Shown piece by piece: positions 1 through 64,000 of a DNA stretch of 64,000 nucleotides. Origin of the DNA: Aquificaceae bacterium (GTDB taxonomy: Bacteria; Aquificota; Aquificia; Aquificales; Aquificaceae); the NCBI GenBank assembly GCA_037925075.1, contig JAXSNR010000001.1, forward strand, positions 128,001 through 192,000. The letters run 5' to 3'. The notes beneath the pieces were generated by a model. That model saw only the letters and a program-made list of their open reading frames with translations. It was not told where the DNA came from and searched no databases. The translations under genes and the position numbers were made by a program. Each line of letters opens with the position of its first letter. Within the stretch, counting starts at the first letter, position 1.

Positions 1-2
1 TG

Positions 3-92
3 GTGGTCAAGGGCACCTTTCTCTTAGATTCTGAGGCACAGCTTAGAGGTTTATATGGACAGGAGGTAAAGGCTCATGAGCACCATCACTAA
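3..92 (+). CDS. C-terminal fragment of a CusB-like RND efflux periplasmic adaptor (5' partial)
   Basis: Frame 3 reads VVKGTFLLDSEAQLRGLYGQEVKAHEHHH-stop, resembling the CusB C-terminal FLxDSE motif with a His-rich tail; lies upstream of cusA. Confidence 0.7.
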   Translation: MVKGTFLLDSEAQLRGLYGQEVKAHEHHH

Positions 93-93
93 A

Positions 94-189
94 CTACTTT
101 TTACCCATAAACTTCCCATAAAGAAAAAGAAGGTACACAAGAAAAAGGGTGAAGAGAAAAAGCAAAAGGAAATACAGGAAAACATCCAT
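94..189 (-). CDS. Possible 31-aa single-TM small protein
   Basis: MDVFLYFLLLFLFTLFLVYLLFLYGKFMGKK fills the intergenic gap; hydrophobic with a basic tail; no SD visible. Confidence 0.25.
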   Translation of the reverse strand: MDVFLYFLLLFLFTLFLVYLLFLYGKFMGKK

Positions 190-215
190 AGGAAAAATTA
201 TAAGGAGGTGCTTCC

Positions 216-590
216 ATGAGAAAGTTTGTGCTTTTGGTTCTTCTTTCTGGCTTTTGTGCTTTTGCTTCTGAGATAACCGCTTATTACAGCCCAAGCTGTG
301 CCTGTTGTAGCAGGTACTTTTCAAAGTTAGAAAAGGAGGGGTTCAAGGTCAAAAGGGTAGAGGTAAGCCCAGATAAACTTATGGAGATAAAGAGCCAGCT
401 CTCTGTCCCTCCACAGCTCAGGTCCTGCCATACCATGGTTTATGAAAACAGGTTTATAGAGGGGCATGTGCTCCCAGAAGGTGTAAGGAAGGTATTAAAG
501 GATAAAAGCCTAAGGGGTGTAGCCTCCACTCACGGCAAAGCCAGTGCCATGGGAGGCTATGAGAAACATTACGAAATTGTAAGGAGGTAG
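216..590 (+). CDS. DUF411 (CopG-like) periplasmic metal-binding protein
   Basis: Signal peptide, SPSCACC, SCHT and IEGHV motifs; AGGAGG SD. Confidence 0.85.
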   Translation: MRKFVLLVLLSGFCAFASEITAYYSPSCACCSRYFSKLEKEGFKVKRVEVSPDKLMEIKSQLSVPPQLRSCHTMVYENRFIEGHVLPEGVRKVLKDKSLRGVASTHGKASAMGGYEKHYEIVRR

Positions 591-594
591 AGCC

Positions 595-1047
595 ATGAGA
601 AGATTCTTCTTGTCAGCCCTTCTTTTAGCCATGCCACTGCTTGCCCTTCCACAACCCAAAGAACCACCAAGGGGTGAGCGATGTGTAGTATGCGGTATGG
701 ATGTAAGCATAGACCCAAGGCTTACAGCACAGGTGAAGCTAAAGGACGGCTTATACAAGTATGCGGAATCTCCAAAGCACATTCTCAGGTACTACCTTGA
801 AAACAGAGAAAAGATTGCGGAGCTTTGGGTAAAAGACTACAAAAGCGGTAAGTGGATAGAGGGCACAAAAGCCTTTTACGTTCCCATAAAGGAAGGACCT
901 ATGGGCTATGACCTTGTGCCCTTCAGAAGCAGGCTTGACGCTCAAGAGTTTGCCAAAAGTCCAAAGTCCGCAAAGAACAGGGTTTACCAGTTTAAAGAAA
1001 TAGACAAGGTCTTTATAGAACACCTTGAAATGGGACATGTTCATTAA
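595..1047 (+). CDS. NosL-family copper-binding periplasmic protein
   Basis: Signal peptide, CVVCGM, WIEGTKAFYV and GPMG motifs typical of NosL. Confidence 0.8.
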   Translation: MRRFFLSALLLAMPLLALPQPKEPPRGERCVVCGMDVSIDPRLTAQVKLKDGLYKYAESPKHILRYYLENREKIAELWVKDYKSGKWIEGTKAFYVPIKEGPMGYDLVPFRSRLDAQEFAKSPKSAKNRVYQFKEIDKVFIEHLEMGHVH

Positions 1048-1063
1048 AGGGCTTGGAGTTTAA

Positions 1064-4000
1064 ATGAAAGGCTTTGTGGAGCTTCTGTTAAAATACAGGC
1101 TTATCACACTTATATTTATTGCTTTCCTGTTTCTTTATGGATTTCATAGCCTAAGGAAAACCCCCATAGACGCCCTTCCAGACCTTACGGATACGCAGGT
1201 AATCCTTTATTCTGAGTGGATGGGTCAGTCTCCTCAGGTGATTGAAAACCAGCTAACCTACCCCCTTAGCTCCACCATGTTGGGATTGCCAAAGGTTAAA
1301 GCTGTAAGGGGCTACTCGGTGCCTAACTACTCTCTGGTTTATGTGATCTTTGAAGATGGCACAGACCTTTACTGGGCTCGCTCAAGGGTGCTTGAAAAGC
1401 TCTCTTCCATAAGAAGCCAACTACCCTCTCAGGCAAGAGTAGAGCTCGGACCCGATGCGACAGGTCTTGGGTGGGTATATCAGTATGTACTCTACTCTGA
1501 AAAGAGAAGCCTTGAGGAGCTTTGGAGCCTTCAGAACTTTTACATAAGGTATGCACTTCTCTCCGTGCCAAACGTGGCGGAAGTGGCAAGTGTTGGTGGC
1601 TTTGAAAAAGAGTACAGGATAATTCTCAGACCTGAGCATCTTATACACTACGGGCTTTCTCTTGAGGATGTGGCAAAGGCCATTTCGGGTTCAAACCTTG
1701 AAAGGGGTGGCAAGTACTTGGAGCTAAACGGGAGGGAGTTTCTCATAAGGGCAAGGGGTTATGTGGAAGAAAAAGAAGACATAGAAAGGGCGGTCATAAA
1801 GGAGGTGAGGGGTATTCCCGTGAGGGTAGGGGATGTGGCAAAGGTGGTAGAAACTCCAGCTTTCAGAATGGGAACCGCAGATTACAAGGGCATGGGCAAC
1901 ACTGTAGGTGGCATAGTGGTAATGCGGTACGGTGCGGACGCATACAAAACCATACAGGAGGTCAAAAGGAAGCTGGAAGATGTAAAAAGAGGACTTCCAG
2001 AAGATGTAAAGATAATCCCAGTCTATGACAGGTCTGGGTTGATAGAGGATGCCATAAAACACCTTTGGAGGGTACTCCTTGAAGAATCGGTGGTGGTTGT
2101 GCTTGTTATAGGGCTTTTCCTTCTTAACCTTTTGCTAAGCTTTGCCATTGTTGTTTTCCTTGTGCTTTCTCTCCTTGGCACCTTTATCCTCATGAACCAT
2201 ATGGGCGTTAGCTCCAACATCATGTCTCTTGGTGGCATAGCTATAGCCATAGGGACTATGGTGGATGCGGGCATAGTGCTCGTGGAAGCCTTCTCAAGAA
2301 AGAGGGAGGAGGGTAAGGATTTAAAGACCGCCATAGTGGAATCCATCTCTGAGGTGGGAAAGCCCATATTCTTTGCCTTGCTTGTGGTGGCGGTTTCCTT
2401 TGTCCCCATGTTGGCATTGAAAGCCCAGGCTGGCAGGCTCTTCACACCTTTGGTTATAACCAAAACCTTAGCCATGTTGGTGGCTTCTCTTCTTACACTT
2501 GTCCTTTTCCCTACGTTTCTTTATTACCTTGGCAAAGGAAGGATCCTTCCCGAGGAGAAAAACCCCATCGTAAGGCTTTTAATAAGGCTCTACAGCCCCC
2601 TATTCCATCTTTCCATAAGGCTTAGGTATGCACTCTTGGTGCTTGCCCTCCTATCTATGCCCACTTCCTATCTCCTTTACAAAAACATAGGCAGGGAATT
2701 TATGCCGGACCTCAAAGAGGGTGCCCTTCTCTACATGCCCATAACCGCTCCCGGCATTTCCATACAGGAAGCCCAAAGGCTACTCATCCTCCAAGACAGG
2801 ATAATAGGTAGCTTTCCTGAGGTTGAAAGTGTTTTCGGAAAGGCGGGAAGGGCAAACACTCCCACAGACCCAGCCCCCCTCTCCATGATAGAAACCACCA
2901 TAGTGTTAAAGCCCCAAAGCCAATGGAGGGAGGGAATGACCTACGAAAGGCTTATATCAGAGCTTGATAAGGCTCTGCAGTTTCCGGGTGTGGTAAACAG
3001 CTGGACTATGCCCATAAAGGGCAGGATTGATATGATTACCACCGGTATAAGGACACCGCTGGGTATAAAGGTCTATGGCAAGGACCTTGAGGAGATTTCA
3101 AGGGTGCTTGAAGAAATGGAAGATGCCCTTAAGGGTCTGGAGGGTGTTATGAGCCTTTATGCGGAGAGGATAGGGGGTGCCACCTACTTGGAGATAATTC
3201 CCATAAGGGAAAGGTTAAGCCTTTACGGTATAAGGCTTGAGGAGCTAACTTCTACCATAGAAACCCTATTAGCCAACAGCCCAATCTCCCTTTATGTGTC
3301 AGGTAGAGAAAGATACAGCATCACCCTTGGAGTTCCCAGAGACTACAGAGAAGACCTTGAAAACCTCATGCTACCCTTGAGGGATAAGCTTGTTCCACTT
3401 AGGGCAGTGGCGGAAGTTAGAAGAGTAGAAGGTCCCATGGAGATAAAGTCAGAAAAGGGTATGCTTGTGGCTTACTTGTATATAACACCAAAGCCCGGCA
3501 TGGACCTTCTGAGGATAATACAGGAGGGGGAAAAGAGGATAAGGGAAAGGGTAAGCCTGCCTGCGGGATACTATTACGAATGGAGTGGGCAGTTTGAATA
3601 CTACAAGGAGGCTATGGAAGACCTTAAGATAATCGTACCTTTGGTGCTTTTGAGCATAGTGCTTTTGGTCTATCTCAGCCTTGGCAAGCTCTTTGAAACC
3701 CTTCTGGTTCTTTTTATCCTTCCCTCTTCCTTGCTTGGGGGCTTCCTTCTCATGTATCTCTTTGACTACAAGCTTTCCATAGCCTCAATAGCTGGTTTTC
3801 TTGCCCTTCTTGGCATTGCGGCGGAGATGGGTATAGTGATGGTGGTGTATATAATGAAAGCTCTTGAAGAAAGAAGAGAAAAGAGCTTTGAAGATGCCAT
3901 ATATGAGGGGGCGGTAAAAAGGATAAGGCCAAAGAGCATGACCATGCTTACAATAGTGGTTGGACTTGTGCCTGCGGTTTATTTACAGGGGGTAGGTGCT

Positions 4001-4102
4001 GAGGTGATCTCGCGTATAGCCCTTCCCATGCTTGGTGGTGTGGTTTCTTCCTTTTTAACAGCCCTTTTCTTAGTGCCTGCACTTTATACTTTTAAAAGAT
4101 GA
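1064..4102 (+). CDS. cusA: CusA/CzcA heavy-metal efflux RND permease
   Basis: 1012 aa; IDALPDL, LGPDATGLGWVYQY, DPAPLSMIET and RIRPKSMT motifs of the CusA subfamily. Confidence 0.92.
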   Translation: MKGFVELLLKYRLITLIFIAFLFLYGFHSLRKTPIDALPDLTDTQVILYSEWMGQSPQVIENQLTYPLSSTMLGLPKVKAVRGYSVPNYSLVYVIFEDGTDLYWARSRVLEKLSSIRSQLPSQARVELGPDATGLGWVYQYVLYSEKRSLEELWSLQNFYIRYALLSVPNVAEVASVGGFEKEYRIILRPEHLIHYGLSLEDVAKAISGSNLERGGKYLELNGREFLIRARGYVEEKEDIERAVIKEVRGIPVRVGDVAKVVETPAFRMGTADYKGMGNTVGGIVVMRYGADAYKTIQEVKRKLEDVKRGLPEDVKIIPVYDRSGLIEDAIKHLWRVLLEESVVVVLVIGLFLLNLLLSFAIVVFLVLSLLGTFILMNHMGVSSNIMSLGGIAIAIGTMVDAGIVLVEAFSRKREEGKDLKTAIVESISEVGKPIFFALLVVAVSFVPMLALKAQAGRLFTPLVITKTLAMLVASLLTLVLFPTFLYYLGKGRILPEEKNPIVRLLIRLYSPLFHLSIRLRYALLVLALLSMPTSYLLYKNIGREFMPDLKEGALLYMPITAPGISIQEAQRLLILQDRIIGSFPEVESVFGKAGRANTPTDPAPLSMIETTIVLKPQSQWREGMTYERLISELDKALQFPGVVNSWTMPIKGRIDMITTGIRTPLGIKVYGKDLEEISRVLEEMEDALKGLEGVMSLYAERIGGATYLEIIPIRERLSLYGIRLEELTSTIETLLANSPISLYVSGRERYSITLGVPRDYREDLENLMLPLRDKLVPLRAVAEVRRVEGPMEIKSEKGMLVAYLYITPKPGMDLLRIIQEGEKRIRERVSLPAGYYYEWSGQFEYYKEAMEDLKIIVPLVLLSIVLLVYLSLGKLFETLLVLFILPSSLLGGFLLMYLFDYKLSIASIAGFLALLGIAAEMGIVMVVYIMKALEERREKSFEDAIYEGAVKRIRPKSMTMLTIVVGLVPAVYLQGVGAEVISRIALPMLGGVVSSFLTALFLVPALYTFKR

Positions 4103-4311
4103 AGGGCAAGGACTTTCTTGCGTTGACCGTGGGCTTTAATCTGCTGGGTGGTATAATAGCAGGTCTTATTGTGGGTTATGCCTTTGACAAGTGGCTAATG
4201 GATGGCGTCTTTGGCTTGAAAACCTTCCCCTTTGGAATGCTCTTTTTCTTCTTCGTGGGCATCATCTCTGGCTTTTGGAATGCCTACAAGGACCTGAAAA
4301 GAATTGACTGA
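4099..4311 (+). CDS. AtpZ/AtpI-family (ATPase gene 1-like) small membrane protein
   Basis: Two TM segments, GLIVGYAFDKW and GIISGFWNAYK pattern; ATGA overlap with the cusA stop. Confidence 0.7.
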   Translation: MKGKDFLALTVGFNLLGGIIAGLIVGYAFDKWLMDGVFGLKTFPFGMLFFFFVGIISGFWNAYKDLKRID

Positions 4312-4684
4312 GGCTTTCCCTTATCTCTTTTGGAATGGAAACTATTTTCTTTTCCTTTAGGATACAGTGTCTTGTGTTGGCTTTGGCCTTAAGCTCTGTG
4401 TTTGTTTCTAACAGGTATTCAAAGGAAAAGGTAAAGCGGTCTAAATGGGATATATTTACATGGACTCTAAACTCTTCGTCATACACCAAGGGCTTTAGAA
4501 ACTCACAGCTTGCGGAAAGAAGAACCACTTCAAGACCCTTCTGCCTCAGGCTTGAGTAAGGAAATCCAAGAGAACGCAAAAGCTCACCACGAGCCTCTTC
4601 AAGATATTTAAAGTAGTTAGAATGGTGCACTATGCTCTGAGCGTCCGTCTCATAGAACTGAACCCGCCTGACGTAAGAAAACAC
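4262..4684 (-). CDS. YbgC/FadM-family acyl-CoA thioesterase
   Basis: RVQFYETDAQSIVHHSNYFKYLEEAR hot-dog-fold motif. Confidence 0.85.
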   Translation of the reverse strand: MFSYVRRVQFYETDAQSIVHHSNYFKYLEEARGELLRSLGFPYSSLRQKGLEVVLLSASCEFLKPLVYDEEFRVHVNISHLDRFTFSFEYLLETNTELKAKANTRHCILKEKKIVSIPKEIRESLSQFFSGPCRHSKSQR

Positions 4685-4693
4685 AGAACTATT

Positions 4694-5512
4694 TTATCCA
4701 AACCTTCCCGTTATGTAGTCTTCTGTAAGCTTTTTATCTGGTTTTGTAAAGATTTTTTCGGTGGGACCAAACTCCACAAGCTCGCCAAGGTACATAAAGG
4801 CGGTGTAATCTGAGATCCTCGCAGCCTGTTGCATATTATGGGTAACTATCACTATGGTAACCCTTTGCTTTAGATCAACTATTAGGTCCTCAATCTTTGC
4901 GGTGGATATGGGGTCAAGGGCAGAGGTAGGCTCGTCAAAAAGAAGCACCTCAGGCTCCACCGCTATAGCCCTTGCTATGCAAAGCCTTTGCTGTTGTCCC
5001 CCGGAAAGGGAGTAGGCGTTGGCATTAAGCCTGTCCTTTACCTCATCCCACAGGGCAGAACCCACAAGGGCTTTTTCTACCGCCTCGTCAATGAGCCTTT
5101 TGTTTTTTATACCCCTTATCTTAAGCCCGTAGGCTACATTTTCGTATATGCTCTTTGGGAAAGGGTTGGGCTTTTGGAAGACCATACCTATACGCATCCT
5201 GACTTTAAGTGGGTCCGTTTTGGAATCTACGAGGTTTATACCCTCCGGGTACATGATTATTTCGCCTTCATAACGAGCTCCCGGATAGAGGTCATGCATA
5301 CGGTTAAAAGCTCTCAGAAGCGTAGTCTTTCCACAGCCAGAAGGTCCAATTATGGCGGTCACTCTCTTTTCGTATATGGGAAAGTTTATGTTCTTGAGGG
5401 CATGAAAGCTACCGTAGTAGAAGTTAAAACCCTTTACTTCAAGCTTAACCTTGGAAGAGCCTAAGTCTTGCATTACCTTTCTCTCCTCTAACATTTTAGC
5501 AGGATTTACCAT
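4694..5512 (-). CDS. pstB: Phosphate ABC transporter ATP-binding protein
   Basis: [42 protein letters not shown]-terminus. Confidence 0.97.
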
Positions 5513-6438
5513 TGATATTTCCTCCTTACCTTAAACCTCAAATAGAAGGCGACAGAGTTCATAAGCAGGGCTATCACAAGCAGGACAAAGCCAGCGGCGG
5601 CGGCGTTATAGTGGAATTCTTCCTGGGGCCTTGAAACCCAGTTAAACATCTGTATGGGAAGAACCGTAAAGGGGGATTTTAGCATGCCTACAAAGTCTTC
5701 CCAAGGTGCTGGTGGAAGAAAGGCTATAAAGGTCAAAGCACCCACGGTGATAAGGGGAGCGGTTTCTCCTATGGCTCTTGAGGCGGCTATTATAAGACCT
5801 GTAAGTATGCCACCAAGGGAGTAGGGTAGTATGTGATGGAAAAGGGTTTCCCACCTTGTGGCTCCGAGGGCATAGGCAGCTTCTCGGATGGAGCGGGGGA
5901 TTCTTCTTATGGCTTCTCTTGTAGAAACAACCACCACGGGTAGCATCAAAAGTCCAAGTGTAAGCCCCGCGGTAAGTACGCTTTCGCCAAACTCAAACCT
6001 GTAGACAAAGATTCCAAGAGCCAGCAAGCCATACACTATGGATGGAACCGCGGCAAGGTTTGATATGTTTGCTTCTATTATCCTTGCTATCCTTCCCTTG
6101 CCTCCGTATTCTTCAAGGTATATGCCCGCAGGGATTCCAAGCACCACAGCCCAAAATATGGCTCCAAGCATAACATAAACAGTTCCAACCCACGAAGACA
6201 GTATTCCAGCCTCTTCAGGAAATCTTGAAGGATAGGAGGTATAAAACTTTGGGTCCTTTATCCTATGCCAGCCATCTATAAGGAGGTCCAAGGCTATGGC
6301 AAACAGGAAAAGGAGGATAAACAGGGTCGCCACTATACCCAAGACTTCAAAGAGCTTATCTTTTCTTCTTACACTCTTCGTGTAGCCTTCTGCGTCAAAC
6401 TCTCTTAGTCTTACTTCTAACTCTTCTCTAACTTCCAT
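5506..6438 (-). CDS. pstA: Phosphate ABC transporter permease
   Basis: [32 protein letters not shown]; operon position. Confidence 0.95.
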
Positions 6439-6439
6439 G

Positions 6440-7363
6440 TTAGTAGCCTACCGCTTTGGATTTTAGATAAACCGCTATGGAATTCAGCACGAGGGTGATA
6501 ACAAAGAGCATAAAGCCTGCGGCAAATATGGACAGATACTCAAAGGAGCCAAAGGGCAAGTCCCCAAGGGCTACCTGAACTATGTATCCCGTCACGGTCT
6601 GTATAGGTTCCAATGGGTTGGCGGTTATCTGAGGGTACATACCCGCAGCCACAGCCACCACCATAGTTTCTCCTATCGCCCTTGAAAAACCAAGAAGGTA
6701 TGCGGAAAGCACACCAGACTTTGCAGCAGGAAGAACTACAAAAAGAGCGGTTCTAAGCTTTGAAGCTCCCAAAGAATAGGATGCCTCCCTTAGGTACTGG
6801 GGAACTCCCTTAAAGGCGTCCTCTATCATGGAGGCGGTAAAGGGTAGTATCATTATACCTATGACTATGCCCGGAGAAAGGGCATTCATACCTTCCATGT
6901 ATATACCAAAGGGTGAAAAGAATTTTTGAAGGATGGGAGTAATAAAAAGAAGAGCAAAGTAGCCATAAACCACCGTAGGCACAGCCTCAAGAAAATCAAG
7001 CCAAGGTTTTACCGTTTCTCTGACCTTCCAACTGGCATACTCGCTAAGGTAAATAGCTATGATTATCCCAAGGGGTATAGAAACCAACATGGATATGAAG
7101 GCTATCATAAGGGTGCCATTTAATAGGGGCCATATGCCTATCTGCTTGTCATAAAAGGTAGGGGTCCATTGGGTTTCCGTGAAGAACCTTATGAGAGATG
7201 TGGGAAAGCCACCCCCATCGGGGTGGGTGAAGAATCTTATGGTATCTATAAGCAAAACCCATACTATGGCAAAGGTGACAAAGATGGACACAGCCCCCAT
7301 TAGCATTAGGAATACATAAAGGGCTGTGTCTATAAACTTTTTAACACCAAGAGAGAGGGTCAT
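6440..7363 (-). CDS. pstC: Phosphate ABC transporter permease
   Basis: AIYLSEYA, VPTVVYG, SRAIGETMVV; operon position. Confidence 0.95.
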   Translation of the reverse strand: MTLSLGVKKFIDTALYVFLMLMGAVSIFVTFAIVWVLLIDTIRFFTHPDGGGFPTSLIRFFTETQWTPTFYDKQIGIWPLLNGTLMIAFISMLVSIPLGIIIAIYLSEYASWKVRETVKPWLDFLEAVPTVVYGYFALLFITPILQKFFSPFGIYMEGMNALSPGIVIGIMILPFTASMIEDAFKGVPQYLREASYSLGASKLRTALFVVLPAAKSGVLSAYLLGFSRAIGETMVVAVAAGMYPQITANPLEPIQTVTGYIVQVALGDLPFGSFEYLSIFAAGFMLFVITLVLNSIAVYLKSKAVGY

Positions 7364-8364
7364 TGCTTGGCTTCCCTCTTAAGGAGTTCTTCTATGGTGA
7401 GACCAACTTCTGGCTCACCACCAAAAACTGTACCGAGCACTCTTTTCTTGAACCTCTCTTCTGTAAGCTTGTAGGCCTTGTCTGGCAGAGCTATGTAGCC
7501 CACCTGTTTGGCTATCTTGCCTGCGTTTTTGAGATAAAACTCTACAAACTCCTTAAGCTCAGGCCTTTCTTCCAACCTTTTGGCGTTTACGTATATGAAA
7601 AGTGGTCTAGAAAGAGGCTGATATGTGCCGTTCTGTACAGTTTGGTAAGAAGGTGCCACGCACTGGCCGGTCTTAGGGTTCTTTATCTGCACAGCCTTTA
7701 TCTTGCCTTTGTTCTCTTCCACGTATGCAAGTCCAAAGTAGCAAAGGGCTCCCTTTTCCCTTTGGGCAAACTGTACAAGCACGTTATCGTCTTCAGAGGC
7801 AAGGTAGTCTCCCCTGGAAGCTTTTGACTTTCCTGTTACTGCCTCTGTAAAGTAGTCAAAGGTTCCAGAGTCAGAACCGGGACCGCAAAGCTTTATCTCT
7901 ACCTTGGGCCAGTTAGGATCAAGGTCAGACCACATAAACTTCTTGCCTTGAGATTCTGGCTTCCAGATCTCTCTAAGCTGTTCTACGGTCATGCAGGTGG
8001 CCCAGTTGTTTCTGGGATTTACCACAACGGAAAGTCCGTCATAAGCGACAGGAAGCTCAATGTACTGGATACCGTTTTTCCTGCACTCCTCCATCTCCTT
8101 TGCCAGTATGGGCCTTGAAGCGTCGGATATGTCGGTTTCGCCCCTGCAGAACTTCTTAAAGCCACCACCAGTTCCGGAGATACCCACCGTGACCTTTACC
8201 GCACTCTTTTTTGCCTTTTGGAACTCCTCCGCCACACCCTCTGTGATTGGGTAAACGGTGGAAGAGCCGTCAATCTTGATTACCTGCTGTGCCTTTGCAG
8301 GCACGGACATGAGAGTCAAAGCTCCCACAGAAAGGACCGCGGTCTTGAGCATCCTTTTTCTCAT
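7360..8364 (-). CDS. pstS: Phosphate ABC transporter substrate-binding protein
   Basis: Signal peptide, [40 protein letters not shown]. Confidence 0.96.
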
Positions 8365-8393
8365 TATAGCACCTCCTTAAGGATTTTGTTATA

Positions 8394-8427
8394 AGTTTAC
8401 AGGTCAATTGTTAAGATTTCGTTAAGA
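8394..8427 (-). promoter_or_regulatory. Putative Pho box plus -10 element of pstSCAB
   Basis: Minus strand TCTTAAC-GAAA-TCTTAAC (8427-8410), 10-nt spacer AATTGACCTG, then TAAACT; same geometry at four other promoters. Confidence 0.8.
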
Positions 8428-8706
8428 TACTCCGCGATAGGACTTTGCCCTTAGTGCAATTTCCTAACCGTTCAAGAGTTTTTGAATGATTGGCATAAAG
8501 GTTTATGGGAGTTATGACTACCAAATTTCTAAAGGCATACATGCTAAAGTCAATAATGCCACAGCCCCCATTATTATCGCTTCCGCCAAGGCATGTGGAA
8601 CAACATGCACCTTACCTATAATACTCTCTTTCACTAACGCCAAGCCTCTTGACCTTATAACTTTAAAATACTAAATTAATCCAATAAAGCACCGGGGGAG
8701 TTAAAA

Positions 8707-9648
8707 ATGAAGTTGAAAAACTTCTTTCTATTTCTAATTTTAGCCACCATGCTTTTGAATTTAGCACCCTCTTATGCACAGCAAGATGTACCTGGAAGCA
8801 AAGACCATCCAATCATTTCAAGATATCCTGGTTCTTATATATATCAATACGACCAGAAAGAGTTTGATGAATTTGAGATTCTTTTGAGTTCCACAAAAAT
8901 GTATCAAGGTGAGGATTATGTAAAGCGGGCAAAAAGAGAAAGGATTGAGGGAAAGGTCACAAGGATTGGATATCAAGCACCTAAAAATAGAAGTGTACTT
9001 GAGGTTTTTAAGAACTATGAAGAGGCAATCAAAAGGGCAAATTTTGATATACTTTATTCCGCAAGTGGAAAGGACCTCTCTATTAATGATTTTCTCAATC
9101 GTTATTTTACATTCCGTCCCGGCTGGAGTGAAGGTAAAAGTTTTTACTTATCTGCAAAAGATAGAACAGGAAATGTAATAATTTCAGTATGTGTGTTGCC
9201 CGGGTGGGATGGCCCAGTTGTACTTTTAGGAATTGTTGAAAAAAAGAGAATGGAAACGGGACTTATCACAGCTAAGGATATATACGAAAGAATAAAAAGT
9301 GAGGGGAAAGTGGCAATATATGGAATATACTTTGATTTTAACAAGGCGGATATAAAACCTGAATCAAAACCAACCATTGAGGAGATAGCAAAGTTTTTAA
9401 AAGAGCATCTTGAGATAAAGCTATACGTTGCAGGACATACGGATAATATAGGGAAGCTTGAATACAATATGGAACTTTCTAAGAGAAGGGCTGAGGCGGT
9501 GGTTAAGGAACTGACAGAAAAGTACGGTATAGCGAAGGATAGATTAAAACCCTTTGGGGTTGGACCTCTTGCACCAGTTTCAACAAACAAAACAGAGGAA
9601 GGAAGAGCAAAAAATAGAAGAGTTGAACTTGTGGAGGCAGGAGAATGA
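8707..9648 (+). CDS. OmpA-family protein with DUF4892-like N-terminal domain
   Basis: Signal peptide, DHPIISRYPGS; C-terminal IYFDFNKA, GHTDNIG..YNMELSKRRAEAV, NRRVELV peptidoglycan-binding domain. Confidence 0.88.
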   Translation: MKLKNFFLFLILATMLLNLAPSYAQQDVPGSKDHPIISRYPGSYIYQYDQKEFDEFEILLSSTKMYQGEDYVKRAKRERIEGKVTRIGYQAPKNRSVLEVFKNYEEAIKRANFDILYSASGKDLSINDFLNRYFTFRPGWSEGKSFYLSAKDRTGNVIISVCVLPGWDGPVVLLGIVEKKRMETGLITAKDIYERIKSEGKVAIYGIYFDFNKADIKPESKPTIEEIAKFLKEHLEIKLYVAGHTDNIGKLEYNMELSKRRAEAVVKELTEKYGIAKDRLKPFGVGPLAPVSTNKTEEGRAKNRRVELVEAGE

Positions 9649-11150
9649 AAAGGTGGATGTTGATTATCTTATTTATACTTTTAATTCCTCTTTCAACCTA
9701 TGCCTTTGAGCTTATTCCTATAGCCCAGTTTAGAGGGGTTAGAGCTATTATTTTGAAAGAGGGTGTTGGTTATTACTATGAAAAAACAAGACCACCTACA
9801 GAAGATGAAGTGAAGAAGAGGCTTGAATGGTTTGAGCAAGAATGGGAAAAATTGAAGGAAAAAGAGCCAGAGTTTGAAAAGGCACTTTCAGAAGGGGAAA
9901 AAAAGTTTAAAGAAGAGCTATCAAAGAGAAAACCACCTACATTTCTTAGGGACTTTTTCATGTCCGTTTTTCCACTGTTTAGACTTATAGCAAAAGAAGG
10001 TATGAAAATGGCAGAACCACTTGCCAAGAATTATTTTACAAAAGCACCAGTTGTGGTTGAGGCAGGGTTTGTGATTAAAAGGTTTGATGGCTCTTCTTAC
10101 AATTTAAAAATAGATTTTCATGAAGAGGAATGGAAGAGAATGCCCTCCGAAGGAATTTATCCTATTTCCTCCTCAGATGGAAGGTATTTGGCTTTAATGA
10201 CTGAGAGCGATTTTGGAAGGATAAGGGTTTTTAGAATAGAAAAAGAAAAGCTTGAACCCATTTTTGAGGTAGTTGGCTCAACACCCTTTGCCTTTTCTCC
10301 AAATGGAGAATACTTTTCCTATGCATCACCAAACAGATCACACATGCTTGTAGTAGACAAAGAAGGTAATCCTATAAGAAATATCCCTATAAGCTATAAA
10401 ATAGCAGGAAAAAAGGAAGATATAGGACCTATCAGAATAGCTCTTAGTGAAAGCTATCTTGGAATTGTGAGCTGGATTGGGATAAAACGTGTTGACCTAA
10501 AAAGTGGTGAAGAAAAAGAAGTTCGCCTTAGGGGTGGAAAATCCATTGTGTTTAATAGAACTGGAGACAGAATATATGCAAACAGTGTTGGCGGTGAAGT
10601 GTTTATCTATGACCTAAAAAGCTTAAACCTTATAAAAAAGTTGGACCCTTTCTATCTTAGAAAACGTGGGGTTTATATACAATACATAGCTTCCATTTCA
10701 CCTGAGGAGAGATTTATAGCGGTATTGTATGATCCCTCAAGCTATGATGATAAAGCGCCTCTTGAAACAAGCACCCTTTTAATTTATGACTTAGAAAGTG
10801 ATAGAGTGATAAAAAGGGTTGAGAATTTAGAAAGTATAACTGGTGGTTTTGGAGGTGTCTTTTTACCAGTTTCTTTTACAGAGGATTGGAGTTATGTATT
10901 GCTATCAAGAAAAGGAAACGTGGTTGAGCTTTATAAAATTAAAGGGGATTATGTAAAATCCGGAAAAAAGTTTTGTCAAAGTGATTCCGATTGTGTCTGT
11001 GGAATTGATAAAGAAACAGGAGAGTGTGCCTTTGGGAATAAGGAATTTATTGATACTTCTAAACAATGTCCAGATTTTTGCACTGGTATTCATGGAGGAT
11101 TCCGGATAAGATGTGTTTATAACCTTTGCAGACCAGTGCTTATTAAATAA
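9645..11150 (+). CDS. Secreted WD40/beta-propeller-like protein with C-terminal 8-cysteine domain
   Basis: Signal peptide; repeats such as SSDGRYLAL, FSPNGEYFSY, FNRTGDRIY, ISPEERFIA; C-terminus CQSDSDCVC...C...C...C...C...C. Confidence 0.65.
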   Translation: MKRWMLIILFILLIPLSTYAFELIPIAQFRGVRAIILKEGVGYYYEKTRPPTEDEVKKRLEWFEQEWEKLKEKEPEFEKALSEGEKKFKEELSKRKPPTFLRDFFMSVFPLFRLIAKEGMKMAEPLAKNYFTKAPVVVEAGFVIKRFDGSSYNLKIDFHEEEWKRMPSEGIYPISSSDGRYLALMTESDFGRIRVFRIEKEKLEPIFEVVGSTPFAFSPNGEYFSYASPNRSHMLVVDKEGNPIRNIPISYKIAGKKEDIGPIRIALSESYLGIVSWIGIKRVDLKSGEEKEVRLRGGKSIVFNRTGDRIYANSVGGEVFIYDLKSLNLIKKLDPFYLRKRGVYIQYIASISPEERFIAVLYDPSSYDDKAPLETSTLLIYDLESDRVIKRVENLESITGGFGGVFLPVSFTEDWSYVLLSRKGNVVELYKIKGDYVKSGKKFCQSDSDCVCGIDKETGECAFGNKEFIDTSKQCPDFCTGIHGGFRIRCVYNLCRPVLIK

Positions 11151-11161
11151 ATAAAGGGGAG

Positions 11162-11473
11162 TTGAAGATGGAAGAGAAGAAGGTAAATCCTATAGCGGTT
11201 CTGTGTTATGTGGGGATCCTTGTTTTGATCCCTCTTTTAGTGGAAAAGGAAGACGAATTTGTAAGGTTTCATGTAAGACAGGGATTAGTCCTGTTCATTT
11301 GTGAGGTGGCTACCATGCTAATTGGTTGGTTTCCTATAATCGGTTGGTTAATAAGCTTTATAGGTTTCTTCATTTGGATAATCCTTAGCCTTATTGGGAT
11401 TATAAATGTACTAACTGGCAAGACCAAACCATTGCCTTTAATTGGAGGGTACGCCCAAAAGTTTAAAATTTAA
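11162..11473 (+). CDS. DUF4870-like membrane protein
   Basis: [26 protein letters not shown] pattern; 3 TM segments. Confidence 0.75.
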
Positions 11474-11477
11474 ATTC

Positions 11478-13010
11478 ATGCGTGAGGTAATCTTTGAAAA
11501 GGGCATAAGGCACACCGCCCACGGGCTAAACTTCTATATGACCTACTTTGACGATGTGGCAAAGGTTCTACCAAGAGAAGCCTACTGCTTTATTGTGGGT
11601 GGGTGGGTAAGGGATAGGATTTTGGGTGAGCCTGTGGGCTATCACATAGATGTGGACCTTTTGGTGACCTGCGACCCAAGAGAGGTGGCAAAAAGGCTTG
11701 CGGAAAGGATAGGGGGCTCTTACTTTGAGTTTGAAAAGAAGGGGCTTTTTATAAAAAGACCCACAATAGCAACAGTGGTCCTAAGGCTTGGTCCTTACAA
11801 ATACCGCTTTGACTTTGCCCAGATAAAGGGAAGAGACTTAGAAAAGGCTTTGGTGGAAGACCTACTTTCAAGGGATTTTACCGCCAACGCCATGGCGGTA
11901 AGCATAGATGACGTGCTTAGCATAGGTGCAAAGCAAACCTTGATATACGACCCAGCACACGGAGTGGAGGACTTGGAGCAGGGGCTTTTGAGACCCGTAT
12001 CTTTGAAAAACCTTGAGGAAGACCCTGTGAGAATACTCAGGGGCTTTCGCCTTGCGGTGGAAAAAAGGCTTGAGCTTACAGAAGACTTTTATGAGTTTGT
12101 AAGGGAAAAGGGGAGCCTTATAAGGAAGGCTCCACCTGAAAGGATTACCCTTGAGCTTTTTAAGGTCTTGAGACAGCCAGAAGGCTATAAGGTTCTAAAA
12201 AAGTTATACCAGTATGGGCTTTTACAGGTGCTTTTCCCAGACACCGCCCGATGGAAGGAGATAAAAGACCAGGGAGAGCATCACATCTACCCTTTAGAGG
12301 AGCATGTTTTTAAGGTCTTGGAAGCTCTTGAGAAGGTAATCCAAGAAAGGGACAGATACCTACCTGCGGAACTTCTGGAAAACTTTGGTAAGACGGAAGT
12401 GCACGGTGAATTCTCCGATGTGGAGCTTTTGAAACTTTCCGCACTCTTTCACGATATAGCCAAACCTCACACCTTTGAGATAAGGGAAAACAAGATAACC
12501 TTTTACAACCACGATAAGCTCGGTGCTGAACTGGTAAGAGGTTATGGGAAGGCTTACAAGTGGGGTGAGACCGCCACGGAGTTTATAGCAAAGCTTGTAA
12601 GGGAACACCTAAGACCCTTTTATCTTAGAGAGTCCCTCTTCAAAGGACAGCTTACAGACAGGGGTAGGGCAAACTTTTGGAGGGAATGCGGAGATATAGC
12701 ACCTTATCTTTTCTTGCATGCCATGGCGGATGCCATAGGTAGCGGTGATGAGGAGGTGGAGATAAAAAGACTTCTTGAGACCATCCATGATCTGATAAGC
12801 TTCAAAAGGGAAAAACTTTCAAAGGTGCCTATGAAGGCTTTACTTGATGGGAAGGAGATAATGCAAGCTCTTGGCTTAAATCAGGGTCCTATTGTGGGAA
12901 GGATAAAAAAAGCATTAGAAGAAGCCCAGCTTGAAGGCAAGGTAAAAACCAAGGAAGAAGCCCTTGAGTTTATCAAATCTTACTACGAAAGCCTGAAAGA
13001 ACAAGCATAG
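11478..13010 (+). CDS. CC-adding tRNA nucleotidyltransferase (class II, HD domain)
   Basis: [40 protein letters not shown]; resembles the approx. 510-aa Aquifex CC-adding enzyme as I recall it; ATG at 11478 preferred. Confidence 0.85.
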
Positions 13011-13653
13011 CCCTGTGTATAAGAAGGGGATCATATAGACCTAACTCTTCAAAAAGCCACCCGTCGCCACCTGTGATAAGGAGCTTTAGGTCTTTTTTGT
13101 ATATATCACTCCAAGTTTTTAAACAGCCCATCAAAAAGTGTAAAGCTTGATTTATAAAGCCACCAAGGATGGCACCTTTTGTATCTTTACCTATCTGTAC
13201 AGAAAGCTTTTGAAGTTTGAGCTTTGGTATAAGTTCAGCTTTTTGCGACAGGCATTCAAGCCCAGCACCCACACCAAGGGTTATAAAACCACCTTGAAAC
13301 ACACCATTCACCACAAGGTCTATAACCGTCGCTGTGCCAAAGCTTGCCACCACCACATCCTTGTAGTAGAGCTTAACCGCACCGTAAAGGTTCAAAAGCC
13401 TGTCTATGCCCACTTTTTCCTTTCCTTCAAAGGCGGTCTCAATAGGCACATCTTCAGCCCTTATAAACCTTGCATGGGGGTATTTTTCTTTTATAAGGTG
13501 GTTGGCGGAAGGTTTAACAGAGGACACAAGCACAAGGTCTGCCTTCAAAAGGGGGATCTCATAGTGTTTGAACTTGCCAATGTACTCCAAAGAGCCATCA
13601 AAAAGGCATACATCTACCGATGTGTTGCCCACATCAAGGGTGATAACTTTCAC
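12973..13653 (-). CDS. coaX: Type III pantothenate kinase
   Basis: [31 protein letters not shown] start at 13653 inferred. Confidence 0.9.
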
Positions 13654-14533
13654 ACCTTGCACCCTCTTTGGAAGCATCAAGCACCATGTACTTTGAGCTT
13701 ATGCCACATGTTTTGAAGGCTTCCACCATGGCTAAACCCACATCCTCCGCACCATGAGGGCAAAGGCTTGCCACAGAAGGTCCCGCACCACTTAGGAACA
13801 CCGCAACCGCACCCTTTTGGTAGGCACCTTCCACCACCTTCCAAAAGCCCGGCACAAGCTCAGCCCTGTAAGGTTGGTGAAGCCTGTCCTTTACCGCCTC
13901 CTTCAAAAGGTCAAACCTCCTTGAAAGCAAAGCACCCACAAAAAGGGCAGACCTCTGAAGGTTATAAACCGCATCCTTGAGGGAAACCTCTTTTTTTAGC
14001 ACCTCCCTTGCCTTTTGGGTGGAAAGCTCAAAGTCTGGCACGCATACCACCACCCTAAGCTCCTCAGGAAAGTCAAGCCTAAGAAACTTCACATTTTCTT
14101 TAGAGCCTGCACAGATAACAAAGCCACCAAGAAGGGCGGGAAGAAGGTTATCGGGATGAGGTTCAAACTCAAAGGCAATCCTTAGCTTATCCTCAAGGCT
14201 CAAGCTCATGCCATAAAGAGCCTCAAAGGCAAGCAAACCACCCACTATGGCGGTCGCAGAAGAGCCAAGACCTCTACCTGTGGGCACTCTGTTTATCTGT
14301 CTCAGACTTATGGGCTTTTCTGGAACCTTCAAAAGCTCACAGGCTCTTTTATAGACTTTTATGAGAAGGTTCTCTTCGTTTTGTGGAAGGTGGGCACCCT
14401 CACCTTCTATCTCTACTCTATAAGTGCTGGAAAACTCCACAAAAAAGTCGTTATAAAGACTTAGGGCAAGCCCAAAGGCATCAAAGCCAGAACCAAAGTT
14501 GCTGGTGCTTGCAGGAACAGATATGCGAAACAT
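13634..14533 (-). CDS. thrB: Homoserine kinase
   Basis: VPASTSNFGSGFD, PTGRGLGSSA, HPDN, DRLHQPYR, LSGAGPS. Confidence 0.96.
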   Translation of the reverse strand: MFRISVPASTSNFGSGFDAFGLALSLYNDFFVEFSSTYRVEIEGEGAHLPQNEENLLIKVYKRACELLKVPEKPISLRQINRVPTGRGLGSSATAIVGGLLAFEALYGMSLSLEDKLRIAFEFEPHPDNLLPALLGGFVICAGSKENVKFLRLDFPEELRVVVCVPDFELSTQKAREVLKKEVSLKDAVYNLQRSALFVGALLSRRFDLLKEAVKDRLHQPYRAELVPGFWKVVEGAYQKGAVAVFLSGAGPSVASLCPHGAEDVGLAMVEAFKTCGISSKYMVLDASKEGARCESYHP

Positions 14534-14547
14534 GGGAAAAAATTATA

Positions 14548-14581
14548 GCTTAATCAAATCTTAACAATTCACCTATACAAT
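14548..14581 (+). promoter_or_regulatory. Putative Pho box plus -10 element of the P1B-ATPase operon
   Basis: GCTTAAT-CAAA-TCTTAAC (14548-14565), 10-nt spacer AATTCACCTA, TACAAT (14576-14581); spacer matches the pstS spacer at 8 of 10 positions. Confidence 0.7.
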
Positions 14582-14590
14582 TCATAAGGG

Positions 14591-14965
14591 ATGATAGAGC
14601 ATGTGTCCTTAAGAAAAGGTGAGGCAAGGCTCTACTTTTCAAGCATTGCGGAAAAGGAGTTTTTTCTTCATGGTATGAAAGGGATGGAGGGGGTTGTGGG
14701 GGTGGAACACAAGGAGAACATAAGAACAGTCCTTGTAAGGTTTAGGGAGGGAAGCTTTGCTCACTACCTTATTGAAAACTTAAAGGCTAAGAGGGAAAGT
14801 CAGAAGCTGGAGAAGGAGGACTTACACTTCTACCTTCAGCCTTTTCTCAAACATCCGGCGGTTAAGTTGGGCTTTAGTATGGCTCTCCTTGGGTGGAATG
14901 TGGGGCTTATATCCTTTGCAATTTGCAGTATGTTTCTTATGCCATATTTAAAGAACAAACTTTAG
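14591..14965 (+). CDS. HMA-like domain plus C-terminal membrane segment protein (FezC-like)
   Basis: N-terminal ferredoxin-like pattern (GEARLYF..EGVVGVEH..RTVLVRF) and C-terminal TM with GWNVG (GxxxG). Confidence 0.5.
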   Translation: MIEHVSLRKGEARLYFSSIAEKEFFLHGMKGMEGVVGVEHKENIRTVLVRFREGSFAHYLIENLKAKRESQKLEKEDLHFYLQPFLKHPAVKLGFSMALLGWNVGLISFAICSMFLMPYLKNKL

Positions 14966-14975
14966 GAGGTAAGGT

Positions 14976-15290
14976 ATGCTTAACATCAGCGTTCCCAGTA
15001 CAATAGGTGGATGTTTGTCCACCAATATGCTTTTGTATGGCTTTGGTGCCTTTGCAGGGTTTGTGGTGCTTAGCAGGCTTATGAGGGATGCAAGGCCCCT
15101 TCTTGTTTCTGCTACAAAGGAGGTAATTGCCTTTCAGCAGTGGCTTGCGGGAAACCTTGAAGAAGGTAAGGAGTTCTGGGAGGATGTGGTCTCTGAAGCC
15201 AAGCACCAATACAGGCTTGAGGTGGAAAAGAAGTTGGATATCCTACAAAAACAGCAAGAAATCCTACAGAAAATAAAAGAAAGACTTTGA
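14976..15290 (+). CDS. DUF5132/DUF1490-like small membrane protein (FezA-like)
   Basis: Gly-rich TM (YGFGAFAG), then RPLLVSATKE...EFWEDVVSEAK amphipathic helix typical of P1B-ATPase-associated proteins. Confidence 0.6.
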   Translation: MLNISVPSTIGGCLSTNMLLYGFGAFAGFVVLSRLMRDARPLLVSATKEVIAFQQWLAGNLEEGKEFWEDVVSEAKHQYRLEVEKKLDILQKQQEILQKIKERL

Positions 15291-15301
15291 GGAGGTAAAA
15301 G

Positions 15302-15505
15302 ATGAGCAACATAACTTCTTTTTTAGGAAAGGCTCTTTGCTCTGGACCCTTTAGCTTTGCCCTTGGCTTTGGCCTTGGAATGGTTGCCTTTTACATGCTC
15401 GACAGAGTCAAAGAAAAAAGAAGGCTCGAAGAAACCCAGAAGGAAATAGAAGCCCTGGTCAAAGCCCTTGAGCTAAAGCTCCAGCAGGAGAGCAAGACAG
15501 AATGA
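15302..15505 (+). CDS. Small GxxxG membrane protein with coiled-coil tail
   Basis: FALGFGLGMVAF TM, charged C-terminal helix; GAGGAGG SD. Confidence 0.6.
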   Translation: MSNITSFLGKALCSGPFSFALGFGLGMVAFYMLDRVKEKRRLEETQKEIEALVKALELKLQQESKTE

Positions 15506-17586
15506 CCTACAAGGTGGAAAAACTCTTCCCCGGAAGGCTAAGGCTTGTCTCTTACCTTTTCCAGCATCTACACCATCCCGATGAAACCTTAAAGTCCTAC
15601 TTTTCAAGGTTTGGAGGTGTAAGAAGAATAAGCTACTCAAAGGCTTCCGGAAGGCTCACCCTTGAATACGACCCAAAGAGCTTTGACCTTATAGAATTTC
15701 TCAACCACCTTGAAAGCATACCAAGGGATGTTTTCCTTGAAGACCTATCAAGGGAAAAACCAGCCACAAAAAGGGAAGAAGGTAAGGCCTCTCGTTGGCT
15801 TATGCTTAGCACCCTTGGCTTCCTGCCATACATAATGAGAAGCACCCTATCCACGCCTTTCCTTGCGGGGATAACATTGCTTCTTGCCAAGCCCATATTT
15901 GACAAGGCTCTCAGTTCTATTGGAAGGAAAAAACTTGACGTTCATTTTCTTGACTCATCAGCCATAGTTCTGGCAAGCCTTACGGGAAACCCACTATCCG
16001 CACACACTATGGTCTTCCTGCTTGCCCTTGGTGATTATCTTTCAGAGAGGGTTGAAAGGAAAGCCTACGAGAAGATAGAAAAGCTTTTCTCTTACAAAGA
16101 GGACACCGCATGGCTACTTGTTGGCAACGGTCAGGCGGTAAAGGTAAAAGCCATAGACCTAAAAAGGGGTGACCTGATAGCGGTCTATGCGGGAGAGAAG
16201 ATACCGGCGGACGGCTTGGTAGAAGAGGGAGACGCCCTTGTAAATCAAGCATCTTTGACTGGAGAGTCAAACCCTGTTCACAAAAAGGTGGGTGATAAGG
16301 TCTTTGCGGGTACCTTTGTGGAGGATGGAAAGCTTTATGTGAAGGTGGAAGAAGTGGGCGAAGAAACGGTGGTTGCAAAGATAGCAAAAATTGTGGAAGA
16401 GAGTATAAAGGAGCCCATAAGCGTGCAGAAGATGGCAGAAGAAAACGCCAACAGGCTTGTAATGCCCACCATCAACCTTGGCTTGATATCTTATCTACTT
16501 AGCAATCAGGTAAGCAGGCTCACCTCCACCCTTATCATAGACTACCATACGGGAATTCACCTTACAACGCCTCTGACGGTGCTCTCCAGTGTGGCACAGG
16601 CTTCTACCTACGGCATACTCATAAAAAGCGGTGGAAAGCTGGAGGCTCTTTCAAGAGTTGATACCTTTGTAATGGACAAGACGGGCACTTTGACTTTGGG
16701 GTATCCTGCGGTTGAAGATGTAGTAGGTCTGGAAGTGCCAGACGAAGAAGCCCTTTTATACGCCGCTTCCCTTGAGCAAAGAATAACCCATCCCGTAGCA
16801 AGGGCAATAGTAAAGATGGCAGAGGATAAAGATATAGAGCTTTTGCCAAGAGAGAACTCCCAGTATCATATAGGGCTTGGTATAGAAGGGGAGTTAAGCG
16901 GTACAAAATTCATGCTTGGAAGCACTCGCTTTATGCAAAAAAAGAGGATAAGGATAAGTCAAGAGGTAAGAGACCTTGTGGAGAAGTTCCATTCGGAAGC
17001 AAAATCTGTCCTTTACCTTGTTAGAGAAAAGAGAATAGTGGGGCTTCTTACCTTTAGAGACCCACTGAGGCAAGAGGCAAAGGATGTGGTAGCAGAGCTA
17101 AAAAGGAGAGGAAAAAAGGTAGTGCTTTGCACAGGCGACAACGAAGGCGTAGCCAAGTACATGGCAAAGGAGTTGGGCATAGAAGAGTTTTACGCAAGGG
17201 TTTTCCCTGAGGAAAAGGCAAAGGTGATAGAAAATCTTAAAAGGCAGGGTAGGGTGGTTGCCTTTGTGGGGGATGGTGTAAACGATTCACCAGCTCTCTC
17301 TCGTGCGGATGTGGGCATATCTCTAAGAAGTGGAACAGACATAGCCATAGAGGTGGCGGATGTGGTCATAGGAGATAGCCTTTGGCATCTTATCGATGTG
17401 GTAGATATAGCAGAGCATACTATAAAAAGGCTAAGAAGCATATACAGGCTTAATGCTTTAGCCAACACGGTGGGGCTTGTGGGCTCCGCATTGGGTCTTT
17501 TTGGACCCTCTGTATCAACCTTGATAAACAACGGCACCACAGTGCTTTTGGGTTTATATTCAATAAAAAAAACAAAAAGGAGGTGA
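15502..17586 (+). CDS. Heavy-metal-translocating P1B-type ATPase, P1B-6/FezB-like
   Basis: TGES, DKTGT, HP, GDGVND core motifs; N-terminal PGRLRL; DYHTG replaces CPC in TM4; NNGTT in the last TM. Confidence 0.85.
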   Translation: MTYKVEKLFPGRLRLVSYLFQHLHHPDETLKSYFSRFGGVRRISYSKASGRLTLEYDPKSFDLIEFLNHLESIPRDVFLEDLSREKPATKREEGKASRWLMLSTLGFLPYIMRSTLSTPFLAGITLLLAKPIFDKALSSIGRKKLDVHFLDSSAIVLASLTGNPLSAHTMVFLLALGDYLSERVERKAYEKIEKLFSYKEDTAWLLVGNGQAVKVKAIDLKRGDLIAVYAGEKIPADGLVEEGDALVNQASLTGESNPVHKKVGDKVFAGTFVEDGKLYVKVEEVGEETVVAKIAKIVEESIKEPISVQKMAEENANRLVMPTINLGLISYLLSNQVSRLTSTLIIDYHTGIHLTTPLTVLSSVAQASTYGILIKSGGKLEALSRVDTFVMDKTGTLTLGYPAVEDVVGLEVPDEEALLYAASLEQRITHPVARAIVKMAEDKDIELLPRENSQYHIGLGIEGELSGTKFMLGSTRFMQKKRIRISQEVRDLVEKFHSEAKSVLYLVREKRIVGLLTFRDPLRQEAKDVVAELKRRGKKVVLCTGDNEGVAKYMAKELGIEEFYARVFPEEKAKVIENLKRQGRVVAFVGDGVNDSPALSRADVGISLRSGTDIAIEVADVVIGDSLWHLIDVVDIAEHTIKRLRSIYRLNALANTVGLVGSALGLFGPSVSTLINNGTTVLLGLYSIKKTKRR

Positions 17587-17592
17587 AAAGCA

Positions 17593-17862
17593 ATGGAAGA
17601 AAAAAAGGACCTTGCTCAGGAGCTTGAAAAAATCAAGGCGGAGCTTGAGGAGCTTAAGAAAAAGATGGGAGTAGCGGAAGAGGAAAAGAGTCTAAAGGAC
17701 CTTCCTACGGAAGCCCTCTCAAAGGTTATGGAGCTCAGTAAAGAAATAGTAAAGACCACCGCGGAGATAGGCGAGAAGGCTCTAAGGGTTGTAAGGTATT
17801 CCGTTGAGGGTGCGGTAGAAGGCGCAAAGAAGGCACTAAAAGAAGAGGAGAAGAAAGAGTAA
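17593..17862 (+). CDS. Coiled-coil hypothetical protein
   Basis: Strong SD; highly charged helical 89-aa ORF in the same operon. Confidence 0.7.
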   Translation: MEEKKDLAQELEKIKAELEELKKKMGVAEEEKSLKDLPTEALSKVMELSKEIVKTTAEIGEKALRVVRYSVEGAVEGAKKALKEEEKKE

Positions 17863-17864
17863 GG

Positions 17865-18122
17865 ATGAACTTCATAAGGACAAGAAGCGGAAGGTATCTT
17901 AATACTCTCCATATTATATCCCTTTCGGTGGAGGAAGCTAAGATAGAGATAGAGGGGAAAAAGAGGCTGGTTTATAAGGTGGTCGCCTACATGAGCCAGC
18001 CTCTTCTTCCTGCGGTTTTGGGTATTTACTCCACAGAAGAAAGAGCCTTTGAAGTTTTGGAAGATATTATACAAAGGCTTTCAAGGGACGAAAGGGTCAT
18101 ACATGTTGAAAGCGAGTACTGA
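17865..18122 (+). CDS. Hypothetical protein
   Basis: 85-aa ORF tightly packed after the previous gene. Confidence 0.6.
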   Translation: MNFIRTRSGRYLNTLHIISLSVEEAKIEIEGKKRLVYKVVAYMSQPLLPAVLGIYSTEERAFEVLEDIIQRLSRDERVIHVESEY

Positions 18123-18441
18123 AGACTACGAAAGAGAACTAAAGCTACTTGCCCATCATATACAGGAAGCACATAAGGAGCTTTTTAAAAGCATACAAGA
18201 GAACATTCTTCTTGAGGTAGAGCTTCCCGAGGGAGGGGGAGTTAATTTCCTAATAAGCTCCAGTGGCATAAATCTCACCTCCGATGTATCACAAGCCAAA
18301 CACGTGGTAAATGTAAGCTACAGAGATTTAATGAGGCTTGTGGAAAATCCCTCAAAGATAGTTTCTTATGTATTAAAGGGTAGGGTCAGAATAAGGGGAG
18401 ATTACAAAACCATACTCTCCACGCTTCAGAAACTCCTCTAA
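18103..18441 (+). CDS. SCP2 sterol/lipid-binding domain protein
   Basis: VNVSYRDLMRLV..P....VLKGRVRIRGD pattern of the SCP2 fold; ATG at 18103 inferred. Confidence 0.7.
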   Translation: MLKASTEDYERELKLLAHHIQEAHKELFKSIQENILLEVELPEGGGVNFLISSSGINLTSDVSQAKHVVNVSYRDLMRLVENPSKIVSYVLKGRVRIRGDYKTILSTLQKLL

Positions 18442-18644
18442 AAGAGCCTGTTTAGAGCTTTTGTTATAAGGTTTTCCAACAAACCACCCACTACGAAGGA
18501 TTCTATAAGTATAGTCCTGTCCTTTTCGGTGAGAAAAGTGTCCCTTTCGCGTTTTCTGAACTTTTCACCCTTTTTAAGAAGTCTTCTATAACAGTCCTTC
18601 TCCCTCTCTATCTCCTGAATTAGAAGCTCTATCCTTTCCTTCAT
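18438..18644 (-). CDS. 68-aa hypothetical protein
   Basis: ORF directly downstream of its own Pho-box-like promoter. Confidence 0.6.
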   Translation of the reverse strand: MKERIELLIQEIEREKDCYRRLLKKGEKFRKRERDTFLTEKDRTILIESFVVGGLLENLITKALNRLF

Positions 18645-18652
18645 GCTTGGGT

Positions 18653-18686
18653 AGTTTAACTGAAAACTGTTAAGATTTCGTTAAGG
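18653..18686 (-). promoter_or_regulatory. Putative Pho box plus -10 element
   Basis: Minus strand CCTTAAC-GAAA-TCTTAAC (18686-18669), 10-nt spacer AGTTTTCAGT, TAAACT (18658-18653), 8 nt to ATG. Confidence 0.75.
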
Positions 18687-18723
18687 ATTTCCCCTTACCC
18701 CTTTGTTTCCGAAAAGCACAAGA

Positions 18724-19833
18724 CTATACCTTAGCAAGGAAGCCACGATAGACCTCAAAGAGCCTGTCAAAGGTGGATTCCCAAGAAAACCTGTTGCGTA
18801 TAAAGGAGCTGACTGTTTCCCTGTATGATAAGCTTACCGCATTGCATGCATGGACTATGGCATCGTAGAAGACTTCCAGCGTGGGCTCTTTAACCAAAAA
18901 CTCCTTGAAGGGTTGTGTTTCAAGCTCCATATCAAAGGCAACCAGTAGACAACCGCACGCTTGAGCCTCAAGAAAGGCAAGTCCGTAGGTTTCGTAAAGG
19001 GAAGTGCTAACAAAGACATCACAACTCGCGTATATTTTTGCAAGGTCTTCTTTCTTAGCAATGTATCCAAGGTATGTAAGATTTGGAAGTTTTTGAGAGA
19101 GCCTTTCTACCTTTTTTCTGGCTGGACCATCGCCCACCACGACAAGATGAAATAATGTGGGGTCAAGATGTTGGAAAACTTCAAAGAGAAGGTCCACATT
19201 CTTATCGGGGGAAAGCCTACCCGCATAGAGGAGCTTAAATCTTCCCTCTTTTACTCCTATTATTTTATTGAAGTATGGGTCTCTCATAGAGGGGTTAAAA
19301 ACGTTTGTATCAACCCCTAAGTTTACAGTAAGCACATTTTCTATTCCAGACCTTTTTAGAAAGTCTTCCTGCGTCTTGGAGGGTGTTATTATGAGGTCCG
19401 CCTGGGATAGCTTTTTTCCTATGGTGTAGTCAATTAGAGCCTTCTTTAGTCTCTCTGGAGCAGGTATAAGTGAAAGGTCCGCCCTTATGTCGGAATGATA
19501 AAAAACGCTTAACATATACCTATCTGACTTGAGATGGTTTATGGGTTGGTATGTGCCACCTAGTTCTACCACATCTGGGTCTTCTACTTTCAGTATTTCC
19601 TTTATTTCCGAAAAGGAGGAAAAGAACCTGTAGCCACCGGTAAGGGGCAAGGGAAAAGAGGGAAGCTCATAAACCTTTGTGGAGTTTATGTAGTAGGTCC
19701 TCCTTTTTCTGCCCGGCACTATAAGAACATGCTCTATACCTCTCTGTTGCACATACTTGGTCTTTTCCAGTAAATACCTTCTTATGCCACCGCTTTTGCT
19801 ATGAAAGTAAGGGGTTATATCAGCTAACTTCAT
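18724..19833 (-). CDS. GT4-family glycosyltransferase
   Basis: MKLADITPYFHSKSGGIRRY, YAGRLSPDKN, GDGP, ETYGLAFLEAQACG; ATG at 19833 preferred. Confidence 0.9.
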   Translation of the reverse strand: MKLADITPYFHSKSGGIRRYLLEKTKYVQQRGIEHVLIVPGRKRRTYYINSTKVYELPSFPLPLTGGYRFFSSFSEIKEILKVEDPDVVELGGTYQPINHLKSDRYMLSVFYHSDIRADLSLIPAPERLKKALIDYTIGKKLSQADLIITPSKTQEDFLKRSGIENVLTVNLGVDTNVFNPSMRDPYFNKIIGVKEGRFKLLYAGRLSPDKNVDLLFEVFQHLDPTLFHLVVVGDGPARKKVERLSQKLPNLTYLGYIAKKEDLAKIYASCDVFVSTSLYETYGLAFLEAQACGCLLVAFDMELETQPFKEFLVKEPTLEVFYDAIVHACNAVSLSYRETVSSFIRNRFSWESTFDRLFEVYRGFLAKV

Positions 19834-22066
19834 GGACAAGCCTTCCAAGACCAGCTATGGCTAACATGTAGTCCATGTATGTTTTTCTCATATCAAGGCT
19901 TTTGGCGTAATACAGTGCTTCCTGAGACATGCTCCTTCTGAGGCTTTCATTGGAAAGAAGAAGGGACAACCTTTCTACAAAGTCTTCTTGTCTTGTGGCT
20001 ATAAAGCCATTAACACCCTCCTTTAAATGCTCATGGGAGGCACCCTTTGAACTTACCACCACAGGAAGACCGCATGCCATAGCCTCCAAAACCACCTGCC
20101 CATAGGTTTCAGTCTCTGAGGGGAAGAGAAACACATCTGAGCTTGCGTAGGCAGTAGCCAAATATTCTCCCACCATATATCCCACAAAATGCACATTTTT
20201 TGGTTTTTTAACTTCAAGCTCTCTTCTGTATGGTCCGTCTCCCACCACCACAAAAACATCCTCCGGAAAACACCTTGCGGTATAAAGGAAGGTATCCAAA
20301 CCCTTTTCCTTAGATACCCTGCCAACGTAGAGGATCACTCTTTGATGTCTTCTTATACCAAGCTTTTCAGTCCATAAATCTTCGCGTCTTTTTTGCGGTG
20401 AAAAGAGTTCCGTATCAACACCACGCTTGAAGGTGCTTACCTTGCCATACTCAAGCCCATTACTTATAAAAAGCTTTCTGTAATGTTCTGATGGGACAAA
20501 AAGCCTATCGGAGAGATTGCCCAGAAGGACAAAGGCTTTCCAAAGTAGTTCTTCCATCTGCGAGTCTCCCGTGTAGGTTCTTGCGTAGGCTGGTATGTCC
20601 GTATGAAAGGCAAAGGTGATCCTAAGATTTAGAACTTTGCCCGCTAAAAATCCCATAAGTCCAAGGGGTCCGGGTGTGGCTATATGAACTTGGGTAAAAC
20701 CCTCCTTTTCAATAAGGTCCAACAGCTCCAAAAAGTTAGGAACTCCCATCCTTAACTCTTCATAAAAGGGCGTGGCCAATTCAAAAAGAGGTTCTAAGTT
20801 TATAAGGTTTTCCTCTTCCTTTAACTGTGAGCTTGCAACAATCACTGTAAAGGGTAGGTCTTCCTCAAGGGCTATCTGTCTTATGAGCTTAGCACTTCTT
20901 GCAACTCCGTTTATGTGGTGGTAGGTATCCGTAAGGTAGGCAACCTTTGGAGGCTTTCCGTTGCTTATACCAAACTCCTTTCCAAGGACCCTTATCTTCT
21001 GCTCTTCTCTTTTCTGGGCGTACTTTAAAAAGGCGGGGAAGCCATGAGCCACGAGGGACAGGCACAGCTCCCCAATGGTCTGCGGTGAGGGGCTTTTCAA
21101 AAGCCTTCCTATGGCAAAGGAAGGCAGTTTTTTTGCTATTTCCCTCAAAAGGTCTGACCTTTCCGCTTTTATACCAAGAAGATTTCTCAAAAGCATACCC
21201 ACCAAAGGGTTGTCCGATTGCATGAAAATATAATCAGTTATCGGTCTTACCTCAGAAGGTATCAGGTTTTTGCTTTTTAGAAAGTCATAGCCCACTCTGC
21301 AAACCATATTGAGAAGCCTTTTATCTCCAAGGTCTTCTGTTCCCAAATGCGTTCTGCCTTCCCAAAGCCCTCGCAAAAACTCCTCTTTGCTAAGGGCCCC
21401 CTCAACTCCTGTCCAAGTCCTCCCCACATCCATGCCCCCGTGGTCATCAGAGCCTGCGGTAAAGGTGATCCTCTCCCTTATCCTCTGGGGTTCCATCTTG
21501 TGCCTTTCCGCAAGGGCGTTTATTCTGTCCCACCCATCGTAATGGCGGGCTATGGTCTCTTCTATGTATCTAACACCATCCCCCCTTGTGCCGTTTATCA
21601 CCTCCCAGTTGTCAAAGAGAAGCGCCAGTTTTTCCACGAGATTCCTGTCTATATTTGTCCCCTGCACCGAATAAAGAGGGTGTGCAAGGGAATGGGCTAT
21701 CCTGTGGGACTTTAGATATCTCACAAAATCGTATAAATTTTCCCTGAGCTTGAGAAGGTCCTGATGTTGGGCTTCTGTGATGCCATAGACCAACACATGC
21801 ACCTTAGCCTTTTCCTCTGGGAATTCCACCGTGTATTCACAGCTGATAAAGACCTCCGGCAGGTGTGCTATCTCAAGAACACCGCTTATAGTGTTGTGGT
21901 CTGTTATGGTAATATAGCTCATCCCTCTTTCTTTGAGCCTTATGTATATCTCCATGGGCTCTGTAAAGCTCTCTGGGCATCCTACTAACTTGCTAAACCA
22001 ACCCCCCGGCAGGTTGGAAGCCTTTGAATGAAGGTGTAGGTCCGCCTTTGCAAAAAAGTTCCCCAT
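19820..22066 (-). CDS. PHP phosphoesterase domain / GT4 glycosyltransferase fusion
   Basis: N-terminal DLHLHS, ITDHN, AHP, GSDDH (PHP); C-terminal TDTY..INGVA, HIATPGPLG, RGVD, YVGRVSKEK, ETYGQVVLEAMACG (GT4). Confidence 0.88.
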   Translation of the reverse strand: MGNFFAKADLHLHSKASNLPGGWFSKLVGCPESFTEPMEIYIRLKERGMSYITITDHNTISGVLEIAHLPEVFISCEYTVEFPEEKAKVHVLVYGITEAQHQDLLKLRENLYDFVRYLKSHRIAHSLAHPLYSVQGTNIDRNLVEKLALLFDNWEVINGTRGDGVRYIEETIARHYDGWDRINALAERHKMEPQRIRERITFTAGSDDHGGMDVGRTWTGVEGALSKEEFLRGLWEGRTHLGTEDLGDKRLLNMVCRVGYDFLKSKNLIPSEVRPITDYIFMQSDNPLVGMLLRNLLGIKAERSDLLREIAKKLPSFAIGRLLKSPSPQTIGELCLSLVAHGFPAFLKYAQKREEQKIRVLGKEFGISNGKPPKVAYLTDTYHHINGVARSAKLIRQIALEEDLPFTVIVASSQLKEEENLINLEPLFELATPFYEELRMGVPNFLELLDLIEKEGFTQVHIATPGPLGLMGFLAGKVLNLRITFAFHTDIPAYARTYTGDSQMEELLWKAFVLLGNLSDRLFVPSEHYRKLFISNGLEYGKVSTFKRGVDTELFSPQKRREDLWTEKLGIRRHQRVILYVGRVSKEKGLDTFLYTARCFPEDVFVVVGDGPYRRELEVKKPKNVHFVGYMVGEYLATAYASSDVFLFPSETETYGQVVLEAMACGLPVVVSSKGASHEHLKEGVNGFIATRQEDFVERLSLLLSNESLRRSMSQEALYYAKSLDMRKTYMDYMLAIAGLGRLVHEVS

Positions 22067-22739
22067 AGCTGGCTAACCTCCTTTCCTTTTTTATCTTGCC
22101 AAGTATTTCTTTCCAAAGCTCTATCTTTCTTTCGTCTCTAAAGTCCGCCATATGAAGGGCAAGTCTGAGGACCTGATGACCTTTGTAGAGTTTTTCCATG
22201 TTGGGAACCACCATAAGGCTTAGCCAAGATAGCAGATTCCTGTTGCTGAAGGTAAGCGTGGGAGAGTCTATGACCCTGTTGTGGTGTAGGTCCTTTATGT
22301 GCCACCTGTAAGCTACAGCCCTAAAACCAAAGGAGTAAAGCACATCCTCAAGGTAAGGATTCCCTATCCATGCGGGTGGCACAAAAAACTCTGTATTTAG
22401 ACCAAAATATTCCATAAGCTCCAAGCCAGATTGAACCCTTTTATAGGTCTCCGTAAGGTCAAGCCCCCCAAACTCACCCTCCCCATCTGTCCAAAGCAAG
22501 TCCTGAAGCCTCTTCTTACCCTTATGGGTGTACCCATGAAGCACCAGCTCCACCTTGAGGCTTTTTAGAAGGTTCAAAAAGCTCAGGTCCCCTCCAAGTG
22601 GTGCGTACTCCCAAAAGTAGGGCACTACAAGAAGGGAAAATCTATCCAATCCCACCTCCTCCAAGAGCTCAAGGGCTTTATAAAACTCAACCCTGTAATA
22701 AGGGCTCACATCGTGAAGTTCCACTATGGCAAGCTTCAT
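21993..22739 (-). CDS. DUF2334 / polysaccharide deacetylase-family protein
   Basis: ELHDVSP, LHGYTH, EGEF, FVPPAW, RLALH motifs. Confidence 0.85.
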   Translation of the reverse strand: MKLAIVELHDVSPYYRVEFYKALELLEEVGLDRFSLLVVPYFWEYAPLGGDLSFLNLLKSLKVELVLHGYTHKGKKRLQDLLWTDGEGEFGGLDLTETYKRVQSGLELMEYFGLNTEFFVPPAWIGNPYLEDVLYSFGFRAVAYRWHIKDLHHNRVIDSPTLTFSNRNLLSWLSLMVVPNMEKLYKGHQVLRLALHMADFRDERKIELWKEILGKIKKERRLASYGELFCKGGPTPSFKGFQPAGGLV

Positions 22740-22746
22740 AGAAAAA

Positions 22747-22802
22747 AGAGTAGTATGGGAAAGTTAAGATTTCTTTAAGGTTTGGTTAAGATTTGGTTAA
22801 GA
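22747..22802 (-). promoter_or_regulatory. Four tandem Pho-box-like half-sites plus -10 element
   Basis: Minus strand TCTTAAC-CAAA-TCTTAAC-CAAA-CCTTAAA-GAAA-TCTTAAC (22802-22763), 10-nt spacer, TACTCT (22752-22747), 7 nt to ATG. Confidence 0.8.
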
Positions 22803-22803
22803 T

Positions 22804-22818
22804 GGGGGCAAAGCCCCC
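22804..22818 (-). terminator. GC hairpin downstream of thiC
   Basis: GGGGGC-AAA-GCCCCC inverted repeat just after the thiC stop; weak U-tract. Confidence 0.5.
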
Positions 22819-22825
22819 GGAGGTT

Positions 22826-24202
<1,377 letters not shown>

Positions 24203-24313
24203 CTAAAAGATGGTTTTGGGTATTTATAAATATCCTCCATTCCCTGTTGAATGCAATATGATGTTTAACCGGTTTATAATTTAAAATTGCCAAGACCCAA
24301 GGAGGGCAGAATC

Positions 24314-25144
24314 ATGAAGGATTATGTTAGCATTATAATAGCCTATCATGAGGGTAAGGCTCCAAAGACCATTAGGATAAAAAAATCTTATCTAAAAGCC
24401 TTTACGGTTTCTGCTGTGAGCTTCCTCTCCCTCTCCATTGTATCCTATATTCTTAGCATAGCTCTACTGTCCGAAAAGGAAAAGCTCAAAGCAAAGACAG
24501 AAAGGCTCCAAGTGGAAAGGCACGAAGTTTTAGCAGAGAAAGAGAGGTTAGAACAAGAGAGGTTAACTATAAGCAAAAAGCTAAAAACTTTAGAAAGCAA
24601 AATGGCAATGGTTGAGGATTATCTCTCAAAAAGAGGGGTGATAACAAAACCCTTGGCAGTGGGTGGAGCCTCTTACAAGTTTGATTATCAAGACCTATCC
24701 CATCTGGATTTCTTAAAAGAACGTAGCGACTATCTGCTGTCCAAAGTAAGGGCTACTCCCTTAGGATACCCCGTATACGGTAGGATAACCTCCCATCTGG
24801 GCTGGAGGAAAAACCCATTTGGTAGGGGTTATGAGTTTCATTCAGGTATAGACATAGAAGCACCTTATGGAAGCAAGGTTATATCCACTGCTGATGGAGT
24901 GGTAGAGTTTGCTAACAATCATGGGAGCTATGGTAAGGCGGTCATAATAAAACATCCCTCCGGTTATTACACTCTCTATGGACACCTTTCTAACATATGG
25001 GTCGAAGTAGGGCAGAAGGTAAAAGCTGGGGATGTTATAGGTCTTGTTGGGTCTACTGGGAGGTCCACAGGGCCACACCTTCACTACGAGGTACTTTTTG
25101 AGGGAAGGCTAAAGAACCCAATGGACTACTTAGTCTGGAGGTGA
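24314..25144 (+). CDS. M23 family peptidoglycan metallopeptidase (TM plus coiled coil)
   Basis: HSGID, YGHL, STGRSTGPHLHYE; ATG at 24314 with GGAGG SD. Confidence 0.9.
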   Translation: MKDYVSIIIAYHEGKAPKTIRIKKSYLKAFTVSAVSFLSLSIVSYILSIALLSEKEKLKAKTERLQVERHEVLAEKERLEQERLTISKKLKTLESKMAMVEDYLSKRGVITKPLAVGGASYKFDYQDLSHLDFLKERSDYLLSKVRATPLGYPVYGRITSHLGWRKNPFGRGYEFHSGIDIEAPYGSKVISTADGVVEFANNHGSYGKAVIIKHPSGYYTLYGHLSNIWVEVGQKVKAGDVIGLVGSTGRSTGPHLHYEVLFEGRLKNPMDYLVWR

Positions 25145-25147
25145 AAC

Positions 25148-25543
25148 ATGTTTGGAAAAAGGGAAGAGGCAAGGAGAACAAGCCAAGAGATTAAAACCCT
25201 CATAGGTGCGGGGTGCATTTTTGAGGGCAACTTGACCATCTCAGAAGGGCTAACAAGGATAGATGGGGAAATTATTGGAAACGTAAACGGTAATGGTGGG
25301 CTTATCGTCGGAGAAGGCGGAAGTATCAAGGGTAACGTAAATGTTGAAGAGGTGGTAGTGTACGGCAAGATAGAAGGGGATATAAAAGCAAAGGGGGCGG
25401 AGCTGAAGGCCGGAAGCAGGGTGGATGGAGACATAACGGTACAGGAACTTTCAATAGAGAAGGGGGCCATATACAACGGGGAGTGCAGGATGGATCAGTC
25501 CTCCAAGGTTGAAACATCCCCCACAGGAAGCCCAAGCTCCTGA
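25148..25543 (+). CDS. Bactofilin (polymer-forming cytoskeletal protein)
   Basis: TLIGAGCIFEGNL, RIDGEIIG, VYGKIEGDI, IEKGAIYNGEC beta-helix repeats. Confidence 0.92.
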   Translation: MFGKREEARRTSQEIKTLIGAGCIFEGNLTISEGLTRIDGEIIGNVNGNGGLIVGEGGSIKGNVNVEEVVVYGKIEGDIKAKGAELKAGSRVDGDITVQELSIEKGAIYNGECRMDQSSKVETSPTGSPSS

Positions 25544-27387
25544 GCCTTCAAAACCCTTCTCATTATCTTCCCGCTTCTGGTCTTGGGTAGCTTTTCCACA
25601 AATTCTATCTCATCTGGCACAGCTATGGCTCCAAGTATCTGCCTCACGTGCTGTTTTATCTCTTCTTTCAGGTGGTCTGTGGGCTCAACACCTCTTTTGA
25701 GGATTACAAAAGCCTTTATTGATTCTCCTTTTATCTCGTGAGGCTTTCCTATGACTGCAGCCTCTGCCACAGCTGGGTAGTCCACTATGGCACTCTCCAC
25801 CTCCATAGTGCCTATCCTATGCCCTGCCACATTAAGAACGTCGTCCGCTCTTCCAAGTATCATTACATAGCCTTCTTCATCATAAGTGGCAAGGTCACCT
25901 GCAAGGTAGTATCCTGGTATGGTATTCCAGTACTTTTCATACCTTTCGGGCTCTCCCCAACAGGTTCTGAGCATGGAAGGCCATGGAGTCTTTATAACAA
26001 GATTTCCAACTGTGTTTGGTGGGAGTTCTTTACCTGAGCTGTCCACAACCGCCACCTCTACACCAAAGAAAGGCTTTCCTGCCTTTCCGGGCTTTGTGGG
26101 ATAAGCTGGTATGGTGGTTATCATCTGCATGCCTGTTTCTGTCTGCCACCAAGTATCTACGATGGCACAGTTCCCTCTACCTATATGCTTGTAGTACCAT
26201 TCCCACGCTTCAGGGTTTATAGGTTCGCCAACAGTACCAAGTATTCTTAAAGAAGATAGGTCATACTTAGCTGGCCATTGCTCCCCATACCTCATAAACA
26301 TCCTTATGGCAGTTGGTGCGGTGTAGAAAACATTTACCCTGTACTTTTCCACATAGCTCCACCATCTTCCGGGATCAGGGTAATCTGGTGCACCCTCCGT
26401 TATCACAGAGGTAGCTCCGTTGGCAAGAGGTCCATAGACTATGTAGCTGTGCCCTGTTATCCAACCAATGTCTGCGGTGCACCAGAATATGTCATTTTCG
26501 TGGATGTCAAAAATTGTCTTTGTGGTAAAGTAAGTTCCCACCATATAACCACCAGTAGTATGAAGCACACCCTTGGGCTTTCCAGTGGTGCCAGAGGTGT
26601 AGAGTATAAAGAGTGGGTCTTCCGCATCCATCTGTGCAGGCTCGCATTCTGGTGAGCTGTTTTTCACGAGCTCATCAAAGCTTACAAAAAGCCCACCAGA
26701 GCCATTTAGCACATCTCCATCCCTGTCCCACACCACAACCTTTTCCACAAACCCAAGCCCGTCTATTGCCCTTTGGGCGGTGGCAAAAAGGTCTATCTTT
26801 TTGCCCCTTCTCTTTGTATAGCTGGCTGTTATCACCACCTTTGCCTTTGCATCCTCTATCCTAAGCCTTAAGGCTCCTTCACTAAAACCCGCAAAAACCA
26901 CGCTATGGATGGCACCTATTCTTGCACAAGCAAGCATGCACGCAACTGCTTCTATAGTATTAGGCATGTATATGGAAACCCTATCACCCTTCTTAACACC
27001 TAAGGACTTAAGCCCGTTGGCTATACGATTCACAAGTTCCAAAAGCTCCCCGTAGGTTATCTTCTTTTCCTTTCCATCCTCGTCCACAAAGATGTAAGCC
27101 ACCTTATTTCTTTTACCATTTTGCGCATGCCTGTCGAGGCAGTTGTAGGTTATGTTGGTCTTACCGTTTACGAACCACTTGGCATATGGATAGTTCCACT
27201 CAAGCACCTTGTCCCATTTTGTAAACCAATTAAGCTCCTCCGCCACCTTTGCCCAGAAGGCTTCCCTGTCCTTTATGGACTCTTGGTATAGGCTCTCGTA
27301 GTCCTTGATCCAAGCCCTTTCCACTATGTGGGCTGGGGGAATATATTTTTCCTCCACCTTTAAATGAACCTCTTCCCTTACTTCCAT
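25495..27387 (-). CDS. acs: Acetate--CoA ligase
   Basis: YTSGTTGKPKG, WCTADIGWITGHSY, DTWWQTETG, PKTRSGKIMRR. Confidence 0.96.
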   Translation of the reverse strand: MEVREEVHLKVEEKYIPPAHIVERAWIKDYESLYQESIKDREAFWAKVAEELNWFTKWDKVLEWNYPYAKWFVNGKTNITYNCLDRHAQNGKRNKVAYIFVDEDGKEKKITYGELLELVNRIANGLKSLGVKKGDRVSIYMPNTIEAVACMLACARIGAIHSVVFAGFSEGALRLRIEDAKAKVVITASYTKRRGKKIDLFATAQRAIDGLGFVEKVVVWDRDGDVLNGSGGLFVSFDELVKNSSPECEPAQMDAEDPLFILYTSGTTGKPKGVLHTTGGYMVGTYFTTKTIFDIHENDIFWCTADIGWITGHSYIVYGPLANGATSVITEGAPDYPDPGRWWSYVEKYRVNVFYTAPTAIRMFMRYGEQWPAKYDLSSLRILGTVGEPINPEAWEWYYKHIGRGNCAIVDTWWQTETGMQMITTIPAYPTKPGKAGKPFFGVEVAVVDSSGKELPPNTVGNLVIKTPWPSMLRTCWGEPERYEKYWNTIPGYYLAGDLATYDEEGYVMILGRADDVLNVAGHRIGTMEVESAIVDYPAVAEAAVIGKPHEIKGESIKAFVILKRGVEPTDHLKEEIKQHVRQILGAIAVPDEIEFVEKLPKTRSGKIMRRVLKAQELGLPVGDVSTLED

Positions 27388-27466
27388 GTTTTACCTCCTT
27401 ATATGGGTTTATTGAAAAAAAATATAACACATCATATTGCCTTTGTGTAGATATTATATCAGTTTG

Positions 27467-27569
27467 ATCAAAATATTACGACTTTTATCATATATTTTTG
27501 AAACTTACGGTTGTGGTTTAATTTTTAATCGGTTCCATCAAAATATTACGACTTTTATCATATATTTTT
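27467..27569. repeat. Two identical 33-bp direct repeats 70 bp apart
   Basis: ATCAAAATATTACGACTTTTATCATATATTTTT at 27467-27499 and 27537-27569 in the divergent acs / permease intergenic region. Confidence 0.9.
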
Positions 27570-27610
27570 TGAAGAAAGGGAAATAAATATATGCTAAAGA
27601 CAATATACTC

Positions 27611-27638
27611 TTGACTAAAAACAAAAAACCTGTAAAAT
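27611..27638 (+). promoter_or_regulatory. Sigma70-type promoter of the permease operon
   Basis: TTGACT-N16-TAAAAT upstream of the AGGAGG SD. Confidence 0.55.
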
Positions 27639-27669
27639 AAATCACAAACTTTTGAAAGGAGGTAAAACC

Positions 27670-27927
27670 ATGCTATCAAAAGAACAGCTGGAAAGTTATT
27701 GGCGGGAGAACCGAAACCTTATGATACTGGTTCTCCTCATATGGGCTTTGGTTTCCTATGGTGCAGCCCTTATATCGGGCTTGCTCAACAAAATAGTTAT
27801 TTTTGGCTTTCCCTTAGGTTATTACATGGGATCTCAGGGTTCTTTGGTGGTCTTTGTCCTTTTAATAATCTTTTACGCAGTTAGTATGGATAACACAGAT
27901 GAAAAATATGGAGTAAAGGAGGACTAA
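27670..27927 (+). CDS. DUF4212 small subunit of sodium:solute symporter
   Basis: YWRENRNL..LLIWALVSY, GFPLGYYMGSQGS motif; ATG at 27670 after AGGAGG. Confidence 0.88.
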   Translation: MLSKEQLESYWRENRNLMILVLLIWALVSYGAALISGLLNKIVIFGFPLGYYMGSQGSLVVFVLLIIFYAVSMDNTDEKYGVKED

Positions 27928-27928
27928 A

Positions 27929-29929
27929 ATGGCAGGGGATACCTTTGTTCAAAGGTTAAGGAAGATTTATGCTATTTACACAGGTGCCTTTTTGGCCTTT
28001 GTAATCATTCTGGGTATAGGAGAAAAACTTGGTTTACCAAGCGCATACATAGGCTATGCCTTCATGTTTGGTACTATAGCGGTATACGCCACCATTGGGA
28101 TAATTTCCAGAACCGGTCAGTTGGCGGAATACTACGTAGCTGGCAGGCGTGTGCCAGCCATCTTTAACGGTATGGCAACCGCGGCGGATTGGATGTCTGC
28201 GGCGTCCTTCATAGGAATGGCAGGAGCACTCTATCTTCAAGGATATGATGGATTGGCTTACATTATGGGATGGACTGGTGGTTATGTCCTTCTGGCAGTT
28301 CTTATAGCACCATATCTGCGGAAATTCGGCAAATATACCATACCAGACTTTCTGGAAGAAAGGTATGGTGGTAAACTACCAAGAATAATAGGTATAATAG
28401 CAGCCATAATTACATCCTTTACATACCTAACTGCTCAGGTTACCGGTGTAGGTATAATAACAAGTAGATTTTTGGGCTTACCCTTTGAAATCGGAGTATT
28501 CCTTGGTCTTGCTGGTATACTGGTCTGTTCCTTTCTTGGTGGTATGAGGGCGGTTACTTGGACACAAGTTGCCCAATATATAGTTTTGATAGTCGCATAC
28601 ATGATTCCAGTAGTAGCCATATCCTACAAACACACAGGAGTACCAATTCCACAAATAATGTACGGTCAGGCTCTACAAACTATAGAGCAAAAACAGGCAC
28701 AACTAAAGGAGGACCCAAAAGAAATAGAAGTAAGGGAGATCTGGAAGAAGAAGGCTAAGGAGATTGATGAGAAGATAAAGGCACTGCCCGCAAGTTGGGA
28801 ACAAGGCAAGAAGGAGCTTGAACAAAAACTTGCAAGCCTATCACCGGAAGACCCCAAAAGGGCAGAAGTAGAAAAGGCTCTTAAGGAGTATCCCAAAACA
28901 CCAGCAGAGGCAAAGGAAAAGTGGACTAACGCTAAAAAGCAGGCCGAAGCCATGTCCAAACCTCCAAAATCTTATGTGCAGACACCTCAAAAGCCCATAG
29001 ATATGGTCAACTTCCTTGCCCTTACCTTCTGTCTTATGGTAGGCACTGCGGGCTTGCCACACATACTTATGAGGTTCTACACCACACCTACAGTGAGAGA
29101 AGCGCGAACCTCAGCAGGTTGGGCACTCTTCTTTATATTCCTCCTTTACTTTACAGCACCCGCCTACGCAGCCTTTGCAAGAAGTGAAGTGCTACAAAAT
29201 CTTGTAGGAAAGGCCTTTGCGGATATGCCTGCTTGGGTTCAAAAGTGGGCTGGTGTGGGGCTTGTCAAAATCCAAGACATTAACGGAGACGGTATAATAC
29301 AGTTTGCGGAAATTATCATACAGGCGGATATGGTTGTTTTGGCAACACCAGAGATAGCTGGACTTCCTTATGTGGTGGCTGGACTTGTTGCCGCTGGTGG
29401 TCTTGCGGCTGCCCTCTCCACCGCAGATGGCCTTCTGATAACCATATCCAATGCCATATCACATGACCTTTACTACAAGATAATCAATCCAAACCTTTCT
29501 CCTTCAACAAGGGTGAAGATAGGTAAAGCTCTTCTCCTTGTTGTAGCCCTCATAGGTGCTTATGTGGCCAGCTTCAGACTTGCCATAATAGTTGAGCTCG
29601 TGGCATGGGCTTTCTCTTTGGCTGCCGCGTCCTTCTTCCCAACTCTGGTGCTGGGCATATGGGACAAAAGGATGAATAAGGCTGGTGCTGTTGCCGGTAT
29701 GGTTGTAGGACTTGGACTAACCCTCTTCTACATGATAGGAAGTAGGTTTTTCGGACTTGACTGGTTTGGTATAAAAACCATAGCCTCGGGTATATTTGGC
29801 ATACCTGCAAACTTCTTAGTGGCACTCATAGTCTCCAGACTTACACCACCACCTCCAAAGGAGATTCAGGAATTTGTGGACAACATTCGCTATCCAAAAG
29901 GTGCGGTAAAGGCTGGAGCAGAAGAGTAA
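27929..29929 (+). CDS. actP: Sodium:solute symporter, ActP-like (probable acetate/monocarboxylate permease)
   Basis: YYVAGR, GMATAADWMSAASFIG, GMRAVTWTQVAQY, GTAGLPHILMRFYT, AAALST; divergent from acs. Confidence 0.8.
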   Translation: MAGDTFVQRLRKIYAIYTGAFLAFVIILGIGEKLGLPSAYIGYAFMFGTIAVYATIGIISRTGQLAEYYVAGRRVPAIFNGMATAADWMSAASFIGMAGALYLQGYDGLAYIMGWTGGYVLLAVLIAPYLRKFGKYTIPDFLEERYGGKLPRIIGIIAAIITSFTYLTAQVTGVGIITSRFLGLPFEIGVFLGLAGILVCSFLGGMRAVTWTQVAQYIVLIVAYMIPVVAISYKHTGVPIPQIMYGQALQTIEQKQAQLKEDPKEIEVREIWKKKAKEIDEKIKALPASWEQGKKELEQKLASLSPEDPKRAEVEKALKEYPKTPAEAKEKWTNAKKQAEAMSKPPKSYVQTPQKPIDMVNFLALTFCLMVGTAGLPHILMRFYTTPTVREARTSAGWALFFIFLLYFTAPAYAAFARSEVLQNLVGKAFADMPAWVQKWAGVGLVKIQDINGDGIIQFAEIIIQADMVVLATPEIAGLPYVVAGLVAAGGLAAALSTADGLLITISNAISHDLYYKIINPNLSPSTRVKIGKALLLVVALIGAYVASFRLAIIVELVAWAFSLAAASFFPTLVLGIWDKRMNKAGAVAGMVVGLGLTLFYMIGSRFFGLDWFGIKTIASGIFGIPANFLVALIVSRLTPPPPKEIQEFVDNIRYPKGAVKAGAEE

Positions 29930-30156
29930 TGGAGCAAATTCTTAACTACACCCTTGCCTTTTACATGTGGCTCGTCATAGGGCGGGCCGCCCTTTCCTTC
30001 TTTACCACAGACAGAAAAAACTTCTTCTACAACATGCTTTACTTGCCCACAGAACCCGCCTATAGACTCTACAGAAGACTTTTACCTTGCTGTCATACAC
30101 TTGCCATAGTTTTAAGTCTGTTGCTTTTGAGGTTTGCGGTTGTAAAATTGTTTTGA
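29929..30156 (+). CDS. Small membrane protein
   Basis: 75 aa, two hydrophobic segments, overlaps neighbours on both sides (TAATG, TGATG). Confidence 0.65.
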   Translation: MEQILNYTLAFYMWLVIGRAALSFFTTDRKNFFYNMLYLPTEPAYRLYRRLLPCCHTLAIVLSLLLLRFAVVKLF

Positions 30157-32012
30157 TGCTAGACGCAGAAAGATTTCTTTCGGAAATAGAACCCTTTAGT
30201 TTCCTTGACAAAAAAGAGATAAGAAGCGTAGCCCATAATCTTCTCGTAGAGTATTACAAAAAGGGTGAGGTTATCTTTAAAGAGGGCTCTAAGCCTCTTG
30301 AATTTCTCTACATACTTAGGAGTGGTAGCCTCTTGCTTGAGAGATACGGAGAGCCTGTGGAATACCTTCATGAGGGAGAATCCTTTGGGTATGTGTCCCT
30401 TATGACTTCAGGCCCACCCACTTCCACCGCAAAAGCCATAGAGGACAGCGTTGTTTTTTTGATGAACAAAAAGCTATTCAACAATCTAATAAGCACTCAC
30501 GAGGGATTTAGAGAGTATTTTACAAGGAAGTTGGCAAAAAGGTTGCTTACAAGCTCAAAAAAGGTTGCATCTTCCACGGTAGAAAGGCATATGGAATTAA
30601 GGCTTGAGGACATAAACCTCAGGCCACCACTGACCTTGGAGGGCTTTCTTTCCGTTGAAGAGGCTGTAAAGGTCATGGTTTCAAAGGACAGCACTTATGC
30701 ATTAGTAAGGCTTCCAGAAGGTTTGGGTATTGTCACCGAAAGAGATATTCTAAAGCGGGTTTTAGCAAAAGGTTTGAAGCCAGAAGATGTGAAATTGGCG
30801 GATATAGCCACATTTCCAGTGGTGTCTATAGAAAGTGGTAGCACCCTGTACGATGCGATGGTGCTTATGGCAAGGCATGGTATAAGAAAGATTTTAGTAG
30901 CCAAGGATAATAAACCCCTTGGCATTCTTGAAGACAAGGACATAATAGCCTACGAGAGCAAAAACGCCGTTTTCCTAATAAAGGAGATAGACAAGGCAAA
31001 GACCGTAGAAGACCTTAGATATCTTTACAATCTTGTAAAGGAGCAGGTGGTGGAGCTTGTGCTTCATGGCACAGACCCAGAAAAGCTTGGAGAATACATA
31101 TCGGAGATAAACGACCGCTTTATGAAAAGGGCGGTTTATATAGCCTTAAACAGGCTGGGAGAAGAGCCTTTAGTACCCTTTAGCATAATGGTGCTCGGAA
31201 GCGAAGGAAGAAGGGAACAAAGCCTAAAAACAGACCAAGATAATGCCCTCATATACCAAGACTACCCTATGCTTGACTTTGAGCCAAGGGCTTACTTTGA
31301 AAGATTTTCAAAGACATACGTAGATGTACTTCTTGAGATAGGCTTTCCTCCTTGCCTCGGTAATGTGATGGTTTCAAACCCTTTCTGGAGAAGATCAGCA
31401 AAAGAATGGGAGCAGGCGGTTTCTGACTGGATAGAAAAGCCAAAACCTGAAAACATCCTTAACATTGCCATCTTCTTTGATTTCAGAAACGTCTTCGGAG
31501 ACCAGACTTTGGTGCAAAGGCTTTGGGAACATGTAAGAAGGAGCATAGAGAAAAACCCGGGCTTTATCCCCTTTCTTGCGGTAGATGCGGTAAGGTTCAA
31601 GCCTCCCCTTGGGTTTTTCAAAAACTTCGTGGTAGAAGACAGTGGAGAACACAAGGGTGAGATAGACATAAAGAAGGGTGGCATATTCCCCATAACTCAA
31701 GGTGTTCGGGCTCTTGCCTTGGAGTCGGGAATAACTCAACAGAACACCTTTGAACGCATAGAAGAGTTGGGCAAGTTGGGTATACTCTCTCAAGATTACG
31801 CAAAGGACCTTAAAGAAGCCTACAGATTTCTTCTTGCCCTTAGGTTTAAATTCCAAGCACAGAAACTAAAAGAAGGAAAAGATCCAGACAACTACATAAA
31901 CCCCGAAAAACTCTCAAGGGCGGAGAAAGGGACTCTAAAGGACGCTTTTAGGGTGATAAAGGAATTTCAGGAGTTTCTTTATGACAGGTACAATCTGAGG
32001 TATTTTGAATGA
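30156..32012 (+). CDS. cNMP-binding / CBS / DUF294 putative nucleotidyltransferase
   Basis: N-terminal cNMP domain (GEVIFKEG..GESFG), CBS pair (GIVTERDI), GSEGRREQSLKTDQDNAL NTase motif, IDIKKGGIFPI. Confidence 0.9.
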   Translation: MLDAERFLSEIEPFSFLDKKEIRSVAHNLLVEYYKKGEVIFKEGSKPLEFLYILRSGSLLLERYGEPVEYLHEGESFGYVSLMTSGPPTSTAKAIEDSVVFLMNKKLFNNLISTHEGFREYFTRKLAKRLLTSSKKVASSTVERHMELRLEDINLRPPLTLEGFLSVEEAVKVMVSKDSTYALVRLPEGLGIVTERDILKRVLAKGLKPEDVKLADIATFPVVSIESGSTLYDAMVLMARHGIRKILVAKDNKPLGILEDKDIIAYESKNAVFLIKEIDKAKTVEDLRYLYNLVKEQVVELVLHGTDPEKLGEYISEINDRFMKRAVYIALNRLGEEPLVPFSIMVLGSEGRREQSLKTDQDNALIYQDYPMLDFEPRAYFERFSKTYVDVLLEIGFPPCLGNVMVSNPFWRRSAKEWEQAVSDWIEKPKPENILNIAIFFDFRNVFGDQTLVQRLWEHVRRSIEKNPGFIPFLAVDAVRFKPPLGFFKNFVVEDSGEHKGEIDIKKGGIFPITQGVRALALESGITQQNTFERIEELGKLGILSQDYAKDLKEAYRFLLALRFKFQAQKLKEGKDPDNYINPEKLSRAEKGTLKDAFRVIKEFQEFLYDRYNLRYFE

Positions 32013-32632
32013 TAAAAGGTCTTATAGACAGGCTCTTTTTGGAAAAGGGATTAAAAAGGATAGGTTGGGAAATAGAAAAAGAAGCCAAAATTGAAGACAC
32101 ATGCTTTGTGGTTTTTGACACAGAAACCACCGGACTTGACCTGAAAAGGGATGAAGCCTTAAGCCTTGGTGCGGTGAAGATAGAAAATCTTAGGATAGAC
32201 CTAAGCAAAAGTTTTTACGCTCTTTTGAAGCCCACAAGGGCATATAACCATTCAATAAAGGTACATGGCATAACACCCGATGACCTACGCACCGCAAGGG
32301 AAAGAAGGGATGTGTGTATGGAGTTTTTGGAGTACGCAAAGGGCTGTATTTTGGCGGGATACTTTGTTCAGATTGATGTGGCCATGCTTAAAAACCTCGT
32401 CAAAAAAGAGTGTGGAGCATCTTTGAAAGCCTACGCCTTTGACTTAGTGGATATGATAGAGCAAAAGGACAAAGTGCCAAGCCTTGAAGAGCTTCTTAAG
32501 AATTTCAGACTTCCCATATCAACCCAACATAACGCCCTTGAAGACGCCTACATGACAGCCCTTGTACTGCTAAGGCTTTTAAAAGAGGGAAACTACAAGA
32601 AGCTCAAGGATCTTCCCATTAAAGGCTTTTAA
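32009..32632 (+). CDS. DEDDh 3'-5' exonuclease domain protein
   Basis: VFDTETTGLD, VHGI, HNALEDAYMTA. Confidence 0.9.
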   Translation: MIKGLIDRLFLEKGLKRIGWEIEKEAKIEDTCFVVFDTETTGLDLKRDEALSLGAVKIENLRIDLSKSFYALLKPTRAYNHSIKVHGITPDDLRTARERRDVCMEFLEYAKGCILAGYFVQIDVAMLKNLVKKECGASLKAYAFDLVDMIEQKDKVPSLEELLKNFRLPISTQHNALEDAYMTALVLLRLLKEGNYKKLKDLPIKGF

Positions 32633-32633
32633 C

Positions 32634-32707
<74 letters not shown>

Positions 32708-32715
32708 TAGTTATT

Positions 32716-32744
32716 ATTATAACCTTACAGTTCCACCAAGTCAA
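32716..32744 (-). promoter_or_regulatory. Sigma70 promoter of tRNA-fMet
   Basis: TTGACT (32744-32739)-N17-TATAAT (32721-32716), 8 nt before the mature tRNA 5' end. Confidence 0.8.
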
Positions 32745-33789
32745 GGGAAACCTCTGAAAGAGGCTCTCCAACGCCACCTTTTACCATCACCATGTTCTCA
32801 AGCCTAACGCCAAACTTTCCTGGAAGATATATACCCGGTTCAACGGTAAAGACCATACCCTCTTCTATCCTCACATCCTTGTCCTTGCCCTTATAATACA
32901 CCCTTGGAAACTCATGAATTTCAACGCCCACACCATGCCCAAGAGAATGGGTGAAAAACTTACCAAAACCCTTTTTCCTTATGTACTCTCTTGCGACCAT
33001 ATCAATTTCTCTTAGCTTTCTTCCAACCTTTATTCTCTCAAGGGCTAAAAGATGAGCATCCTTTACTATGCTATAAACCCTCCTAAATTCACTGTCCGCC
33101 TTTCCCAGAAAGAGTGTTCTTGTAAAGTCTGTGCAATAACCTTGCCATACAAGTCCCATGTCTATTAAAAGTGGCTCTCCTCGCCTTATCCTTTTCTGAG
33201 ATGTTTCATAATGGGGTATGGCTGACCCTTTACCGCTCGCCACTATGGCGGGAAAGCTCTCTCCGCTGGCACCCTCTTTGAAAAACTCCTGAACAAGCCA
33301 GGACCTTATCTCAAGCTCTGTCATCCCCTCTGTTATATATTCAAGAAGCCTTTTGTATATCCTATCGCTTTTCTTTACGCCTTCCTTTATTGTTTTAAGT
33401 TCTTCCTCATCCTTTATAGCCCTAATTTCTTTTAGAAAACCCGATATTCCTATCCATCTAAAGCCACCCCTTAGAGCCTTCCTAAATTCACAGCTAACCC
33501 TGTCCTCTTCATAACCCACCCTAAAGACACCGAGCCTTTTAAGAAATCCCTTTATTACTTTTATGGCGTTTTCCTTAATAAGCAAAACATCCCAGTCCTT
33601 TAGAGTAGATTTTGCCTTTTCGTAATACCTGCCATCTGTCAGAAGATGATGAGAGTCTCTTGTGATAACCACATAGGCGTGGCTTGACCTAAAACCAGAA
33701 AGGTAAAAGACATTAGCCTGTGAGCTAAAAAGAAAGGCATCAAGGTTGTGCTTCTTCAAAAGCTCCTGAACCTGCCTTATTCTCTTCAT
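32725..33789 (-). CDS. M24 family Xaa-Pro aminopeptidase
   Basis: TDGRY, IDMG..YCTDFTRT, HSLGHGVGVEIHE, EPGIY, GVRLE. Confidence 0.93.
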   Translation of the reverse strand: MKRIRQVQELLKKHNLDAFLFSSQANVFYLSGFRSSHAYVVITRDSHHLLTDGRYYEKAKSTLKDWDVLLIKENAIKVIKGFLKRLGVFRVGYEEDRVSCEFRKALRGGFRWIGISGFLKEIRAIKDEEELKTIKEGVKKSDRIYKRLLEYITEGMTELEIRSWLVQEFFKEGASGESFPAIVASGKGSAIPHYETSQKRIRRGEPLLIDMGLVWQGYCTDFTRTLFLGKADSEFRRVYSIVKDAHLLALERIKVGRKLREIDMVAREYIRKKGFGKFFTHSLGHGVGVEIHEFPRVYYKGKDKDVRIEEGMVFTVEPGIYLPGKFGVRLENMVMVKGGVGEPLSEVSLDLVEL

Positions 33790-34895
33790 CTTTTTCCCTC
33801 AATCATTCTTCTGTATTTATTTACAGTCCTCCTTGCTATGTTTATGCCCCTATCCCTTAAAAGTTTTGAAAGCTCTTCATCAGAAAGCCTACCCTTTTCA
33901 GATTGTAATAGCTCTTTCAAAACCCTCATTATCTCCTCCTTGCTAAAACCCTCTTTAGTTTCTCTTAGGAAAAAGGACCTCAAGGGAAATACACCTATGG
34001 GTGTTCTTGCATACTTTCTGTTTACCACCCTGCTTACCGTTGAAAGACTGACCTGCGCCCTTTTTGCCACTTCGCCAAGGGTGAGGCTTTTTAGTGGCTC
34101 TTTTCCCAGCATAAAGCCCGCTTGCCTTTCTAAAATCAGCTCTCCAACCGCACGCATAACCCTTCTTCTCATCTCCAATATAAAGGCTATGGGCTTCGTA
34201 CTTCCTGTAGCCTCCACATCCCAAAAATCCTCCATAAGAAAGACATACCACTGGCTTCCGTCGTATTCAAAGACCATATCCACGCTACCGCTTTTGTATA
34301 AGGTCTCACCACCCTCAAAGGGAGTGAGTTTTAGCCTTGATAACATTTCTTTTGCTTTTGGGTTTTTGCTTTTGCCTTTCAGAACTTGTAAGACCTCACC
34401 ATGAAGCTCCTTTTCATCGGGATAAAGCTCTTCAAGCTGTAAGAGGATAAACTCCTCAAGGTTTTTACTGGCAACTCCCAAGGGTTCAATTTCTCTCATG
34501 ATGAACTCTCTAATGTCTTCCACGTAATCTGGGCTTACACCGTAATGTTTTGCTATTTCTTCCACATTCCCCACAAAAAACCCCTTATGGTTTAGCCCGG
34601 AGATTATTTCAAGGGCTATGTCAAAGTCAAGGCCATCAAACTCATAACGTATCTGCTCTTCAACCTTACTTATTTCACTTGGAACAGAGGTAAGCTGAGG
34701 CTCTTTATATTCCCTGTAGAACCATCTTGGTCTTGTTTTAAGGGTAAGCTTTATATTAGGGTTTTCCTTCTGCTTTAGCTCCAACTCTTGCAAAAGCTCT
34801 TCTGAGGTCTTTAAAAGTAAGTCAATACTGTTTTCTATCTTCAAAAGCAAGCTTGTCTTTAACTGCGGGAGAACTCTTATAGGTTTATCCTTCAA
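33786..34895 (-). CDS. rpoN: RNA polymerase sigma-54 factor
   Basis: EPLGVAS, STVSRVVNRKY HTH, LSDEEL, RpoN box ARRTVNKYR. Confidence 0.93.
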   Translation of the reverse strand: MKDKPIRVLPQLKTSLLLKIENSIDLLLKTSEELLQELELKQKENPNIKLTLKTRPRWFYREYKEPQLTSVPSEISKVEEQIRYEFDGLDFDIALEIISGLNHKGFFVGNVEEIAKHYGVSPDYVEDIREFIMREIEPLGVASKNLEEFILLQLEELYPDEKELHGEVLQVLKGKSKNPKAKEMLSRLKLTPFEGGETLYKSGSVDMVFEYDGSQWYVFLMEDFWDVEATGSTKPIAFILEMRRRVMRAVGELILERQAGFMLGKEPLKSLTLGEVAKRAQVSLSTVSRVVNRKYARTPIGVFPLRSFFLRETKEGFSKEEIMRVLKELLQSEKGRLSDEELSKLLRDRGINIARRTVNKYRRMIEGKR

Positions 34896-36138
34896 GTTTT
34901 TCCTCCGAAGTTGCGGTAATAAATACGCTCACTATCCTGTTACCTTCCATTTTATCCACCACAAATTTAAAGCCGTCGTGAAAAAACTGGTCTCCTTCTT
35001 CCGGAACCTTTGAAAGCCTCGCCATTACAAAACCTCCTATGGTGTCGTATTCGTAGTCTTCTGGAAGGCCAAAGCCTATCCTTTTTGCCACCGTCTCCAC
35101 GTCCGCCCACCCGCTCACCAAATAAGTGTCCTTAGAAACTTTAACTATGTCTTCCTCCCAGCTTTCTGGCACATCTCCAAAGAGGTATTTCATAATGTCA
35201 TAGACGCTTACAAGACCAGAAATCTCTCCATGCTCTCCCACCACAAGGGCTGTTTGAGTCTTTTGATTCTTCATCTCCTTTATCAGTTCTGTAATGCTCA
35301 GTATCTCTGGCACAAAGAGGGCATCCCTTTTGAAGTCTTTTAGGGGTCTTTTGAGGTTTTTGGAAAAGGGAACCACATCCTTTATGTACAACATACCCGC
35401 CACATTGTCAGGACTTTTTGAGAATAGGGGTATTTTGCTGTGCTTTTTCTGGATTATTTCCTCAATCACATCTTCCAAAAGGCTTTCCTCATCCAACATA
35501 AACATGTCTGGCCTTGGGGTCATGATCTCCTTTACCGTGGTATCTTTTAGGCTTATGGCTCTTTCTACGGCTTCCATATCCCTTTTATCAAAGTAGCCAA
35601 GTGAGATTCCCATTTCAAGTATTTCCATAAAAACTTCTACTGGGTTCTTGCTTTTATCTTCCACATCCACAAGCCCAATAAGCCTGCTAACAGGTCCTAT
35701 AAGGACCGCACGAACTGGACTAATGAGTTTGTGAATCAGTATAAAGGGTAGGTAATATACGGGAGCAAGCCGTGTGGTAAAGGGCAGAACTGTATTTTTC
35801 GGAAGCACCTCACCGAAAACAAATATTAGTAGGCTTGAGAATATTACCGCAAAACCTGCACCCTTTGGACCCATAAAATCCACAAACAACTTGGTTCCAT
35901 AAGAAGATATAAGTATATTAACAAGCTCATTTCCAAGCAGTATGGTAAGCAAGACCTCTCTCGGTTTTGAAAGGAGTGTGAGTAAAGACCTGTATATTCT
36001 CTTTTTTTCCCTAAGCTTCAAAAGATATCTATTGGCGCCAAAGAAAACTATCTCAGAAGAGCTAAAAAAACCGGACATGAAAAGCAAAAATAGGAATACA
36101 AGCACTTCAGTATAGATTGCAGAATACGAAGTGTCCAT
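34885..36138 (-). CDS. CNNM/HlyC-CorC family protein (DUF21-CBS-CorC)
   Basis: SGFFSSSE, LLGNELVN, FGEVLPK, VKEIMTPR, YDTIGGFV. Confidence 0.9.
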   Translation of the reverse strand: MDTSYSAIYTEVLVFLFLLFMSGFFSSSEIVFFGANRYLLKLREKKRIYRSLLTLLSKPREVLLTILLGNELVNILISSYGTKLFVDFMGPKGAGFAVIFSSLLIFVFGEVLPKNTVLPFTTRLAPVYYLPFILIHKLISPVRAVLIGPVSRLIGLVDVEDKSKNPVEVFMEILEMGISLGYFDKRDMEAVERAISLKDTTVKEIMTPRPDMFMLDEESLLEDVIEEIIQKKHSKIPLFSKSPDNVAGMLYIKDVVPFSKNLKRPLKDFKRDALFVPEILSITELIKEMKNQKTQTALVVGEHGEISGLVSVYDIMKYLFGDVPESWEEDIVKVSKDTYLVSGWADVETVAKRIGFGLPEDYEYDTIGGFVMARLSKVPEEGDQFFHDGFKFVVDKMEGNRIVSVFITATSEEKLEG

Positions 36139-37018
36139 TCACCTTTACCTCCTTGACTCCACCTTCACACTCTTTTAGTTTTTGCTTGCATTGGGAAAAG
36201 AAAGGGCATGGACTTTGAAAGTTCTCATCAAAAAAGTCTTCAAAGTCTTTCCTTCTTTGAGAGGGATGTCTTGCTGGTACGGTGCTTATAAGATACTGGG
36301 TGTATGGATGTAGAGGATTTTTGAGAACTTCCTTTGAGGGACCCATTTCCACAAGCCTTCCCTTGTACAGGACTCCAACCCTATCGGACACGCTTTCAAC
36401 CGCCCTTATGTCGTGGGTTATTAGCAAGGTGCTTATTCCTTCCCCTTTTAGCTTTAAGAAAAGCTCCAGTATGCCAGCCCTGTAGCTCATATCAAGGGAT
36501 GAGGTAGGCTCGTCCGCCACCAAAAGCTTTGGCTTTAGGACTATAGCCCTTGCTATGGCAACCCTCTGCCTTTGACCTCCAGAAAGCTCATCGGGTTTTC
36601 TTTCTAAAAAGCTTTCCTCAAGGCCTGCCATACGCAAAGCCTGAATAACCTTTTCCCTTCTGTTTCTCTCGCCATGAACCAGTAGAGGCTCTTCCACAAT
36701 ATCCTTTACCTTCATACGTGGATTGAGGGAGCTTCTTGGGTCCTGAAAGACCGCTGACACAAGCCTTGTGTATTCCTTTCCCATCTGAAAGGGGTTTTTG
36801 CCTTCAAAGAAAAGTCTTCCAGAGCTTGGTTTTTCAAGCCTTAGGATGATCTTACCTATGGTGCTTTTGCCAGAGCCAGACTCTCCCACAAGAGAAAATA
36901 TCTCTCCATATTCTATCTTTAAGCCCACCTCTTTTATAGCCCATATAGACCTTTTGGGAAAAAGCCCAATGGTAAAAACCTTTGAGACTCTCTCCAAAAG
37001 AAGAAGCCCCTCACTCAT
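36107..37018 (-). CDS. Oligopeptide/dipeptide ABC transporter ATP-binding protein
   Basis: [29 protein letters not shown]-terminal Cys cluster. Confidence 0.9.
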
Positions 37019-38385
37019 ATGGTTCTGGAAAACCTCTGCTCCTTTTTGGTCTTAAGGTACTGGTCAAAGACCATGGCTATGTTCCTTATAAGAAGCCTAC
37101 CCTCTGGCAAAACCTTTATGCTTCTTTGGTCTATTTTAAGAAGACCATCTTTTTCCATATCTTGCAGTTCTTCAAGCTCCTGATGGAAGTGCTCTTCAAA
37201 GTTTATTCCAAACATGGATTCAATCTTTTCAAAGTTGCATCGGAAGTTGCACATAAGGTCCATTATAACCTCACGCCTGATGAAGTCTTCCTCCGTAAGT
37301 ATGTAGCCTCTCATGATGGGAAGCCTTCCTGAGTCAAGGGCAAGGTAGTAATCCCTTATGGTCTTGTAGTTTTGAAAGTATCCACCATAGAGCATGCCTA
37401 TGGAGGTGGCACCTATGCCTATAAGGTCCACGCCCTTTTTAGTGGTGTATCCCTGAAAGTTTCTCCAAAGGGTACCTTCTCTCTGAGCTTGAGCAAGTTC
37501 ATCCTCAGGCTTGGCAAAGTGGTCCATGCCTATGAAAACATACCCCGCCTTTTGGAAAAGCTCTATGGTCATCTCCAGTATGGTTAGCTTGTCCTCTGGT
37601 GGAGGCAGAGTAGATGGGTCTATCTTTCTCTGAAGAGGCTTTAGCCACGGCACATAGGCAAAGTTAAAGACCGCCACCCTGTCTGGGTCAAGGGCTATGG
37701 TTTGCTCTATGGTTTTTTTGAATTTCTCAGGTGTCTGATAGGGTAGTCCGTATATAAGGTCTATGTTTATGCTTTTAAAGCCAAGACTTCTAAGGTCCTT
37801 CATTACCCTTTCCATTAGCTCATAGGGCTGTATGCGGTTTATAGCCCTTTGCACTTCTGGGTCAAGGTCCTGAAGCCCCATACTTATGCGGTTAAATCCC
37901 ACCTCTCTTAGAGTTTGTAGCTGACCTTCCGATAGATACCTTGGGTCTATCTCCACGCTTATCTCCGCATCCGGTGAGATGCCAAAGACCTCCCTTATCT
38001 TCCCAAAGAGCTCTCTTATCTCTTCATTACTTAGAAAATTGGGAGTTCCACCACCCCAATGAAGCTGGACCACTGGCCTTGAAACATCAAGATATTCTTT
38101 TAGTCTTTCCATCTCCTTGTACAGATAATCCAGATACCTTCTGGTTACATCCTTTCTGTGGGATATTATCACATTACAACCACAAAACCAGCAAGCACTC
38201 TCGCAAAAGGGTATGTGAAAGTAAAGGGAAAGGGGCCTTTTAGAAAGGTTGCTATCCAGAAGCATCCTCTTGTAGTCTTCTTCCTTTACCCCCTCATGAA
38301 ACTCTGTGGCGGGTGGATAGCTGGTGTATCTTGGACCGGGCTTGTCGTATTTTCTTATAAGTGCTTCATTGAATATGGTTTTCAT
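37015..38385 (-). CDS. hemN: Oxygen-independent coproporphyrinogen III oxidase
   Basis: [42 protein letters not shown]-terminus. Confidence 0.96.
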
Positions 38386-38412
38386 GAAATATAAATATAT
38401 GCCTTTTTAAGA

Positions 38413-38430
38413 GGGGCGGAGACACGCCCC
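38413..38430 (-). terminator. Hairpin downstream of rhodanese gene
   Basis: GGGGCG-N6-CGCCCC inverted repeat. Confidence 0.4.
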
Positions 38431-38437
38431 GCTTTGT

Positions 38438-38908
38438 TCACTTTACATAGTCTACTGCTGCACTTGTCACATCTTTTGCCATCTCTGATATTCCACCTTT
38501 TAATTGATAGGCTTTATCAAAGCCAAGAACTCTAAGAGCGGCAACTACCGCAGCCGCCCTGTTACCAGAATGACAGACAACTACTATCTTCTTGTCTTTG
38601 GGAAGTTTGTTCAGGTTTTCCTCTTTAAAAAGCTCATGCATAGGGATGCGAAGTGTGTTCTTCCAAGTAGGAGCCACGACCGCCATCTCCGCGGGAGTCC
38701 TTATATCAAGTATCACGAAATCTTCGCCCCTCTGTATCATCTGAAGAAGTTGTTGAGTGGTTATCTGGCAGGGTTTTTGCTTGAGCACTTCAGGCTTAAG
38801 TTGGGAAAACATGGCATCAAAACGTTTTGCAAGCTCCTTGTCATAAGACAAGGCAACCCCAGAGGTTGCAAAAAGTACCACCGATGCAAGTGCTACCAAT
38901 TTCTTCAT
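38438..38908 (-). CDS. Secreted rhodanese-like sulfurtransferase
   Basis: Signal peptide, LDIRTPAE, VVCHSGNRA, LKGGI. Confidence 0.88.
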   Translation of the reverse strand: MKKLVALASVVLFATSGVALSYDKELAKRFDAMFSQLKPEVLKQKPCQITTQQLLQMIQRGEDFVILDIRTPAEMAVVAPTWKNTLRIPMHELFKEENLNKLPKDKKIVVVCHSGNRAAAVVAALRVLGFDKAYQLKGGISEMAKDVTSAAVDYVK

Positions 38909-39023
38909 CTCTTCACCTCCTGACTAAAATCATATATAATAATATAACATAAACTTATAACAAATACAAGTCCTACTTCTGTGTTATACTCTATATAAAA
39001 CCAAATCCTTAAGGAGGTTCTTG

Positions 39024-40226
39024 GTGGCAAACATAGTTATAACCCCTATGACCTTTAAGCCAACCTATGAGCTTGATGCGGAAATAGTGGAAAGAAAGGG
39101 CACTGGACATCCAGACACCATATGCGATTACCTTGCGGAAAACCTCTCAAGGGAGCTTTGTCTTTGGTATCTGAGAGAGTACGGGGCGGTTATGCACCAC
39201 AATGTGGATAAGGCACTTCTGGTGGGTGGTGTGGCAAGGGCGGAGTTTGGAGGTGGTGAGGTGGTAGAGCCTATTGAAATATACCTCGTGGGTAGGGCAA
39301 TACTAGAAAAGGATGGTAAAAGGCTTGATGCCCACGAGCTTGCGGTAGAAAGTGCAAAAAGGTGGCTCAGAGAAAACATAAAAAATCTGAATGTGGAAAG
39401 GCATGTGGTGATACATACCAAAATAAAGCCCGGAAGCAGGGATTTGGTGGAGCTATTTGAAAGGTTTCAAAAGAAGGGAGAGGTGCCTTTGGCAAACGAT
39501 ACATCTTTTGGCGTAGGATACGCACCCCTTGATAGCCTTGAAAAGGCGGTTTTTGAAGCGGAGAGGTTTTTAAACTCAAAGAAAATGAAAGAGGAACATC
39601 CGGAGATAGGAGAAGATATAAAGGTCATGGGCGTGCGGATAAGGGACAAGTTTAGGCTTACTGTAGCCCTTGCCTTTGTTGGCAAATACATAAGGGACAT
39701 AGATGAGTACTTTCAAAAGAAGGAAGAAATACATAGGAAGGTAAAGGAGCATGTGGAGGATGTTGTAGGTAGAGAGGTAGAAATCTTTATAAACACCGCG
39801 GATAGTAGAGAAAACAACTCCGTTTATATAACTGTTACGGGAACATCCGCGGAACAAGGGGATGACGGTCAGGTGGGTCGTGGAAACAGGGTAAACGGGC
39901 TTATAACTCCCTACAGACCCATGAGCCTTGAGGCGGCAGCAGGGAAAAATCCCATATCTCATATAGGCAAAATATACAACAGGGTCGCAAACCTTATAGC
40001 CAAAAGGGTGGTAGAAGAAGTGGAAGAGGTGGAAGAAGCATATTGCTATATAGTTTCACAGATAGGAAAGCCCATAAATGAGCCACAGGTTTTGGATGTA
40101 AGCGTAAGGAGTAAGAAGGACCTTAAAATCCTTGAGCATATCGTGAAAAAGATAGCACAGGAAGAGCTGGAAAAGATGCCAGAAGTTTGGAAGGGCTTTG
40201 TGGAAGGGCTATACCCTGTGGCATAG
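39024..40226 (+). CDS. mat: Archaeal-type S-adenosylmethionine synthetase
   Basis: EIVERKGTGHPDTICD, HHNVDK, ANDTSFGVG, GEDIKVMG, GRGNRVNGLITP, GKNPISHIGKIY; GTG at 39024 fits SD spacing (TTG 39021 alternative). Confidence 0.92.
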   Translation: MANIVITPMTFKPTYELDAEIVERKGTGHPDTICDYLAENLSRELCLWYLREYGAVMHHNVDKALLVGGVARAEFGGGEVVEPIEIYLVGRAILEKDGKRLDAHELAVESAKRWLRENIKNLNVERHVVIHTKIKPGSRDLVELFERFQKKGEVPLANDTSFGVGYAPLDSLEKAVFEAERFLNSKKMKEEHPEIGEDIKVMGVRIRDKFRLTVALAFVGKYIRDIDEYFQKKEEIHRKVKEHVEDVVGREVEIFINTADSRENNSVYITVTGTSAEQGDDGQVGRGNRVNGLITPYRPMSLEAAAGKNPISHIGKIYNRVANLIAKRVVEEVEEVEEAYCYIVSQIGKPINEPQVLDVSVRSKKDLKILEHIVKKIAQEELEKMPEVWKGFVEGLYPVA

Positions 40227-40227
40227 A

Positions 40228-40243
40228 TTGATATATATCATAT
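40228..40243 (+). promoter_or_regulatory. CRP/FNR-like palindrome upstream of nuoA
   Basis: TTGAT-ATAT-ATCAT, one mismatch from the FNR consensus TTGAT-N4-ATCAA. Confidence 0.45.
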
Positions 40244-40283
40244 AATTTTGGAATAACTCAGCTAATCTGATAGAATAGAAGGT

Positions 40284-40640
40284 ATGGGGTATTTGGGAAT
40301 TTTAATCTTCTTTTTGATAGCTGTCTTTATAGGGTTTGCCTTTAGCTTTCTTAACGACTTACTTGGTCCAAGGACAAGGGAAAGGATGAAAGGGTATCCT
40401 TATGAGTGTGGCGTGCCCTTGTACGATCCAGAAGCAAGGGGAGTTTTTAAGCAGGGCTACTATCTTTTGGGTATATCCCTCATACTTTTTGATATTGAGG
40501 TAGCCTTTCTCTTCCCTTGGGTGGTGGTTTTTGAAGAGGTTGGTCTTTATGGACTTGTTGGTGCTCTACTTTTCATTTTCATCCTAACTCTCGGACTTGC
40601 CTACGAGTGGAAAAAGGGAGCTCTTAAGTGGCAGTTCTAA
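40284..40640 (+). CDS. nuoA: NADH-quinone oxidoreductase subunit A
   Basis: YECG, LFDIEVAFLFPW, YEWKKGALKW. Confidence 0.96.
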   Translation: MGYLGILIFFLIAVFIGFAFSFLNDLLGPRTRERMKGYPYECGVPLYDPEARGVFKQGYYLLGISLILFDIEVAFLFPWVVVFEEVGLYGLVGALLFIFILTLGLAYEWKKGALKWQF

Positions 40641-40666
40641 AAGTGAAGCATATAATTTAAAAAGCC

Positions 40667-41035
40667 ATGGCGGTACTGCCTTATGAGGTTTATAAGCTTT
40701 TGGAGGACGAGGTAGGAAAGGATAAGGCGGAGGGGATTGGCAAAGTAATTGAAGAGACGTCAAACACCATAGAAAAGAAGGCTCTTGAACAAAAACCCAT
40801 TCTAAAGGCTGAGCTAAAGGAGGAACTCACCAAAGAGCTTGCTACAGAGGCGGATATTGCGGAAACTAAGGCAGAAGTAGAAAAGGTTAGAGCAGAAGTT
40901 AAGATGCTTGAGGCAAAATTTACCGCAGAGCTTAAGGTCATAAAGGTATGGCTTATCATACTTACTGTGCTTGTGGCGGTCTTTAACAGGGACGCTTTGA
41001 GCTTAATTTTAGAGATAATAAAACTTCTTAAGTAA
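40667..41035 (+). CDS. DUF1640/CCDC90-like coiled-coil protein with C-terminal TM
   Basis: LATEADI heptad coiled coil and C-terminal TM; paralog of 62689-63027. Confidence 0.7.
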
Positions 41036-41046
41036 GGAGGTTTGAA

Positions 41047-41583
41047 ATGGCTACGCTTAACTCAAATGGCTTTGTCTTGACCACGGTGGATGAGCTTCTC
41101 AGTTGGGGCAGGCGAAACGCTTTGTGGCCTCTTACCATAGGACTTGCCTGTTGTGCCATAGAGATGATGCACGCCGCAGCTTCAAGGTTTGACCTTGACA
41201 GGCTTGGTGTAATATTTAGAGCTTCTCCAAGACAAGCGGACCTTTTGATAGTAGCTGGGACTGTGGTAAACAAGGTTGCACCCATGCTAAAGCTTCTCTG
41301 GGAGCAGATGCCAGACCCTAAATGGTGTATAACCATGGGAGGCTGTGCGTCCGCTGGTGGCCCATTTCCCACCTACTCAACCCTCCAAGGCATGGACAGA
41401 ATAATACCCGTGGATGTTTATATTCCCGGTTGCCCGCCACATCCTCAGGGGCTTTTGTATGGTATACTACAGCTTCAGAAAAAGATAAAGGAAAAAGGCG
41501 TCAAAAAATACGACAAGGCTTTTGAGGAGTTTAAGAAGGATATAGAGCGTCAGGGGCTTATACCAAGAGAAATAACTGTATGA
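41047..41583 (+). CDS. nuoB: NADH-quinone oxidoreductase subunit B
   Basis: [37 protein letters not shown]. Confidence 0.97.
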
Positions 41584-41591
41584 GGTGAAAC

Positions 41592-43349
41592 ATGCCTTGG
41601 ATGAACAGAGTGGTAGCGGACAGAGTTAAGTTTGAGTTCAAAGATGTAGAAGTACAGCTTACAAAACACACAACAAACCTGCATGTAAGACAAGAAAGGC
41701 TTTTGGAGCTTATGAAACATCTCAAGGAAAAGGAGGGCTACAGGCATTTTATAGACCATACATGCATAGATTTTCCTGAAAAGAAAGAGAGATTTCAGGG
41801 CGTGTACATTCTTTATAACCCAGATACCAACGAAAGAGTTATTGTAAAAACGTGGGCGAAGGATGGAAAGCTACCATCCCTTGAAAAGCTCTGGCCTTGT
41901 GCTCGTTGGGCTGAAAGGGAAGCCTACGATATGTTTGGTGTTATCTACGAAGGGCACGAGAACCTCAGAAGAATGTTTATGTGGGAGGGCTATCCATACC
42001 ATCCTCTTAGAAAAGACTTCCCCTTGGGAGGTATTCCAGAGATTGAACTTCCATCTCTGACGGAGCTTTATGCAGGTAGGACAGAACCACCAAGCCATGA
42101 CTATGAACTTATGCATACAAGGATTGCAACCCTTGAGGACTTAGAAAGAACTGAAAAGTCAAGACTTCAAAAGAAGGCACAGCTTGTGCTCAACTGGGGA
42201 CCCTTGCATCCGGGAACCCATGGAACCATATGGTTTTTGTTTGACCTTGACGGTGAGAAGGTGGTACAGTCTGACGTAATATTGGGACAACTACATAGGG
42301 GAATGGAAAAGATAGCAGAAAACGTATACTATTTCCAGTTTCTTCCCTACACAGACAGAATGGACTACATATCTGCCATATGCAATGAACTATCTTACGT
42401 GACCGCTGTGGAAAAGCTTTTGGAAGTTGAAGTACCAGAGAAGGCAAAATACATAAGGACTATGTTTGCGGAGCTTCAGAGGATAAACTCCCATCTCCTT
42501 TGGCTTGGCACTGGAGCCCTTGACCTTGGAGCTCTAACCGTATTCCTTTATGCCTTTAGAGAAAGGGAAAAGATAATGGACATAATAGAGGGTAATGCGG
42601 GCTTTAGACTTACTTCCGCCTTTTTGAGGATAGGAGGAGTGCATTATGACCTTGCGGAAGGCACCTTAGATGTGGTAAAAGCCTTTTTAAAGGACTTTCC
42701 GAACAGGCTAAAAGAATACCATAACCTACTTACAAGAAACCGCATATGGCTAAGAAGGACAAAGGATATGGGCGTTATAACCCGCGAGGATGTTTTCAAC
42801 TATGGACTTAGTGGTCCAGTTGCAAGAGGCTCCGGCGTAGCTTACGATATAAGAAGGCTTGAACCTTACGCAGCTTATGATGAGGTAGAGTTTGACATCC
42901 CAGTGGGAGAAGTGGGGGACGTTTATGACCGTTATTTAGTGCGTATGGAGGAGATGGTTCAAAGTTTAAGGATAATAGAGCAATGCTTGGCAAAGTTAGA
43001 AAAGCTTCCCAAGTCCGCCCCCTATGTGAACAAGGAACATCCCGCGGTGATGGCACCAAAGGAAGAGGTTTTTATGGCACTTGAGGATATGGTTAAGAAC
43101 TTCCGTATAGTGGTGCACGGGGAATCTGCACCACCGGGGGAAGTATATTCAAGCGGAGAAAATCCAAGGGGAGAGCTTGGCTTTTACATACACTCCATTG
43201 GAAACTCGAAGCCCTACAGGCTCAGGATAAGGTCAGGTGCTCTTTATAACCTTTCCATCTTTCCAAAACTTATACAAAATGGAACCATAGCGGACGCAAT
43301 AGCACTTCTCGGAAGTTTAGACCCAGTAGTTGGAGAGACAGACCGATGA
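41592..43349 (+). CDS. nuoCD: NADH-quinone oxidoreductase fused subunit C/D
   Basis: EREAYDMFG, HPLRKDFP (C); NWGPLHPGTHG, LHRGMEK, RMDY, ENPRGELG, DPVVGETDR (D). Confidence 0.95.
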   Translation: MPWMNRVVADRVKFEFKDVEVQLTKHTTNLHVRQERLLELMKHLKEKEGYRHFIDHTCIDFPEKKERFQGVYILYNPDTNERVIVKTWAKDGKLPSLEKLWPCARWAEREAYDMFGVIYEGHENLRRMFMWEGYPYHPLRKDFPLGGIPEIELPSLTELYAGRTEPPSHDYELMHTRIATLEDLERTEKSRLQKKAQLVLNWGPLHPGTHGTIWFLFDLDGEKVVQSDVILGQLHRGMEKIAENVYYFQFLPYTDRMDYISAICNELSYVTAVEKLLEVEVPEKAKYIRTMFAELQRINSHLLWLGTGALDLGALTVFLYAFREREKIMDIIEGNAGFRLTSAFLRIGGVHYDLAEGTLDVVKAFLKDFPNRLKEYHNLLTRNRIWLRRTKDMGVITREDVFNYGLSGPVARGSGVAYDIRRLEPYAAYDEVEFDIPVGEVGDVYDRYLVRMEEMVQSLRIIEQCLAKLEKLPKSAPYVNKEHPAVMAPKEEVFMALEDMVKNFRIVVHGESAPPGEVYSSGENPRGELGFYIHSIGNSKPYRLRIRSGALYNLSIFPKLIQNGTIADAIALLGSLDPVVGETDR

Positions 43350-43882
43350 CTGTAAAGGAGCTACTTACCTACGAGGACATAAGCCTGTTGCCAAAAGAAG
43401 GTAGGTATGAGGTGATAGAAGGGAGGCTTTTGGAGATGTCACCAGCTGGTGGATGGCCCTCAAGAGCGGTTGCAAAGATAACAGAAAGGCTTGTTAGGTC
43501 CCTTGAAGATACTGGCAAAGGCTACGTGTTTGCGGGAGAGCTGGGACTTGTTATAAAAAAAGAGCCCTTAACTCTTAGGGCTTCCGACATAGCCTTTTAC
43601 TCAAAGGAAAGGCTAAGCAGTATCCCCAAGGGCTTTTTACACGAACCGCCAGACCTTGTGATAGAAGTTATCGCAGAAGAGACATCTATGGAATACTTTG
43701 AAGAGAAGCTAAGAGATTACATAAACTTTGGAGTGGGAAGGATTGTTTTTGTGGACCTTATAAAAAGGCTCGTGCTTGTGGTGGATGAAGAAAGAAAAAT
43801 AGGAGTTTACGAGTTTGAAAGGGATGTGGAAGTTTATAAGGGATTAAAGATAAAATTTTCGGAGATGCTGGAGGTTATGTGA
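43346..43882 (+). CDS. Uma2 (DUF820) family endonuclease-like protein
   Basis: LTYED..LP..GRYEVIEG, PDLVIEV, EKLRDY..FGV. Confidence 0.85.
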   Translation: MTVKELLTYEDISLLPKEGRYEVIEGRLLEMSPAGGWPSRAVAKITERLVRSLEDTGKGYVFAGELGLVIKKEPLTLRASDIAFYSKERLSSIPKGFLHEPPDLVIEVIAEETSMEYFEEKLRDYINFGVGRIVFVDLIKRLVLVVDEERKIGVYEFERDVEVYKGLKIKFSEMLEVM

Positions 43883-44889
43883 TGGAGCTTTGGCTTTCCC
43901 TTTTGATAACCCTTATAAAAATCCTTGTGGTTCTTGGAGTCTTTCTTGGTATAGGGGCTTACCTTACATGGTTTGAGAGGAAGCTTGCAGGACACATTCA
44001 GGCCCGTATGGGTCCAAAGCTAGTGGGTCCCTTTGGACTTTTGCAACCTTTGGCGGATGGCATAAAGCTATTAACAAAGGAGTCTGTAATACCGCAGAAT
44101 GCGGACAAACCCGTTTATTACCTTGCGGTGGTTATGGCGGTAGCTCCAGCTATACTTCTCTTTTCCGTTATACCCTTTGGTCCTGAATTTACACTTTTTG
44201 GCTACAAGATAAAGCCCATCGTCGCAGATGTAAACATAGCTCTTTTACTCGTCTTTGCCTTTGGCTCTTTGGCGGTCTATGGCACCATCTTTTCTGGCTG
44301 GGCTTCTAACTCCAAGTATGCCTTTCTTGGCTCTTTAAGGAAAGCTGCGGTGATAATCAGTTATGAGGTGGTGCTTGGCTTTTCTGTGCTTGGTGTTATT
44401 TTGCTTGCTGGTACTATGAGTACCACAGGTATAGTGCAGGCTCAGATAGAAAAAGGCGTTTGGTTCATAGTCTATCAGCCTGTCGCTTTTGTCCTATACC
44501 TTTTTTGCATGCTTGCAGAATCTGGAAGAGTGCCCTTTGACATACAGGAGGCGGAGGCAGAGCTTGTGACAGGCTATAACGTGGAATACGGCGGTATGAG
44601 GTTTGGAGTTTTTCCATTGGCGGAATGGTATCTGAATGTGATGGCACTCTCCGCCATTGCAGTGGTGCTATTCTTTGGAGGCTGGTCAGGACCACACATC
44701 TTTGGACCCCTTTCTCCATACCTGTGGTTTCTTATAAAGATGTTTGCCCTTGTCTTCTTTGTGCTCTGGCTTCATTGGACCTTGCCAAGATTTCAGGCGA
44801 GAGACATCACAGAAATAGGCTGGAAGATTATGCTACCCCTTTCTATAGCAAATGTGGTTTTAACCGCTGTGCTGGCGTATATTCTATAA
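43879..44889 (+). CDS. nuoH: NADH-quinone oxidoreductase subunit H
   Basis: ERKLAGHIQARMGP, GLLQPLADGIKL, RVPFDIQEAEAELVTGYNVEY. Confidence 0.96.
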   Translation: MMELWLSLLITLIKILVVLGVFLGIGAYLTWFERKLAGHIQARMGPKLVGPFGLLQPLADGIKLLTKESVIPQNADKPVYYLAVVMAVAPAILLFSVIPFGPEFTLFGYKIKPIVADVNIALLLVFAFGSLAVYGTIFSGWASNSKYAFLGSLRKAAVIISYEVVLGFSVLGVILLAGTMSTTGIVQAQIEKGVWFIVYQPVAFVLYLFCMLAESGRVPFDIQEAEAELVTGYNVEYGGMRFGVFPLAEWYLNVMALSAIAVVLFFGGWSGPHIFGPLSPYLWFLIKMFALVFFVLWLHWTLPRFQARDITEIGWKIMLPLSIANVVLTAVLAYIL

Positions 44890-45110
44890 TGGTGGTAAAA
44901 CCTCAGAAAAGGTTGGAAGAAGGGTTTGAGAGGATTGTGGCGCACTTTATGCAGGAGGTTGTGGACAAAAGGTCTATTCTCCTCATGGAAAGCCTAGGTT
45001 TTAACGAAGGCTTTGTTAAGCTTTTGTCCCAAGCTGGTATCTATGCTATGGCATACAGAGAATGGGAATACATGGATATACTTAACTTTGAGGAGGTGAA
45101 ACATGTTTAG
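44889..45110 (+). CDS. Hypothetical protein (73 aa)
   Basis: [12 protein letters not shown]...; TAATG overlap with nuoH and overlap with the ilvD start. Confidence 0.5.
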
Positions 45111-46770
45111 GAGTGACAAGGTTAAAAAGGGCATAGAGAGGTCGCCCCACAGGGCACTTCTCAGAGCTTGTGGGCTTACCGACGAGGACTTTGACAAGCC
45201 TCTTATTGGTATTGCTAACTCATACATTGACATAATACCGGGACACGTGCATCTTAGAGAGTTTGTAGAGCCTATAAAGGAGGAGGTTCGGAAGGCTGGC
45301 GGTGTGCCTATAGAGTTTAACGTCATAGGTGTGGATGATGGCATAGCTATGGGCCATTACGGCATGCATTACTCCCTTCCATCAAGGGAGCTTATAGCGG
45401 ATTCTATAGAGACGGTGGTAGAGGCTCACCAGCTTGACGCCCTCATATGCATTCCCAACTGCGATAAGATAGTCCCCGGCATGCTTATGGCTGCCGCAAG
45501 GCTAAACATCCCTACCATTTTTATAAGCGGTGGTCCCATGCTTGTGGGAGAAGCTAATGGTAAGAAGGTGGACCTGATAAGCGTCTTTGAAGGTATAGGA
45601 CAGTTCAAGGCAGGAAAGATCACAGAAAGGGAATTAAAGGTGATAGAAGAGCATGCATGCCCTACCTGTGGAAGCTGTTCTGGTCTTTTTACCGCAAACT
45701 CCATGAACTGCATAACAGAGATGCTTGGGCTTGCTTTACCGGGCAACGGCACAATACCCGCAGTGGACCCAAGAAGAGAGCTACTTGCAAGACAAACAGC
45801 AAGGCAGATAATGGAGCTTTTGAGGAAAGATATAAGACCAAGGGACATACTCACGGTGGAAGCCTTTGACAACGCCTTTGCGGTAGATATTGCCTTTGGA
45901 GGCTCTTCAAACACCATACTGCACTTGCTTGCCATAGCCCGCGAGGCGGGTGTGGAGTACGACCTTGCACGTATAAACCATATATCAAAGAGAACACCCA
46001 CCATTTGTAAGATATCTCCCGCTTCCCATTACCACATACAAGACCTTGACAACGCCGGAGGTATACCAGCCATCTTAAAGGAACTCATAAGGGGTGGATA
46101 CTTGCCTCATCCCGATAGACCCACAGTAAGCTTAAAAAGGCTTAGAGAAATAGCTCAAGAGGCGCCAGAGGCAGATGGAGAAGTGATAAGAAGGATAGAA
46201 GAACCCTACTCCAAGGAAGGAGGTATAGCCATACTCTTTGGAAACCTTGCACCAGAAGGTGCTGTGGTAAAAAGCGCCGGCGTTGACCCCAATATGCTCA
46301 CCTACAAAGGTAAAGCCATATGCTTTGACTCAGAAGAGGAAGCCATAGAGGGCATTCTTGGAGGAAAAGTAAAGCCCGGTCATGTGGTGGTGATACGTTA
46401 CGAAGGTCCAAAGGGTGGACCGGGCATGAGGGAGATGCTTTCACCCACCTCAGCCATAATGGGCATAGGGCTTGGAGACAAGGTGGCTCTCATTACCGAT
46501 GGCAGGTTTTCTGGTGGTACGAGGGGCGCGTGTGTGGGACATGTGGCACCGGAAGCGGCGGCAGGCGGACCAATAGGTGTGGTACAAGATGGCGACGAAA
46601 TCCTTATAGACATACCCAACAGAAGGCTTGAGCTTTTGATACCAGAAGAAGAGCTTAGGAAAAGAATGGAAATTTTCGTTCCCAAGCAAAAGCCTATAAA
46701 AAGTCCATGGCTAAGAAGATATACAAAACTCGTTTCCTCCGCCTCAAAAGGTGCCATACTTGAAGCATGA
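45103..46770 (+). CDS. ilvD: Dihydroxy-acid dehydratase
   Basis: [46 protein letters not shown]. Confidence 0.97.
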
Positions 46771-46783
46771 TATAATGTAGGGC

Positions 46784-47650
46784 ATGAAGCCTATTTTAGA
46801 CCTTTTGCCTTTCTTGCTTTTTCTTTTGGTTGTGCTTGCGAGCATAGCTGGGGGAAACATACTTAAATTCATAGGAGGCTTAGCCATGGCTTTCTCTCCT
46901 CTGATAGTGATAGCTATTGCGGTGGTGGTGTTTATTGCGGTTGCGGTAAAGATAGTGCCAGAATATCAAAGGGCAGTCATCTTCAGGCTTGGAAGGGTGA
47001 TAGGTGCCAAAGGACCCGGGCTTTTCATACTTATACCCATAATAGACAGGATGGTAAAGGTGGACCTAAGAACTGTAACCATGGATGTACCCACTCAAGA
47101 CATAATAACAAGAGATAACGTTTCTGTAAGCGTTGATGCGGTGGTTTATTTTAGGGTTGTAGACCCTGTAAAGGCTATAGTTCAGGTAGAAAACTATCTT
47201 TATGCTACCTCTCAAATAGCCCAGACCACACTTAGAAGCGTATGCGGTGCTGCGGAGCTTGACGAGCTACTCTCCGAAAGGGAAAAGCTCAACATTCAGC
47301 TTCAGGAGATAATAGACAGACAGACAGACCCTTGGGGTGTAAAGGTGGTGGCGGTTGAGTTAAAGAAGATAGACCTACCAGAAGAGCTTCGCAGAGCCAT
47401 GGCAAGGCAGGCTGAGGCGGAAAGGGAAAGAAGGGCGAAGATAATCACCGCGGAGGCGGAATATCAAGCGGCGCAAAAGCTCGCCGAAGCGGCACAGATA
47501 CTTTCAACCCAGCCCATAGCTATACAACTTAGATACCTTGAGACCATACAAAACGTGGCGACAAAGCCTGGCAATACGGTTCTTGTGCCAATACCGACAG
47601 AGCTTTTTAGGGTTTTCTTAGGTGAGGGTAAAATACAAGGTCAAGGTTAA
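46784..47650 (+). CDS. SPFH / stomatin-like (slipin) protein
   Basis: [48 protein letters not shown]. Confidence 0.93.
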
Positions 47651-48491
47651 TAAGGCAGGTGTTATATTCATAGGTATAACCATATTTCTGGGTGTGGCGG
47701 CTGTAAATACCGCCAACAATCTACTTTATCTTGTGGTTTCCTATATGCTTTCTTTTATGCTACTTTCTGGCGTCCTATCCCTTCACAATCTGAGGGGGCT
47801 TGAGGTGGTGGTCGTTCCACCAGATGAGGTTTATGCGGGCTCAAGGACAAACCTTAGGGTGGTGGTTAGAAACAGAAAAAGGCTTCCCTCCTTTCTTATA
47901 ACCATACGGATAGATGGAAATGACTTTGTATTCCCCCTTATACTTGGAAAAAAGGAAGCGGAAGGCACTCTATCCAAAACCTTTGAAAGAAGAGGGCATT
48001 ATTCAACGGTGAGCCTTGAGGTGAGCTCTTCTTTTCCCGTAGGCCTCTTTGAAAGGTTCTATATGGTGGATGTTCCCATAAACCTTGTTGTATTCCCCCA
48101 TCCTATGACAGACAAGGAGAGGTTTTTGGGCATTTTAACGAAGGAAAAAGAGCGGGCAAATTTTCAAAGCACAAGGCGAGGCTATGAAGAGCTGTACGGT
48201 GTAAGAGAGTATTCCAACGAACCTATTAAGTTGATTCATTGGAAGCTGTCCGCCAAAACGGGCAGTCTATATGTGAAGGAGATGGTGGAAGAGTCCACAC
48301 CACCAGTGGTATTGAGCTTAGATATGGTGGAAGGCACCACAGAAGAACGGATATCAAAGCTTGCATACTTGGTGATAAAGCTCGTCTCAGAGGGAAGGGC
48401 TGTAGGACTAAAACTGGCAGATAGAACCATAGAACCAGCAACAGGCAATTATCATAAAAGAAAGCTTCTTACCGAGTTAGCCCTCTTGTAG
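47622..48491 (+). CDS. DUF58 domain membrane protein
   Basis: [40 protein letters not shown]. Confidence 0.85.
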
Positions 48492-49568
48492 GAGTGCCTT
48501 TGGGTATGAACCAAGAACTTTGACCATCTGGGACCTTTCCTGCAAAAGCTCCAAAGCCCTTTTTACATTCTCTTCCTCCACGTGTCCCTCCAAGTCCACA
48601 AAGAACACATAATCCCAAAGCTTTTTCCTTGAGGGCCTTGAGACTATTTTTGTAAGATTAACACCGTACCTGTAAAAGCTTTCCAAGGCTCTGTATAGGG
48701 CTCCCGCTTCGTCCCTTATGGCGAATATGAGGCTTGTTTTGTCCTTGCCTGTGGGCTTCATTCCCCTTTTGCCTATAACAAGGAATCTCGTGTAGTTGTT
48801 GGGATTGTCCTGTATGTTCTCCGCAAGTATGTTAAGGTGGTAGGTATAGGCAGCTACCTCGCTTGCAATGGCTCCTGCGTCCTCCAACTCCATCACAAGG
48901 TCGCAGGCTTTGGCAGTGCTCTCCGTCTCTATAAGGCTTGCCTGTGGTAGATTTTTCCTCAGCCACTCTTTACACTGGGCGAGGGCGTGTTTGTGGGAAT
49001 AGATGGTCTTTATGTCTTCAAGACCACTGGCGGTAGAAAGCAGGTTGAGTTTAACGGGTATGACTATCTCCCCAACGATTTTGAGGTCAGAATCTAAAAA
49101 CATATCAAGGGTGTAATTGACCACTCCCTCTGTGGTGTTTTCCACAGGAACCACCCCATAATCAACCCTGCCCACATCCACTTCTTTAAAAACATCCCCT
49201 ATGGTGCCCACCGGCACATAATGAGCGGAAAAGCCAAAGTATTCCAAAGCAGCTTGATGTGTAAAGGTTGCCTTTGGGCCAAGGTAGGCAATCTTCAGCT
49301 CCTTTTCAAGGGAAAGGCATGCAGATATTATCTCCCTGTATATATGAAGTACCGCTTCGGTAGGAAACTCCTCTCCATAAACTTCCTTGTTAAGCCTTAT
49401 GATGCGGTTTATTATCTCCCTTTCCCTCTCTGGTGCATGGACTTCAAGCCCCATCTCCTTCTTTATCTCACCCGCCCTTTTGGCAAGCTTTGCCCTTTCA
49501 TTAAGTAGCCTTAAAATCTCCTCATCAATAATGTCTATTTTTCTTCTTAGATCCTTAAGGTCTTCCAT
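48477..49568 (-). CDS. pheA: Chorismate mutase / prephenate dehydratase
   Basis: LRRKIDIIDEEIL, AYLGPKATF, PVENTTEG, NYTRF, ACT domain. Confidence 0.96.
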   Translation of the reverse strand: MEDLKDLRRKIDIIDEEILRLLNERAKLAKRAGEIKKEMGLEVHAPEREREIINRIIRLNKEVYGEEFPTEAVLHIYREIISACLSLEKELKIAYLGPKATFTHQAALEYFGFSAHYVPVGTIGDVFKEVDVGRVDYGVVPVENTTEGVVNYTLDMFLDSDLKIVGEIVIPVKLNLLSTASGLEDIKTIYSHKHALAQCKEWLRKNLPQASLIETESTAKACDLVMELEDAGAIASEVAAYTYHLNILAENIQDNPNNYTRFLVIGKRGMKPTGKDKTSLIFAIRDEAGALYRALESFYRYGVNLTKIVSRPSRKKLWDYVFFVDLEGHVEEENVKRALELLQERSQMVKVLGSYPKALLQEG

Positions 49569-49571
49569 CCT

Positions 49572-49997
49572 TTACTTGTTAAGATACAACCCTTTGGCCC
49601 ACTCACTGGGCGGATGCCTTAGAGTATAAACACCCTTTTCCTTCCAGTATTTTCTTCTCTTCCTGTATATCTCCCTTAGGTAGTCCTTGAGCATAAGGCT
49701 TGGATATTTGCCCTTTGCCACCTTATGAAGATGCCACCACCACTTTTCTATAGGTTGGCTGTCATCATCTTGCATGGGTTCGTCAGAGCCCTCAAGAAGC
49801 TCAAGAAACCTATGCACATTCTGGAAGAGCCTTCTGTCCGCCTTTTTCACATAGACGCTTTCTTCAAGCCCCTCCTGATGGACCTTTTCTCTTAGCTTGA
49901 TTATTATGTCCGGGTATCCCACGCCGTAGTTAAAGAGCAGTTCAACCTCCGCAAAATAGATATAATCTGTGTCAAGTTTCCTTTTAAATTCACCCAT
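49572..49997 (-). CDS. Hypothetical protein
   Basis: ATG at 49997 (MGEFKRK...) avoids overlap with thiO; PIEKWWWHL motif. Confidence 0.65.
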   Translation of the reverse strand: MGEFKRKLDTDYIYFAEVELLFNYGVGYPDIIIKLREKVHQEGLEESVYVKKADRRLFQNVHRFLELLEGSDEPMQDDDSQPIEKWWWHLHKVAKGKYPSLMLKDYLREIYRKRRKYWKEKGVYTLRHPPSEWAKGLYLNK

Positions 49998-50016
49998 AAT
50001 AGGTAAATTATATACC

Positions 50017-51063
50017 ATGAGAAAAATCATTGTTGTGGGTAGTGGAGTTATAGGTTTGAGCTGTGCCCTTTTTCTTGCGTCCAATGGTTATAGGGTTCAG
50101 GTTATAACCAGAAACCCAGAAGAAGCCACCTCATGGACCGCTGGGGGAATGCTGGCACCCTTCTCCGAAGGCTTGGAAGGAGAGCTTTTTGACTTTTCTT
50201 ACCAAAGCCTCAAGGCTTATCCAGATTTTATAGAACACTTAAGGGATGTTTCTAAGCAAGAGATAGACTTTTGGCAGGAGGGCATCTACAGGGTGGTGCT
50301 AAAAGGTGAAGAGGAACTCTTAAATATAGCAAACAGATACAAAAGCAAAGGCTATGGCGTTGAGTTTGTTGAAAAACCAGATAAGGGGCTCTCATCGGAG
50401 GTTATATCTCTCATACATTACACAGAAGAGGCTTGGGTGGATGCGGAGATGCTCATGGATGCCCTGCTTTTTGCTATGAAAAGGCTCAGTGTGGATTTGG
50501 TGGTAGATGAGATTTGTAAAGTTATAAAGGATAATGAAGAAATAAGAGGGGTTAAGGGTCTTAAATCCGAATACAGGGGGGATTTTTACCTTTTTGCCAC
50601 TGGTGCATGGACAAGGGAGCTTTTTGACCTTCCTGTATATCCTATAAAGGGTCAGGGGCTTAAGCTCAAAGGTGAGAGCCTACCAAGGGTTCATTACTCT
50701 TCTGTTTCTTACCTTATACCGAGAAAAAGGTACATCTATGTGGGTGCCACTTCCGAAGAGGTGGGCTTTGTGAGTGGAAACACCCTTGAGGGCATAAAAA
50801 TGCTCTCCGAAGGTGCCTTGCGTGTGGCTCCCGTGCTTTCAGAAGCCCGCATTCTGAGCATGCTATACGGCTACAGACCAGCCACACCTGACGAAAACCC
50901 CATTTTTCAGGTGGGAGACAACTACATGGTGGCGACAGGACACTATAGAAACGGCATTCTACACGCTCCCATAACCGCAAAAATTCTATTGGATTATCTC
51001 AAAGGACAAAAGTCAGCCTATATTGACCTTTTTTCATCAAGCAGGTTCTTAACCAAATCTTAA
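50017..51063 (+). CDS. thiO: Glycine oxidase
   Basis: VVGSGVIGLS, AGGMLAP, PIKGQ, YLIPR, RPATPD, GHYRNGIL. Confidence 0.9.
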   Translation: MRKIIVVGSGVIGLSCALFLASNGYRVQVITRNPEEATSWTAGGMLAPFSEGLEGELFDFSYQSLKAYPDFIEHLRDVSKQEIDFWQEGIYRVVLKGEEELLNIANRYKSKGYGVEFVEKPDKGLSSEVISLIHYTEEAWVDAEMLMDALLFAMKRLSVDLVVDEICKVIKDNEEIRGVKGLKSEYRGDFYLFATGAWTRELFDLPVYPIKGQGLKLKGESLPRVHYSSVSYLIPRKRYIYVGATSEEVGFVSGNTLEGIKMLSEGALRVAPVLSEARILSMLYGYRPATPDENPIFQVGDNYMVATGHYRNGILHAPITAKILLDYLKGQKSAYIDLFSSSRFLTKS

Positions 51064-51080
51064 CAGACTCTCTCTAATCT
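51047..51080 (+). promoter_or_regulatory. Putative Pho box plus -10 element of phoX
   Basis: TCTTAAC-CAAA-TCTTAAC (51047-51064), 10-nt spacer AGACTCTCTC, TAATCT (51075-51080). Confidence 0.8.
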
Positions 51081-51108
51081 AATACCCAAATCCATCAGGA
51101 GGTTTGCC

Positions 51109-53061
51109 ATGGGTGAGTACTTTGGTGATGTGCTTTCAAGAGCCCTTAATAGAAGAGAGGTTTTGAAGGGTGTTCTTTTTGGTACCGCGGGAGTTGGGCT
51201 TCTGTTGTGTGGTGGAAGCAGTGCAAATGCTAACCCTCTTAGCTTTAGCACCATCTATCCAAACACGGATGACAAGATAACACTGCCAGAAGGCTTTAGC
51301 CACAATGTGGTCATAAGGTGGGGAGATGCCCTTGATAGCGGTTCAAACCTTGATTGGAACCGGATAAGAACTCAGGGACCAGATTCTAACCATGTGGAAC
51401 GTCAGAAAATGTGCTTTGGTTATAACTGCGATTTTGTGGGATACCTAAAAACACCAGATAACAAGAGCCTGTTGGTGGTCAATCATGAGTACTGCAATCC
51501 TGAACTTATGTTTCCTAATTTCTTAGGTGCTGATGGAAAACCAAACTCAGGAAGACCAACAACTGAAGAATCTCTTTTAATGTTAGAAGCTCATGGCCTC
51601 TCTGTGGTGGAGATAAGAAGGAAAAGCGACGGAAGCTGGGAATATGTGAAGGGCTCATCCTACAACAGAAGGATAACGGGCTCCACAAGATGCGAGATCA
51701 CCGGTCCCACGAGAGGTCATAGACTCATGAGAAGCTACTACGATTCAGAAGGCATCTCTGTGCTTGGCACCCTTAACAACTGTGCGGGTGGTAAAACGCC
51801 TTGGGGTACGGTGCTGACCTGTGAGGAGAACTTTAACAGCTACTTTGGAGGGAACAGAAATAACATTAATCTACCTACTCCAGAGGATACCAACCTTGTA
51901 AAGTCCATACACCAGAGATATGGAGTGCCCAGCAGTTTTGCCTCTTACTACGGATTTATGAACCTTTCTGACAGAAACAACAGGAGAAGATTTCATATAG
52001 AGGATGAACCTAGGGAAGCCTTCAGGTTTGGCTGGGTTGTGGAAATTGACCCGATGAACCCCAACAGCACACCCAAAAAGAGAACAGCCCTTGGAAGAAT
52101 AAAGCACGAAGGGGCTACATGTGCTATAGCACCAGACGGTAGAGTGGTTATATACATGGGAGATGACGAAAGGTTTGAGTACATATACAAGTTTATAACT
52201 AAAGGGAGATATAATCCAAACAACAGACAAGCCAACATAAACCTTCTTGATGAGGGCGAGCTTTATGTGGCAAAGTTCAACGATAACCTTACTGGAGAGT
52301 GGATCCTCATAGCAAAATGTGAGAAAAATCCAGATGGAAGCTACAAGATAACACCCAATCCAAACCTTCCTGAGCCCTTCCAAAGTGATCCAGTGCTTTG
52401 CTACATAAACACAAGGGGAGCTGCAGACGCCCTTGGTGCCACAAAGATGGACAGACCAGAGGACATAGAATGGAACCATATCACAAAAAGTGCATGGGTT
52501 GCTCTTACCAATAACACAAGCAGAACCACTTCAGATGCCGCGAACCCCAGGTCTCCAAATTATATGGGGCATGTGTTAGAAATAAAAGAAGCAAACGGAA
52601 ATCCAGCTTCCCTTAACTTTAACTGGAGCATACCCATCCTCTGCGGAGACCCAAACGCCACGGACCAAAACAAAAAGCTCATAATATATGGACAGCCCGC
52701 AAGTTCCACAACTCCAGCCATATCCGCACCAGACAACTTTGTAATAGACAAGCTTGGAAATGTTTGGATAGCCACGGATGGAAACCCAAGCTCCTCAAGG
52801 CTTAAGAAAAACGACGGAGTTTATGTGCTAAATCCTTTCAAGAAAGAGTTTAAGATGTTCCTTTCTGGAGTGCCGGGCTGTGAAATATGTGGTCCTGAGT
52901 TTTCTGATGACTGGAAGACCTTCTTCTGTGCCATCCAGCACCCCGGAGAGACAGACACCAACAATCCAAACAGCAAGTGGCCCTATGACGGGACAGCAGA
53001 TGTACCAAGGCCATCGGTTATTGCGGTTTGGAGAAGGGACGGAAGAGACATATTCGCATAA
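51109..53061 (+). CDS. phoX: PhoX-family alkaline phosphatase (Tat-exported)
   Basis: NRREVLKG Tat signal, VNHEY, NNCAGGKTPWGTVLTCEEN, LGRIKHE, MDRPED, PDN, CEICG, IQHPG. Confidence 0.93.
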   Translation: MGEYFGDVLSRALNRREVLKGVLFGTAGVGLLLCGGSSANANPLSFSTIYPNTDDKITLPEGFSHNVVIRWGDALDSGSNLDWNRIRTQGPDSNHVERQKMCFGYNCDFVGYLKTPDNKSLLVVNHEYCNPELMFPNFLGADGKPNSGRPTTEESLLMLEAHGLSVVEIRRKSDGSWEYVKGSSYNRRITGSTRCEITGPTRGHRLMRSYYDSEGISVLGTLNNCAGGKTPWGTVLTCEENFNSYFGGNRNNINLPTPEDTNLVKSIHQRYGVPSSFASYYGFMNLSDRNNRRRFHIEDEPREAFRFGWVVEIDPMNPNSTPKKRTALGRIKHEGATCAIAPDGRVVIYMGDDERFEYIYKFITKGRYNPNNRQANINLLDEGELYVAKFNDNLTGEWILIAKCEKNPDGSYKITPNPNLPEPFQSDPVLCYINTRGAADALGATKMDRPEDIEWNHITKSAWVALTNNTSRTTSDAANPRSPNYMGHVLEIKEANGNPASLNFNWSIPILCGDPNATDQNKKLIIYGQPASSTTPAISAPDNFVIDKLGNVWIATDGNPSSSRLKKNDGVYVLNPFKKEFKMFLSGVPGCEICGPEFSDDWKTFFCAIQHPGETDTNNPNSKWPYDGTADVPRPSVIAVWRRDGRDIFA

Positions 53062-53158
53062 ATCCTTCTGAAGCCTACTTTATTTTTATATGACAAAAAC
53101 CATCAACTTTTGAAAACTTGGCTTATAATTATTAACCACTTTTTGGTAGGAGGCAGGT

Positions 53159-53575
53159 ATGAAGGTAAGGGTGGTTCAGAAGGAGGACTTTCATTTCTTG
53201 GGCATGGGTGAATCGGGAAGGGAAGTGCCCATAGACGCAGCAGGTTATGTGGGTGGAAAGGGTAGAGGCATAAGGCCGCCGGAACTACTTTTCCATTCCA
53301 TCGCAGGCTGTGTAGGCATACACCTATATGAAGCCCTACACAAGGAAGGCAAACACACGGAAAGCATAGAAATAGAAACGGATGCGGAAAGAATCACAGA
53401 AGGCTACCCGAAGGTTTTCACCAAGATATACCTATTTGTAAAGGTAAAGGGCGATGTTTCTGAGGAGGATGTGAAAAAGGCACTGGACAAAACCATATAC
53501 GACCCCGGGACTTGTTCCATAGCATACATGATAAACAAGGTTGCACCTATAGAATACAAGGTAGAGATCCTTTAG
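53159..53575 (+). CDS. OsmC family protein
   Basis: RPPELLFHSIAGC, TCSIA two-Cys pattern. Confidence 0.85.
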   Translation: MKVRVVQKEDFHFLGMGESGREVPIDAAGYVGGKGRGIRPPELLFHSIAGCVGIHLYEALHKEGKHTESIEIETDAERITEGYPKVFTKIYLFVKVKGDVSEEDVKKALDKTIYDPGTCSIAYMINKVAPIEYKVEIL

Positions 53576-53585
53576 GAGGCTGTGC

Positions 53586-55004
53586 ATGTTTAAAAAGGTT
53601 CTCATTGCCAACAGGGGCGAAATAGCCTGTAGGGTTATAAGAGCATGCAAAGAGCTTGGAATAAAGACGGTAGCCATCTACAACGAGATAGAATCCACCG
53701 CAAGGCATGTAAAGATGGCGGACGAAGCCTACATGATAGGGGTAAATCCTTTGGATACATACCTGAACGCGGAACGCATAGTGGACCTTGCCCTTGAGGT
53801 GGGTGCGGATGCCATACATCCGGGATACGGCTTTTTGGCTGAAAACGAGCACTTTGCAAGGCTTTGTGAAGAAAAGGGTATAAACTTCATAGGACCTCAC
53901 TGGAAGGTTATAGAGCTTATGGGGGACAAGGCAAGGTCAAAGGAGATAGCAAAGAAGGCTGGGCTTCCCACAGTGCCCGGAAGCGATGGAATCCTAAAGG
54001 ACGAGCAAGAAGCCAAGCAGATAGCAAAAGAGATAGGCTATCCTGTGCTTTTGAAAGCTTCCGCAGGTGGTGGTGGAAGGGGCATAAGGATATGCAGGAA
54101 CGAAGAGGAGCTTCTTAAAAACTACGAAAGTGCCTACAATGAAGCCCTTAAAGCCTTTGGAAGGGGGGACCTCCTCCTTGAAAAATACATAGAAAACCCA
54201 CATCACATAGAGTTTCAAGTGCTTGGAGATAAATACGGTAATGTGATACATCTTGGTGAAAGGGACTGTTCTATTCAGAGGAGAAACCAAAAGCTTGTAG
54301 AGATTGCACCCTCATTGCTTTTGACACCCGGTAAGAGGGCATACTACGGAGAGCTTGTAGTTCAAGCAGCAAAGGAGATAGGCTACTACAGTGCTGGCAC
54401 TATGGAGTTCGTGGCAGACGAAAAGGGAAACCTATACTTTATTGAGATGAACACGCGTATTCAGGTGGAGCATCCTGTATCCGAGATGATAACGGGTGTG
54501 GATATAGTAAAGTGGCAACTAAGAATTGCAGCGGGTGAGCCTCTTAGATACAAGCAGGAGGATATAAAGTTTAACGGCTATTCCATAGAAGTGAGGATTA
54601 ACGCAGAGGACCCCAAAAAGAACTTCGCACCAAGTATAGGTACCATAGAAAGATACTATGTGCCAGGAGGATTTGGTATAAGGGTGGAGCATGCTGCATC
54701 AAGAGGCTATGAAATCACTCCCTATTATGATTCTATGATTGCCAAACTCATAGTCTGGGCACCCCAATGGGAGGTTGCTGTAGATAGGATGAAAGCAGCA
54801 CTGGAAACCTACGAGATAACCGGCATAAAGACCACCATACCACTCCTCATAGAAATCATGAAAGACCCAGACTTTAGGGCTGGTAAGTTCAACACCAGAT
54901 ATTTAGAAACCCATCCCCACCTTTTTGAGTACCAAGAGGCAAAACATAAGGAAGATTTTGTAGCTTTTATATCTGCGGCAATAGCCGCATATCATGGACT
55001 TTAA
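53586..55004 (+). CDS. cfiB: 2-oxoglutarate carboxylase small (biotin carboxylase) subunit
   Basis: ANRGEIA, HPGYGFLAEN, RDCSIQRR, EMNTRIQVEH; 472 aa, paired with cfiA; matches my recollection of Hydrogenobacter CfiB. Confidence 0.8.
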   Translation: MFKKVLIANRGEIACRVIRACKELGIKTVAIYNEIESTARHVKMADEAYMIGVNPLDTYLNAERIVDLALEVGADAIHPGYGFLAENEHFARLCEEKGINFIGPHWKVIELMGDKARSKEIAKKAGLPTVPGSDGILKDEQEAKQIAKEIGYPVLLKASAGGGGRGIRICRNEEELLKNYESAYNEALKAFGRGDLLLEKYIENPHHIEFQVLGDKYGNVIHLGERDCSIQRRNQKLVEIAPSLLLTPGKRAYYGELVVQAAKEIGYYSAGTMEFVADEKGNLYFIEMNTRIQVEHPVSEMITGVDIVKWQLRIAAGEPLRYKQEDIKFNGYSIEVRINAEDPKKNFAPSIGTIERYYVPGGFGIRVEHAASRGYEITPYYDSMIAKLIVWAPQWEVAVDRMKAALETYEITGIKTTIPLLIEIMKDPDFRAGKFNTRYLETHPHLFEYQEAKHKEDFVAFISAAIAAYHGL

Positions 55005-55017
55005 AAGGAGGTAAGGC

Positions 55018-56979
55018 ATGCAAGCTTTAGAGGTGATGGAAGAAATCCAAGCACAACTCAAAGAACTTGAAAGGTCTGGCTTTAGGAAAAAGATACTTAT
55101 CACAGACCTCACACCAAGAGATGGACAGCAATGTAAGCTAGCAACGCGCGTGAGAACCGATGACCTTTTGCCCTTGTGTGAAAAGTTGGATAAGGTGGGC
55201 TTTTATGCGGTAGAGGTATGGGGTGGAGCCACTTATGATGTTTGCCTGAGATATCTCAAAGAAGACCCATGGGAGAGGCTTAGACGTATAAAGGAGGTTA
55301 TGCCAAACACCAAACTGCAAATGCTTTTCAGGGGTCAAAACATAGTGGGGTACAGGCCCAAGTCTGATAAGTTGGTTTATAAGTTTGTAGAAAGGGCTAT
55401 AGCCAATGGAATAACCGTCTTTAGGGTCTTTGACGCCCTCAACGATAACAGAAACATTAAGACAGCAGTGAAGGCTATAAAGGAGTTTGGGGGAGAAGCC
55501 CATGCGGAGATAAGCTATACAAGAAGCCCTGTGCATACCATAGAAAAGTGGGTGGAGTATGCCCTTGAAATAGCGGAGATGGGAGCGGACTGGCTATCTT
55601 TCAAAGATGCGACAGGTATAATCATGCCCCTTGAGACCTATACAATAATAAAGAGAATAAAGGAAGCAACAGGAGGAAAACTGCCCGTACTTCTTCACAA
55701 CCACGATATGAGCGGAACCGCTATAGTAAATCACATGATGGCAATCCTTGCAGGTGTGGATATGGTGGATACGGTGCTTTCACCTTTGGCTTTTGGTTCA
55801 TCCCATCCTGCCACAGAGTCTGTGGTTGCCATGCTTGAAGGCACACCCTTTGACACAGGACTTGACCTAAAGAAGATAGAAGAATGTGCGGAGATCACCA
55901 AGCAGATACGTAAGAAGTACAAAAAGTACGAAACCGAATATGCGGGTGTAAATGCCAAGGTGCTAATTCACAAGATACCGGGCGGTATGATATCCAATAT
56001 GGTCGCCCAGCTTATAGAGGCAAACGCCATAGACAAGATAGAACAAGCTTTGGAAGAAGTGCCCAACGTGGAAAGAGACCTTGGATATCCACCCTTGCTT
56101 ACTCCATCTTCTCAGATAGTAGGCGTTCAGGCGGTCCTAAATGTTATATCAGGCGAAAGGTACAAAGTAATAACCAAAGAGGTAAGGGACTACGTGGAAG
56201 GCAAGTACGGAAAGCCACCAGGTCCTATTTCCAAAGAGCTTGCAGAGAAGATTCTCGGACCCGGAAAGGAGCCAGACTTTTCCATCCGTGCCGCAGACCT
56301 TGCGGACCCCAACGACTGGGACAAGGCATACGAAGAAACAAAAGCCTTACTTGGAAAAGAGCCCACGGACGAAGAGGTGCTTCTGTATGCCCTCTTCCCC
56401 ATGCAGGCAAAGGACTTCTTTATAGCAAGGGAAAAGGGAGAACTTCATGCGGAGCCCATTGAAGAGCTTGCGGAAACCACAGAAGTTAAGCCGGGCACAG
56501 TTCCAGGTGCGGCACCCGTGGAGTTTGAAGTCATCTATCACGGAGAGAAGTTCAAAGTAAAGGTAGAAGGAGTAAGTGCTCATACTGAACCCGGAAAGCC
56601 AAGAAAGTATTACATCAGAGTGGATGGAAGGTTAGAAGAGGTACAACTCACGCCCCAGTTAGAAGCCATACCCTCTGGGGGTATATCTCAGGCTGTGGCA
56701 CAAGTTGAGGAAAAGGGTATTCCGAAGGCAAGCCAACCGGGAGATGCTACCGCACCCATGCCTGGAAGGGTGGTAAGGGTTTTGGTGGAAGAAGGGCAAC
56801 CTGTAAACGAAGGGCAGACGGTGGCTATAGTAGAGGCTATGAAGATGGAAAATGAAATACACGCACCTATAACGGGAGTGGTCAAAAAGATATTCGTAAA
56901 ACCCGGAGACAACGTCACGCCGGACGATGCCCTTTTAAGGATTGAACCAGTAAAACCAGAAGGAGATACTTACGGATAA
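55018..56979 (+). CDS. cfiA: 2-oxoglutarate carboxylase large (carboxyltransferase plus biotin carrier) subunit
   Basis: DLTPRDGQQCKLATRVRT variant of the pyruvate-carboxylase motif, HNHD, PGGMISN, EAMKM biotin site. Confidence 0.82.
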   Translation: MQALEVMEEIQAQLKELERSGFRKKILITDLTPRDGQQCKLATRVRTDDLLPLCEKLDKVGFYAVEVWGGATYDVCLRYLKEDPWERLRRIKEVMPNTKLQMLFRGQNIVGYRPKSDKLVYKFVERAIANGITVFRVFDALNDNRNIKTAVKAIKEFGGEAHAEISYTRSPVHTIEKWVEYALEIAEMGADWLSFKDATGIIMPLETYTIIKRIKEATGGKLPVLLHNHDMSGTAIVNHMMAILAGVDMVDTVLSPLAFGSSHPATESVVAMLEGTPFDTGLDLKKIEECAEITKQIRKKYKKYETEYAGVNAKVLIHKIPGGMISNMVAQLIEANAIDKIEQALEEVPNVERDLGYPPLLTPSSQIVGVQAVLNVISGERYKVITKEVRDYVEGKYGKPPGPISKELAEKILGPGKEPDFSIRAADLADPNDWDKAYEETKALLGKEPTDEEVLLYALFPMQAKDFFIAREKGELHAEPIEELAETTEVKPGTVPGAAPVEFEVIYHGEKFKVKVEGVSAHTEPGKPRKYYIRVDGRLEEVQLTPQLEAIPSGGISQAVAQVEEKGIPKASQPGDATAPMPGRVVRVLVEEGQPVNEGQTVAIVEAMKMENEIHAPITGVVKKIFVKPGDNVTPDDALLRIEPVKPEGDTYG

Positions 56980-56989
56980 GGAGGATCCA

Positions 56990-57457
56990 ATGCTAAAGGA
57001 AGGAGACTTGGCACCAGATTTTTGTTTGGAAGGTATAGACGAAGAGGGGAAGGATGGAAGGTTTTGCTTGAAAGAACTTCTCTCCTCCCCCCTTATCCTT
57101 TATTTTTATCCCAAAGATGACACGCCGGGTTGCACCCAAGAGGCTTGCGACTTTAGGGATAATCTCAATCTTCTGAAGTCAAAGGGGTTTAAGGTGGTTG
57201 GCGTAAGTCCAGACAGTCTTCAATCTCACAAGAAGTTTAAGGAAAAGTATGGACTTAACTTTTTACTGCTGAGCGATCCTCAAAAGGAGGTACTTAAAGC
57301 TTACGGAGCGTATGGTAAGAAAAAGATGTATGGAAAGGAAACCGAAGGTGTAATTAGAAGCACCTTTGTGATTTCCACAGAGGGGAAGATATTAAAAGCT
57401 TTCTACAATGTTAAGGCAAAGGGGCACGTAGAAGGTCTCATTAACCACTTGACATAG
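56990..57457 (+). CDS. bcp: Thioredoxin-dependent peroxiredoxin (BCP)
   Basis: YFYPKDDTPGCTQEACDFRD, RSTFVI. Confidence 0.93.
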   Translation: MLKEGDLAPDFCLEGIDEEGKDGRFCLKELLSSPLILYFYPKDDTPGCTQEACDFRDNLNLLKSKGFKVVGVSPDSLQSHKKFKEKYGLNFLLLSDPQKEVLKAYGAYGKKKMYGKETEGVIRSTFVISTEGKILKAFYNVKAKGHVEGLINHLT

Positions 57458-57478
57458 CCTTATGATGGGTTGTATAAT
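57449..57478 (+). promoter_or_regulatory. Consensus sigma70 promoter of the Q/P/A lipoprotein
   Basis: TTGACA (57449-57454)-N18-TATAAT (57473-57478). Confidence 0.75.
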
Positions 57479-57510
57479 ACTAAACATAAACTACAAAGGA
57501 GGTAGATAAA

Positions 57511-57762
57511 ATGAGAAAGCTCATAGCACTTGGAGTTGCAAGCCTTGCACTTCTGGTGGCATCTTGCCAGCAAAAGCCCGCTGAGCAACCTGCACAACCT
57601 GCTGAGCAACAGCAACCTGCGCAACCTGCACAACCAGCTCAACCTGCTGAACAACAGCAACAACAACCCGCACAACCTGCTGAGCAGCAACAACAACCTG
57701 CACAACCTGCCGAGCAAAAACCCGCTGAGCAACAACAGCCTGCAGGAGAACAAAAGAAGTAA
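57511..57762 (+). CDS. Low-complexity Gln/Pro/Ala-repeat lipoprotein
   Basis: Lipobox LVASC; tandem QPA / PAEQQQ repeats; AGGAGG SD. Confidence 0.8.
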   Translation: MRKLIALGVASLALLVASCQQKPAEQPAQPAEQQQPAQPAQPAQPAEQQQQQPAQPAEQQQQPAQPAEQKPAEQQQPAGEQKK

Positions 57763-57768
57763 AACCAT

Positions 57769-57788
57769 AGGGGGCCCAGCCCCCCTTT
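57769..57788 (+). terminator. Rho-independent terminator-like hairpin
   Basis: GGGGGC-CCA-GCCCCC followed by CTTT. Confidence 0.5.
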
Positions 57789-57813
57789 AAATTTTTCCTA
57801 AGGAGTAGGGTTT

Positions 57814-58113
57814 ATGTATGCGGTTATAGAAAGTGGCGGTAAGCAGTATAAGGTTGAGAAGGGACTTAGGTTGAAAATTGAAAGAATACCTCAAGAGGTT
57901 GGTTCAGAGGTAGAATTTACACCCCTTATGCTCAAAAAGGATAACGGCTCTGTGGAGTTTGGAAAAGGGAAGGTATTAGTGGAAGTGGTTTCTCATGGCA
58001 AGCATAAAAAGGTAACAGTGTTCAAGTTCAGAGCAAAGAAAAACTACAAGCGCTGGAAAGGCCACAGACAGCCCTACACGGAGATACTTGTAAAGGAAAT
58101 TAAGGAGGTCTAA
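57814..58113 (+). CDS. rplU: 50S ribosomal protein L21
   Basis: [21 protein letters not shown]. Confidence 0.97.
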
Positions 58114-58114
58114 G

Positions 58115-58381
58115 ATGGCATCCAAGGCAAGCGGTGGTTCAACGAGAAACGGTAGAGACAGTCATTCAAAAAGGCTTGGTGTAAAAAGGTATGACGGCCA
58201 AATAGTCAAAGCAGGCAACGTACTTATAAGGCAAAGGGGCACAAAGGTGTATCCCGGCACAAATGTGGGCATGGGTTCGGATTTTACCCTTTATGCGCTC
58301 ATAGATGGTGTGGTAAAGTTCGAAACCAGAAGAAACAAAAAGCGGGTAAGCGTTTTACCTCTGGAAACGGCTACAACCTAA
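58115..58381 (+). CDS. rpmA: 50S ribosomal protein L27
   Basis: [27 protein letters not shown]. Confidence 0.97.
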
Positions 58382-59300
58382 GGCTCTTATCTCTCCCCTT
58401 GTAGCTCACCAAGTCCTTTATGGCCACTGCAAACTCTCTTATTTCCTTTTGAGCACCTTCATGGGCTCTTAGACTTATAAAGTTGTCAAGGGACACTCGC
58501 GGCACAGTCCAGTAAAACCTCGTCTTCATAAACTGTGGGAGAATACCTCTTGCCAACTCCTTGGCAACACCTTTTTCTGTCATCGCTTTGTATAGGTCCT
58601 GAAGGTCTTGGACATACCATATTATTTTTTTTAGAAACAAGGAGTTCCATGGCTCTTCTATGGGCTCTTCTATGGAAGCCTGTTTGTTGCTCTTGGCTTG
58701 TTTTCTAAGATACTGAGGGACATAAAACTCTGGCTCATAGCTTACATACCTCCTGCTAACTTCGTTATAGGAGCCGAACCTGTGCCTGTGCCATTGGCGG
58801 GCGACAAAGAGAGGACATTCCACCACAAAGGTGTAATAGTCCATATCTGTACCCAGTTCAAGGCTATCCACAAACCCGATCCAACCAGAAGAGGTTTCTA
58901 CTCTTTCCTTTACGTAAGCTGTGTCTGTAGAGTAGTTTTCTGGATGCCTATCCAATAGAATAGCGCTTGTGGCGGGAAGTTTTTCTTTGAGAATCTCCCC
59001 TATATCACTTGGGAAAAGCTCCATGGCGTTTATGTAGTTTCTGAGATTTAGCCATATGTATCCCCCCGAATAATAAACCTGCACCGCCGGGCTTGGAAGG
59101 TTTTTGAGTATGCCAAGCCAAAGTTCTTGAGTTCCCTCAAAGGCTATGACCACATGCTCAAAGGGTGATGCGTGCCTGTGCTGTAGAAGATACCTTATTA
59201 GCTTTATATCCCTTTCCTTGTCTACCTCTTCGTCCTTTGAAAAGGAAACTCGGGCACACCTGACAATCCTTTGATCTGATCCCATAACATGAACCTTCAT
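58371..59300 (-). CDS. thyX: FAD-dependent thymidylate synthase
   Basis: [45 protein letters not shown]. Confidence 0.93.
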
Positions 59301-59986
59301 AGAACCTCCAAGAGCTTTTTAACGCCTGTGCTTGCAGGTTCTCTTATTATAACATCCACTACGGATGATATGGGCGTGTCCTCTGGGTTTATCTCTATAA
59401 GCTTTGCTCCATGATGTTTTGCAAGGTAGGGAAGCTCGGCAGCAGGATAGACCACCCCAGAAGTCCCAACAACCACAAACACATCACAACTTTTTGCCCA
59501 ACGGTAGGCAAGGCTAAGGGCATCCTCTGGCAGAGCTTCCCCGAACCAAACCACATCGGGCCTTATCAAACCGCCGCATTCCTTACAGGTAGGTGGTAGC
59601 TTGGGAAAGCTCAAAGAATAGTCATAATAAACTGCACCACAGGAGAGACATCTAACCCTCCATATGTTTCCGTGAAGCTCTATAAGCCTTTGGGAGCCAG
59701 CCTTTTGGTGAAGCCCATCCACATTTTGGGTTATCAGTAGAAAATCCTCACCATATGTCTTTTCAAGCTCCACAAGGGCAAGGTGTCCGGCGTTAGGCTT
59801 GGCGGTTGCTATTTTGGACCTTCTCCACGTATACCACTCCCAAACAAGCGCGGGATTTTTCCGAAAAGCCTGCGGTGTTGCCAGCTCTTCGGGTTTGAAG
59901 TTTTTCCACAAACCACCTTGACCCCTAAAAGTGGGAACACCACTTTCCGCGGATATACCAGCACCGGTAAGAATTGCAAGCTTCAT
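59297..59986 (-). CDS. cobB: NAD-dependent protein deacylase (sirtuin)
   Basis: TGAGISAESGVPTFRG, TQNVDGLH, HG, two CxxC, RPDVVWFGE. Confidence 0.95.
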   Translation of the reverse strand: MKLAILTGAGISAESGVPTFRGQGGLWKNFKPEELATPQAFRKNPALVWEWYTWRRSKIATAKPNAGHLALVELEKTYGEDFLLITQNVDGLHQKAGSQRLIELHGNIWRVRCLSCGAVYYDYSLSFPKLPPTCKECGGLIRPDVVWFGEALPEDALSLAYRWAKSCDVFVVVGTSGVVYPAAELPYLAKHHGAKLIEINPEDTPISSVVDVIIREPASTGVKKLLEVL

Positions 59987-60003
59987 GGAATAATATATAA
60001 ACC

Positions 60004-61116
60004 ATGCGAAGATTCTTTAAAGATGTTCTCCAAGACCTTTGGCTTAGCTACCACTGGCAAATTCAAAACAGAATAAAAACAAAAGAAGAGCTAAAAAGGT
60101 ACATAAGGCTCACCCAGGAAGAAGAGGAAGGCATAGACAAAACCGCAGGACTTTATCCTATGGCAATAACACCCTACTATCTTTCTTTGATAGACCCAGA
60201 AGACCCCAATGACCCTATAAGGCTTCAAGCAATACCAAGGGCTGTGGAGGTGGACGAAGAAGTTCAAAGGATGGGAGAGCCAGACCCCTTTAGGGAAGAA
60301 GGACAAATCCCCGGGCTTACCCACAGGTACCCCGACAGGATTCTCTTTACCCTTACCACCTTCTGTGCGGTTTATTGTAGGCATTGTATGAGAAAGAGAA
60401 TTTTCCAAGAGGGAGAAAGGGCAAGGACAAGGGAAGAGATTGACAGGTTTTTAGATTATGTAAGAGAACACCAAGAGGTAAGAGATGTTTTGATATCTGG
60501 AGGTGAGCCCCTTTCTGTAAGCAACGAAAAGCTTGAGTATGTGCTCTCTAACCTACGGAAAATTCCCCATGTGGAGATAATAAGGATTGGCACAAGGCTT
60601 CCCGTGCTTGCACCACAAAGGTTTTTCGACAAAGAGCTTTTACAAATTCTCGAGAGATACTCCCCCATCTGGATAAGTACGCACTTTAACCATCCTAAAG
60701 AGATCACGGAAGAATCCGCAGAAGCTATAGACCTACTTTTAAAACATGGAGTGCCGGTCAATAACCAAACGGTGCTTTTAAAGGGTGTAAACGACAACCC
60801 AAAGGTGATGCTTGAGCTTATGAGAGGGCTACTTAGGATAAAGGTCCGTCCCGTGTACCTCTTCCACTGTGATCCCGTAAAGGGTGCGGTGCATTTCAGG
60901 ACTGGGCTTGATAAGGGTCTTGAGATAATGGAATACCTTAGAGGGAAAATATCGGGCATGGGCATACCCACCTATGCGCTAGACCTTCCCGGTGGTAAGG
61001 GAAAGGTGCCTGTAAGTCCCAACTACATAGTAAGTAGAGAGGGTGATACATACCTTTTCAAAAGCCCCCTTGGTGGCTTTGTGGAGTACACCATAAAGGA
61101 TGCGGAAGTATTTTAG
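60004..61116 (+). CDS. KamA-family radical SAM protein (lysine 2,3-aminomutase-like)
   Basis: HRYPDR, CAVYCRHCMRK, SGGEPL, HFNHPKE, NQTVLLKGVND, PGGKGK. Confidence 0.92.
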   Translation: MRRFFKDVLQDLWLSYHWQIQNRIKTKEELKRYIRLTQEEEEGIDKTAGLYPMAITPYYLSLIDPEDPNDPIRLQAIPRAVEVDEEVQRMGEPDPFREEGQIPGLTHRYPDRILFTLTTFCAVYCRHCMRKRIFQEGERARTREEIDRFLDYVREHQEVRDVLISGGEPLSVSNEKLEYVLSNLRKIPHVEIIRIGTRLPVLAPQRFFDKELLQILERYSPIWISTHFNHPKEITEESAEAIDLLLKHGVPVNNQTVLLKGVNDNPKVMLELMRGLLRIKVRPVYLFHCDPVKGAVHFRTGLDKGLEIMEYLRGKISGMGIPTYALDLPGGKGKVPVSPNYIVSREGDTYLFKSPLGGFVEYTIKDAEVF

Positions 61117-61864
61117 AGCCTTGCTCTTTGCCCTCGTGGATGCCTTTAGAGAAAACCTTGGCTATCATAGTGCGTCCTTGACATACCAGTTTTTAACAGT
61201 TATAGGTTCTGTGATAATGCTTCTTGGGTTTTTATCCATGTATATGCCCTTCCTTGAACCTATGAGTGTCTATGAATATGTGAAGGGTCTTTTGCCTTCT
61301 CATGCAAAGTTGGTTTTTGACAAGCTTTTACCCGTGTATGAAAAAAGGGCGTCTGGATCCTTGATTTCTGTAGCTCTTGCCTACTACTTTTCTCTCTCCT
61401 TTGCTAAGGCTTTGAATGTGTCCTTTGGCTTTGTATATGGGCAAAAGCCCTTAAAAAGCGAAATCTTCTTCTGGGTCTTTATGCCACTTCTTTTGATAGC
61501 CTACACTACCGCTTTATCCATAGGTGTAGCTCTGTTAGCCATAACTAAATCTTTTCTTGGAGCTTTGTACCAAAGATTGACGGAGTTTCTTAACTTCTTG
61601 CTTTTGTTGTCCATAGTTAGTATGCTTTATGTTTCCTACTTTCGCCCTCAAAAGCCCATCTTCTTTGCCTCTGCCTTTACTACCCTTTTGCTTACAATAC
61701 TTAACAAGCTCTTTGCCTTGATAATTGTAAAACTCATAAGTGCAAGCCCTCTGTACAGTGTTATAGGCTCACCCCTTTTGTTTCTCCTTTGGCTCTACTA
61801 TTCCTTTTTCTGTCTTCTTCTTGGTGTTTGTTTTCTAAAAAGGTTAGACAAGCCTCTCCAATAG
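61100..61864 (+). CDS. YihY/BrkB family membrane protein
   Basis: HSASLTY, ALNVSFG, LYSVIGS..LLWLYY. Confidence 0.75.
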   Translation: MRKYFRALLFALVDAFRENLGYHSASLTYQFLTVIGSVIMLLGFLSMYMPFLEPMSVYEYVKGLLPSHAKLVFDKLLPVYEKRASGSLISVALAYYFSLSFAKALNVSFGFVYGQKPLKSEIFFWVFMPLLLIAYTTALSIGVALLAITKSFLGALYQRLTEFLNFLLLLSIVSMLYVSYFRPQKPIFFASAFTTLLLTILNKLFALIIVKLISASPLYSVIGSPLLFLLWLYYSFFCLLLGVCFLKRLDKPLQ

Positions 61865-62197
61865 GTTGTTGGCTCCATTGAGCTTCTGATAGGCGGAGGA
61901 CAGAACGTAGTATATCTGCTCGCCCTCCGCTATGGAAAGGTCATACAGAGTTATACTGAGGTCCTTAAGCACTTGGTAAAGAGTTGTATACAGGCTTTCA
62001 TCAAGTTTTTTGTCTGGTTTGGGTATTTCTTTGTAAGCACGCATTATGTAATCACACATCCCTTTTATACTCTTGGTTATGTTAATTATCTCCGGATCAT
62101 GAGCATAGAGCTGTAGCACTTCCTGATACCTTTCCTCTATTTCCTGAGCGGTGCTTCTAAAAAGTAGGTCTTCCAAAAAGAAAAGTTCTCCTTCCAT
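61844..62197 (-). CDS. Hypothetical protein
   Basis: 117-aa ORF with GGAGG SD. Confidence 0.7.
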   Translation of the reverse strand: MEGELFFLEDLLFRSTAQEIEERYQEVLQLYAHDPEIINITKSIKGMCDYIMRAYKEIPKPDKKLDESLYTTLYQVLKDLSITLYDLSIAEGEQIYYVLSSAYQKLNGANNLLERLV

Positions 62198-62239
62198 CTT
62201 TGACCCTCCAGTATAAATATCGTCGGTTGAGAGGAATTT

Positions 62240-62692
62240 TCAACCTAGGTTTTTGTCAATAAAGAGAAGGATTTCTTCAATAGTGTCCGCGTAGAAAAGC
62301 CCTTCAACCTTGTGGGTCCTGTAGCCTATTATGGGCTTTTTGAGAATGAGAGCGTAAGCGATCTCCGAAAGGGTCCCCCAATTACCACCTATGGCCACAA
62401 CCACATCGCCACTGGCAACCACCAAAGGGTTCCTGTTCCAGCTCATGCCAGTCCTTATCTTTATATCCACATATGGATTTGCCTCCTCTCCTTCGTAAGA
62501 GGGTAGTATACCCACGGTTAGACCACCTTGTTCCTTCGCACCTTTGCAAACAGCCTCCATAACGCCACCACGCCCACCACAAACCACCACCAAGCCCCGC
62601 TTGGCTATCTCTTTACCAAGCTTGTAAGCGAGTATGTATTCTTCATCTTCAGGCTTTGCGGTAGAAGACCCTATTACTGCTACCTGCTTCAT
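62240..62692 (-). CDS. LOG-family (TIGR00725-like) protein
   Basis: CGGRGGVMEAVCKGA, RN, GGNWGTLSEIA. Confidence 0.88.
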   Translation of the reverse strand: MKQVAVIGSSTAKPEDEEYILAYKLGKEIAKRGLVVVCGGRGGVMEAVCKGAKEQGGLTVGILPSYEGEEANPYVDIKIRTGMSWNRNPLVVASGDVVVAIGGNWGTLSEIAYALILKKPIIGYRTHKVEGLFYADTIEEILLFIDKNLG

Positions 62693-63027
62693 TTACTACC
62701 TAAGGACTTTATCAACTCTACAAAGGTTGGGTTCAAAAGTGTCAAACCAAGTAATACAAGGCCTATTAGAACCTTAAGGTAAATCTCAATCCTATCAATC
62801 CGTCTTTCCATTTCCAATCTTAGGGCTTTAAGCTCTCCGTGAAATTCTTCCTTTGTGATAAGCTCCTTTGTAAGCTCGTCTTTTAGCTCCGCCTTTAGAA
62901 TGGGTTTTTGCTCCTTAGCCTTTTCCTCTATAAGCTTTAAACTTTCCTCTAAGACCTTTGCCACTCTGTCTGCTTTTTCTTTCCCTAATTCCTCCTCAAG
63001 TATTTTGTAAACTTCGTAGCTTAGCAT
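62689..63027 (-). CDS. DUF1640/CCDC90-like coiled-coil protein with C-terminal TM
   Basis: Paralog of 40667-41035 ([30 protein letters not shown]). Confidence 0.7.
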   Translation of the reverse strand: MLSYEVYKILEEELGKEKADRVAKVLEESLKLIEEKAKEQKPILKAELKDELTKELITKEEFHGELKALRLEMERRIDRIEIYLKVLIGLVLLGLTLLNPTFVELIKSLGSK

Positions 63028-63034
63028 AGTGTTT

Positions 63035-64000
63035 TTAATTATAAACCTTCAAGCTTTGAGTATTAAGCACCTTCCTTAGGTATTGCCCCGTGTAAGAGTC
63101 TGGATTTTCCGCCACTTCTTCGGGAGTTCCAACCGCTACCACATATCCCCCGGCGTCTCCACCCTCAGGTCCAAGGTCTATGATCCAATCCGCACATTTT
63201 ATCACATCAAGGTTGTGTTCTATGACCACCACCGTGTTTCCCTTCTCCACAAGCCTTTGGAGTATGTCAATCAGCTTTTTTACATCGTCCATGTGAAGGC
63301 CGGTAGTTGGCTCATCCAAGAGGTATAGGGTTTTACCACCTTCCTTTTTGGAAAGCTCCCGGGCAAGTTTTATCCTTTGGGCTTCCCCTCCAGAAAGGGT
63401 TGTGGCAGGTTGTCCAAGCCTTATGTAGCCAAGGCCTATGTCCTTCAGAAGCTCAAGCTTTCTTCTTATAGTGGGTATGTTTTCAAAAAACTCGTAGGCT
63501 TCATCCACGGTCATATCAAGCACGTCCGCTATGCTTTTGCCCTTGTAGAGAATATCAAGTGTCTCCCGGTTGTACCTTTTACCTTTACATACATCACAGG
63601 GCACATAAACCGGTGGAAGAAAATGCATTTCCACCTTTATAACGCCTTCTCCCTGACAAGCTTCACACCTGCCACCTTTGACGTTAAAGGAAAACCTCCC
63701 TGCCTTGTAACCCCTTGCCTTCGCCTCAGGCGTTTGGGCAAAGAGTTCACGAATAAGGTCAAAAACCTTGGTATAGGTGGCAGGGTTTGACCTTGGAGTT
63801 CTTCCTATGGGAGATTGGTCTATGTTGATAACACGGTCAAAGTGCTCAAGCCCTTCTATTCTCTCAAAGCCTTCCACCTCCGGTGTTCCACCATAAAAGA
63901 CAGCCCTTGTATACTCCCAAAGGATGTCGTATATAAGGGTGGACTTGCCGCTACCAGAAACACCCGTTATACACACAAAAAGCCCCACGGGAATTTCTAC
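63035..64000 (-). CDS. uvrA: Excinuclease ABC subunit A, C-terminal part (5' end beyond window)
   Basis: [24 protein letters not shown], zinc finger [30 protein letters not shown]; frame open to the window edge. Confidence 0.96.

Follow-up and report, generated by a model that had tools for sequence, protein, structure and literature searches.

The window, a 64,000-nucleotide stretch of Aquificaceae DNA, raises the question of what binds a direct repeat that stands in front of pstS, phoX and three further transcription units, one of them a P1B-type ATPase module, and of what those units would then have to do with phosphate. Five such sites had been reported in a preliminary description. All five are real, and in each the hexamer begins exactly 10 nt after the last repeat:

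8410..8427, minus strand: predicted Pho box of pstSCAB, two units (sequence inspection and ortholog footprint)
8394..8399, minus strand: predicted −10 of pstSCAB, TAAACT, 10 nt past the box
4694..8364, minus strand: pstS-pstC-pstA-pstB, phosphate ABC transporter operon (Pfam; PstS by TIGR02136, 298 bits against a cut-off of 206.6)
14548..14565, plus strand: predicted Pho box of the P1B module (17/17 genus regions)
14576..14581, plus strand: predicted −10 of the P1B module, TACAAT, with the ATG 9 nt further on; likely leaderless
18669..18686, minus strand: predicted Pho box of a 68-aa gene, −10 TAAACT at 18658-18653 (15/15 genus regions)
22763..22802, minus strand: predicted four-unit Pho box array of the DUF2334 operon, −10 TACTCT at 22752-22747 (four units in 22/22 genus regions)
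51047..51064, plus strand: predicted Pho box of phoX, −10 TAATCT at 51075-51080 (20/20 genus regions)
51109..53061, plus strand: phoX alkaline phosphatase (PF05787, 489 bits)

The consensus is YTTAAY-(G/A/C)AAA-TCTTAAC, then 10 nt, then TAnnnT. A box consists of two or four directly repeated units with an 11-bp period, the last of which ends exactly 10 nt before the hexamer. The repeats, spacing and hexamer are as first described, while the linker, given earlier as (C/G)AAA, had to be corrected. The identities assigned to the genes held for PstS (TIGR02136, over cut-off), PhoX (PF05787) and DUF2334 (PF10096). The phoX box overlaps the last codons, including the stop codon, of the preceding gene.

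We trained a position weight matrix (PWM) on the five window sites and used 15 column-shuffled matrices as the null. Genome-wide, 10 matches of at least 20 bits were found against a null mean of 0.13 (maximum 1), so the motif does not occur at background rate, which was one of the checks proposed at the outset. Five of these matches are the training sites, one is the four-unit array read in a second register, and four are new; the count of five was thus too low. The untrained matches include phoU, arsC and a DUF302 gene, and one match, at a glycine-zipper lipoprotein gene, shows no conservation. In this genome boxes precede pstSCAB, phoX, phoU, arsC, the DUF302 gene, the DUF2334-glycosyltransferase operon and both transcription units of the P1B module.

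The second proposed check was conservation upstream of orthologs. The exact pattern is present in 23 of the 24 other genomes of the genus, and a control pattern read backwards gave no match in any of 61 genomes. With a box-only matrix, the box was found upstream of 145 of 152 ortholog regions in the genus, a count drawn, like the others here, from related and hence non-independent genomes; TAnnnT follows at exactly 10 nt in 135 of these 145 sites (next most common offset, 23). The best-scoring pstS site lies 63-74 nt upstream in 23/23 ortholog loci. Sites of at least 18 bits within 300 nt upstream of ortholog loci in the genus were found for phoU (17/18), DUF2334 (22/22), phoX (19/20), arsC (17/20) and DUF302 (14/22, the other 8 loci having no box), and in-gene and reverse-strand controls gave 0 throughout. 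Across orthologs the half-sites are 79-98% identical and the 10-nt spacer 38-58%; the box is kept while the spacer drifts. In other Aquificales families the box precedes psiE-phoB, pst and phoU. It is not universal in the order, with the exact pattern in 0/8 genomes of family f2 and 2/16 of family f3, and no upstream box was found for phoU outside the family (0/7) or for arsC (0/10) and DUF302 (0/8) outside the genus.

None of the genome's four OmpR-family genes lies in the window, as the absence of a cognate regulator there had already suggested. The best candidate, G000:C2:654700-655371, has the PhoB model TIGR02154 as its best match (234 bits against a cut-off of 296), and among solved structures its DNA-binding domain is matched best by E. 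coli PhoB, with the helix RTVDVHIKKLR compared to RTVDVHIRRLR. A candidate PhoR-like kinase, G000:C2:116993-117979, scores 275 against a cut-off of 334, with PhoR models ranking second, and no membrane segment is found in its sequence. The two genes lie apart from each other and from pst, and the genome PWM scan found no box at either. In relatives, regulator orthologs adjoin pstSCAB, phoU and phoR; across 20 neighbourhoods examined, the ortholog lies beside pst/phoU/phoR genes or behind a box in 7, and 13 have no Pho context. The gene between box and phoB in one genome (G060) is PsiE. This gene context supports PhoB/PhoR orthology of the candidate pair. The repeat, first proposed to be the Pho box of this lineage, is very probably where its PhoB activator binds: the matrix predicts phoU, which was absent from training, and a PhoB/PhoR-like pair is encoded elsewhere in the genome.

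The DUF2334 operon, led by the four-unit array, contains these genes:

21993..22739, minus strand: DUF2334 deacetylase-like protein, first gene, likely leaderless (PF10096; NF053788, 100 bits against a cut-off of 280)
19820..22066, minus strand: PHP-like metallohydrolase fused to a GT4 glycolipid-synthase-like domain (weak hydrolase match)
18724..19848, minus strand: GT4 glycosyltransferase (best model GlcNAc-phosphatidylglycerol synthase, NF053787, 187 bits against a cut-off of 480)

Both GpgS/GpgD models score under their cut-offs. Boxes also precede GNAT/acyltransferase (OlsB/OlsA-like) genes, which in G052 belong to the same operon as DUF2334. The operon probably replaces phospholipids with phosphorus-free (amino)glycolipids.

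The P1B module comprises the following genes:

14591..14965, plus strand: 124-aa FezC-like protein (alignment; small α/β domain with C-terminal hydrophobic helices containing GxxxG)
14976..15290, plus strand: 104-aa DUF5132/DUF6110-like membrane protein with GxxxG (ESM Atlas leads 0.88-0.89, leads only)
15302..15505, plus strand: 67-aa membrane protein with GxxxG, kept in the module
15502..17586, plus strand: P1B-type ATPase with DYHTG and NNGTT motifs (TIGR01525 over cut-off; motifs; tree)
17593..17862, plus strand: 89-aa coiled-coil protein with GxxxG, conserved module gene
17865..18122, plus strand: 85-aa conserved module gene of no family (gene order)
18049..18441, plus strand: SCP2-like (lipid-binding fold) module gene (PF02036, 21.8 bits, just over the cut-off of 21.3), the real start probably being the ATG near 18103
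18438..18644, minus strand: 68-aa conserved protein, eighth module gene (alignment; gene order)

The 68-aa reading frame had been taken for an orphan, which alignment and gene order refute; in four Thermodesulfobacteria-type genomes it is the operon's first gene. The 124-aa family has a weak HMA_2 match in 2 of 11 members, and its model shows a small α/β fold closest to the ArgR C-domain (Z 8.2), with the CopA HMA domain at Z 4.8.

FezB (P1B-6) is defined by D[Y/F]SCA and HNxxT in the first and second metal-binding helices (bioRxiv 10.1101/2020.01.10.902569). The window ATPase has DYHTG and NNGTT at these places, together with an N-terminal R-rich motif (PGRLRL). In a FastTree phylogeny it falls in a distinct D[YF]xTG clade with support 1.0, to which the main DYSCA clade is the sister group (0.997), the FezB clade being defined here by motif, with no named FezB reference sequence in the tree. 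We rejected the ATPase as FezB proper, given its position outside that clade and its different metal ligands.

The link to phosphate recurs elsewhere. In G056 the module directly follows porin-pstSCAB-phoU-phoR and has its own box, and in Thermodesulfobacteria-type genomes the module promoters also carry the local pstS-type box. Across 136 kb from six genomes around G061 we counted 17 arrays (4 at pstS, 9 at module genes, 1 at DUF2334) against 0.3 in local shuffles, by a rule written after the promoters were seen and at loci chosen around these genes. G029 has the module and no box. We predict from these promoters that this FezB-sister pump module is tied to phosphate, not iron, in two phyla.

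Ferrosomes contain ferrous phosphate (10.64898/2026.06.16.732667) and Caulobacter requires polyphosphate kinase to survive phosphate refeeding (PMC13250506). One may then ask what buffers phosphate in bacteria lacking the enzyme, and the P1B module offers one specific candidate. Searches of the genome under study (G000) found no polyphosphate kinase, PPK2 or VTC, and ppk1 was found in 1 of 61 genomes. The lack of ppk1 extends to genomes that have no module and so does not point to the module in particular.

As in known PhoB systems, when phosphate is short the PhoR-like kinase would phosphorylate the candidate regulator, which would occupy the repeats in head-to-tail order, substituting for a −35 element, and recruit sigma-70 polymerase. 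This would switch on phosphate uptake and scavenging, lipid replacement and the ferrosome-like pump module, with four of the transcription units giving leaderless mRNAs, and arsC would deal with arsenate entering alongside phosphate. By pumping, the module may load a small membrane compartment with a divalent cation, precipitating phosphate there and cushioning the inflow that follows starvation in cells where no polyphosphate kinase was detected; this is the least certain part, and we put it forward tentatively, at somewhat under an even chance. That a PhoB-induced ferrosome sister builds, in hot-spring Aquificae and Thermodesulfobacteria, a compartment storing a metal-phosphate mineral that catches and detoxifies the next phosphate pulse is a bolder and rather doubtful proposal. 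If true, the compartment would be a phosphate organelle made during starvation. The metal ligands of FezB are not conserved in the pump, which counts against storage.

If the sites were AT-rich repeats arisen by chance, or patterns of stop codons (TTAA) close to the ends of genes, the overlap of the phoX box with a stop codon and the unconserved lipoprotein match would be accommodated. This explanation is scarcely credible, given that the null and reversed controls yield next to nothing, the period and spacing are constant, and half-sites are conserved while the spacer is not. Another OmpR-family protein or an unrelated factor might instead bind the repeat, the phosphate genes being only part of its regulon. 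Four OmpR-family genes are present, the best candidate is under the PhoB cut-off, and textbooks give no phosphate role to arsC, DUF302 or the pump. However, the other three OmpR-family genes each have an adjacent kinase and lower PhoB-model scores, and the box precedes pstS, phoX, phoU, psiE and, in relatives, the phoB ortholog itself, making a different regulator very improbable.

Within the same PhoB regulon, we think it somewhat unlikely that the module serves the lipid operon as a membrane-remodelling partner or a metal platform, in the manner of the mycobacterial PacL-CtpC platforms, and not as a mineral store. Among 50 genomes at least 90% complete, the module occurs with DUF2334 in 21/21 and never alone; the two adjoin in G000, G029, G031 and G055, the SCP2-like gene is kept in both phyla, and DUF6110-type proteins and P1B-6-like pumps have been suggested to form membrane platforms together (bioRxiv 10.1101/2021.10.01.462712). 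Yet 9 of these genomes have DUF2334 without the module, the module has promoters of its own, and the cation-efflux (CDF) genes found within the module or immediately behind it in G055 and G035 point to a role in handling metals. It is also unlikely, in our view, that the pump merely exports cations (Mg, Mn, Zn, Fe) freed by phosphate-ligand scarcity or supplies PhoX with metal. P1B ATPases are normally exporters, PhoX requires Fe and Ca, and 15 of the 21 high-quality module genomes have phoX; but six high-quality genomes have the module without a full phoX, four have phoX without the module, and seven accessory genes, several with GxxxG, exceed the usual needs of an exporter.

A literature search found no description of this box or regulon for Aquificae. 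The box itself is conventional, and the value lies in the targets assigned: the deep-branching Aquificae gain a testable phosphate regulon with a box, a likely regulator, a likely kinase and eight transcription units in this genome, and the box predicts that phosphorus-free lipid synthesis and arsenate reduction are under phosphate control in these thermophiles.

The half-site had been likened to TT(A/T)AC-type PhoP sites, which in Bacillus read TT(A/T)ACA. It is indeed unlike E. coli CTGTCAT, sharing 2-3 of 7 bases, and the nearest described box among those compared proved to be cyanobacterial SphR. The SphR consensus, from Synechocystis PCC 6803 and others, is an 8-bp unit CTTAACCT with a 3-bp linker (PMC1906773); it shares the 11-bp period and the position in front of pstS and phosphatase genes, and window units match it at 5-7 of 8 positions. 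The window unit ends in RA, the SphR unit in CT, and the window linker is fixed as AAT; SphR reportedly requires three units or more, whereas here two are usual and four occur. Searching the text of that paper turned up no mention of ATPase, arsen-, glycosyl- or metal. The geometry is that of E. coli PhoB, a 7+4+7 layout ending 10 bp upstream of the −10 (PMC1906773, PMC4415409), so the box is of a known type in half-site and layout. The targets pstSCAB, phoU, phosphatase and psiE and a near-identical recognition helix are also shared with E. coli; unlike there, phoB and phoR are unlinked and boxless in G000, and the kinase lacks an N-terminal membrane region.

The lipid operon resembles PlcP-Agt remodelling, in which a Pho box leads a phosphoesterase and glycosyltransferases for glycolipids (PMC8528852), except that the phosphoesterase here is a PHP-like domain fused to GT4, not PlcP. 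GpgS- and GpgD-like models are best for two window genes, as in P. aeruginosa gpgSDF (PMC12713373, whose main text does not mention PhoB). In contrast to both systems, every lipid-model score is under cut-off and the product is a predicted one. With the ferrosome fez system (10.1101/2020.01.10.902569) the module shares a P1B ATPase with N-terminal RxR, small GxxxG membrane proteins (GxxxG occurs in the 124-, 104-, 67- and 89-aa neighbours) and a FezC-like protein. Its ATPase clade, which might correspond to the FezH of that preprint, is set apart from FezB by motifs, and the module differs from fez in its extra SCP2-like and 68-aa genes and in being under predicted phosphate control, not linked to iron genes.

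The five sites first described as a Pho-box-like regulon precede pstS, the P1B operon, the 68-aa gene, the DUF2334-glycosyltransferase operon and phoX. Their coordinates, their sense orientation and the TAnnnT hexamer exactly 10 nt past the last repeat were all borne out. We built a matrix from these sites, comprising the 18-bp box and the T, A and T of the hexamer, and scanned the source genome (1.6 Mb, 99.95% complete, with the window at C1:128001-192000; closest named homologs in the Aquificaceae, with 86% in Pampinifervens florentissimum and 84% in Hydrogenobacter sp. Uz 6-8). The scan returned 10 matches of at least 20 bits, far above the background of 15 column-shuffled matrices (mean 0.13, maximum 1). 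Besides the five sites used for training, they comprise four new sites and a hit in a second register of the four-unit array.

New matches to the five-site matrix in the source genome
C1:687380, site of phoU (TIGR02135 over cut-off)
C1:582798, site of an arsenate-reductase-like gene (arsC; gene model 134 bits, below the cut-off of 174)
C1:394352, site of a DUF302 gene
C1:210936, site of a glycine-zipper lipoprotein gene (21.7 bits)

All five original sites stand, but the membership is larger than five, as the phoU, arsenate-reductase-like and DUF302 units are also boxed. When the matrix was retrained solely on 70 sites from relatives, the same eight units ranked top. We rejected the glycine-zipper lipoprotein site, which is unconserved (12 bits reached in 1/5 orthologs, with the hexamer off by one), and the glgA site at C1:442308 (16.9–18.6 bits, box-only matrix), which lacks a hexamer at 10 nt. 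Also set aside as a regulon promoter was C1:625147, a box alone with neither a −10 nor a downstream gene; it looks like a relic of an arsC promoter, since the same position beside a tetR-like gene holds the arsC box in the relative G019. Separately, an identical stretch occurs twice, 199 nt apart, at C2:447649 and C2:447848, each copy with three TTAA/CTAA units, a weak box score and no hexamer at 10 nt.

We compared the box across 61 Aquificales genomes. The exact pattern was found in 23 of the 24 other genomes of the genus, 2/12 from other genera of the family, 0/8 and 2/16 from two other families (f2 and f3), and a backwards-read control pattern gave 0 in all 61. The sites are kept upstream of orthologs: with a box-only matrix (threshold at least 11 bits), 145/152 genus regions were boxed. 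TAnnnT stands at offset 10 in 135 of these 145 sites, no other offset between 4 and 17 has more than 23, and ortholog identity is 79–98% in the half-sites and 38–58% in the spacer. With leave-one-out matrices, the best pstS site lies 63–74 nt upstream in 23/23 loci, scoring 28.7–29.6 bits in 19 genus loci and 14.7–22.6 in four loci of other genera.

For the remaining genes we counted footprints of at least 18 bits within 300 nt upstream, the genus counts including the source genome. Among the matches listed, footprints in the genus were 17/18 for phoU, 22/22 for DUF2334, 19/20 for phoX, 17/20 for arsC and 14/22 for DUF302; outside the genus, again among the matches listed, they were 1/12, 4/8, 1/4, 0/10 and 0/8, respectively. 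For phoX, four partial loci were left out and two weak ones unscored. None of the in-gene and reverse-strand controls at these loci attained 18 bits. On these arsC counts, we regard arsC as a genus-specific recruit. The gene itself (C1:582798-583279; L006:3840-4280) combines a conserved box with a likely leaderless start.

The first in-frame ATG falls 6–10 nt past the hexamer for DUF2334 (22/22), the 68-aa gene (15/15), the 124-aa gene (11/11 scorable) and arsC (19/19), and a Shine-Dalgarno word is nearly always absent before it. This suggests that these mRNAs are leaderless, which independently supports the assignment of the hexamer as the −10.

The preliminary description had placed no cognate regulator in the window, and indeed the four OmpR-family genes of the genome all lie elsewhere. 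Three adjoin kinases, while the fourth, C2:654700-655371, is unlinked. Its best model is PhoB (234 bits, under the cut-off of 296), and among solved structures its DNA-binding domain is matched best by E. coli PhoB (helix RTVDVHIKKLR versus RTVDVHIRRLR). Ortholog neighbourhoods of this regulator have Pho context in 7/20 cases, all from outside the genus. In G030, phoB, phoR and pstSCAB are clustered, and in G060 and G052 a boxed gene pair with phoB last diverges from pst-phoU-phoR. The order is box, small gene, phoB in G050, G053 and G056, and in G028 the box is followed by a homolog of the 58-aa gene found downstream of DUF302 in the source genome, then by phoB, with phoR divergent. The small gene between box and phoB is PsiE in G060; judged from position and a similar N-terminus, those in the other genomes are probably PsiE-like.

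The kinases of the Pho-context neighbourhoods have their best source-genome match in C2:116993-117979 (L176:3994-4980), a 328-aa PhoR-like protein (275 bits, under the cut-off of 334) with no N-terminal membrane region in its sequence. Its gene is embedded behind a purK-like gene, unlinked to phoB, and neither the phoB-like nor the phoR-like gene of the source genome is boxed. A YaeI-like metallophosphoesterase gene (C2:655368-656510, L013) overlaps the end of the phoB-like gene. Elsewhere, the stop codon of boxed phoU overlaps the start of the next gene, which encodes a 574-aa HAMP histidine kinase distinct from the PhoR ortholog (C1:684935-687327, L005); this pair is also present in G035. 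The boxed DUF302 gene (C1:393743-394352, L007) precedes the 58-aa gene whose homolog lies between box and phoB in G028.

Next, we considered the lipid operon. The DUF2334 protein and the 374-aa GT4 protein have GlcNAc-phosphatidylglycerol deacetylase and synthase, respectively, as best models, both under cut-off. In the 748-aa protein, a PHP-like hydrolase is fused to a GT4 domain whose best models are glycolipid synthases; this fusion is widespread (1321 matches), and a PDB search with the PHP-like domain gave no meaningful match. In relatives, the box also stands upstream of GNAT and acyltransferase genes of ornithine-lipid type, which we take to be OlsB/OlsA-like; they are fused and placed upstream of DUF2334 in G052 and G060, and no OlsB-type gene was found in the source genome. 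By analogy with PlcP-Agt lipid remodelling, reported to be Pho-boxed (PMC8528852), we infer that the lipid operon probably replaces phospholipids. A cluster of boxed genes in G035 (L312 and L313) holds an MFS transporter, TonB-dependent receptors, a phosphoesterase, an acyltransferase, DUF2334-GT, the pump module and a CDF gene. In several relatives (L315:2693-4965, L314:8652-10989, L177:67-1552), a box heads an operon that encodes a HEAT/zinc-ribbon protein together with a small GTPase of Arf/MglA-like type; their source-genome homologs (C1:605237) have no matrix match.

The eight-gene pump module is present in 25/61 Aquificales genomes and boxed in 17/17 genus regions. It is also boxed in G031, G035, G055 and G056, in the last of which porin-pstSCAB-phoU-phoR precedes it; by eye, the G050 module has a degenerate four-unit array, and the G029 module has no box. 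In f3 the module starts with an extra 163–189-aa protein of no Pfam family (L309:6628-7119, L310:5796-6365, L311:6718-7251). Behind phoR in G060 (L159:1020-2153) stands a three-unit box followed by a broken SCP2-like reading frame, with a homolog of the 68-aa gene close by; no pump was found in this genome, and this is likely a module remnant.

Six of 61 genomes around G061 (Caldimicrobium by its record) also carry the module, and in four of them, of Thermodesulfobacteria type and with 48–50% ATPase identity, the 68-aa gene comes first in the operon. Here, arrays of three to four TTTAA(C/A) units stand 10 nt before TAnnnT at both pstS and the module, with 17 arrays in 136,359 bases against a mean of 0.3 (maximum 3) in 100 local shuffles, under a rule written after both promoter sets were seen and in loci chosen around these genes. 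Four of them lie at pstS, nine at module genes and one each at DUF2334 and another gene, leaving two with no ORF. It is possible that box and module were co-transferred between lineages. The module of one member, G061 (L184), is 73% identical to that of Aquificaceae, far over the 48–50% of its relatives, pointing to recent transfer or mis-binning.

The defining motifs of FezB are D[Y/F]SCA and HNxxT (bioRxiv 10.1101/2020.01.10.902569). The module ATPase carries DYHTG and NNGTT instead, which rules it out as FezB. The RxR motif is retained, and GxxxG proteins are encoded next to it. A FastTree of representatives, which held no named FezB or FezH sequence, placed it inside a D[YF]xTG clade (1.0) whose sister group is the main DYSCA clade (0.997). 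For the 104-aa protein, an Atlas lead points to a resemblance to DUF5132/DUF6110, families reported beside P1B-6 pumps (bioRxiv 10.1101/2021.10.01.462712) and beside the calcium-carbonate marker ccyA. An Atlas search with the 68-aa protein gave no match, a fold search with the 124-aa model yielded nothing more specific than generic small alpha/beta folds, and the structure search returned no solved FezB-like pump. For the wider DxxTG clade, an unspecific metagenome scan for Pho links gave the motif in 0/79 loci (10 of DYSCA type), and a plasmid search found nothing.

We weakly favour a module that would build a cation-phosphate compartment, because few polyphosphate enzymes were found (ppk1 in 1/61 Aquificales genomes and 0/5 of the second group; PPK2 and VTC not found in the source genome), ferrosomes are reported to contain ferrous phosphate (10.64898/2026.06.16.732667) and polyphosphate synthesis in Caulobacter buffers phosphate upon refeeding (PMC13250506). 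Against such storage, ppk1 is absent as well from genomes without the module. A membrane-platform role is nearly as likely, since the module co-occurs with the lipid operon in 21/21 high-quality genomes and with phoX in only 15/21, counts that also leave an obligatory pump-PhoX link unsupported.

In E. coli, Pho box repeats lie 10 bp upstream of the −10, and the cyanobacterial SphR consensus is CTTAACCT with a 3-bp linker (PMC1906773). The twelve units of the window match the SphR consensus at 5–7 of 8 positions and the E. coli PhoB unit CTGTCAT at 2–3 of 7. By every testable feature, the repeat would be a PhoB-type box of cyanobacterial flavour. The Pho-box reading in the preliminary description is upheld by the untrained phoU match, the ortholog conservation and a PhoB-like regulator gene with Pho context in relatives, and with high confidence we regard the feature as genuine and as very probably the Pho box of this lineage. 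No description of a Pho box in Aquificae was found among the matches listed from the openly accessible literature, nor in passages of an Aquificales genomics paper (PMC4227106). The box type is already known; not found in that literature were a box of this lineage, its regulon content and the predicted wiring of a FezB-sister module to phosphate across phyla.

Follow-up and report, generated by a model that had tools for sequence, protein, structure and literature searches.

The module lies in a 64-kb stretch of DNA (the window) from an Aquificaceae bacterium of hot springs. Between 14591 and 18441 on the plus strand, seven coupled ORFs with inter-gene gaps of -20 to +11 nt encode proteins of 124, 104, 67, 694, 89, 85 and 112 aa (A to G), in agreement with the initial annotation of a seven-gene operon. 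Protein A (14591-14965) combines an HMA_2/CoBaHMA-like N-domain with a C-terminal hydrophobic segment containing GxxxG, a FezC-like layout. B (14976-15290) has a hydrophobic GxxxG segment and an acidic helix and resembles DUF5132/DUF6110 proteins (FezA/PacL-type scaffold), and C (15302-15505) is a GxxxG protein with a charged helix at the C-terminus. D (15502-17586) is a P1B-type ATPase of the DxxTG clade with an R-rich N-domain. E (17593-17862) is helical with an amphipathic stretch and a phasin-like hint only (E 0.024), F (17865-18122) is conserved and beta-rich with a C-terminal helix, and G (18103-18441) has the SCP2 lipid-carrier fold. A convergent eighth gene, H (18438-18644, minus strand), encodes a basic helical protein of 68 aa and joins the operon in an eight-gene module; this gene, which has its own box, was absent from the initial annotation. 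The pump-centred eight-gene module is a conserved unit. H was found in 29 of 36 operon carriers, and 4 genomes have H without a match to B; an Atlas search with H gave no usable match. Beyond H, on the minus strand, lie a DUF2334 deacetylase-like gene and two GT4 glycosyltransferase genes of the lipid-remodelling type (18724-22802), which belong to the same regulon and have tandem boxes upstream.

The labels HMA-like and DUF5132-like, given earlier to A and B, hold by profile-profile comparison (A against HMA_2/CoBaHMA, probability 84%, E 8e-6; B against DUF5132, 93%, E 3e-7), though a Pfam search gave no HMA or DUF5132 match for the two window proteins. An orthologue of A matches PF19991 with a score under the cut-off. 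DUF6110 is among the look-alikes of B (0.88, a lead only). B contains one His and one Cys and has no His/Cys-rich metal-binding tail, and DUF1490 (the PacL family) was not matched in the Pfam search of the window proteins. A hydropathy scan, which missed most helices of the pump, found no transmembrane helix in C. Clustered GxxxG and HMA-like membrane proteins are present as in fez clusters, the likeness being judged by protein type. For F, the fold search returned only weak or middling PH/PTB-like matches (Z up to 6.2), which are not decisive, and a sequence search of the PDB gave no match. The SCP2 assignment of G passed the Pfam cut-off, and PF02036 is matched by 9 of 11 orthologues. The longest ORF for G begins at TTG 18049; the start is probably ATG 18103, since orthologues start there.

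As first annotated, pump D carries the motifs PGRLRL, DYHTG and NNGTT and lacks CPC; DYHTG lies 45 residues ahead of DKTGT. The residues are D347-Y-H-T-G in M4, N651/N655 in M5 and N676-N677-x-x-T680 in M6. A polar intramembrane site is kept, as in other P1B pumps. The CPC motif of P1B-1/-2 and CtpC-like pumps is missing. D shares FezB's R-rich N-terminal motif, which is degenerate in many Aquificota orthologues (R 56%/K 43% at two positions). However, it has DYHTG where FezB has D[Y/F]SCA in M4, and NNGTT where FezB has HNxxT in M6. At the M4 Cys position, all 44 FezB-motif rows have C (100%), and 97% of the 39 rows of the Aquificota clade have T. D falls in a clade of D[YF]xTG/NNGxT pumps that is sister to FezB (SH-aLRT 99 in a quick IQ-TREE run; 0.997 in FastTree), where the FezB rows were chosen by motif and are not experimentally studied FezB proteins. 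The quick IQ-TREE run placed D outside the FezB clade, and in the tree FezB stands nearer to D than CtpC-type CPC/HN pumps do. In this quick tree the ATPase groups as sister of FezB, not with Cu/Zn/Co CPC pumps. PDB searches with the pump returned only Cu/Zn/Cd P1B and other P-type ATPases, none of them from its own clade. Large fez clusters encode a second pump with fezB, FezH, with distinct M4/M6 motifs; a DxSCA pump was found in 0 of 184 DxxTG loci (fetched flanks, many loci being short). As judged by its motifs, the pump is the sister clade of FezB and the operon is not a fez operon, because the FezB-defining motifs fail. Since the defining Cys and His are replaced, Fe transport cannot be assumed. 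Of the initial "ferrosome (fez)-like operon", kinship stands (a sister pump with DUF5132-, GxxxG- and HMA_2-type partners), whereas FezB membership does not.

The operon promoter consists of a Pho-box-type direct repeat and a -10 element (14549-14581, plus strand): CTTAAT-N5-CTTAAC (14549-14565, 11-bp period), 10 nt and TACAAT (14576-14581). It has no consensus -35, and a sigma-70 promoter scan called none at 14549-14581. A second Pho-type box with a 10-nt spacer and -10 element precedes H (18653-18685, minus strand). The same repeat, 10 nt ahead of the -10, was found before pstS (8393-8426, minus strand) and phoX (51048-51080, plus strand), as the initial annotation had noted, and before phoU. 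We scanned the 1.6-Mb genome with a matrix trained only on the pstS, phoX and DUF2334 sites; the operon box ranked 7th of 62 matches above 12 bits. This is far above chance. The top-ranked boxes precede phoX, pstS, the GT operon and phoU, with glycolipid genes also among the neighbours in the ranking; some box-bearing genes have no obvious role in phosphate metabolism (DUF302, an LMWPc protein, glycogen synthase). The 8/10 spacer match to pstS reported earlier is real as an identity, but only 2-7/10 positions agree in 30 other genomes keeping the architecture, so only spacer length matters; we rejected spacer identity as a signal, regarding it as incidental. Assignment of the box to the divergent thrB was also rejected, as the box stays with the operon while the upstream gene varies.

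Of 42 Aquificota genomes, 39 have the box ahead of the operon, against an expectation of 2.1. An SphR Pho box lies before 48 of 73 orthologous cyanobacterial operons, mostly of Nostocales, versus 5 of 190 controls, and it is confined to the first gene (48/75 versus 0/291 later genes). The system is thus not restricted to thermophilic Aquificae. The box core matches the SphR consensus CTTAACCT given in PMC1906773, and a 30-nt site before one operon (L137) is identical to the sites predicted there before all2006 and Ava_5066-5065. In one genome (G131) the operon lies directly 3' of pstSCAB-phoU-phoR. No box was found by the patterns used upstream of the plasmid operons L051-L055. In metagenome loci, the strict E. 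coli Pho consensus gave a weak signal (7/44 versus 8/195 at up to 3 mismatches), the relaxed Pho pattern for these loci having been picked after the strict-consensus output was seen, and the cyanobacterial-type box was not found at up to 2 mismatches. No Fur box was detected in Aquificota with a Fur consensus (9 mismatches in the window promoter; best 5-8 in 42 upstream regions); by this consensus test there is no sign of the iron/Fur regulation of fez clusters, and their iron-homeostasis neighbours are absent. Thus, the earlier proposal of Pho-box rather than Fur-box control is backed by conservation in Aquificota and by the SphR box in cyanobacteria, and the operon is very probably under Pho control. 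The operon is not mentioned in the portions considered of PMC7564538 (text and supplement), PMC5193443, PMC3720943 and PMC11672702 (first half).

The reading we favour, at a probability of about 40%, is a ferrosome-type compartment that the cell would build while phosphate is scarce and load with metal phosphate once supply resumes. Upon phosphate shortage, PhoB would, with high likelihood, bind the repeat, which would stand in for a -35; it would be just as strongly expected to switch on the operon and H along with pstSCAB, phoX, phoU and the lipid-remodelling genes. To judge from their kin, the GxxxG/DUF5132 and CoBaHMA membrane proteins may gather the pump into clusters and mould a small body out of membrane. 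Lipid or a coat for this body may come from SCP2 and the amphipathic protein E. The pump would move a divalent cation preferring oxygen ligands into the lumen; predicted odds are 45% for Fe2+/Mn2+, 40% for Ca2+/Mg2+ and 15% for Zn/Co. Overshoot by the derepressed Pst system on the return of phosphate would then lead to precipitation of metal phosphate in the lumen, as reserve and buffer. Such a module would be the mirror image of the ferrosome: PhoB-activated, lipid-bounded and for metal phosphate.

Both the sister position of the pump and partner genes of the same kinds as in fez clusters speak for this compartment. Low iron up-regulates ferrosome genes and the organelle appears once iron is restored (10.1101/2020.01.10.902569); its content is ferrous phosphate (10.64898/2026.06.16.732667). 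Induction in famine therefore fits a store. ccyA, a marker of calcium-carbonate granules, is likewise flanked by DUF5132 and CoBaHMA genes (10.1101/2024.07.07.602159). Among the 99 Aquificales genomes scored (G000, that of the window, plus f1 0/57, f2 1/35 and f3 0/6), PPK1 was found in one and PPK2 over the cut-off in none, so these cells lack the usual polyphosphate store. The sole carrier with both polyphosphate kinases (G164, n=1) has no box before the operon. The module is not simply a polyphosphate substitute, because cyanobacteria, which normally have polyphosphate kinase (in a control set, not the module-bearing genomes themselves), keep it. Several points count against the compartment. 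Unless filling comes after resupply, it runs against intuition that a starved cell should sequester phosphate; the module encodes no phosphate transporter, and 7 of 20 long Aquificota loci have a CDF exporter within the operon or shortly behind it. Moreover, the related PacL-CtpC scaffold-pump pairs are plasma-membrane efflux platforms, not organelles (10.1101/2021.10.01.462712).

These pairs point to the main rival, a somewhat less probable Pho-induced "effluxosome" in which DUF5132/GxxxG proteins would gather the pump, and at times a CDF as well, into plasma-membrane patches that export divalent metal turned toxic as phosphate, nucleotide and phospholipid ligands drop. PacL (DUF1490) scaffolds CtpC in plasma-membrane microdomains, and DUF6110, a look-alike family of B, is linked with P1B-6 pumps (10.1101/2021.10.01.462712). 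The CDFs are ZitB-like inside the operon (L043) or directly after the pump (L031, L032, L047, L048, L050), and DmeF-like two genes on (L044). MamB/MamM families, however, are among the weak CDF matches. CDFs load magnetosome vesicles as well, the pump is nearer to FezB than to CtpC, B lacks the metal-binding tail, and efflux has no need of SCP2 or amphipathic proteins. Improbable to a greater degree is a lipid-remodelling module that would help recover phosphate from phospholipids and swap in P-free lipids, with the pump adjusting membrane-bound cations or handling a lipid-linked substrate. The SCP2 gene, the adjoining GT4/DUF2334 operon (the window, L037, L040, L041, L043, L045), a downstream olsB-like ornithine-lipid gene (L031, L032, L047, L048, L050) and a nearby CoBaHMA-PAP2 phosphatase gene in 21 of 80 cyanobacterial loci would fit, as would the hypothesis, cited in 10.64898/2025.12.07.689555, that CoBaHMA domains bind anionic lipids. 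Yet adjacency may reflect mere clustering of Pho-regulon genes, the pump retains its polar site, the box precedes 0 of 21 cyanobacterial PAP2 units, and no SCP2-type cluster is among the frequent neighbours outside Aquificota.

Delivery of Fe or Ca to exported phosphatases (PhoX or PhoD) is a still slimmer prospect, although phoX shares the box, a PhoX-family match occurs in 21 of 36 carriers, and the operon has a phoD, phosphoesterase or phoX gene nearby in L043, L031/L032/L050, L035 and L137. As 15 of the 36 carriers have no PhoX match (some of them may have PhoD), the earlier suggestion of Fe supply to PhoX does not serve as a general purpose; 10 genomes also have PhoX without a strong match to B. 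Least probable of all is binding of the repeat by another OmpR-family regulator, for example a metal-sensing one, in an operon free of phosphate control. The window's genome encodes four Trans_reg_C proteins, its PhoB candidate (G000:C2:654700-655371) scores under the NCBIfam cut-off (234 versus 296), genes without obvious phosphate role carry the box, and 11 Nostoc-type loci have a Fur-like site ~134 nt ahead of the operon. The identity of the best-ranked sites, the SphR-type core and the G131 arrangement argue against it, and the target of the Fur-like site may be a divergent gene for an iron-uptake porin.

To our knowledge, every ferrosome described so far stores iron and is regulated by iron. 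If phosphate regulates a sister clade in 2 or more phyla, the organelle kit would have been turned to another nutrient, and the compartment, if real, could be the reason for luxury phosphate uptake where polyphosphate kinase is missing; some of the Ca/Fe-phosphate inclusions of cyanobacteria may be due to it as well. The DxxTG pumps form a P1B subtype that has not been classified, with a site of the all-oxygen type. That DxxTG pumps mark a widespread undescribed phosphate-storage organelle is a speculative and rather unlikely extension. Such an organelle would be Pho-built in famine, would receive Ca-, Mg- or Fe-phosphate when supply resumes, would range from Aquificota to cyanobacteria that form blooms or live as soil-formers, and would replace polyphosphate granules in Aquificales. 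Efflux, if true, would newly connect metal homeostasis with phosphate starvation. A genetically tractable Nostoc appears to carry the module, and RNA-seq of Nostoc PCC 7118 in P starvation and refeeding is public (PRJNA626624, named in PMC7564538).

Among known systems, the cyanobacterial SphR (PhoB) regulon likewise shows direct repeats of CTTAAC type at an 11-bp period; the accessible part of PMC1906773 lists all2006 and Ava_5066-5065 as hypothetical proteins, without link to a pump operon, and does not deal with Aquificota. The calcyanin (ccyA) neighbourhood (PMC8890360; 10.1101/2024.07.07.602159) shares CoBaHMA/HMA_2 and DUF5132 genes and is tied to a mineral inclusion, intracellular calcium carbonate, but the present module is centred on a P1B pump and has neither glycine-zipper calcyanin nor cax. 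PacL-CtpC of Mycobacterium (10.1101/2021.10.01.462712) likewise pairs a small membrane-anchored helical scaffold with an R-rich P1B pump, with a DUF6110 link; in contrast, CtpC has CPC and HN, a His-rich tail on PacL1 binds metal, and the pair answers metal excess. Closest are the fez clusters (10.1101/2020.01.10.902569), which share the R-rich N-domain, Asp-aromatic M4 start, M5 Asn and M6 N-x-x-T of the pump, its sister position in the tree, small GxxxG proteins and an HMA-like membrane protein. Their lipid-bounded Fe-P granules are established; for the present module, such a compartment is a prediction. The module differs in M4 (DYHTG versus D[Y/F]SCA) and M6 (NN versus HN), in additional genes (for SCP2, E, F and H), in phosphate and lipid gene neighbours instead of feo/fur, and in a Pho box instead of Fur/iron control. 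Unlike fez hosts, many carriers of the module are oxygenic or microaerobic.

The initial annotation proposed a seven-gene operon, and seven tightly coupled ORFs (A to G) do occupy 14591-18441 on the + strand, facing a convergent gene, H (68 aa; 18438-18644, - strand), that has its own Pho-type box (a direct repeat of 11-bp period, a 10-nt spacer and a -10 element). The P1B pump, D, has the motifs ascribed to it (PGRLRL, DYHTG and NNGTT, with CPC absent), matches P-type Pfam domains and passes TIGR01525. Its closest named relatives are Aquificaceae proteins, and AlphaFold gave a confident model of the pump (pLDDT 91), for which P1B structures were the best matches. Protein G is an SCP2 protein as predicted (PF02036 matches in 9 of 11 orthologues). 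The HMA-like assignment of A is supported by an alignment with HMA_2 proteins across 53 columns (84%, E 8e-6). Protein B itself has no Pfam match, but profile-to-profile comparison with cyanobacterial DUF5132 proteins (93%, E 3e-7) supports its proposed DUF5132-like nature, and Atlas leads were DUF5132/DUF6110 at 0.87-0.89.

The module is real and conserved. B matches occurred in 50 of 178 Aquificota genomes, 47 of them strong. In a set of 118 genomes, each at least 90% complete, H was present in 29 of 36 operon carriers, the other seven being six genomes of genus g5 and one complete genome with a decayed module (G034); four genomes had H without a B match. In the decayed module (locus L038, 4641-7536) the pump gene is split by broken frames into four pieces, F and H are truncated and G was not found; both boxes are still there. 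The B match of genome G049 is weak and stop-containing. In family f2 the operon starts with an additional gene of 160-190 aa that belongs to no known family (L033 5718-6251; L036, L043, L049).

The promoters indicate that the module is very probably regulated by phosphate. A box matrix was trained on four sites of the window genome (pstS, phoX and two before DUF2334), excluding the module promoter. The top ten sites in the 1.6-Mb genome preceded phoX, pstS, DUF2334 (three overlapping), H, DUF302, the module operon, an LMWPc (ArsC-like) gene and glycogen synthase. The first three ranks were training sites; the operon ranked 7th (22.3 bits) and phoU 11th. The boxes before DUF302 (G000:C1:394352-), LMWPc (582798+), glycogen synthase (442308-) and phoU (687380-) outline a predicted Aquificaceae Pho regulon. 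PhoB-, PhoR- and PhoU-like genes are present, along with three other OmpR-family regulators. The reported 8/10 spacer identity with pstS is real, though unique to this genome among the Aquificota loci compared. The neighboring DUF2334-GT4-GT4 operon (18724-22739, - strand) has four tandem repeats. Its nearest NCBIfam models, N-acetylglucosaminyl-phosphatidylglycerol synthase and deacetylase, are both below cut-off, and a PHP-like domain lies at the N terminus of its long GT.

Upstream regions were compared for 42 of the 47 strong-B genomes. A lenient repeat preceded the operon in 39 of 42 (2.1 expected from shuffles; downstream controls 1/42), and the repeat-N10-TAnnnT architecture, correctly described as that of pstS and phoX, in 31 of 42 (0.03 expected; controls 0/42); since these genomes are kin, this conservation is a footprint rather than 42 independent tests. 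The lenient pattern missed L022 (a degenerate site), G164 and G044. Flanking DNA and upstream genes vary between box-bearing loci: the operon follows pstSCAB-phoU-phoR in G131, faces TonB genes and phoD in G139, and in genus g5 follows a phosphoesterase and continues into CDF and olsB-like genes. PhoX was matched in 21 of the 36 carriers and not matched in 15, a loose coupling. TonB/ExbBD genes grouped with phoD or phosphoesterase under the same boxes (L043 92-5629; L031 1432-5687) suggest TonB-driven uptake for phosphate scavenging. Scored against a Fur consensus, neither the window promoter nor the 42 Aquificota upstream regions contained a Fur-like site. A single control, a Vibrio DYSCA (FezB-type) operon (L055 5286-9049), pointed the expected way, having a Fur-like site at 5 mismatches and nothing that matched the Pho patterns.

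This analysis newly places the module beyond Aquificota, in cyanobacteria. A DxxTG pump pattern gave 572 confirmed stretches in GTDB genomes; among the best 80, nearly all cyanobacterial, HMA_2 genes accompanied the pump in 74 and DUF5132 in 72. Using the published consensus for SphR, the cyanobacterial PhoB (two-repeat site, at most one mismatch), we found a site ahead of the leading module gene in 48 of 73 loci (seven more were left out as too short or without a module ORF); for other conserved genes of these loci, it was 5 of 190 upstream regions. Within 200 nt, sites preceded 48/75 first genes and 0/291 later genes. The HMA-first, largely Nostocales arrangement had a site in 46 of 61 loci, DUF5132-first loci in 2 of 11, plus three at two mismatches. 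In PMC1906773, SphR sites were predicted before all2006 of PCC 7120 (rank 18) and before Ava_5066-5065 (rank 12), genes annotated there as coding for hypothetical proteins. L137 carries the same 30-nt sequence, and from this identity we infer that all2006 probably heads the pump operon. In L123 (14593-15648) and 20 other cyanobacterial loci, the module is followed at a distance of a few kb by a CoBaHMA-PAP2 phosphatase fusion that has no Pho box of its own.

The DUF5132-HMA_2-pump trio recurs in a third set of 80 metagenome loci. The strict E. coli Pho consensus gave little signal there; a relaxed TGTHAY repeat of period 11, chosen after that result, occurred in 12 of 40 usable promoters versus 3 of 181 controls (other periods, 0-2 of 40; opposite strand, 6/40). 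Most operons scanned had no box, and a Pho-type box in this set is suggestive only.

P1B-6 pumps such as FezB, the ferrosome (fez) pump, are defined in the ferrosome preprint by D[Y/F]SCA and HNxxT (10.1101/2020.01.10.902569). Three motif types occurred among 269 pump homologues: DxSCA/HN, D[YF]xTG/NN (DxxTG) and CPC. In a FastTree of 174 rows (18 of them picked, length-filtered Aquificota-clade rows) and a quick IQ-TREE of 49 rows (random subsets), with FezB rows defined by motif, the DxxTG pumps including D formed one clade (0.997; SH-aLRT 99), whose sister was the DxSCA clade (99). CPC pumps fell outside both. The proposed FezB kinship thus holds as a sister relationship, not as membership, D having DxxTG/NN instead of DxSCA/HN. 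Column comparison with FezB showed a shared M4 Asp, N655 of M5 and N677 of M6, with Cys replaced by Thr and His by Asn; the Aquificota branch additionally has H349, H353 and N651. This loss of soft ligands points to a harder divalent cation as the likely substrate.

In favor of calcium, ccyA and cax in Microcystis are reported to have DUF5132 and CoBaHMA genes beside them (10.1101/2024.07.07.602159; PMC8890360). A Nostoc plasmid locus (L053 1527-15728), joining a DxxTG pump with cax Ca/H exchanger genes, another pump whose M4 is unusual (DFSHS) and a P2-type pump, may be a further pointer. Iron is favored by the FezB kinship and by a Fur-like site (2-5 mismatches) in 11 Nostoc-type loci (L090, L108, L109, L114, L117, L118, L119, L120, L126, L129, L130), placed ~134-150 nt ahead of the first HMA_2 gene and ~80 nt further upstream than the Pho box. 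However, the divergent gene in several of these is an iron-uptake porin, to which the site may belong; joint iron and phosphate control there is possible.

Aquificales appear to be without polyphosphate, the usual alternative phosphate store (one of 99 genomes scored had PPK1, and true PPK2 was not found), which counts for storage by the module; in family f5, unlike Aquificales, polyphosphate kinases are common (PPK1 in 14/18). Cyanobacteria normally make polyphosphate and yet retain the module, which argues against storage. So does the finding that PacL-CtpC pairs make efflux patches (10.1101/2021.10.01.462712), and CDF exporters adjoining 7 of 20 long Aquificota loci point to efflux. The storage reading is argued chiefly by symmetry with fez: its genes are reported to rise in iron famine and ferrosomes to fill on resupply (10.1101/2020.01.10.902569), with ferrous phosphate content and Fur control described in C. 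difficile (10.64898/2026.06.16.732667). Correspondingly, a Pho-controlled sister would fill when phosphate comes back.

We found no publication that connects the Pho regulon with DxxTG pumps or with operons containing DUF5132 in a search largely outside subscription journals, and supplementary FezB/FezH tables may already list the clade. By its gene content, the module would work as fez or PacL scaffold-pump systems do, with a pump from outside the FezB family.

Follow-up and report, generated by a model that had tools for sequence, protein, structure and literature searches.

Introduction

In the PlcP-Agt lipid renovation of Pseudomonas aeruginosa (PA3219/PA3218/PA0842), which is under Pho-box control, an Agt-type glycosyltransferase of family GT4 yields glucosyl or glucuronosyl diacylglycerol (Glc/GlcA-DAG); the same renovation is cited for S. 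meliloti and Phaeobacter (PMC8528852). In Desulfovibrio alaskensis G20, Dde_3613 ('agt') is required for the glycolipids MGDG and GADG, but only when phosphate is limiting (Bosak et al. 2016, PMC5193443). GpgS, GpgD and GpgF of P. aeruginosa make GlcN-PG, the acceptor of the characterised GpgS and GpgD being phosphatidylglycerol (PG), also in E. coli (PMC12713373); HexSDF of C. difficile is cited there as a comparison system of the GpgSDF type.

Aquificae-rich streamers of Yellowstone springs contain 1G-, 2G- and GA-lipids whose ether/ester chains are C18-C20, together with the orphan lipid G-NG-DAG (PMC4318418, Table 2). NG-GA-DAG, NG-GA-AEG and NG-GA-DEG are newly reported from these springs (PMC7044123, Table 1). 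In the literature searched, with subscription papers mostly outside its reach, we found no description of an Aquificae Pho regulon or of a PHP-GT4 fusion. Here we analyse a candidate lipid remodelling operon in a window of 64,000 nucleotides (the whole stretch of DNA studied) from an Aquificaceae bacterium (GCA_037925075.1, contig JAXSNR010000001.1).

Results

Organization of the operon

The minus strand of the window carries three overlapping open reading frames, encoding a DUF2334 deacetylase, a PHP-GT4 fusion and a second GT4 (Table 1). The deacetylase and fusion frames overlap by 74 nt, those of the fusion and the second GT4 by 14 nt. Pfam assigned DUF2334 to the deacetylase (76 bits), GT4 domains to residues 386-717 of the fusion, along with a weak PHP_C match under the cut-off (16 bits), and GT4 to the third protein along its length. 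A helical linker (fusion residues 248-364) connects PHP to GT4, and no transmembrane helix was found in the fusion. The reading frames, the Pfam matches and the PHP fold described below confirm the trio with overlapping frames that an earlier note had recognized.

Table 1. Position of the operon features in the window
Feature	Position	Strand	Basis or remark
Second GT4, GpgS-like; 369 aa from ATG, 374 aa from TTG 19848	18724..19833	-	Pfam and NCBIfam matches
PHP-GT4 fusion, 748 aa	19820..22066	-	Pfam; AF2 model, pLDDT 91.7
Agt-type GT4 domain, about residues 372-737 of the fusion	19856..20953	-	Agt1/Agt2 match, tree
Putative PHP metallo-phosphoesterase domain, about residues 5-243 of the fusion	21338..22054	-	Fold matches, metal ligands
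DUF2334 deacetylase, GpgD-like, 248 aa	21993..22739	-	Pfam and NCBIfam matches
Predicted -10 hexamer TACTCT	22747..22752	-	10 bp past the last array unit, 7 nt before the deacetylase ATG
Four-unit Pho-box-like array ATCTTAACCAA, 11-bp period	22763..22803	-	TTAA-unit array scan of the genome

A promoter box common to phosphate-uptake genes

The array upstream of the operon, which the earlier note had called the largest in the window, proved to be the only one with at least three TTAA/11-bp units both there and in the 1.6-Mb genome; five simulated genomes contained none. Its four TTAA units begin at position 22764. Two-unit sites alone were not far above chance (13 in the real genome, 4-9 per simulated genome). 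A TAnnnT hexamer, whose background frequency is 1.8% per position, followed the last unit at exactly 10 bp at 9 of the 13 genome sites, and at 0-1 sites in each simulated genome. Among these nine sites are those of pstS, phoX and phoU. In a strict two-unit test the box was found upstream of DUF2334, on the gene strand, in 15 of 22 related loci, and the spacing between box and -10 is also visible in relatives, although spacers vary. No Shine-Dalgarno sequence precedes the deacetylase ATG, and the operon transcript is predicted to be leaderless. The genome encodes a PhoB-like regulator (best NCBIfam family PhoB, 234 bits for a cut-off of 296). Since the promoter box is common to phosphate-uptake genes, the operon is likely induced by phosphate starvation, and we hold its regulation by phosphate to be very likely. 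The box and -10 geometry common to pstS, phoX and phoU also supports the phosphate-regulated lipid remodelling proposed earlier, and defines a predicted phosphate-starvation promoter motif for Aquificae.

The N-terminal domain of the fusion

Compared with the PDB, the sequence of the PHP domain returned repeat-protein noise only, and its profile gave one weak PHP match. A fold search with the whole fusion found GT4 matches only, and the ESM Atlas clusters retrieved were all unnamed or PHP_C. Modelled with AF2 (pLDDT 91.9), residues 1-260 matched RNase AM, PsfC, BVU_3505, TM0559 and BAD_1165 in Foldseek (E 6.5e-11 to 2e-6), and superposed on these five PHP structures with Z 15.3-17.8 and rmsd 2.8-3.4 over 182-207 aligned residues. 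In the predicted structure, the N-terminal domain is thus confirmed as a PHP barrel; a calcineurin-like fold, or homology to PlcP (an LpxH-like metallophosphoesterase), was not found.

The metal-ligand pattern of PHP proteins (HxH, DH, E, H, H, DxH) is present. In 61 homologues that were not picked by motif, D56, H57, E77, H90, H129, E155, D207, D208 and H209 are invariant, and D9, H11 and H13 are kept in at least 90%; this set is the reliable one, other PHP conservation counts being partly circular because the sequences were chosen by motif. With its metal ligands intact and its fold confirmed, the PHP domain claimed by the earlier note is borne out. Looking for PHP forms outside the fusion yielded what look like fusion fragments. 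Among solved PHP folds, the closest are those of RNase AM, PsfC and a nucleotide-bound hydrolase; none of these is a lipid enzyme.

The fused glycosyltransferase and its family

The fused GT4 is the best match in the genome for both Agt1 and Agt2 of P. aeruginosa (34% identity to each) and carries the NGV and E/D-x7-E motifs. In a quick tree of 42 rows it grouped with Agt1, Agt2 and PAP2-linked glycosyltransferases, separate from the GpgS-like group (support 100). Residues 1-300 of the fusion have 1268 homologues, among proteins of 411-1309 aa; named proteins of Hydrogenobacter thermophilus and Thermocrinis belong to the family. The fusion is present in 67 of 178 Aquificota and in 68 of 401 sampled genomes of a Desulfobacterota-type phylum. 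All 67 PHP-positive Aquificota have DUF2334, and all 60 with a GpgS-like gene are PHP-positive. As raw counts, with no background control, ornithine-lipid genes occur in 16 and phoU, pstS, phoH or regulator-kinase genes in 23 of 118 fusion loci.

Named Desulfovibrionaceae fusions are 40-44% identical to the window protein in the PHP part and 33-37% in the glycosyltransferase part, with common active-site motifs in the latter. Dde_3613 was absent among the matches listed (120 of 2601). Its annotation gives a PHP N-terminus plus a group-1 glycosyltransferase at about 793-858 aa (PMC5193443 supplement), an architecture and a length (~800 aa) like those of the window fusion; from annotation and length, and not from an alignment, it very probably belongs to the PHP-GT4 family. 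The main text of PMC5193443 mentions PHP 0 times, and the insertion of mutant 48D8, at offset 1450, lies beyond the PHP domain of Dde_3613. Because Dde_3613 is very probably a genetically tested member of the family, formation of Glc/GlcA-DAG by the fusion under phosphate limitation is close to known. By analogy with Dde_3613 and Agt1/Agt2, we consider it quite probable that the fusion makes a Glc/GlcA-lipid.

The second GT4 and the deacetylase

The best NCBIfam family of the second GT4 is GlcNAc-PG synthase (GpgS, NF053787; 187 bits for a cut-off of 480, next family 52), and the sole match of the deacetylase is GlcNAc-PG deacetylase (GpgD, NF053788), at 100 bits and thus below the cut-off of 280. 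The GpgS cut-off was reached in none of the 178 Aquificota. In the tree, a Marinobacter protein that exceeds this cut-off (598 bits) falls into one group with the second GT4. The putative catalytic residues of the deacetylase are conserved: at least 90% of 36 sequences share H9, D10, H68, G69, H72, P122, A123, W124, R192 and H196, a partly circular count as the sequences were chosen by motif. Judged by their sequence profiles, the two proteins are distant relatives of GpgS and GpgD. The GlcNAc-then-GlcN pair predicted earlier therefore stands as a pair of that kind, but its acceptor may be of the PG type: since PG is the acceptor of the characterised enzymes, the second GT4 and the deacetylase need not spare phosphate. 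The stretch examined lacks a GpgS-like gene at 15 of the 36 loci with DUF2334, so the substrate of the deacetylase there may be the product of the fusion itself. There is no flippase gene in the operon, and the genome has two unlinked PF03706 genes.

Phosphoesterases associated with the fused glycosyltransferase

PlcP presence was scored with a real PlcP query in place of TIGR01854, which was dropped as a marker after finding mainly LpxH-like proteins (164/401); the GNHD/GNRD motif did not tell the TIGR01854 matches apart and was dropped as well. This genome gave no tblastn match to PlcP or to the Ralstonia PAP2 query at E<=1, which agrees with the earlier suggestion that another enzyme replaces PlcP. 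Its three PF00149 matches are YaeI-like and, as judged by sequence and context, SbcD- and YmdB-like. No PlcP match was found at 143 fusion loci (tblastn E<=1e-3), and the 178 Aquificota gave two partial weak matches only. Mutual exclusion of PlcP and the fusion was not significant (0/68 versus 7/333, Fisher p 0.61).

Seven stand-alone relatives of the fused glycosyltransferase are annotated; PAP2 adjoins three of them, PlcP two, and neither the remaining two. In Ralstonia, the glycosyltransferase, PAP2, a GpgD-like and a GpgS-like gene lie at one locus. Because such relatives adjoin PAP2 or PlcP, and Ralstonia has PAP2 in the place of PHP, the PHP domain likely supplies diacylglycerol. This leaves its proposed role as a stand-in for PlcP plausible as far as a lipid phosphoesterase is concerned, although the gene context favours a phosphatidate phosphatase of the PAP2 type at least equally. 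By the same analogy, phosphatidic acid is more probably the substrate than a mature phospholipid cleaved by phospholipase C-type action.

Discussion

Proposed pathway and alternatives

We read the observations, namely the genes with their domains and conserved catalytic residues, the geometry of the box and the co-inheritance, as a phosphate-starvation operon that builds phosphorus-free membrane glycolipids in five steps, and give this reading as a whole a probability of roughly 0.45. A PhoB-type regulator would bind the four-unit box. PHP would dephosphorylate a lipid precursor, rather phosphatidic acid than a mature phospholipid, to diacylglycerol or its ether form, and the fused GT4 would attach glucose or glucuronate, the step for which Desulfovibrio needs Dde_3613; a UDP-glucose dehydrogenase-like gene is present in the genome. 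The GpgS-like enzyme would then put GlcNAc onto the Glc/GlcA glycolipid and the GpgD-like enzyme would take off the acetyl group. The neutral or anionic Glc/GlcA lipids would stand in for phosphatidylinositol (PI), and the zwitterionic GlcN-GlcA lipid for the aminophospholipid APT. The end product is likely a glucosaminyl-glucuronosyl (or -glucosyl) lipid matching the orphan NG-GA/G-NG lipids of the Yellowstone springs. The unknown glycolipid UGL of P. aeruginosa was considered as HexN-HexA-DAG and rejected (m/z 786.8 versus a predicted 932.6 or 949.7).

As acceptor of the amino sugar, a glycolipid is only slightly favoured over a phospholipid. In the main rival reading, the fusion could make Glc/GlcA-DAG while the GpgS/GpgD-like enzymes make GlcN-PG or GlcN-PI from remaining phospholipid, which would restore charge balance without sparing phosphate. 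The sole tested GpgS and GpgD do use PG, the genome has pgsA just past its cut-off (113.6 for 109.1) and two PIP-synthase-like genes, and a GpgF-type flippase completes a gpgSDF-like set at three fusion loci. We nevertheless regard this arrangement as rather unlikely, as scores so far under the GpgS and GpgD cut-offs suggest that the acceptor may differ, GpgS- and GpgD-like genes never occur without the fusion in the 178 Aquificota (kin, and so not independent), a phosphate-bearing product sits less well with the strongest box of the genome, and PI and APT, rather than PG, have been described as the diagnostic lipids of Aquificae (PMC4318418).

The PHP domain probably supplies the lipid backbone. 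It is unlikely that the glycolipids are made from diacylglycerol of another enzyme while PHP acts on a soluble phosphoester, such as a nucleotide by-product of the transferase, or senses phosphate, even though RNase AM and AMP-bound hydrolases are among the closest solved folds. PAP2 also occurs at 4 of 143 fusion loci, once directly downstream, where it would be redundant if PHP supplied the backbone, and a P. aeruginosa plcP mutant retains some GADG (PMC8528852). A hydrophobic-moment scan singled out no membrane-binding helix at the PHP site, but the scan did not discriminate; all 43 of 43 aligned PHP domains have a short aromatic/basic helix following the HxH motif, which is suggestive only. 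Backbone supply by PHP is favoured by the repeated pairing of Agt-type glycosyltransferases with a lipid phosphoesterase of another fold and by the lack of PlcP and Ralstonia-PAP2 matches in the genome. Modification of LPS or exopolysaccharide, or synthesis of a compatible solute by a glycosyltransferase plus phosphatase as in sugar-phosphate synthase fusions, seems very improbable. GT4 is a broad family, the structural matches include MshA, BshA, HepE and sucrose-phosphate synthase, and glycosyltransferase-phosphatase fusions are typical of solute synthases. However, the top profile matches are all lipid enzymes, both glycosyltransferases fell among lipid ones in a tree built without solute or LPS enzymes, the genes nearby are those for ornithine lipids, a flippase and DedA, and the Dde_3613 phenotype is glycolipid loss (PMC5193443).

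The earlier interpretation is thus partly supported: it was mostly right, and less new than proposed. Its cationic product would instead be zwitterionic if the amino sugar sits on glucuronate, and its new lipid may already be on record as an orphan NG-GA/G-NG lipid. It is doubtful, if conceivable, that PHP, as the first PHP enzyme to act on lipid, adds a third fold to PlcP and PAP2 and hands diacylglycerol or its ether form directly to a fused glycosyltransferase, and that the trio also makes the orphan NG-GA and related ether glycolipids. If so, the diacylglycerol source in such anaerobes and thermophiles would be accounted for and PHP domains would gain a lipid substrate. A named producer and a trigger would be at hand for abundant hot-spring glycolipids that have no assigned source and are currently interpreted as heat adaptation, and NG-GA and related ether glycolipids would be Aquificae markers of phosphate starvation, not of heat adaptation. 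Surveys based on plcP would miss fusion carriers because PlcP, the usual marker gene of remodelling, was not found in them.

Comparison with known systems

The operon resembles PlcP-Agt renovation in its box control, its Agt-type GT4 and its products, which are predicted here. It differs in having a putative phosphoesterase of PHP fold fused to the glycosyltransferase, no PlcP found, a predicted additional amino-sugar step and a box of the CTTAAC type instead of CTGTCAT. The neighbours of Dde_3613 (Dde_3610-3616) include infA, a GT2, a laccase-like gene and three hypotheticals, with no annotation of DUF2334 or of a second GT4 among them. With gpgSDF the operon has in common a GT4 and a COG3233/DUF2334-type deacetylase, but it has no linked flippase and scores far under the cut-offs; its genes go together with a glycolipid synthase gene and stand behind a Pho-like box. 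PMC12713373, in the part examined, draws no link to phosphate. The modules of Ralstonia, Acinetobacter and Bacillus, known from annotation alone, combine GT4 and PAP2 (with DUF2334 and a GpgS-like gene in some); there the same glycosyltransferase group adjoins a phosphoesterase, with PAP2 in the place of PHP and without fusion.

Organization and conservation of the operon

The host genome (1.6 Mb) is of Aquificaceae type, its nearest relatives being named Aquificaceae. The positions of the reading frames bore out the claim of the earlier note that three genes overlap here. All three lie on the minus strand; the DUF2334 deacetylase gene overlaps that of the PHP-GT4 fusion by 74 nt, and the latter overlaps the second GT4 gene by 14 nt. 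Hydropathy analysis revealed no transmembrane helices in any of the three proteins. Of 23 related loci, 22 have DUF2334 upstream of the fusion and 21 have the second GT4 on its downstream side; the exceptions were a contig stopping within the fusion and the sole non-Aquificota locus, which carries the fusion alone. The operon is real and conserved, and it is very likely Pho-regulated and involved in making glycolipids. A small number of Aquificota genomes (G132:C1:1191290, G165, G036 and G167; also locus L090) seem to carry a split or interrupted fusion, which may reflect either sequencing error or decay.

Features of the operon and of the adjacent boxed genes (window coordinates)
Feature	Position	Strand	Basis or remarks
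DUF2334 gene	21993-22739	-	ORF and Pfam
PHP-GT4 fusion, 748 aa	19820-22066	-	ORF and Pfam
Second GT4	18724-19833	-	ORF and Pfam
Six-gene operon	14547-18441	+	has a separate box, also conserved in relatives; -10 at 14549
68-aa ORF	18438-18644	-	directly after the operon; own two-unit box (18669-18687) and -10

All 67 fusion-positive Aquificota genomes (of 178) contained DUF2334, with four weak matches elsewhere. A GpgS-like gene was present in 60 Aquificota genomes, all fusion-positive; the seven fusion genomes lacking it are drafts of 70-230 contigs, five of them less than 85% complete. The three genes travel together in Aquificota. We also compared 118 loci (L025, L026, L057-L096 and L131-L206, the near-identical L004-L024 and L127-L130 being excluded). 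Of these, 36 have DUF2334 and 22 have the second GT; the two occur together in 21. Three loci also have a GpgF-type flippase. Ornithine-lipid genes lay near the fusion in 16 of the 118 and pho/pst genes in 23, both being cluster counts with no background control. In one Hydrogenothermaceae locus (L025:2645-11564) the order is olsB, olsA, DUF2334, fusion, second GT, an ankyrin-like gene and phoX.

DUF2334 and the fusion occurred with no second GT in the fetched stretch in L156, L177, L190-L192, L194, L195, L198, L202, L205 and L206, where the substrate of the deacetylase may be the product of the fusion itself. A Methyltransf_24 and phosphatidylserine-decarboxylase-like pair adjoined the fusion in 23 of the 118 loci (e.g. 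L058, L060 and L061; also L063-L066, L068, L070 and L071, among others), and a radical-SAM gene in 11. These neighbours possibly represent routes to other phosphorus-free lipids.

Promoter box and neighbouring boxed genes

Four TTAA units spaced by 11 bp, starting at 22764, precede the operon. This array, described in the earlier note as the largest Pho-box-like array of the window, proved to be the only one in the genome with at least three units; none appeared in five simulated genomes. A search for paired CTTAAC units that tolerated one mismatch at most gave 13 sites, against 4-9 per simulated genome, which is little excess. However, a TAnnnT hexamer stood exactly 10 bp past the last unit at nine of the 13, compared with 0-1 in simulated genomes, and these nine include pstS, phoX, phoU, an arsC-like gene and the operon. 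Under a strict box test, 15 of 22 related loci had the box on the gene strand and three on the opposite strand; it was absent from four. We take the motif to resemble the cyanobacterial SphR box. A PhoB-type regulator would fit, since the best candidate has PhoB as its top match, below the cut-off.

Further box-plus--10 sites lie at C1:394351 (-), C1:582799 (+) and C1:119106 (+) of the host genome. The genes behind them include the arsC-like gene and one for a 126-aa, presumably DUF302-like, protein; one of the three sites had no same-strand ORF of at least 100 aa within 400 bp. In the stretches 22740-22752 (operon) and 18645-18658 (68-aa ORF), the start codon follows the -10 hexamer by 7-8 nt and is not preceded by a ribosome-binding site, which suggests that both mRNAs are leaderless.

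The 68-aa ORF had no Pfam or NCBIfam match. It was found with its own box and -10 and at the same length in eight of nine relatives checked, one being apparently shifted. The six-gene operon encodes proteins of 124 and 104 aa, a P1B-type ATPase, proteins of 89 and 85 aa and an SCP2-like protein. The ATPase matches HMA_2 weakly, and its phosphorylation motif is preceded by an unusual segment, IIDYHTG. Fifteen of the 118 loci, distant loci among them, have HMA_2, DUF5132 or related ATPase genes close to the fusion. The six-gene operon appears similar to the ferrosome (fez) operons, whose function is iron phosphate storage, and Pho control of an operon of this kind would be notable.

The fusion family and its probable glycolipid role

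Structural modelling indicates a PHP fold for residues 1-260 of the fusion, and the PHP metal ligands are conserved in 61 homologues, a set not picked by motif. When P. aeruginosa Agt1 and Agt2, recognised by gene arrangement in annotated records, are compared with the genome, the C-terminal GT4 is the top match of both. In a quick, midpoint-rooted tree of 42 rows, including 22 of 96 full-length fusions, it clustered with Agt1/Agt2, separately from GpgS-like enzymes. The family is large (1268 matches), occurring also in 68 of 401 genomes of the Desulfobacterota-type phylum and on soil and sediment contigs (80 of 535 kept).

Phosphate-limited Desulfovibrio alaskensis is reported to swap more than 90% of its phospholipid for MGDG, GADG and ornithine lipids, and a Dde_3613 mutant to be without glycolipids (Bosak et al. 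2016, PMC5193443). In the mutant data of Kuehl et al. 2014 (PMC4045070), insertions reach offset 2379 and the next gene starts 2575 bp after the Dde_3613 start, implying a product of about 793-858 aa; the glycolipid mutant used (plate 48, D08) carries its insertion at offset 1450, beyond the PHP domain. Annotation and length make Dde_3613 a member of the fusion family with a probability of about 0.9. The family's glycolipid role is therefore nearly known, the role of the PHP half being putative.

Possible function of the PHP domain

The earlier note had proposed that the PHP domain stands in for PlcP. Consistent with this, PlcP was not found in the host genome or in 143 fusion loci, and had no convincing match in 178 Aquificota. 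In the Desulfobacterota-type phylum, a PlcP-like gene was present in seven of 401 genomes, followed by a stand-alone Agt1-type GT in four; none of the seven has the fusion, an exclusion that is not significant (p 0.61). More telling are the neighbours of GTs that are related to the fused one but stand alone; of 22 such plasmid-collection matches, we examined eight. A PAP2 phosphatase adjoins three (Ralstonia, Acinetobacter and Bacillus), PlcP adjoins two and neither adjoins two; the remaining record, unannotated, gave no PlcP or PAP2 match. The Ralstonia locus combines GT, PAP2, GpgD-like and GpgS-like genes, and is thus the module of the window with PAP2 replacing PHP.

We infer that PHP takes the backbone-supplying slot. 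Against this, PAP2 is also present in four of the 143 fusion loci, and the nearest solved PHP structures are not lipid enzymes. If PHP is the backbone supplier, we lean towards a phosphatidate phosphatase rather than a phospholipase C; by gene context, PHP would substitute for PAP2 at least as much as for PlcP.

The amino-sugar pair and orphan hot-spring lipids

The best NCBIfam matches of the second GT and the deacetylase are GpgS and GpgD, both well under cut-off. GpgS and GpgD are described as producing GlcNAc-PG and then GlcN-PG (Khan et al. 2025, PMC12713373), and PG or PI is a possible acceptor here. For Aquificae-rich streamers, Schubotz et al. 2015 (PMC4318418) list 1G-, 2G- and GA-lipids, whose ether/ester chains are C18-C20, and G-NG-DAG as deriving from "unknown thermophilic bacteria". 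Boyer et al. 2020 (PMC7044123) describe NG-GA on DAG, AEG and DEG backbones as newly identified in their study. Should the amino-sugar pair extend the fusion's product, G-NG and NG-GA lipids would be the expected products, which makes them candidates on a match of the headgroup only; other mat members could be their source.

Comparison with known systems

The operon appears to work like PlcP-Agt, as described by Jones et al. 2021 (PMC8528852), combined with GpgSD, yet by the defining tests of these two systems it belongs to neither. What is new here is the promoter geometry, the parallel with PAP2 and a candidate connection with the orphan lipids of hot springs.
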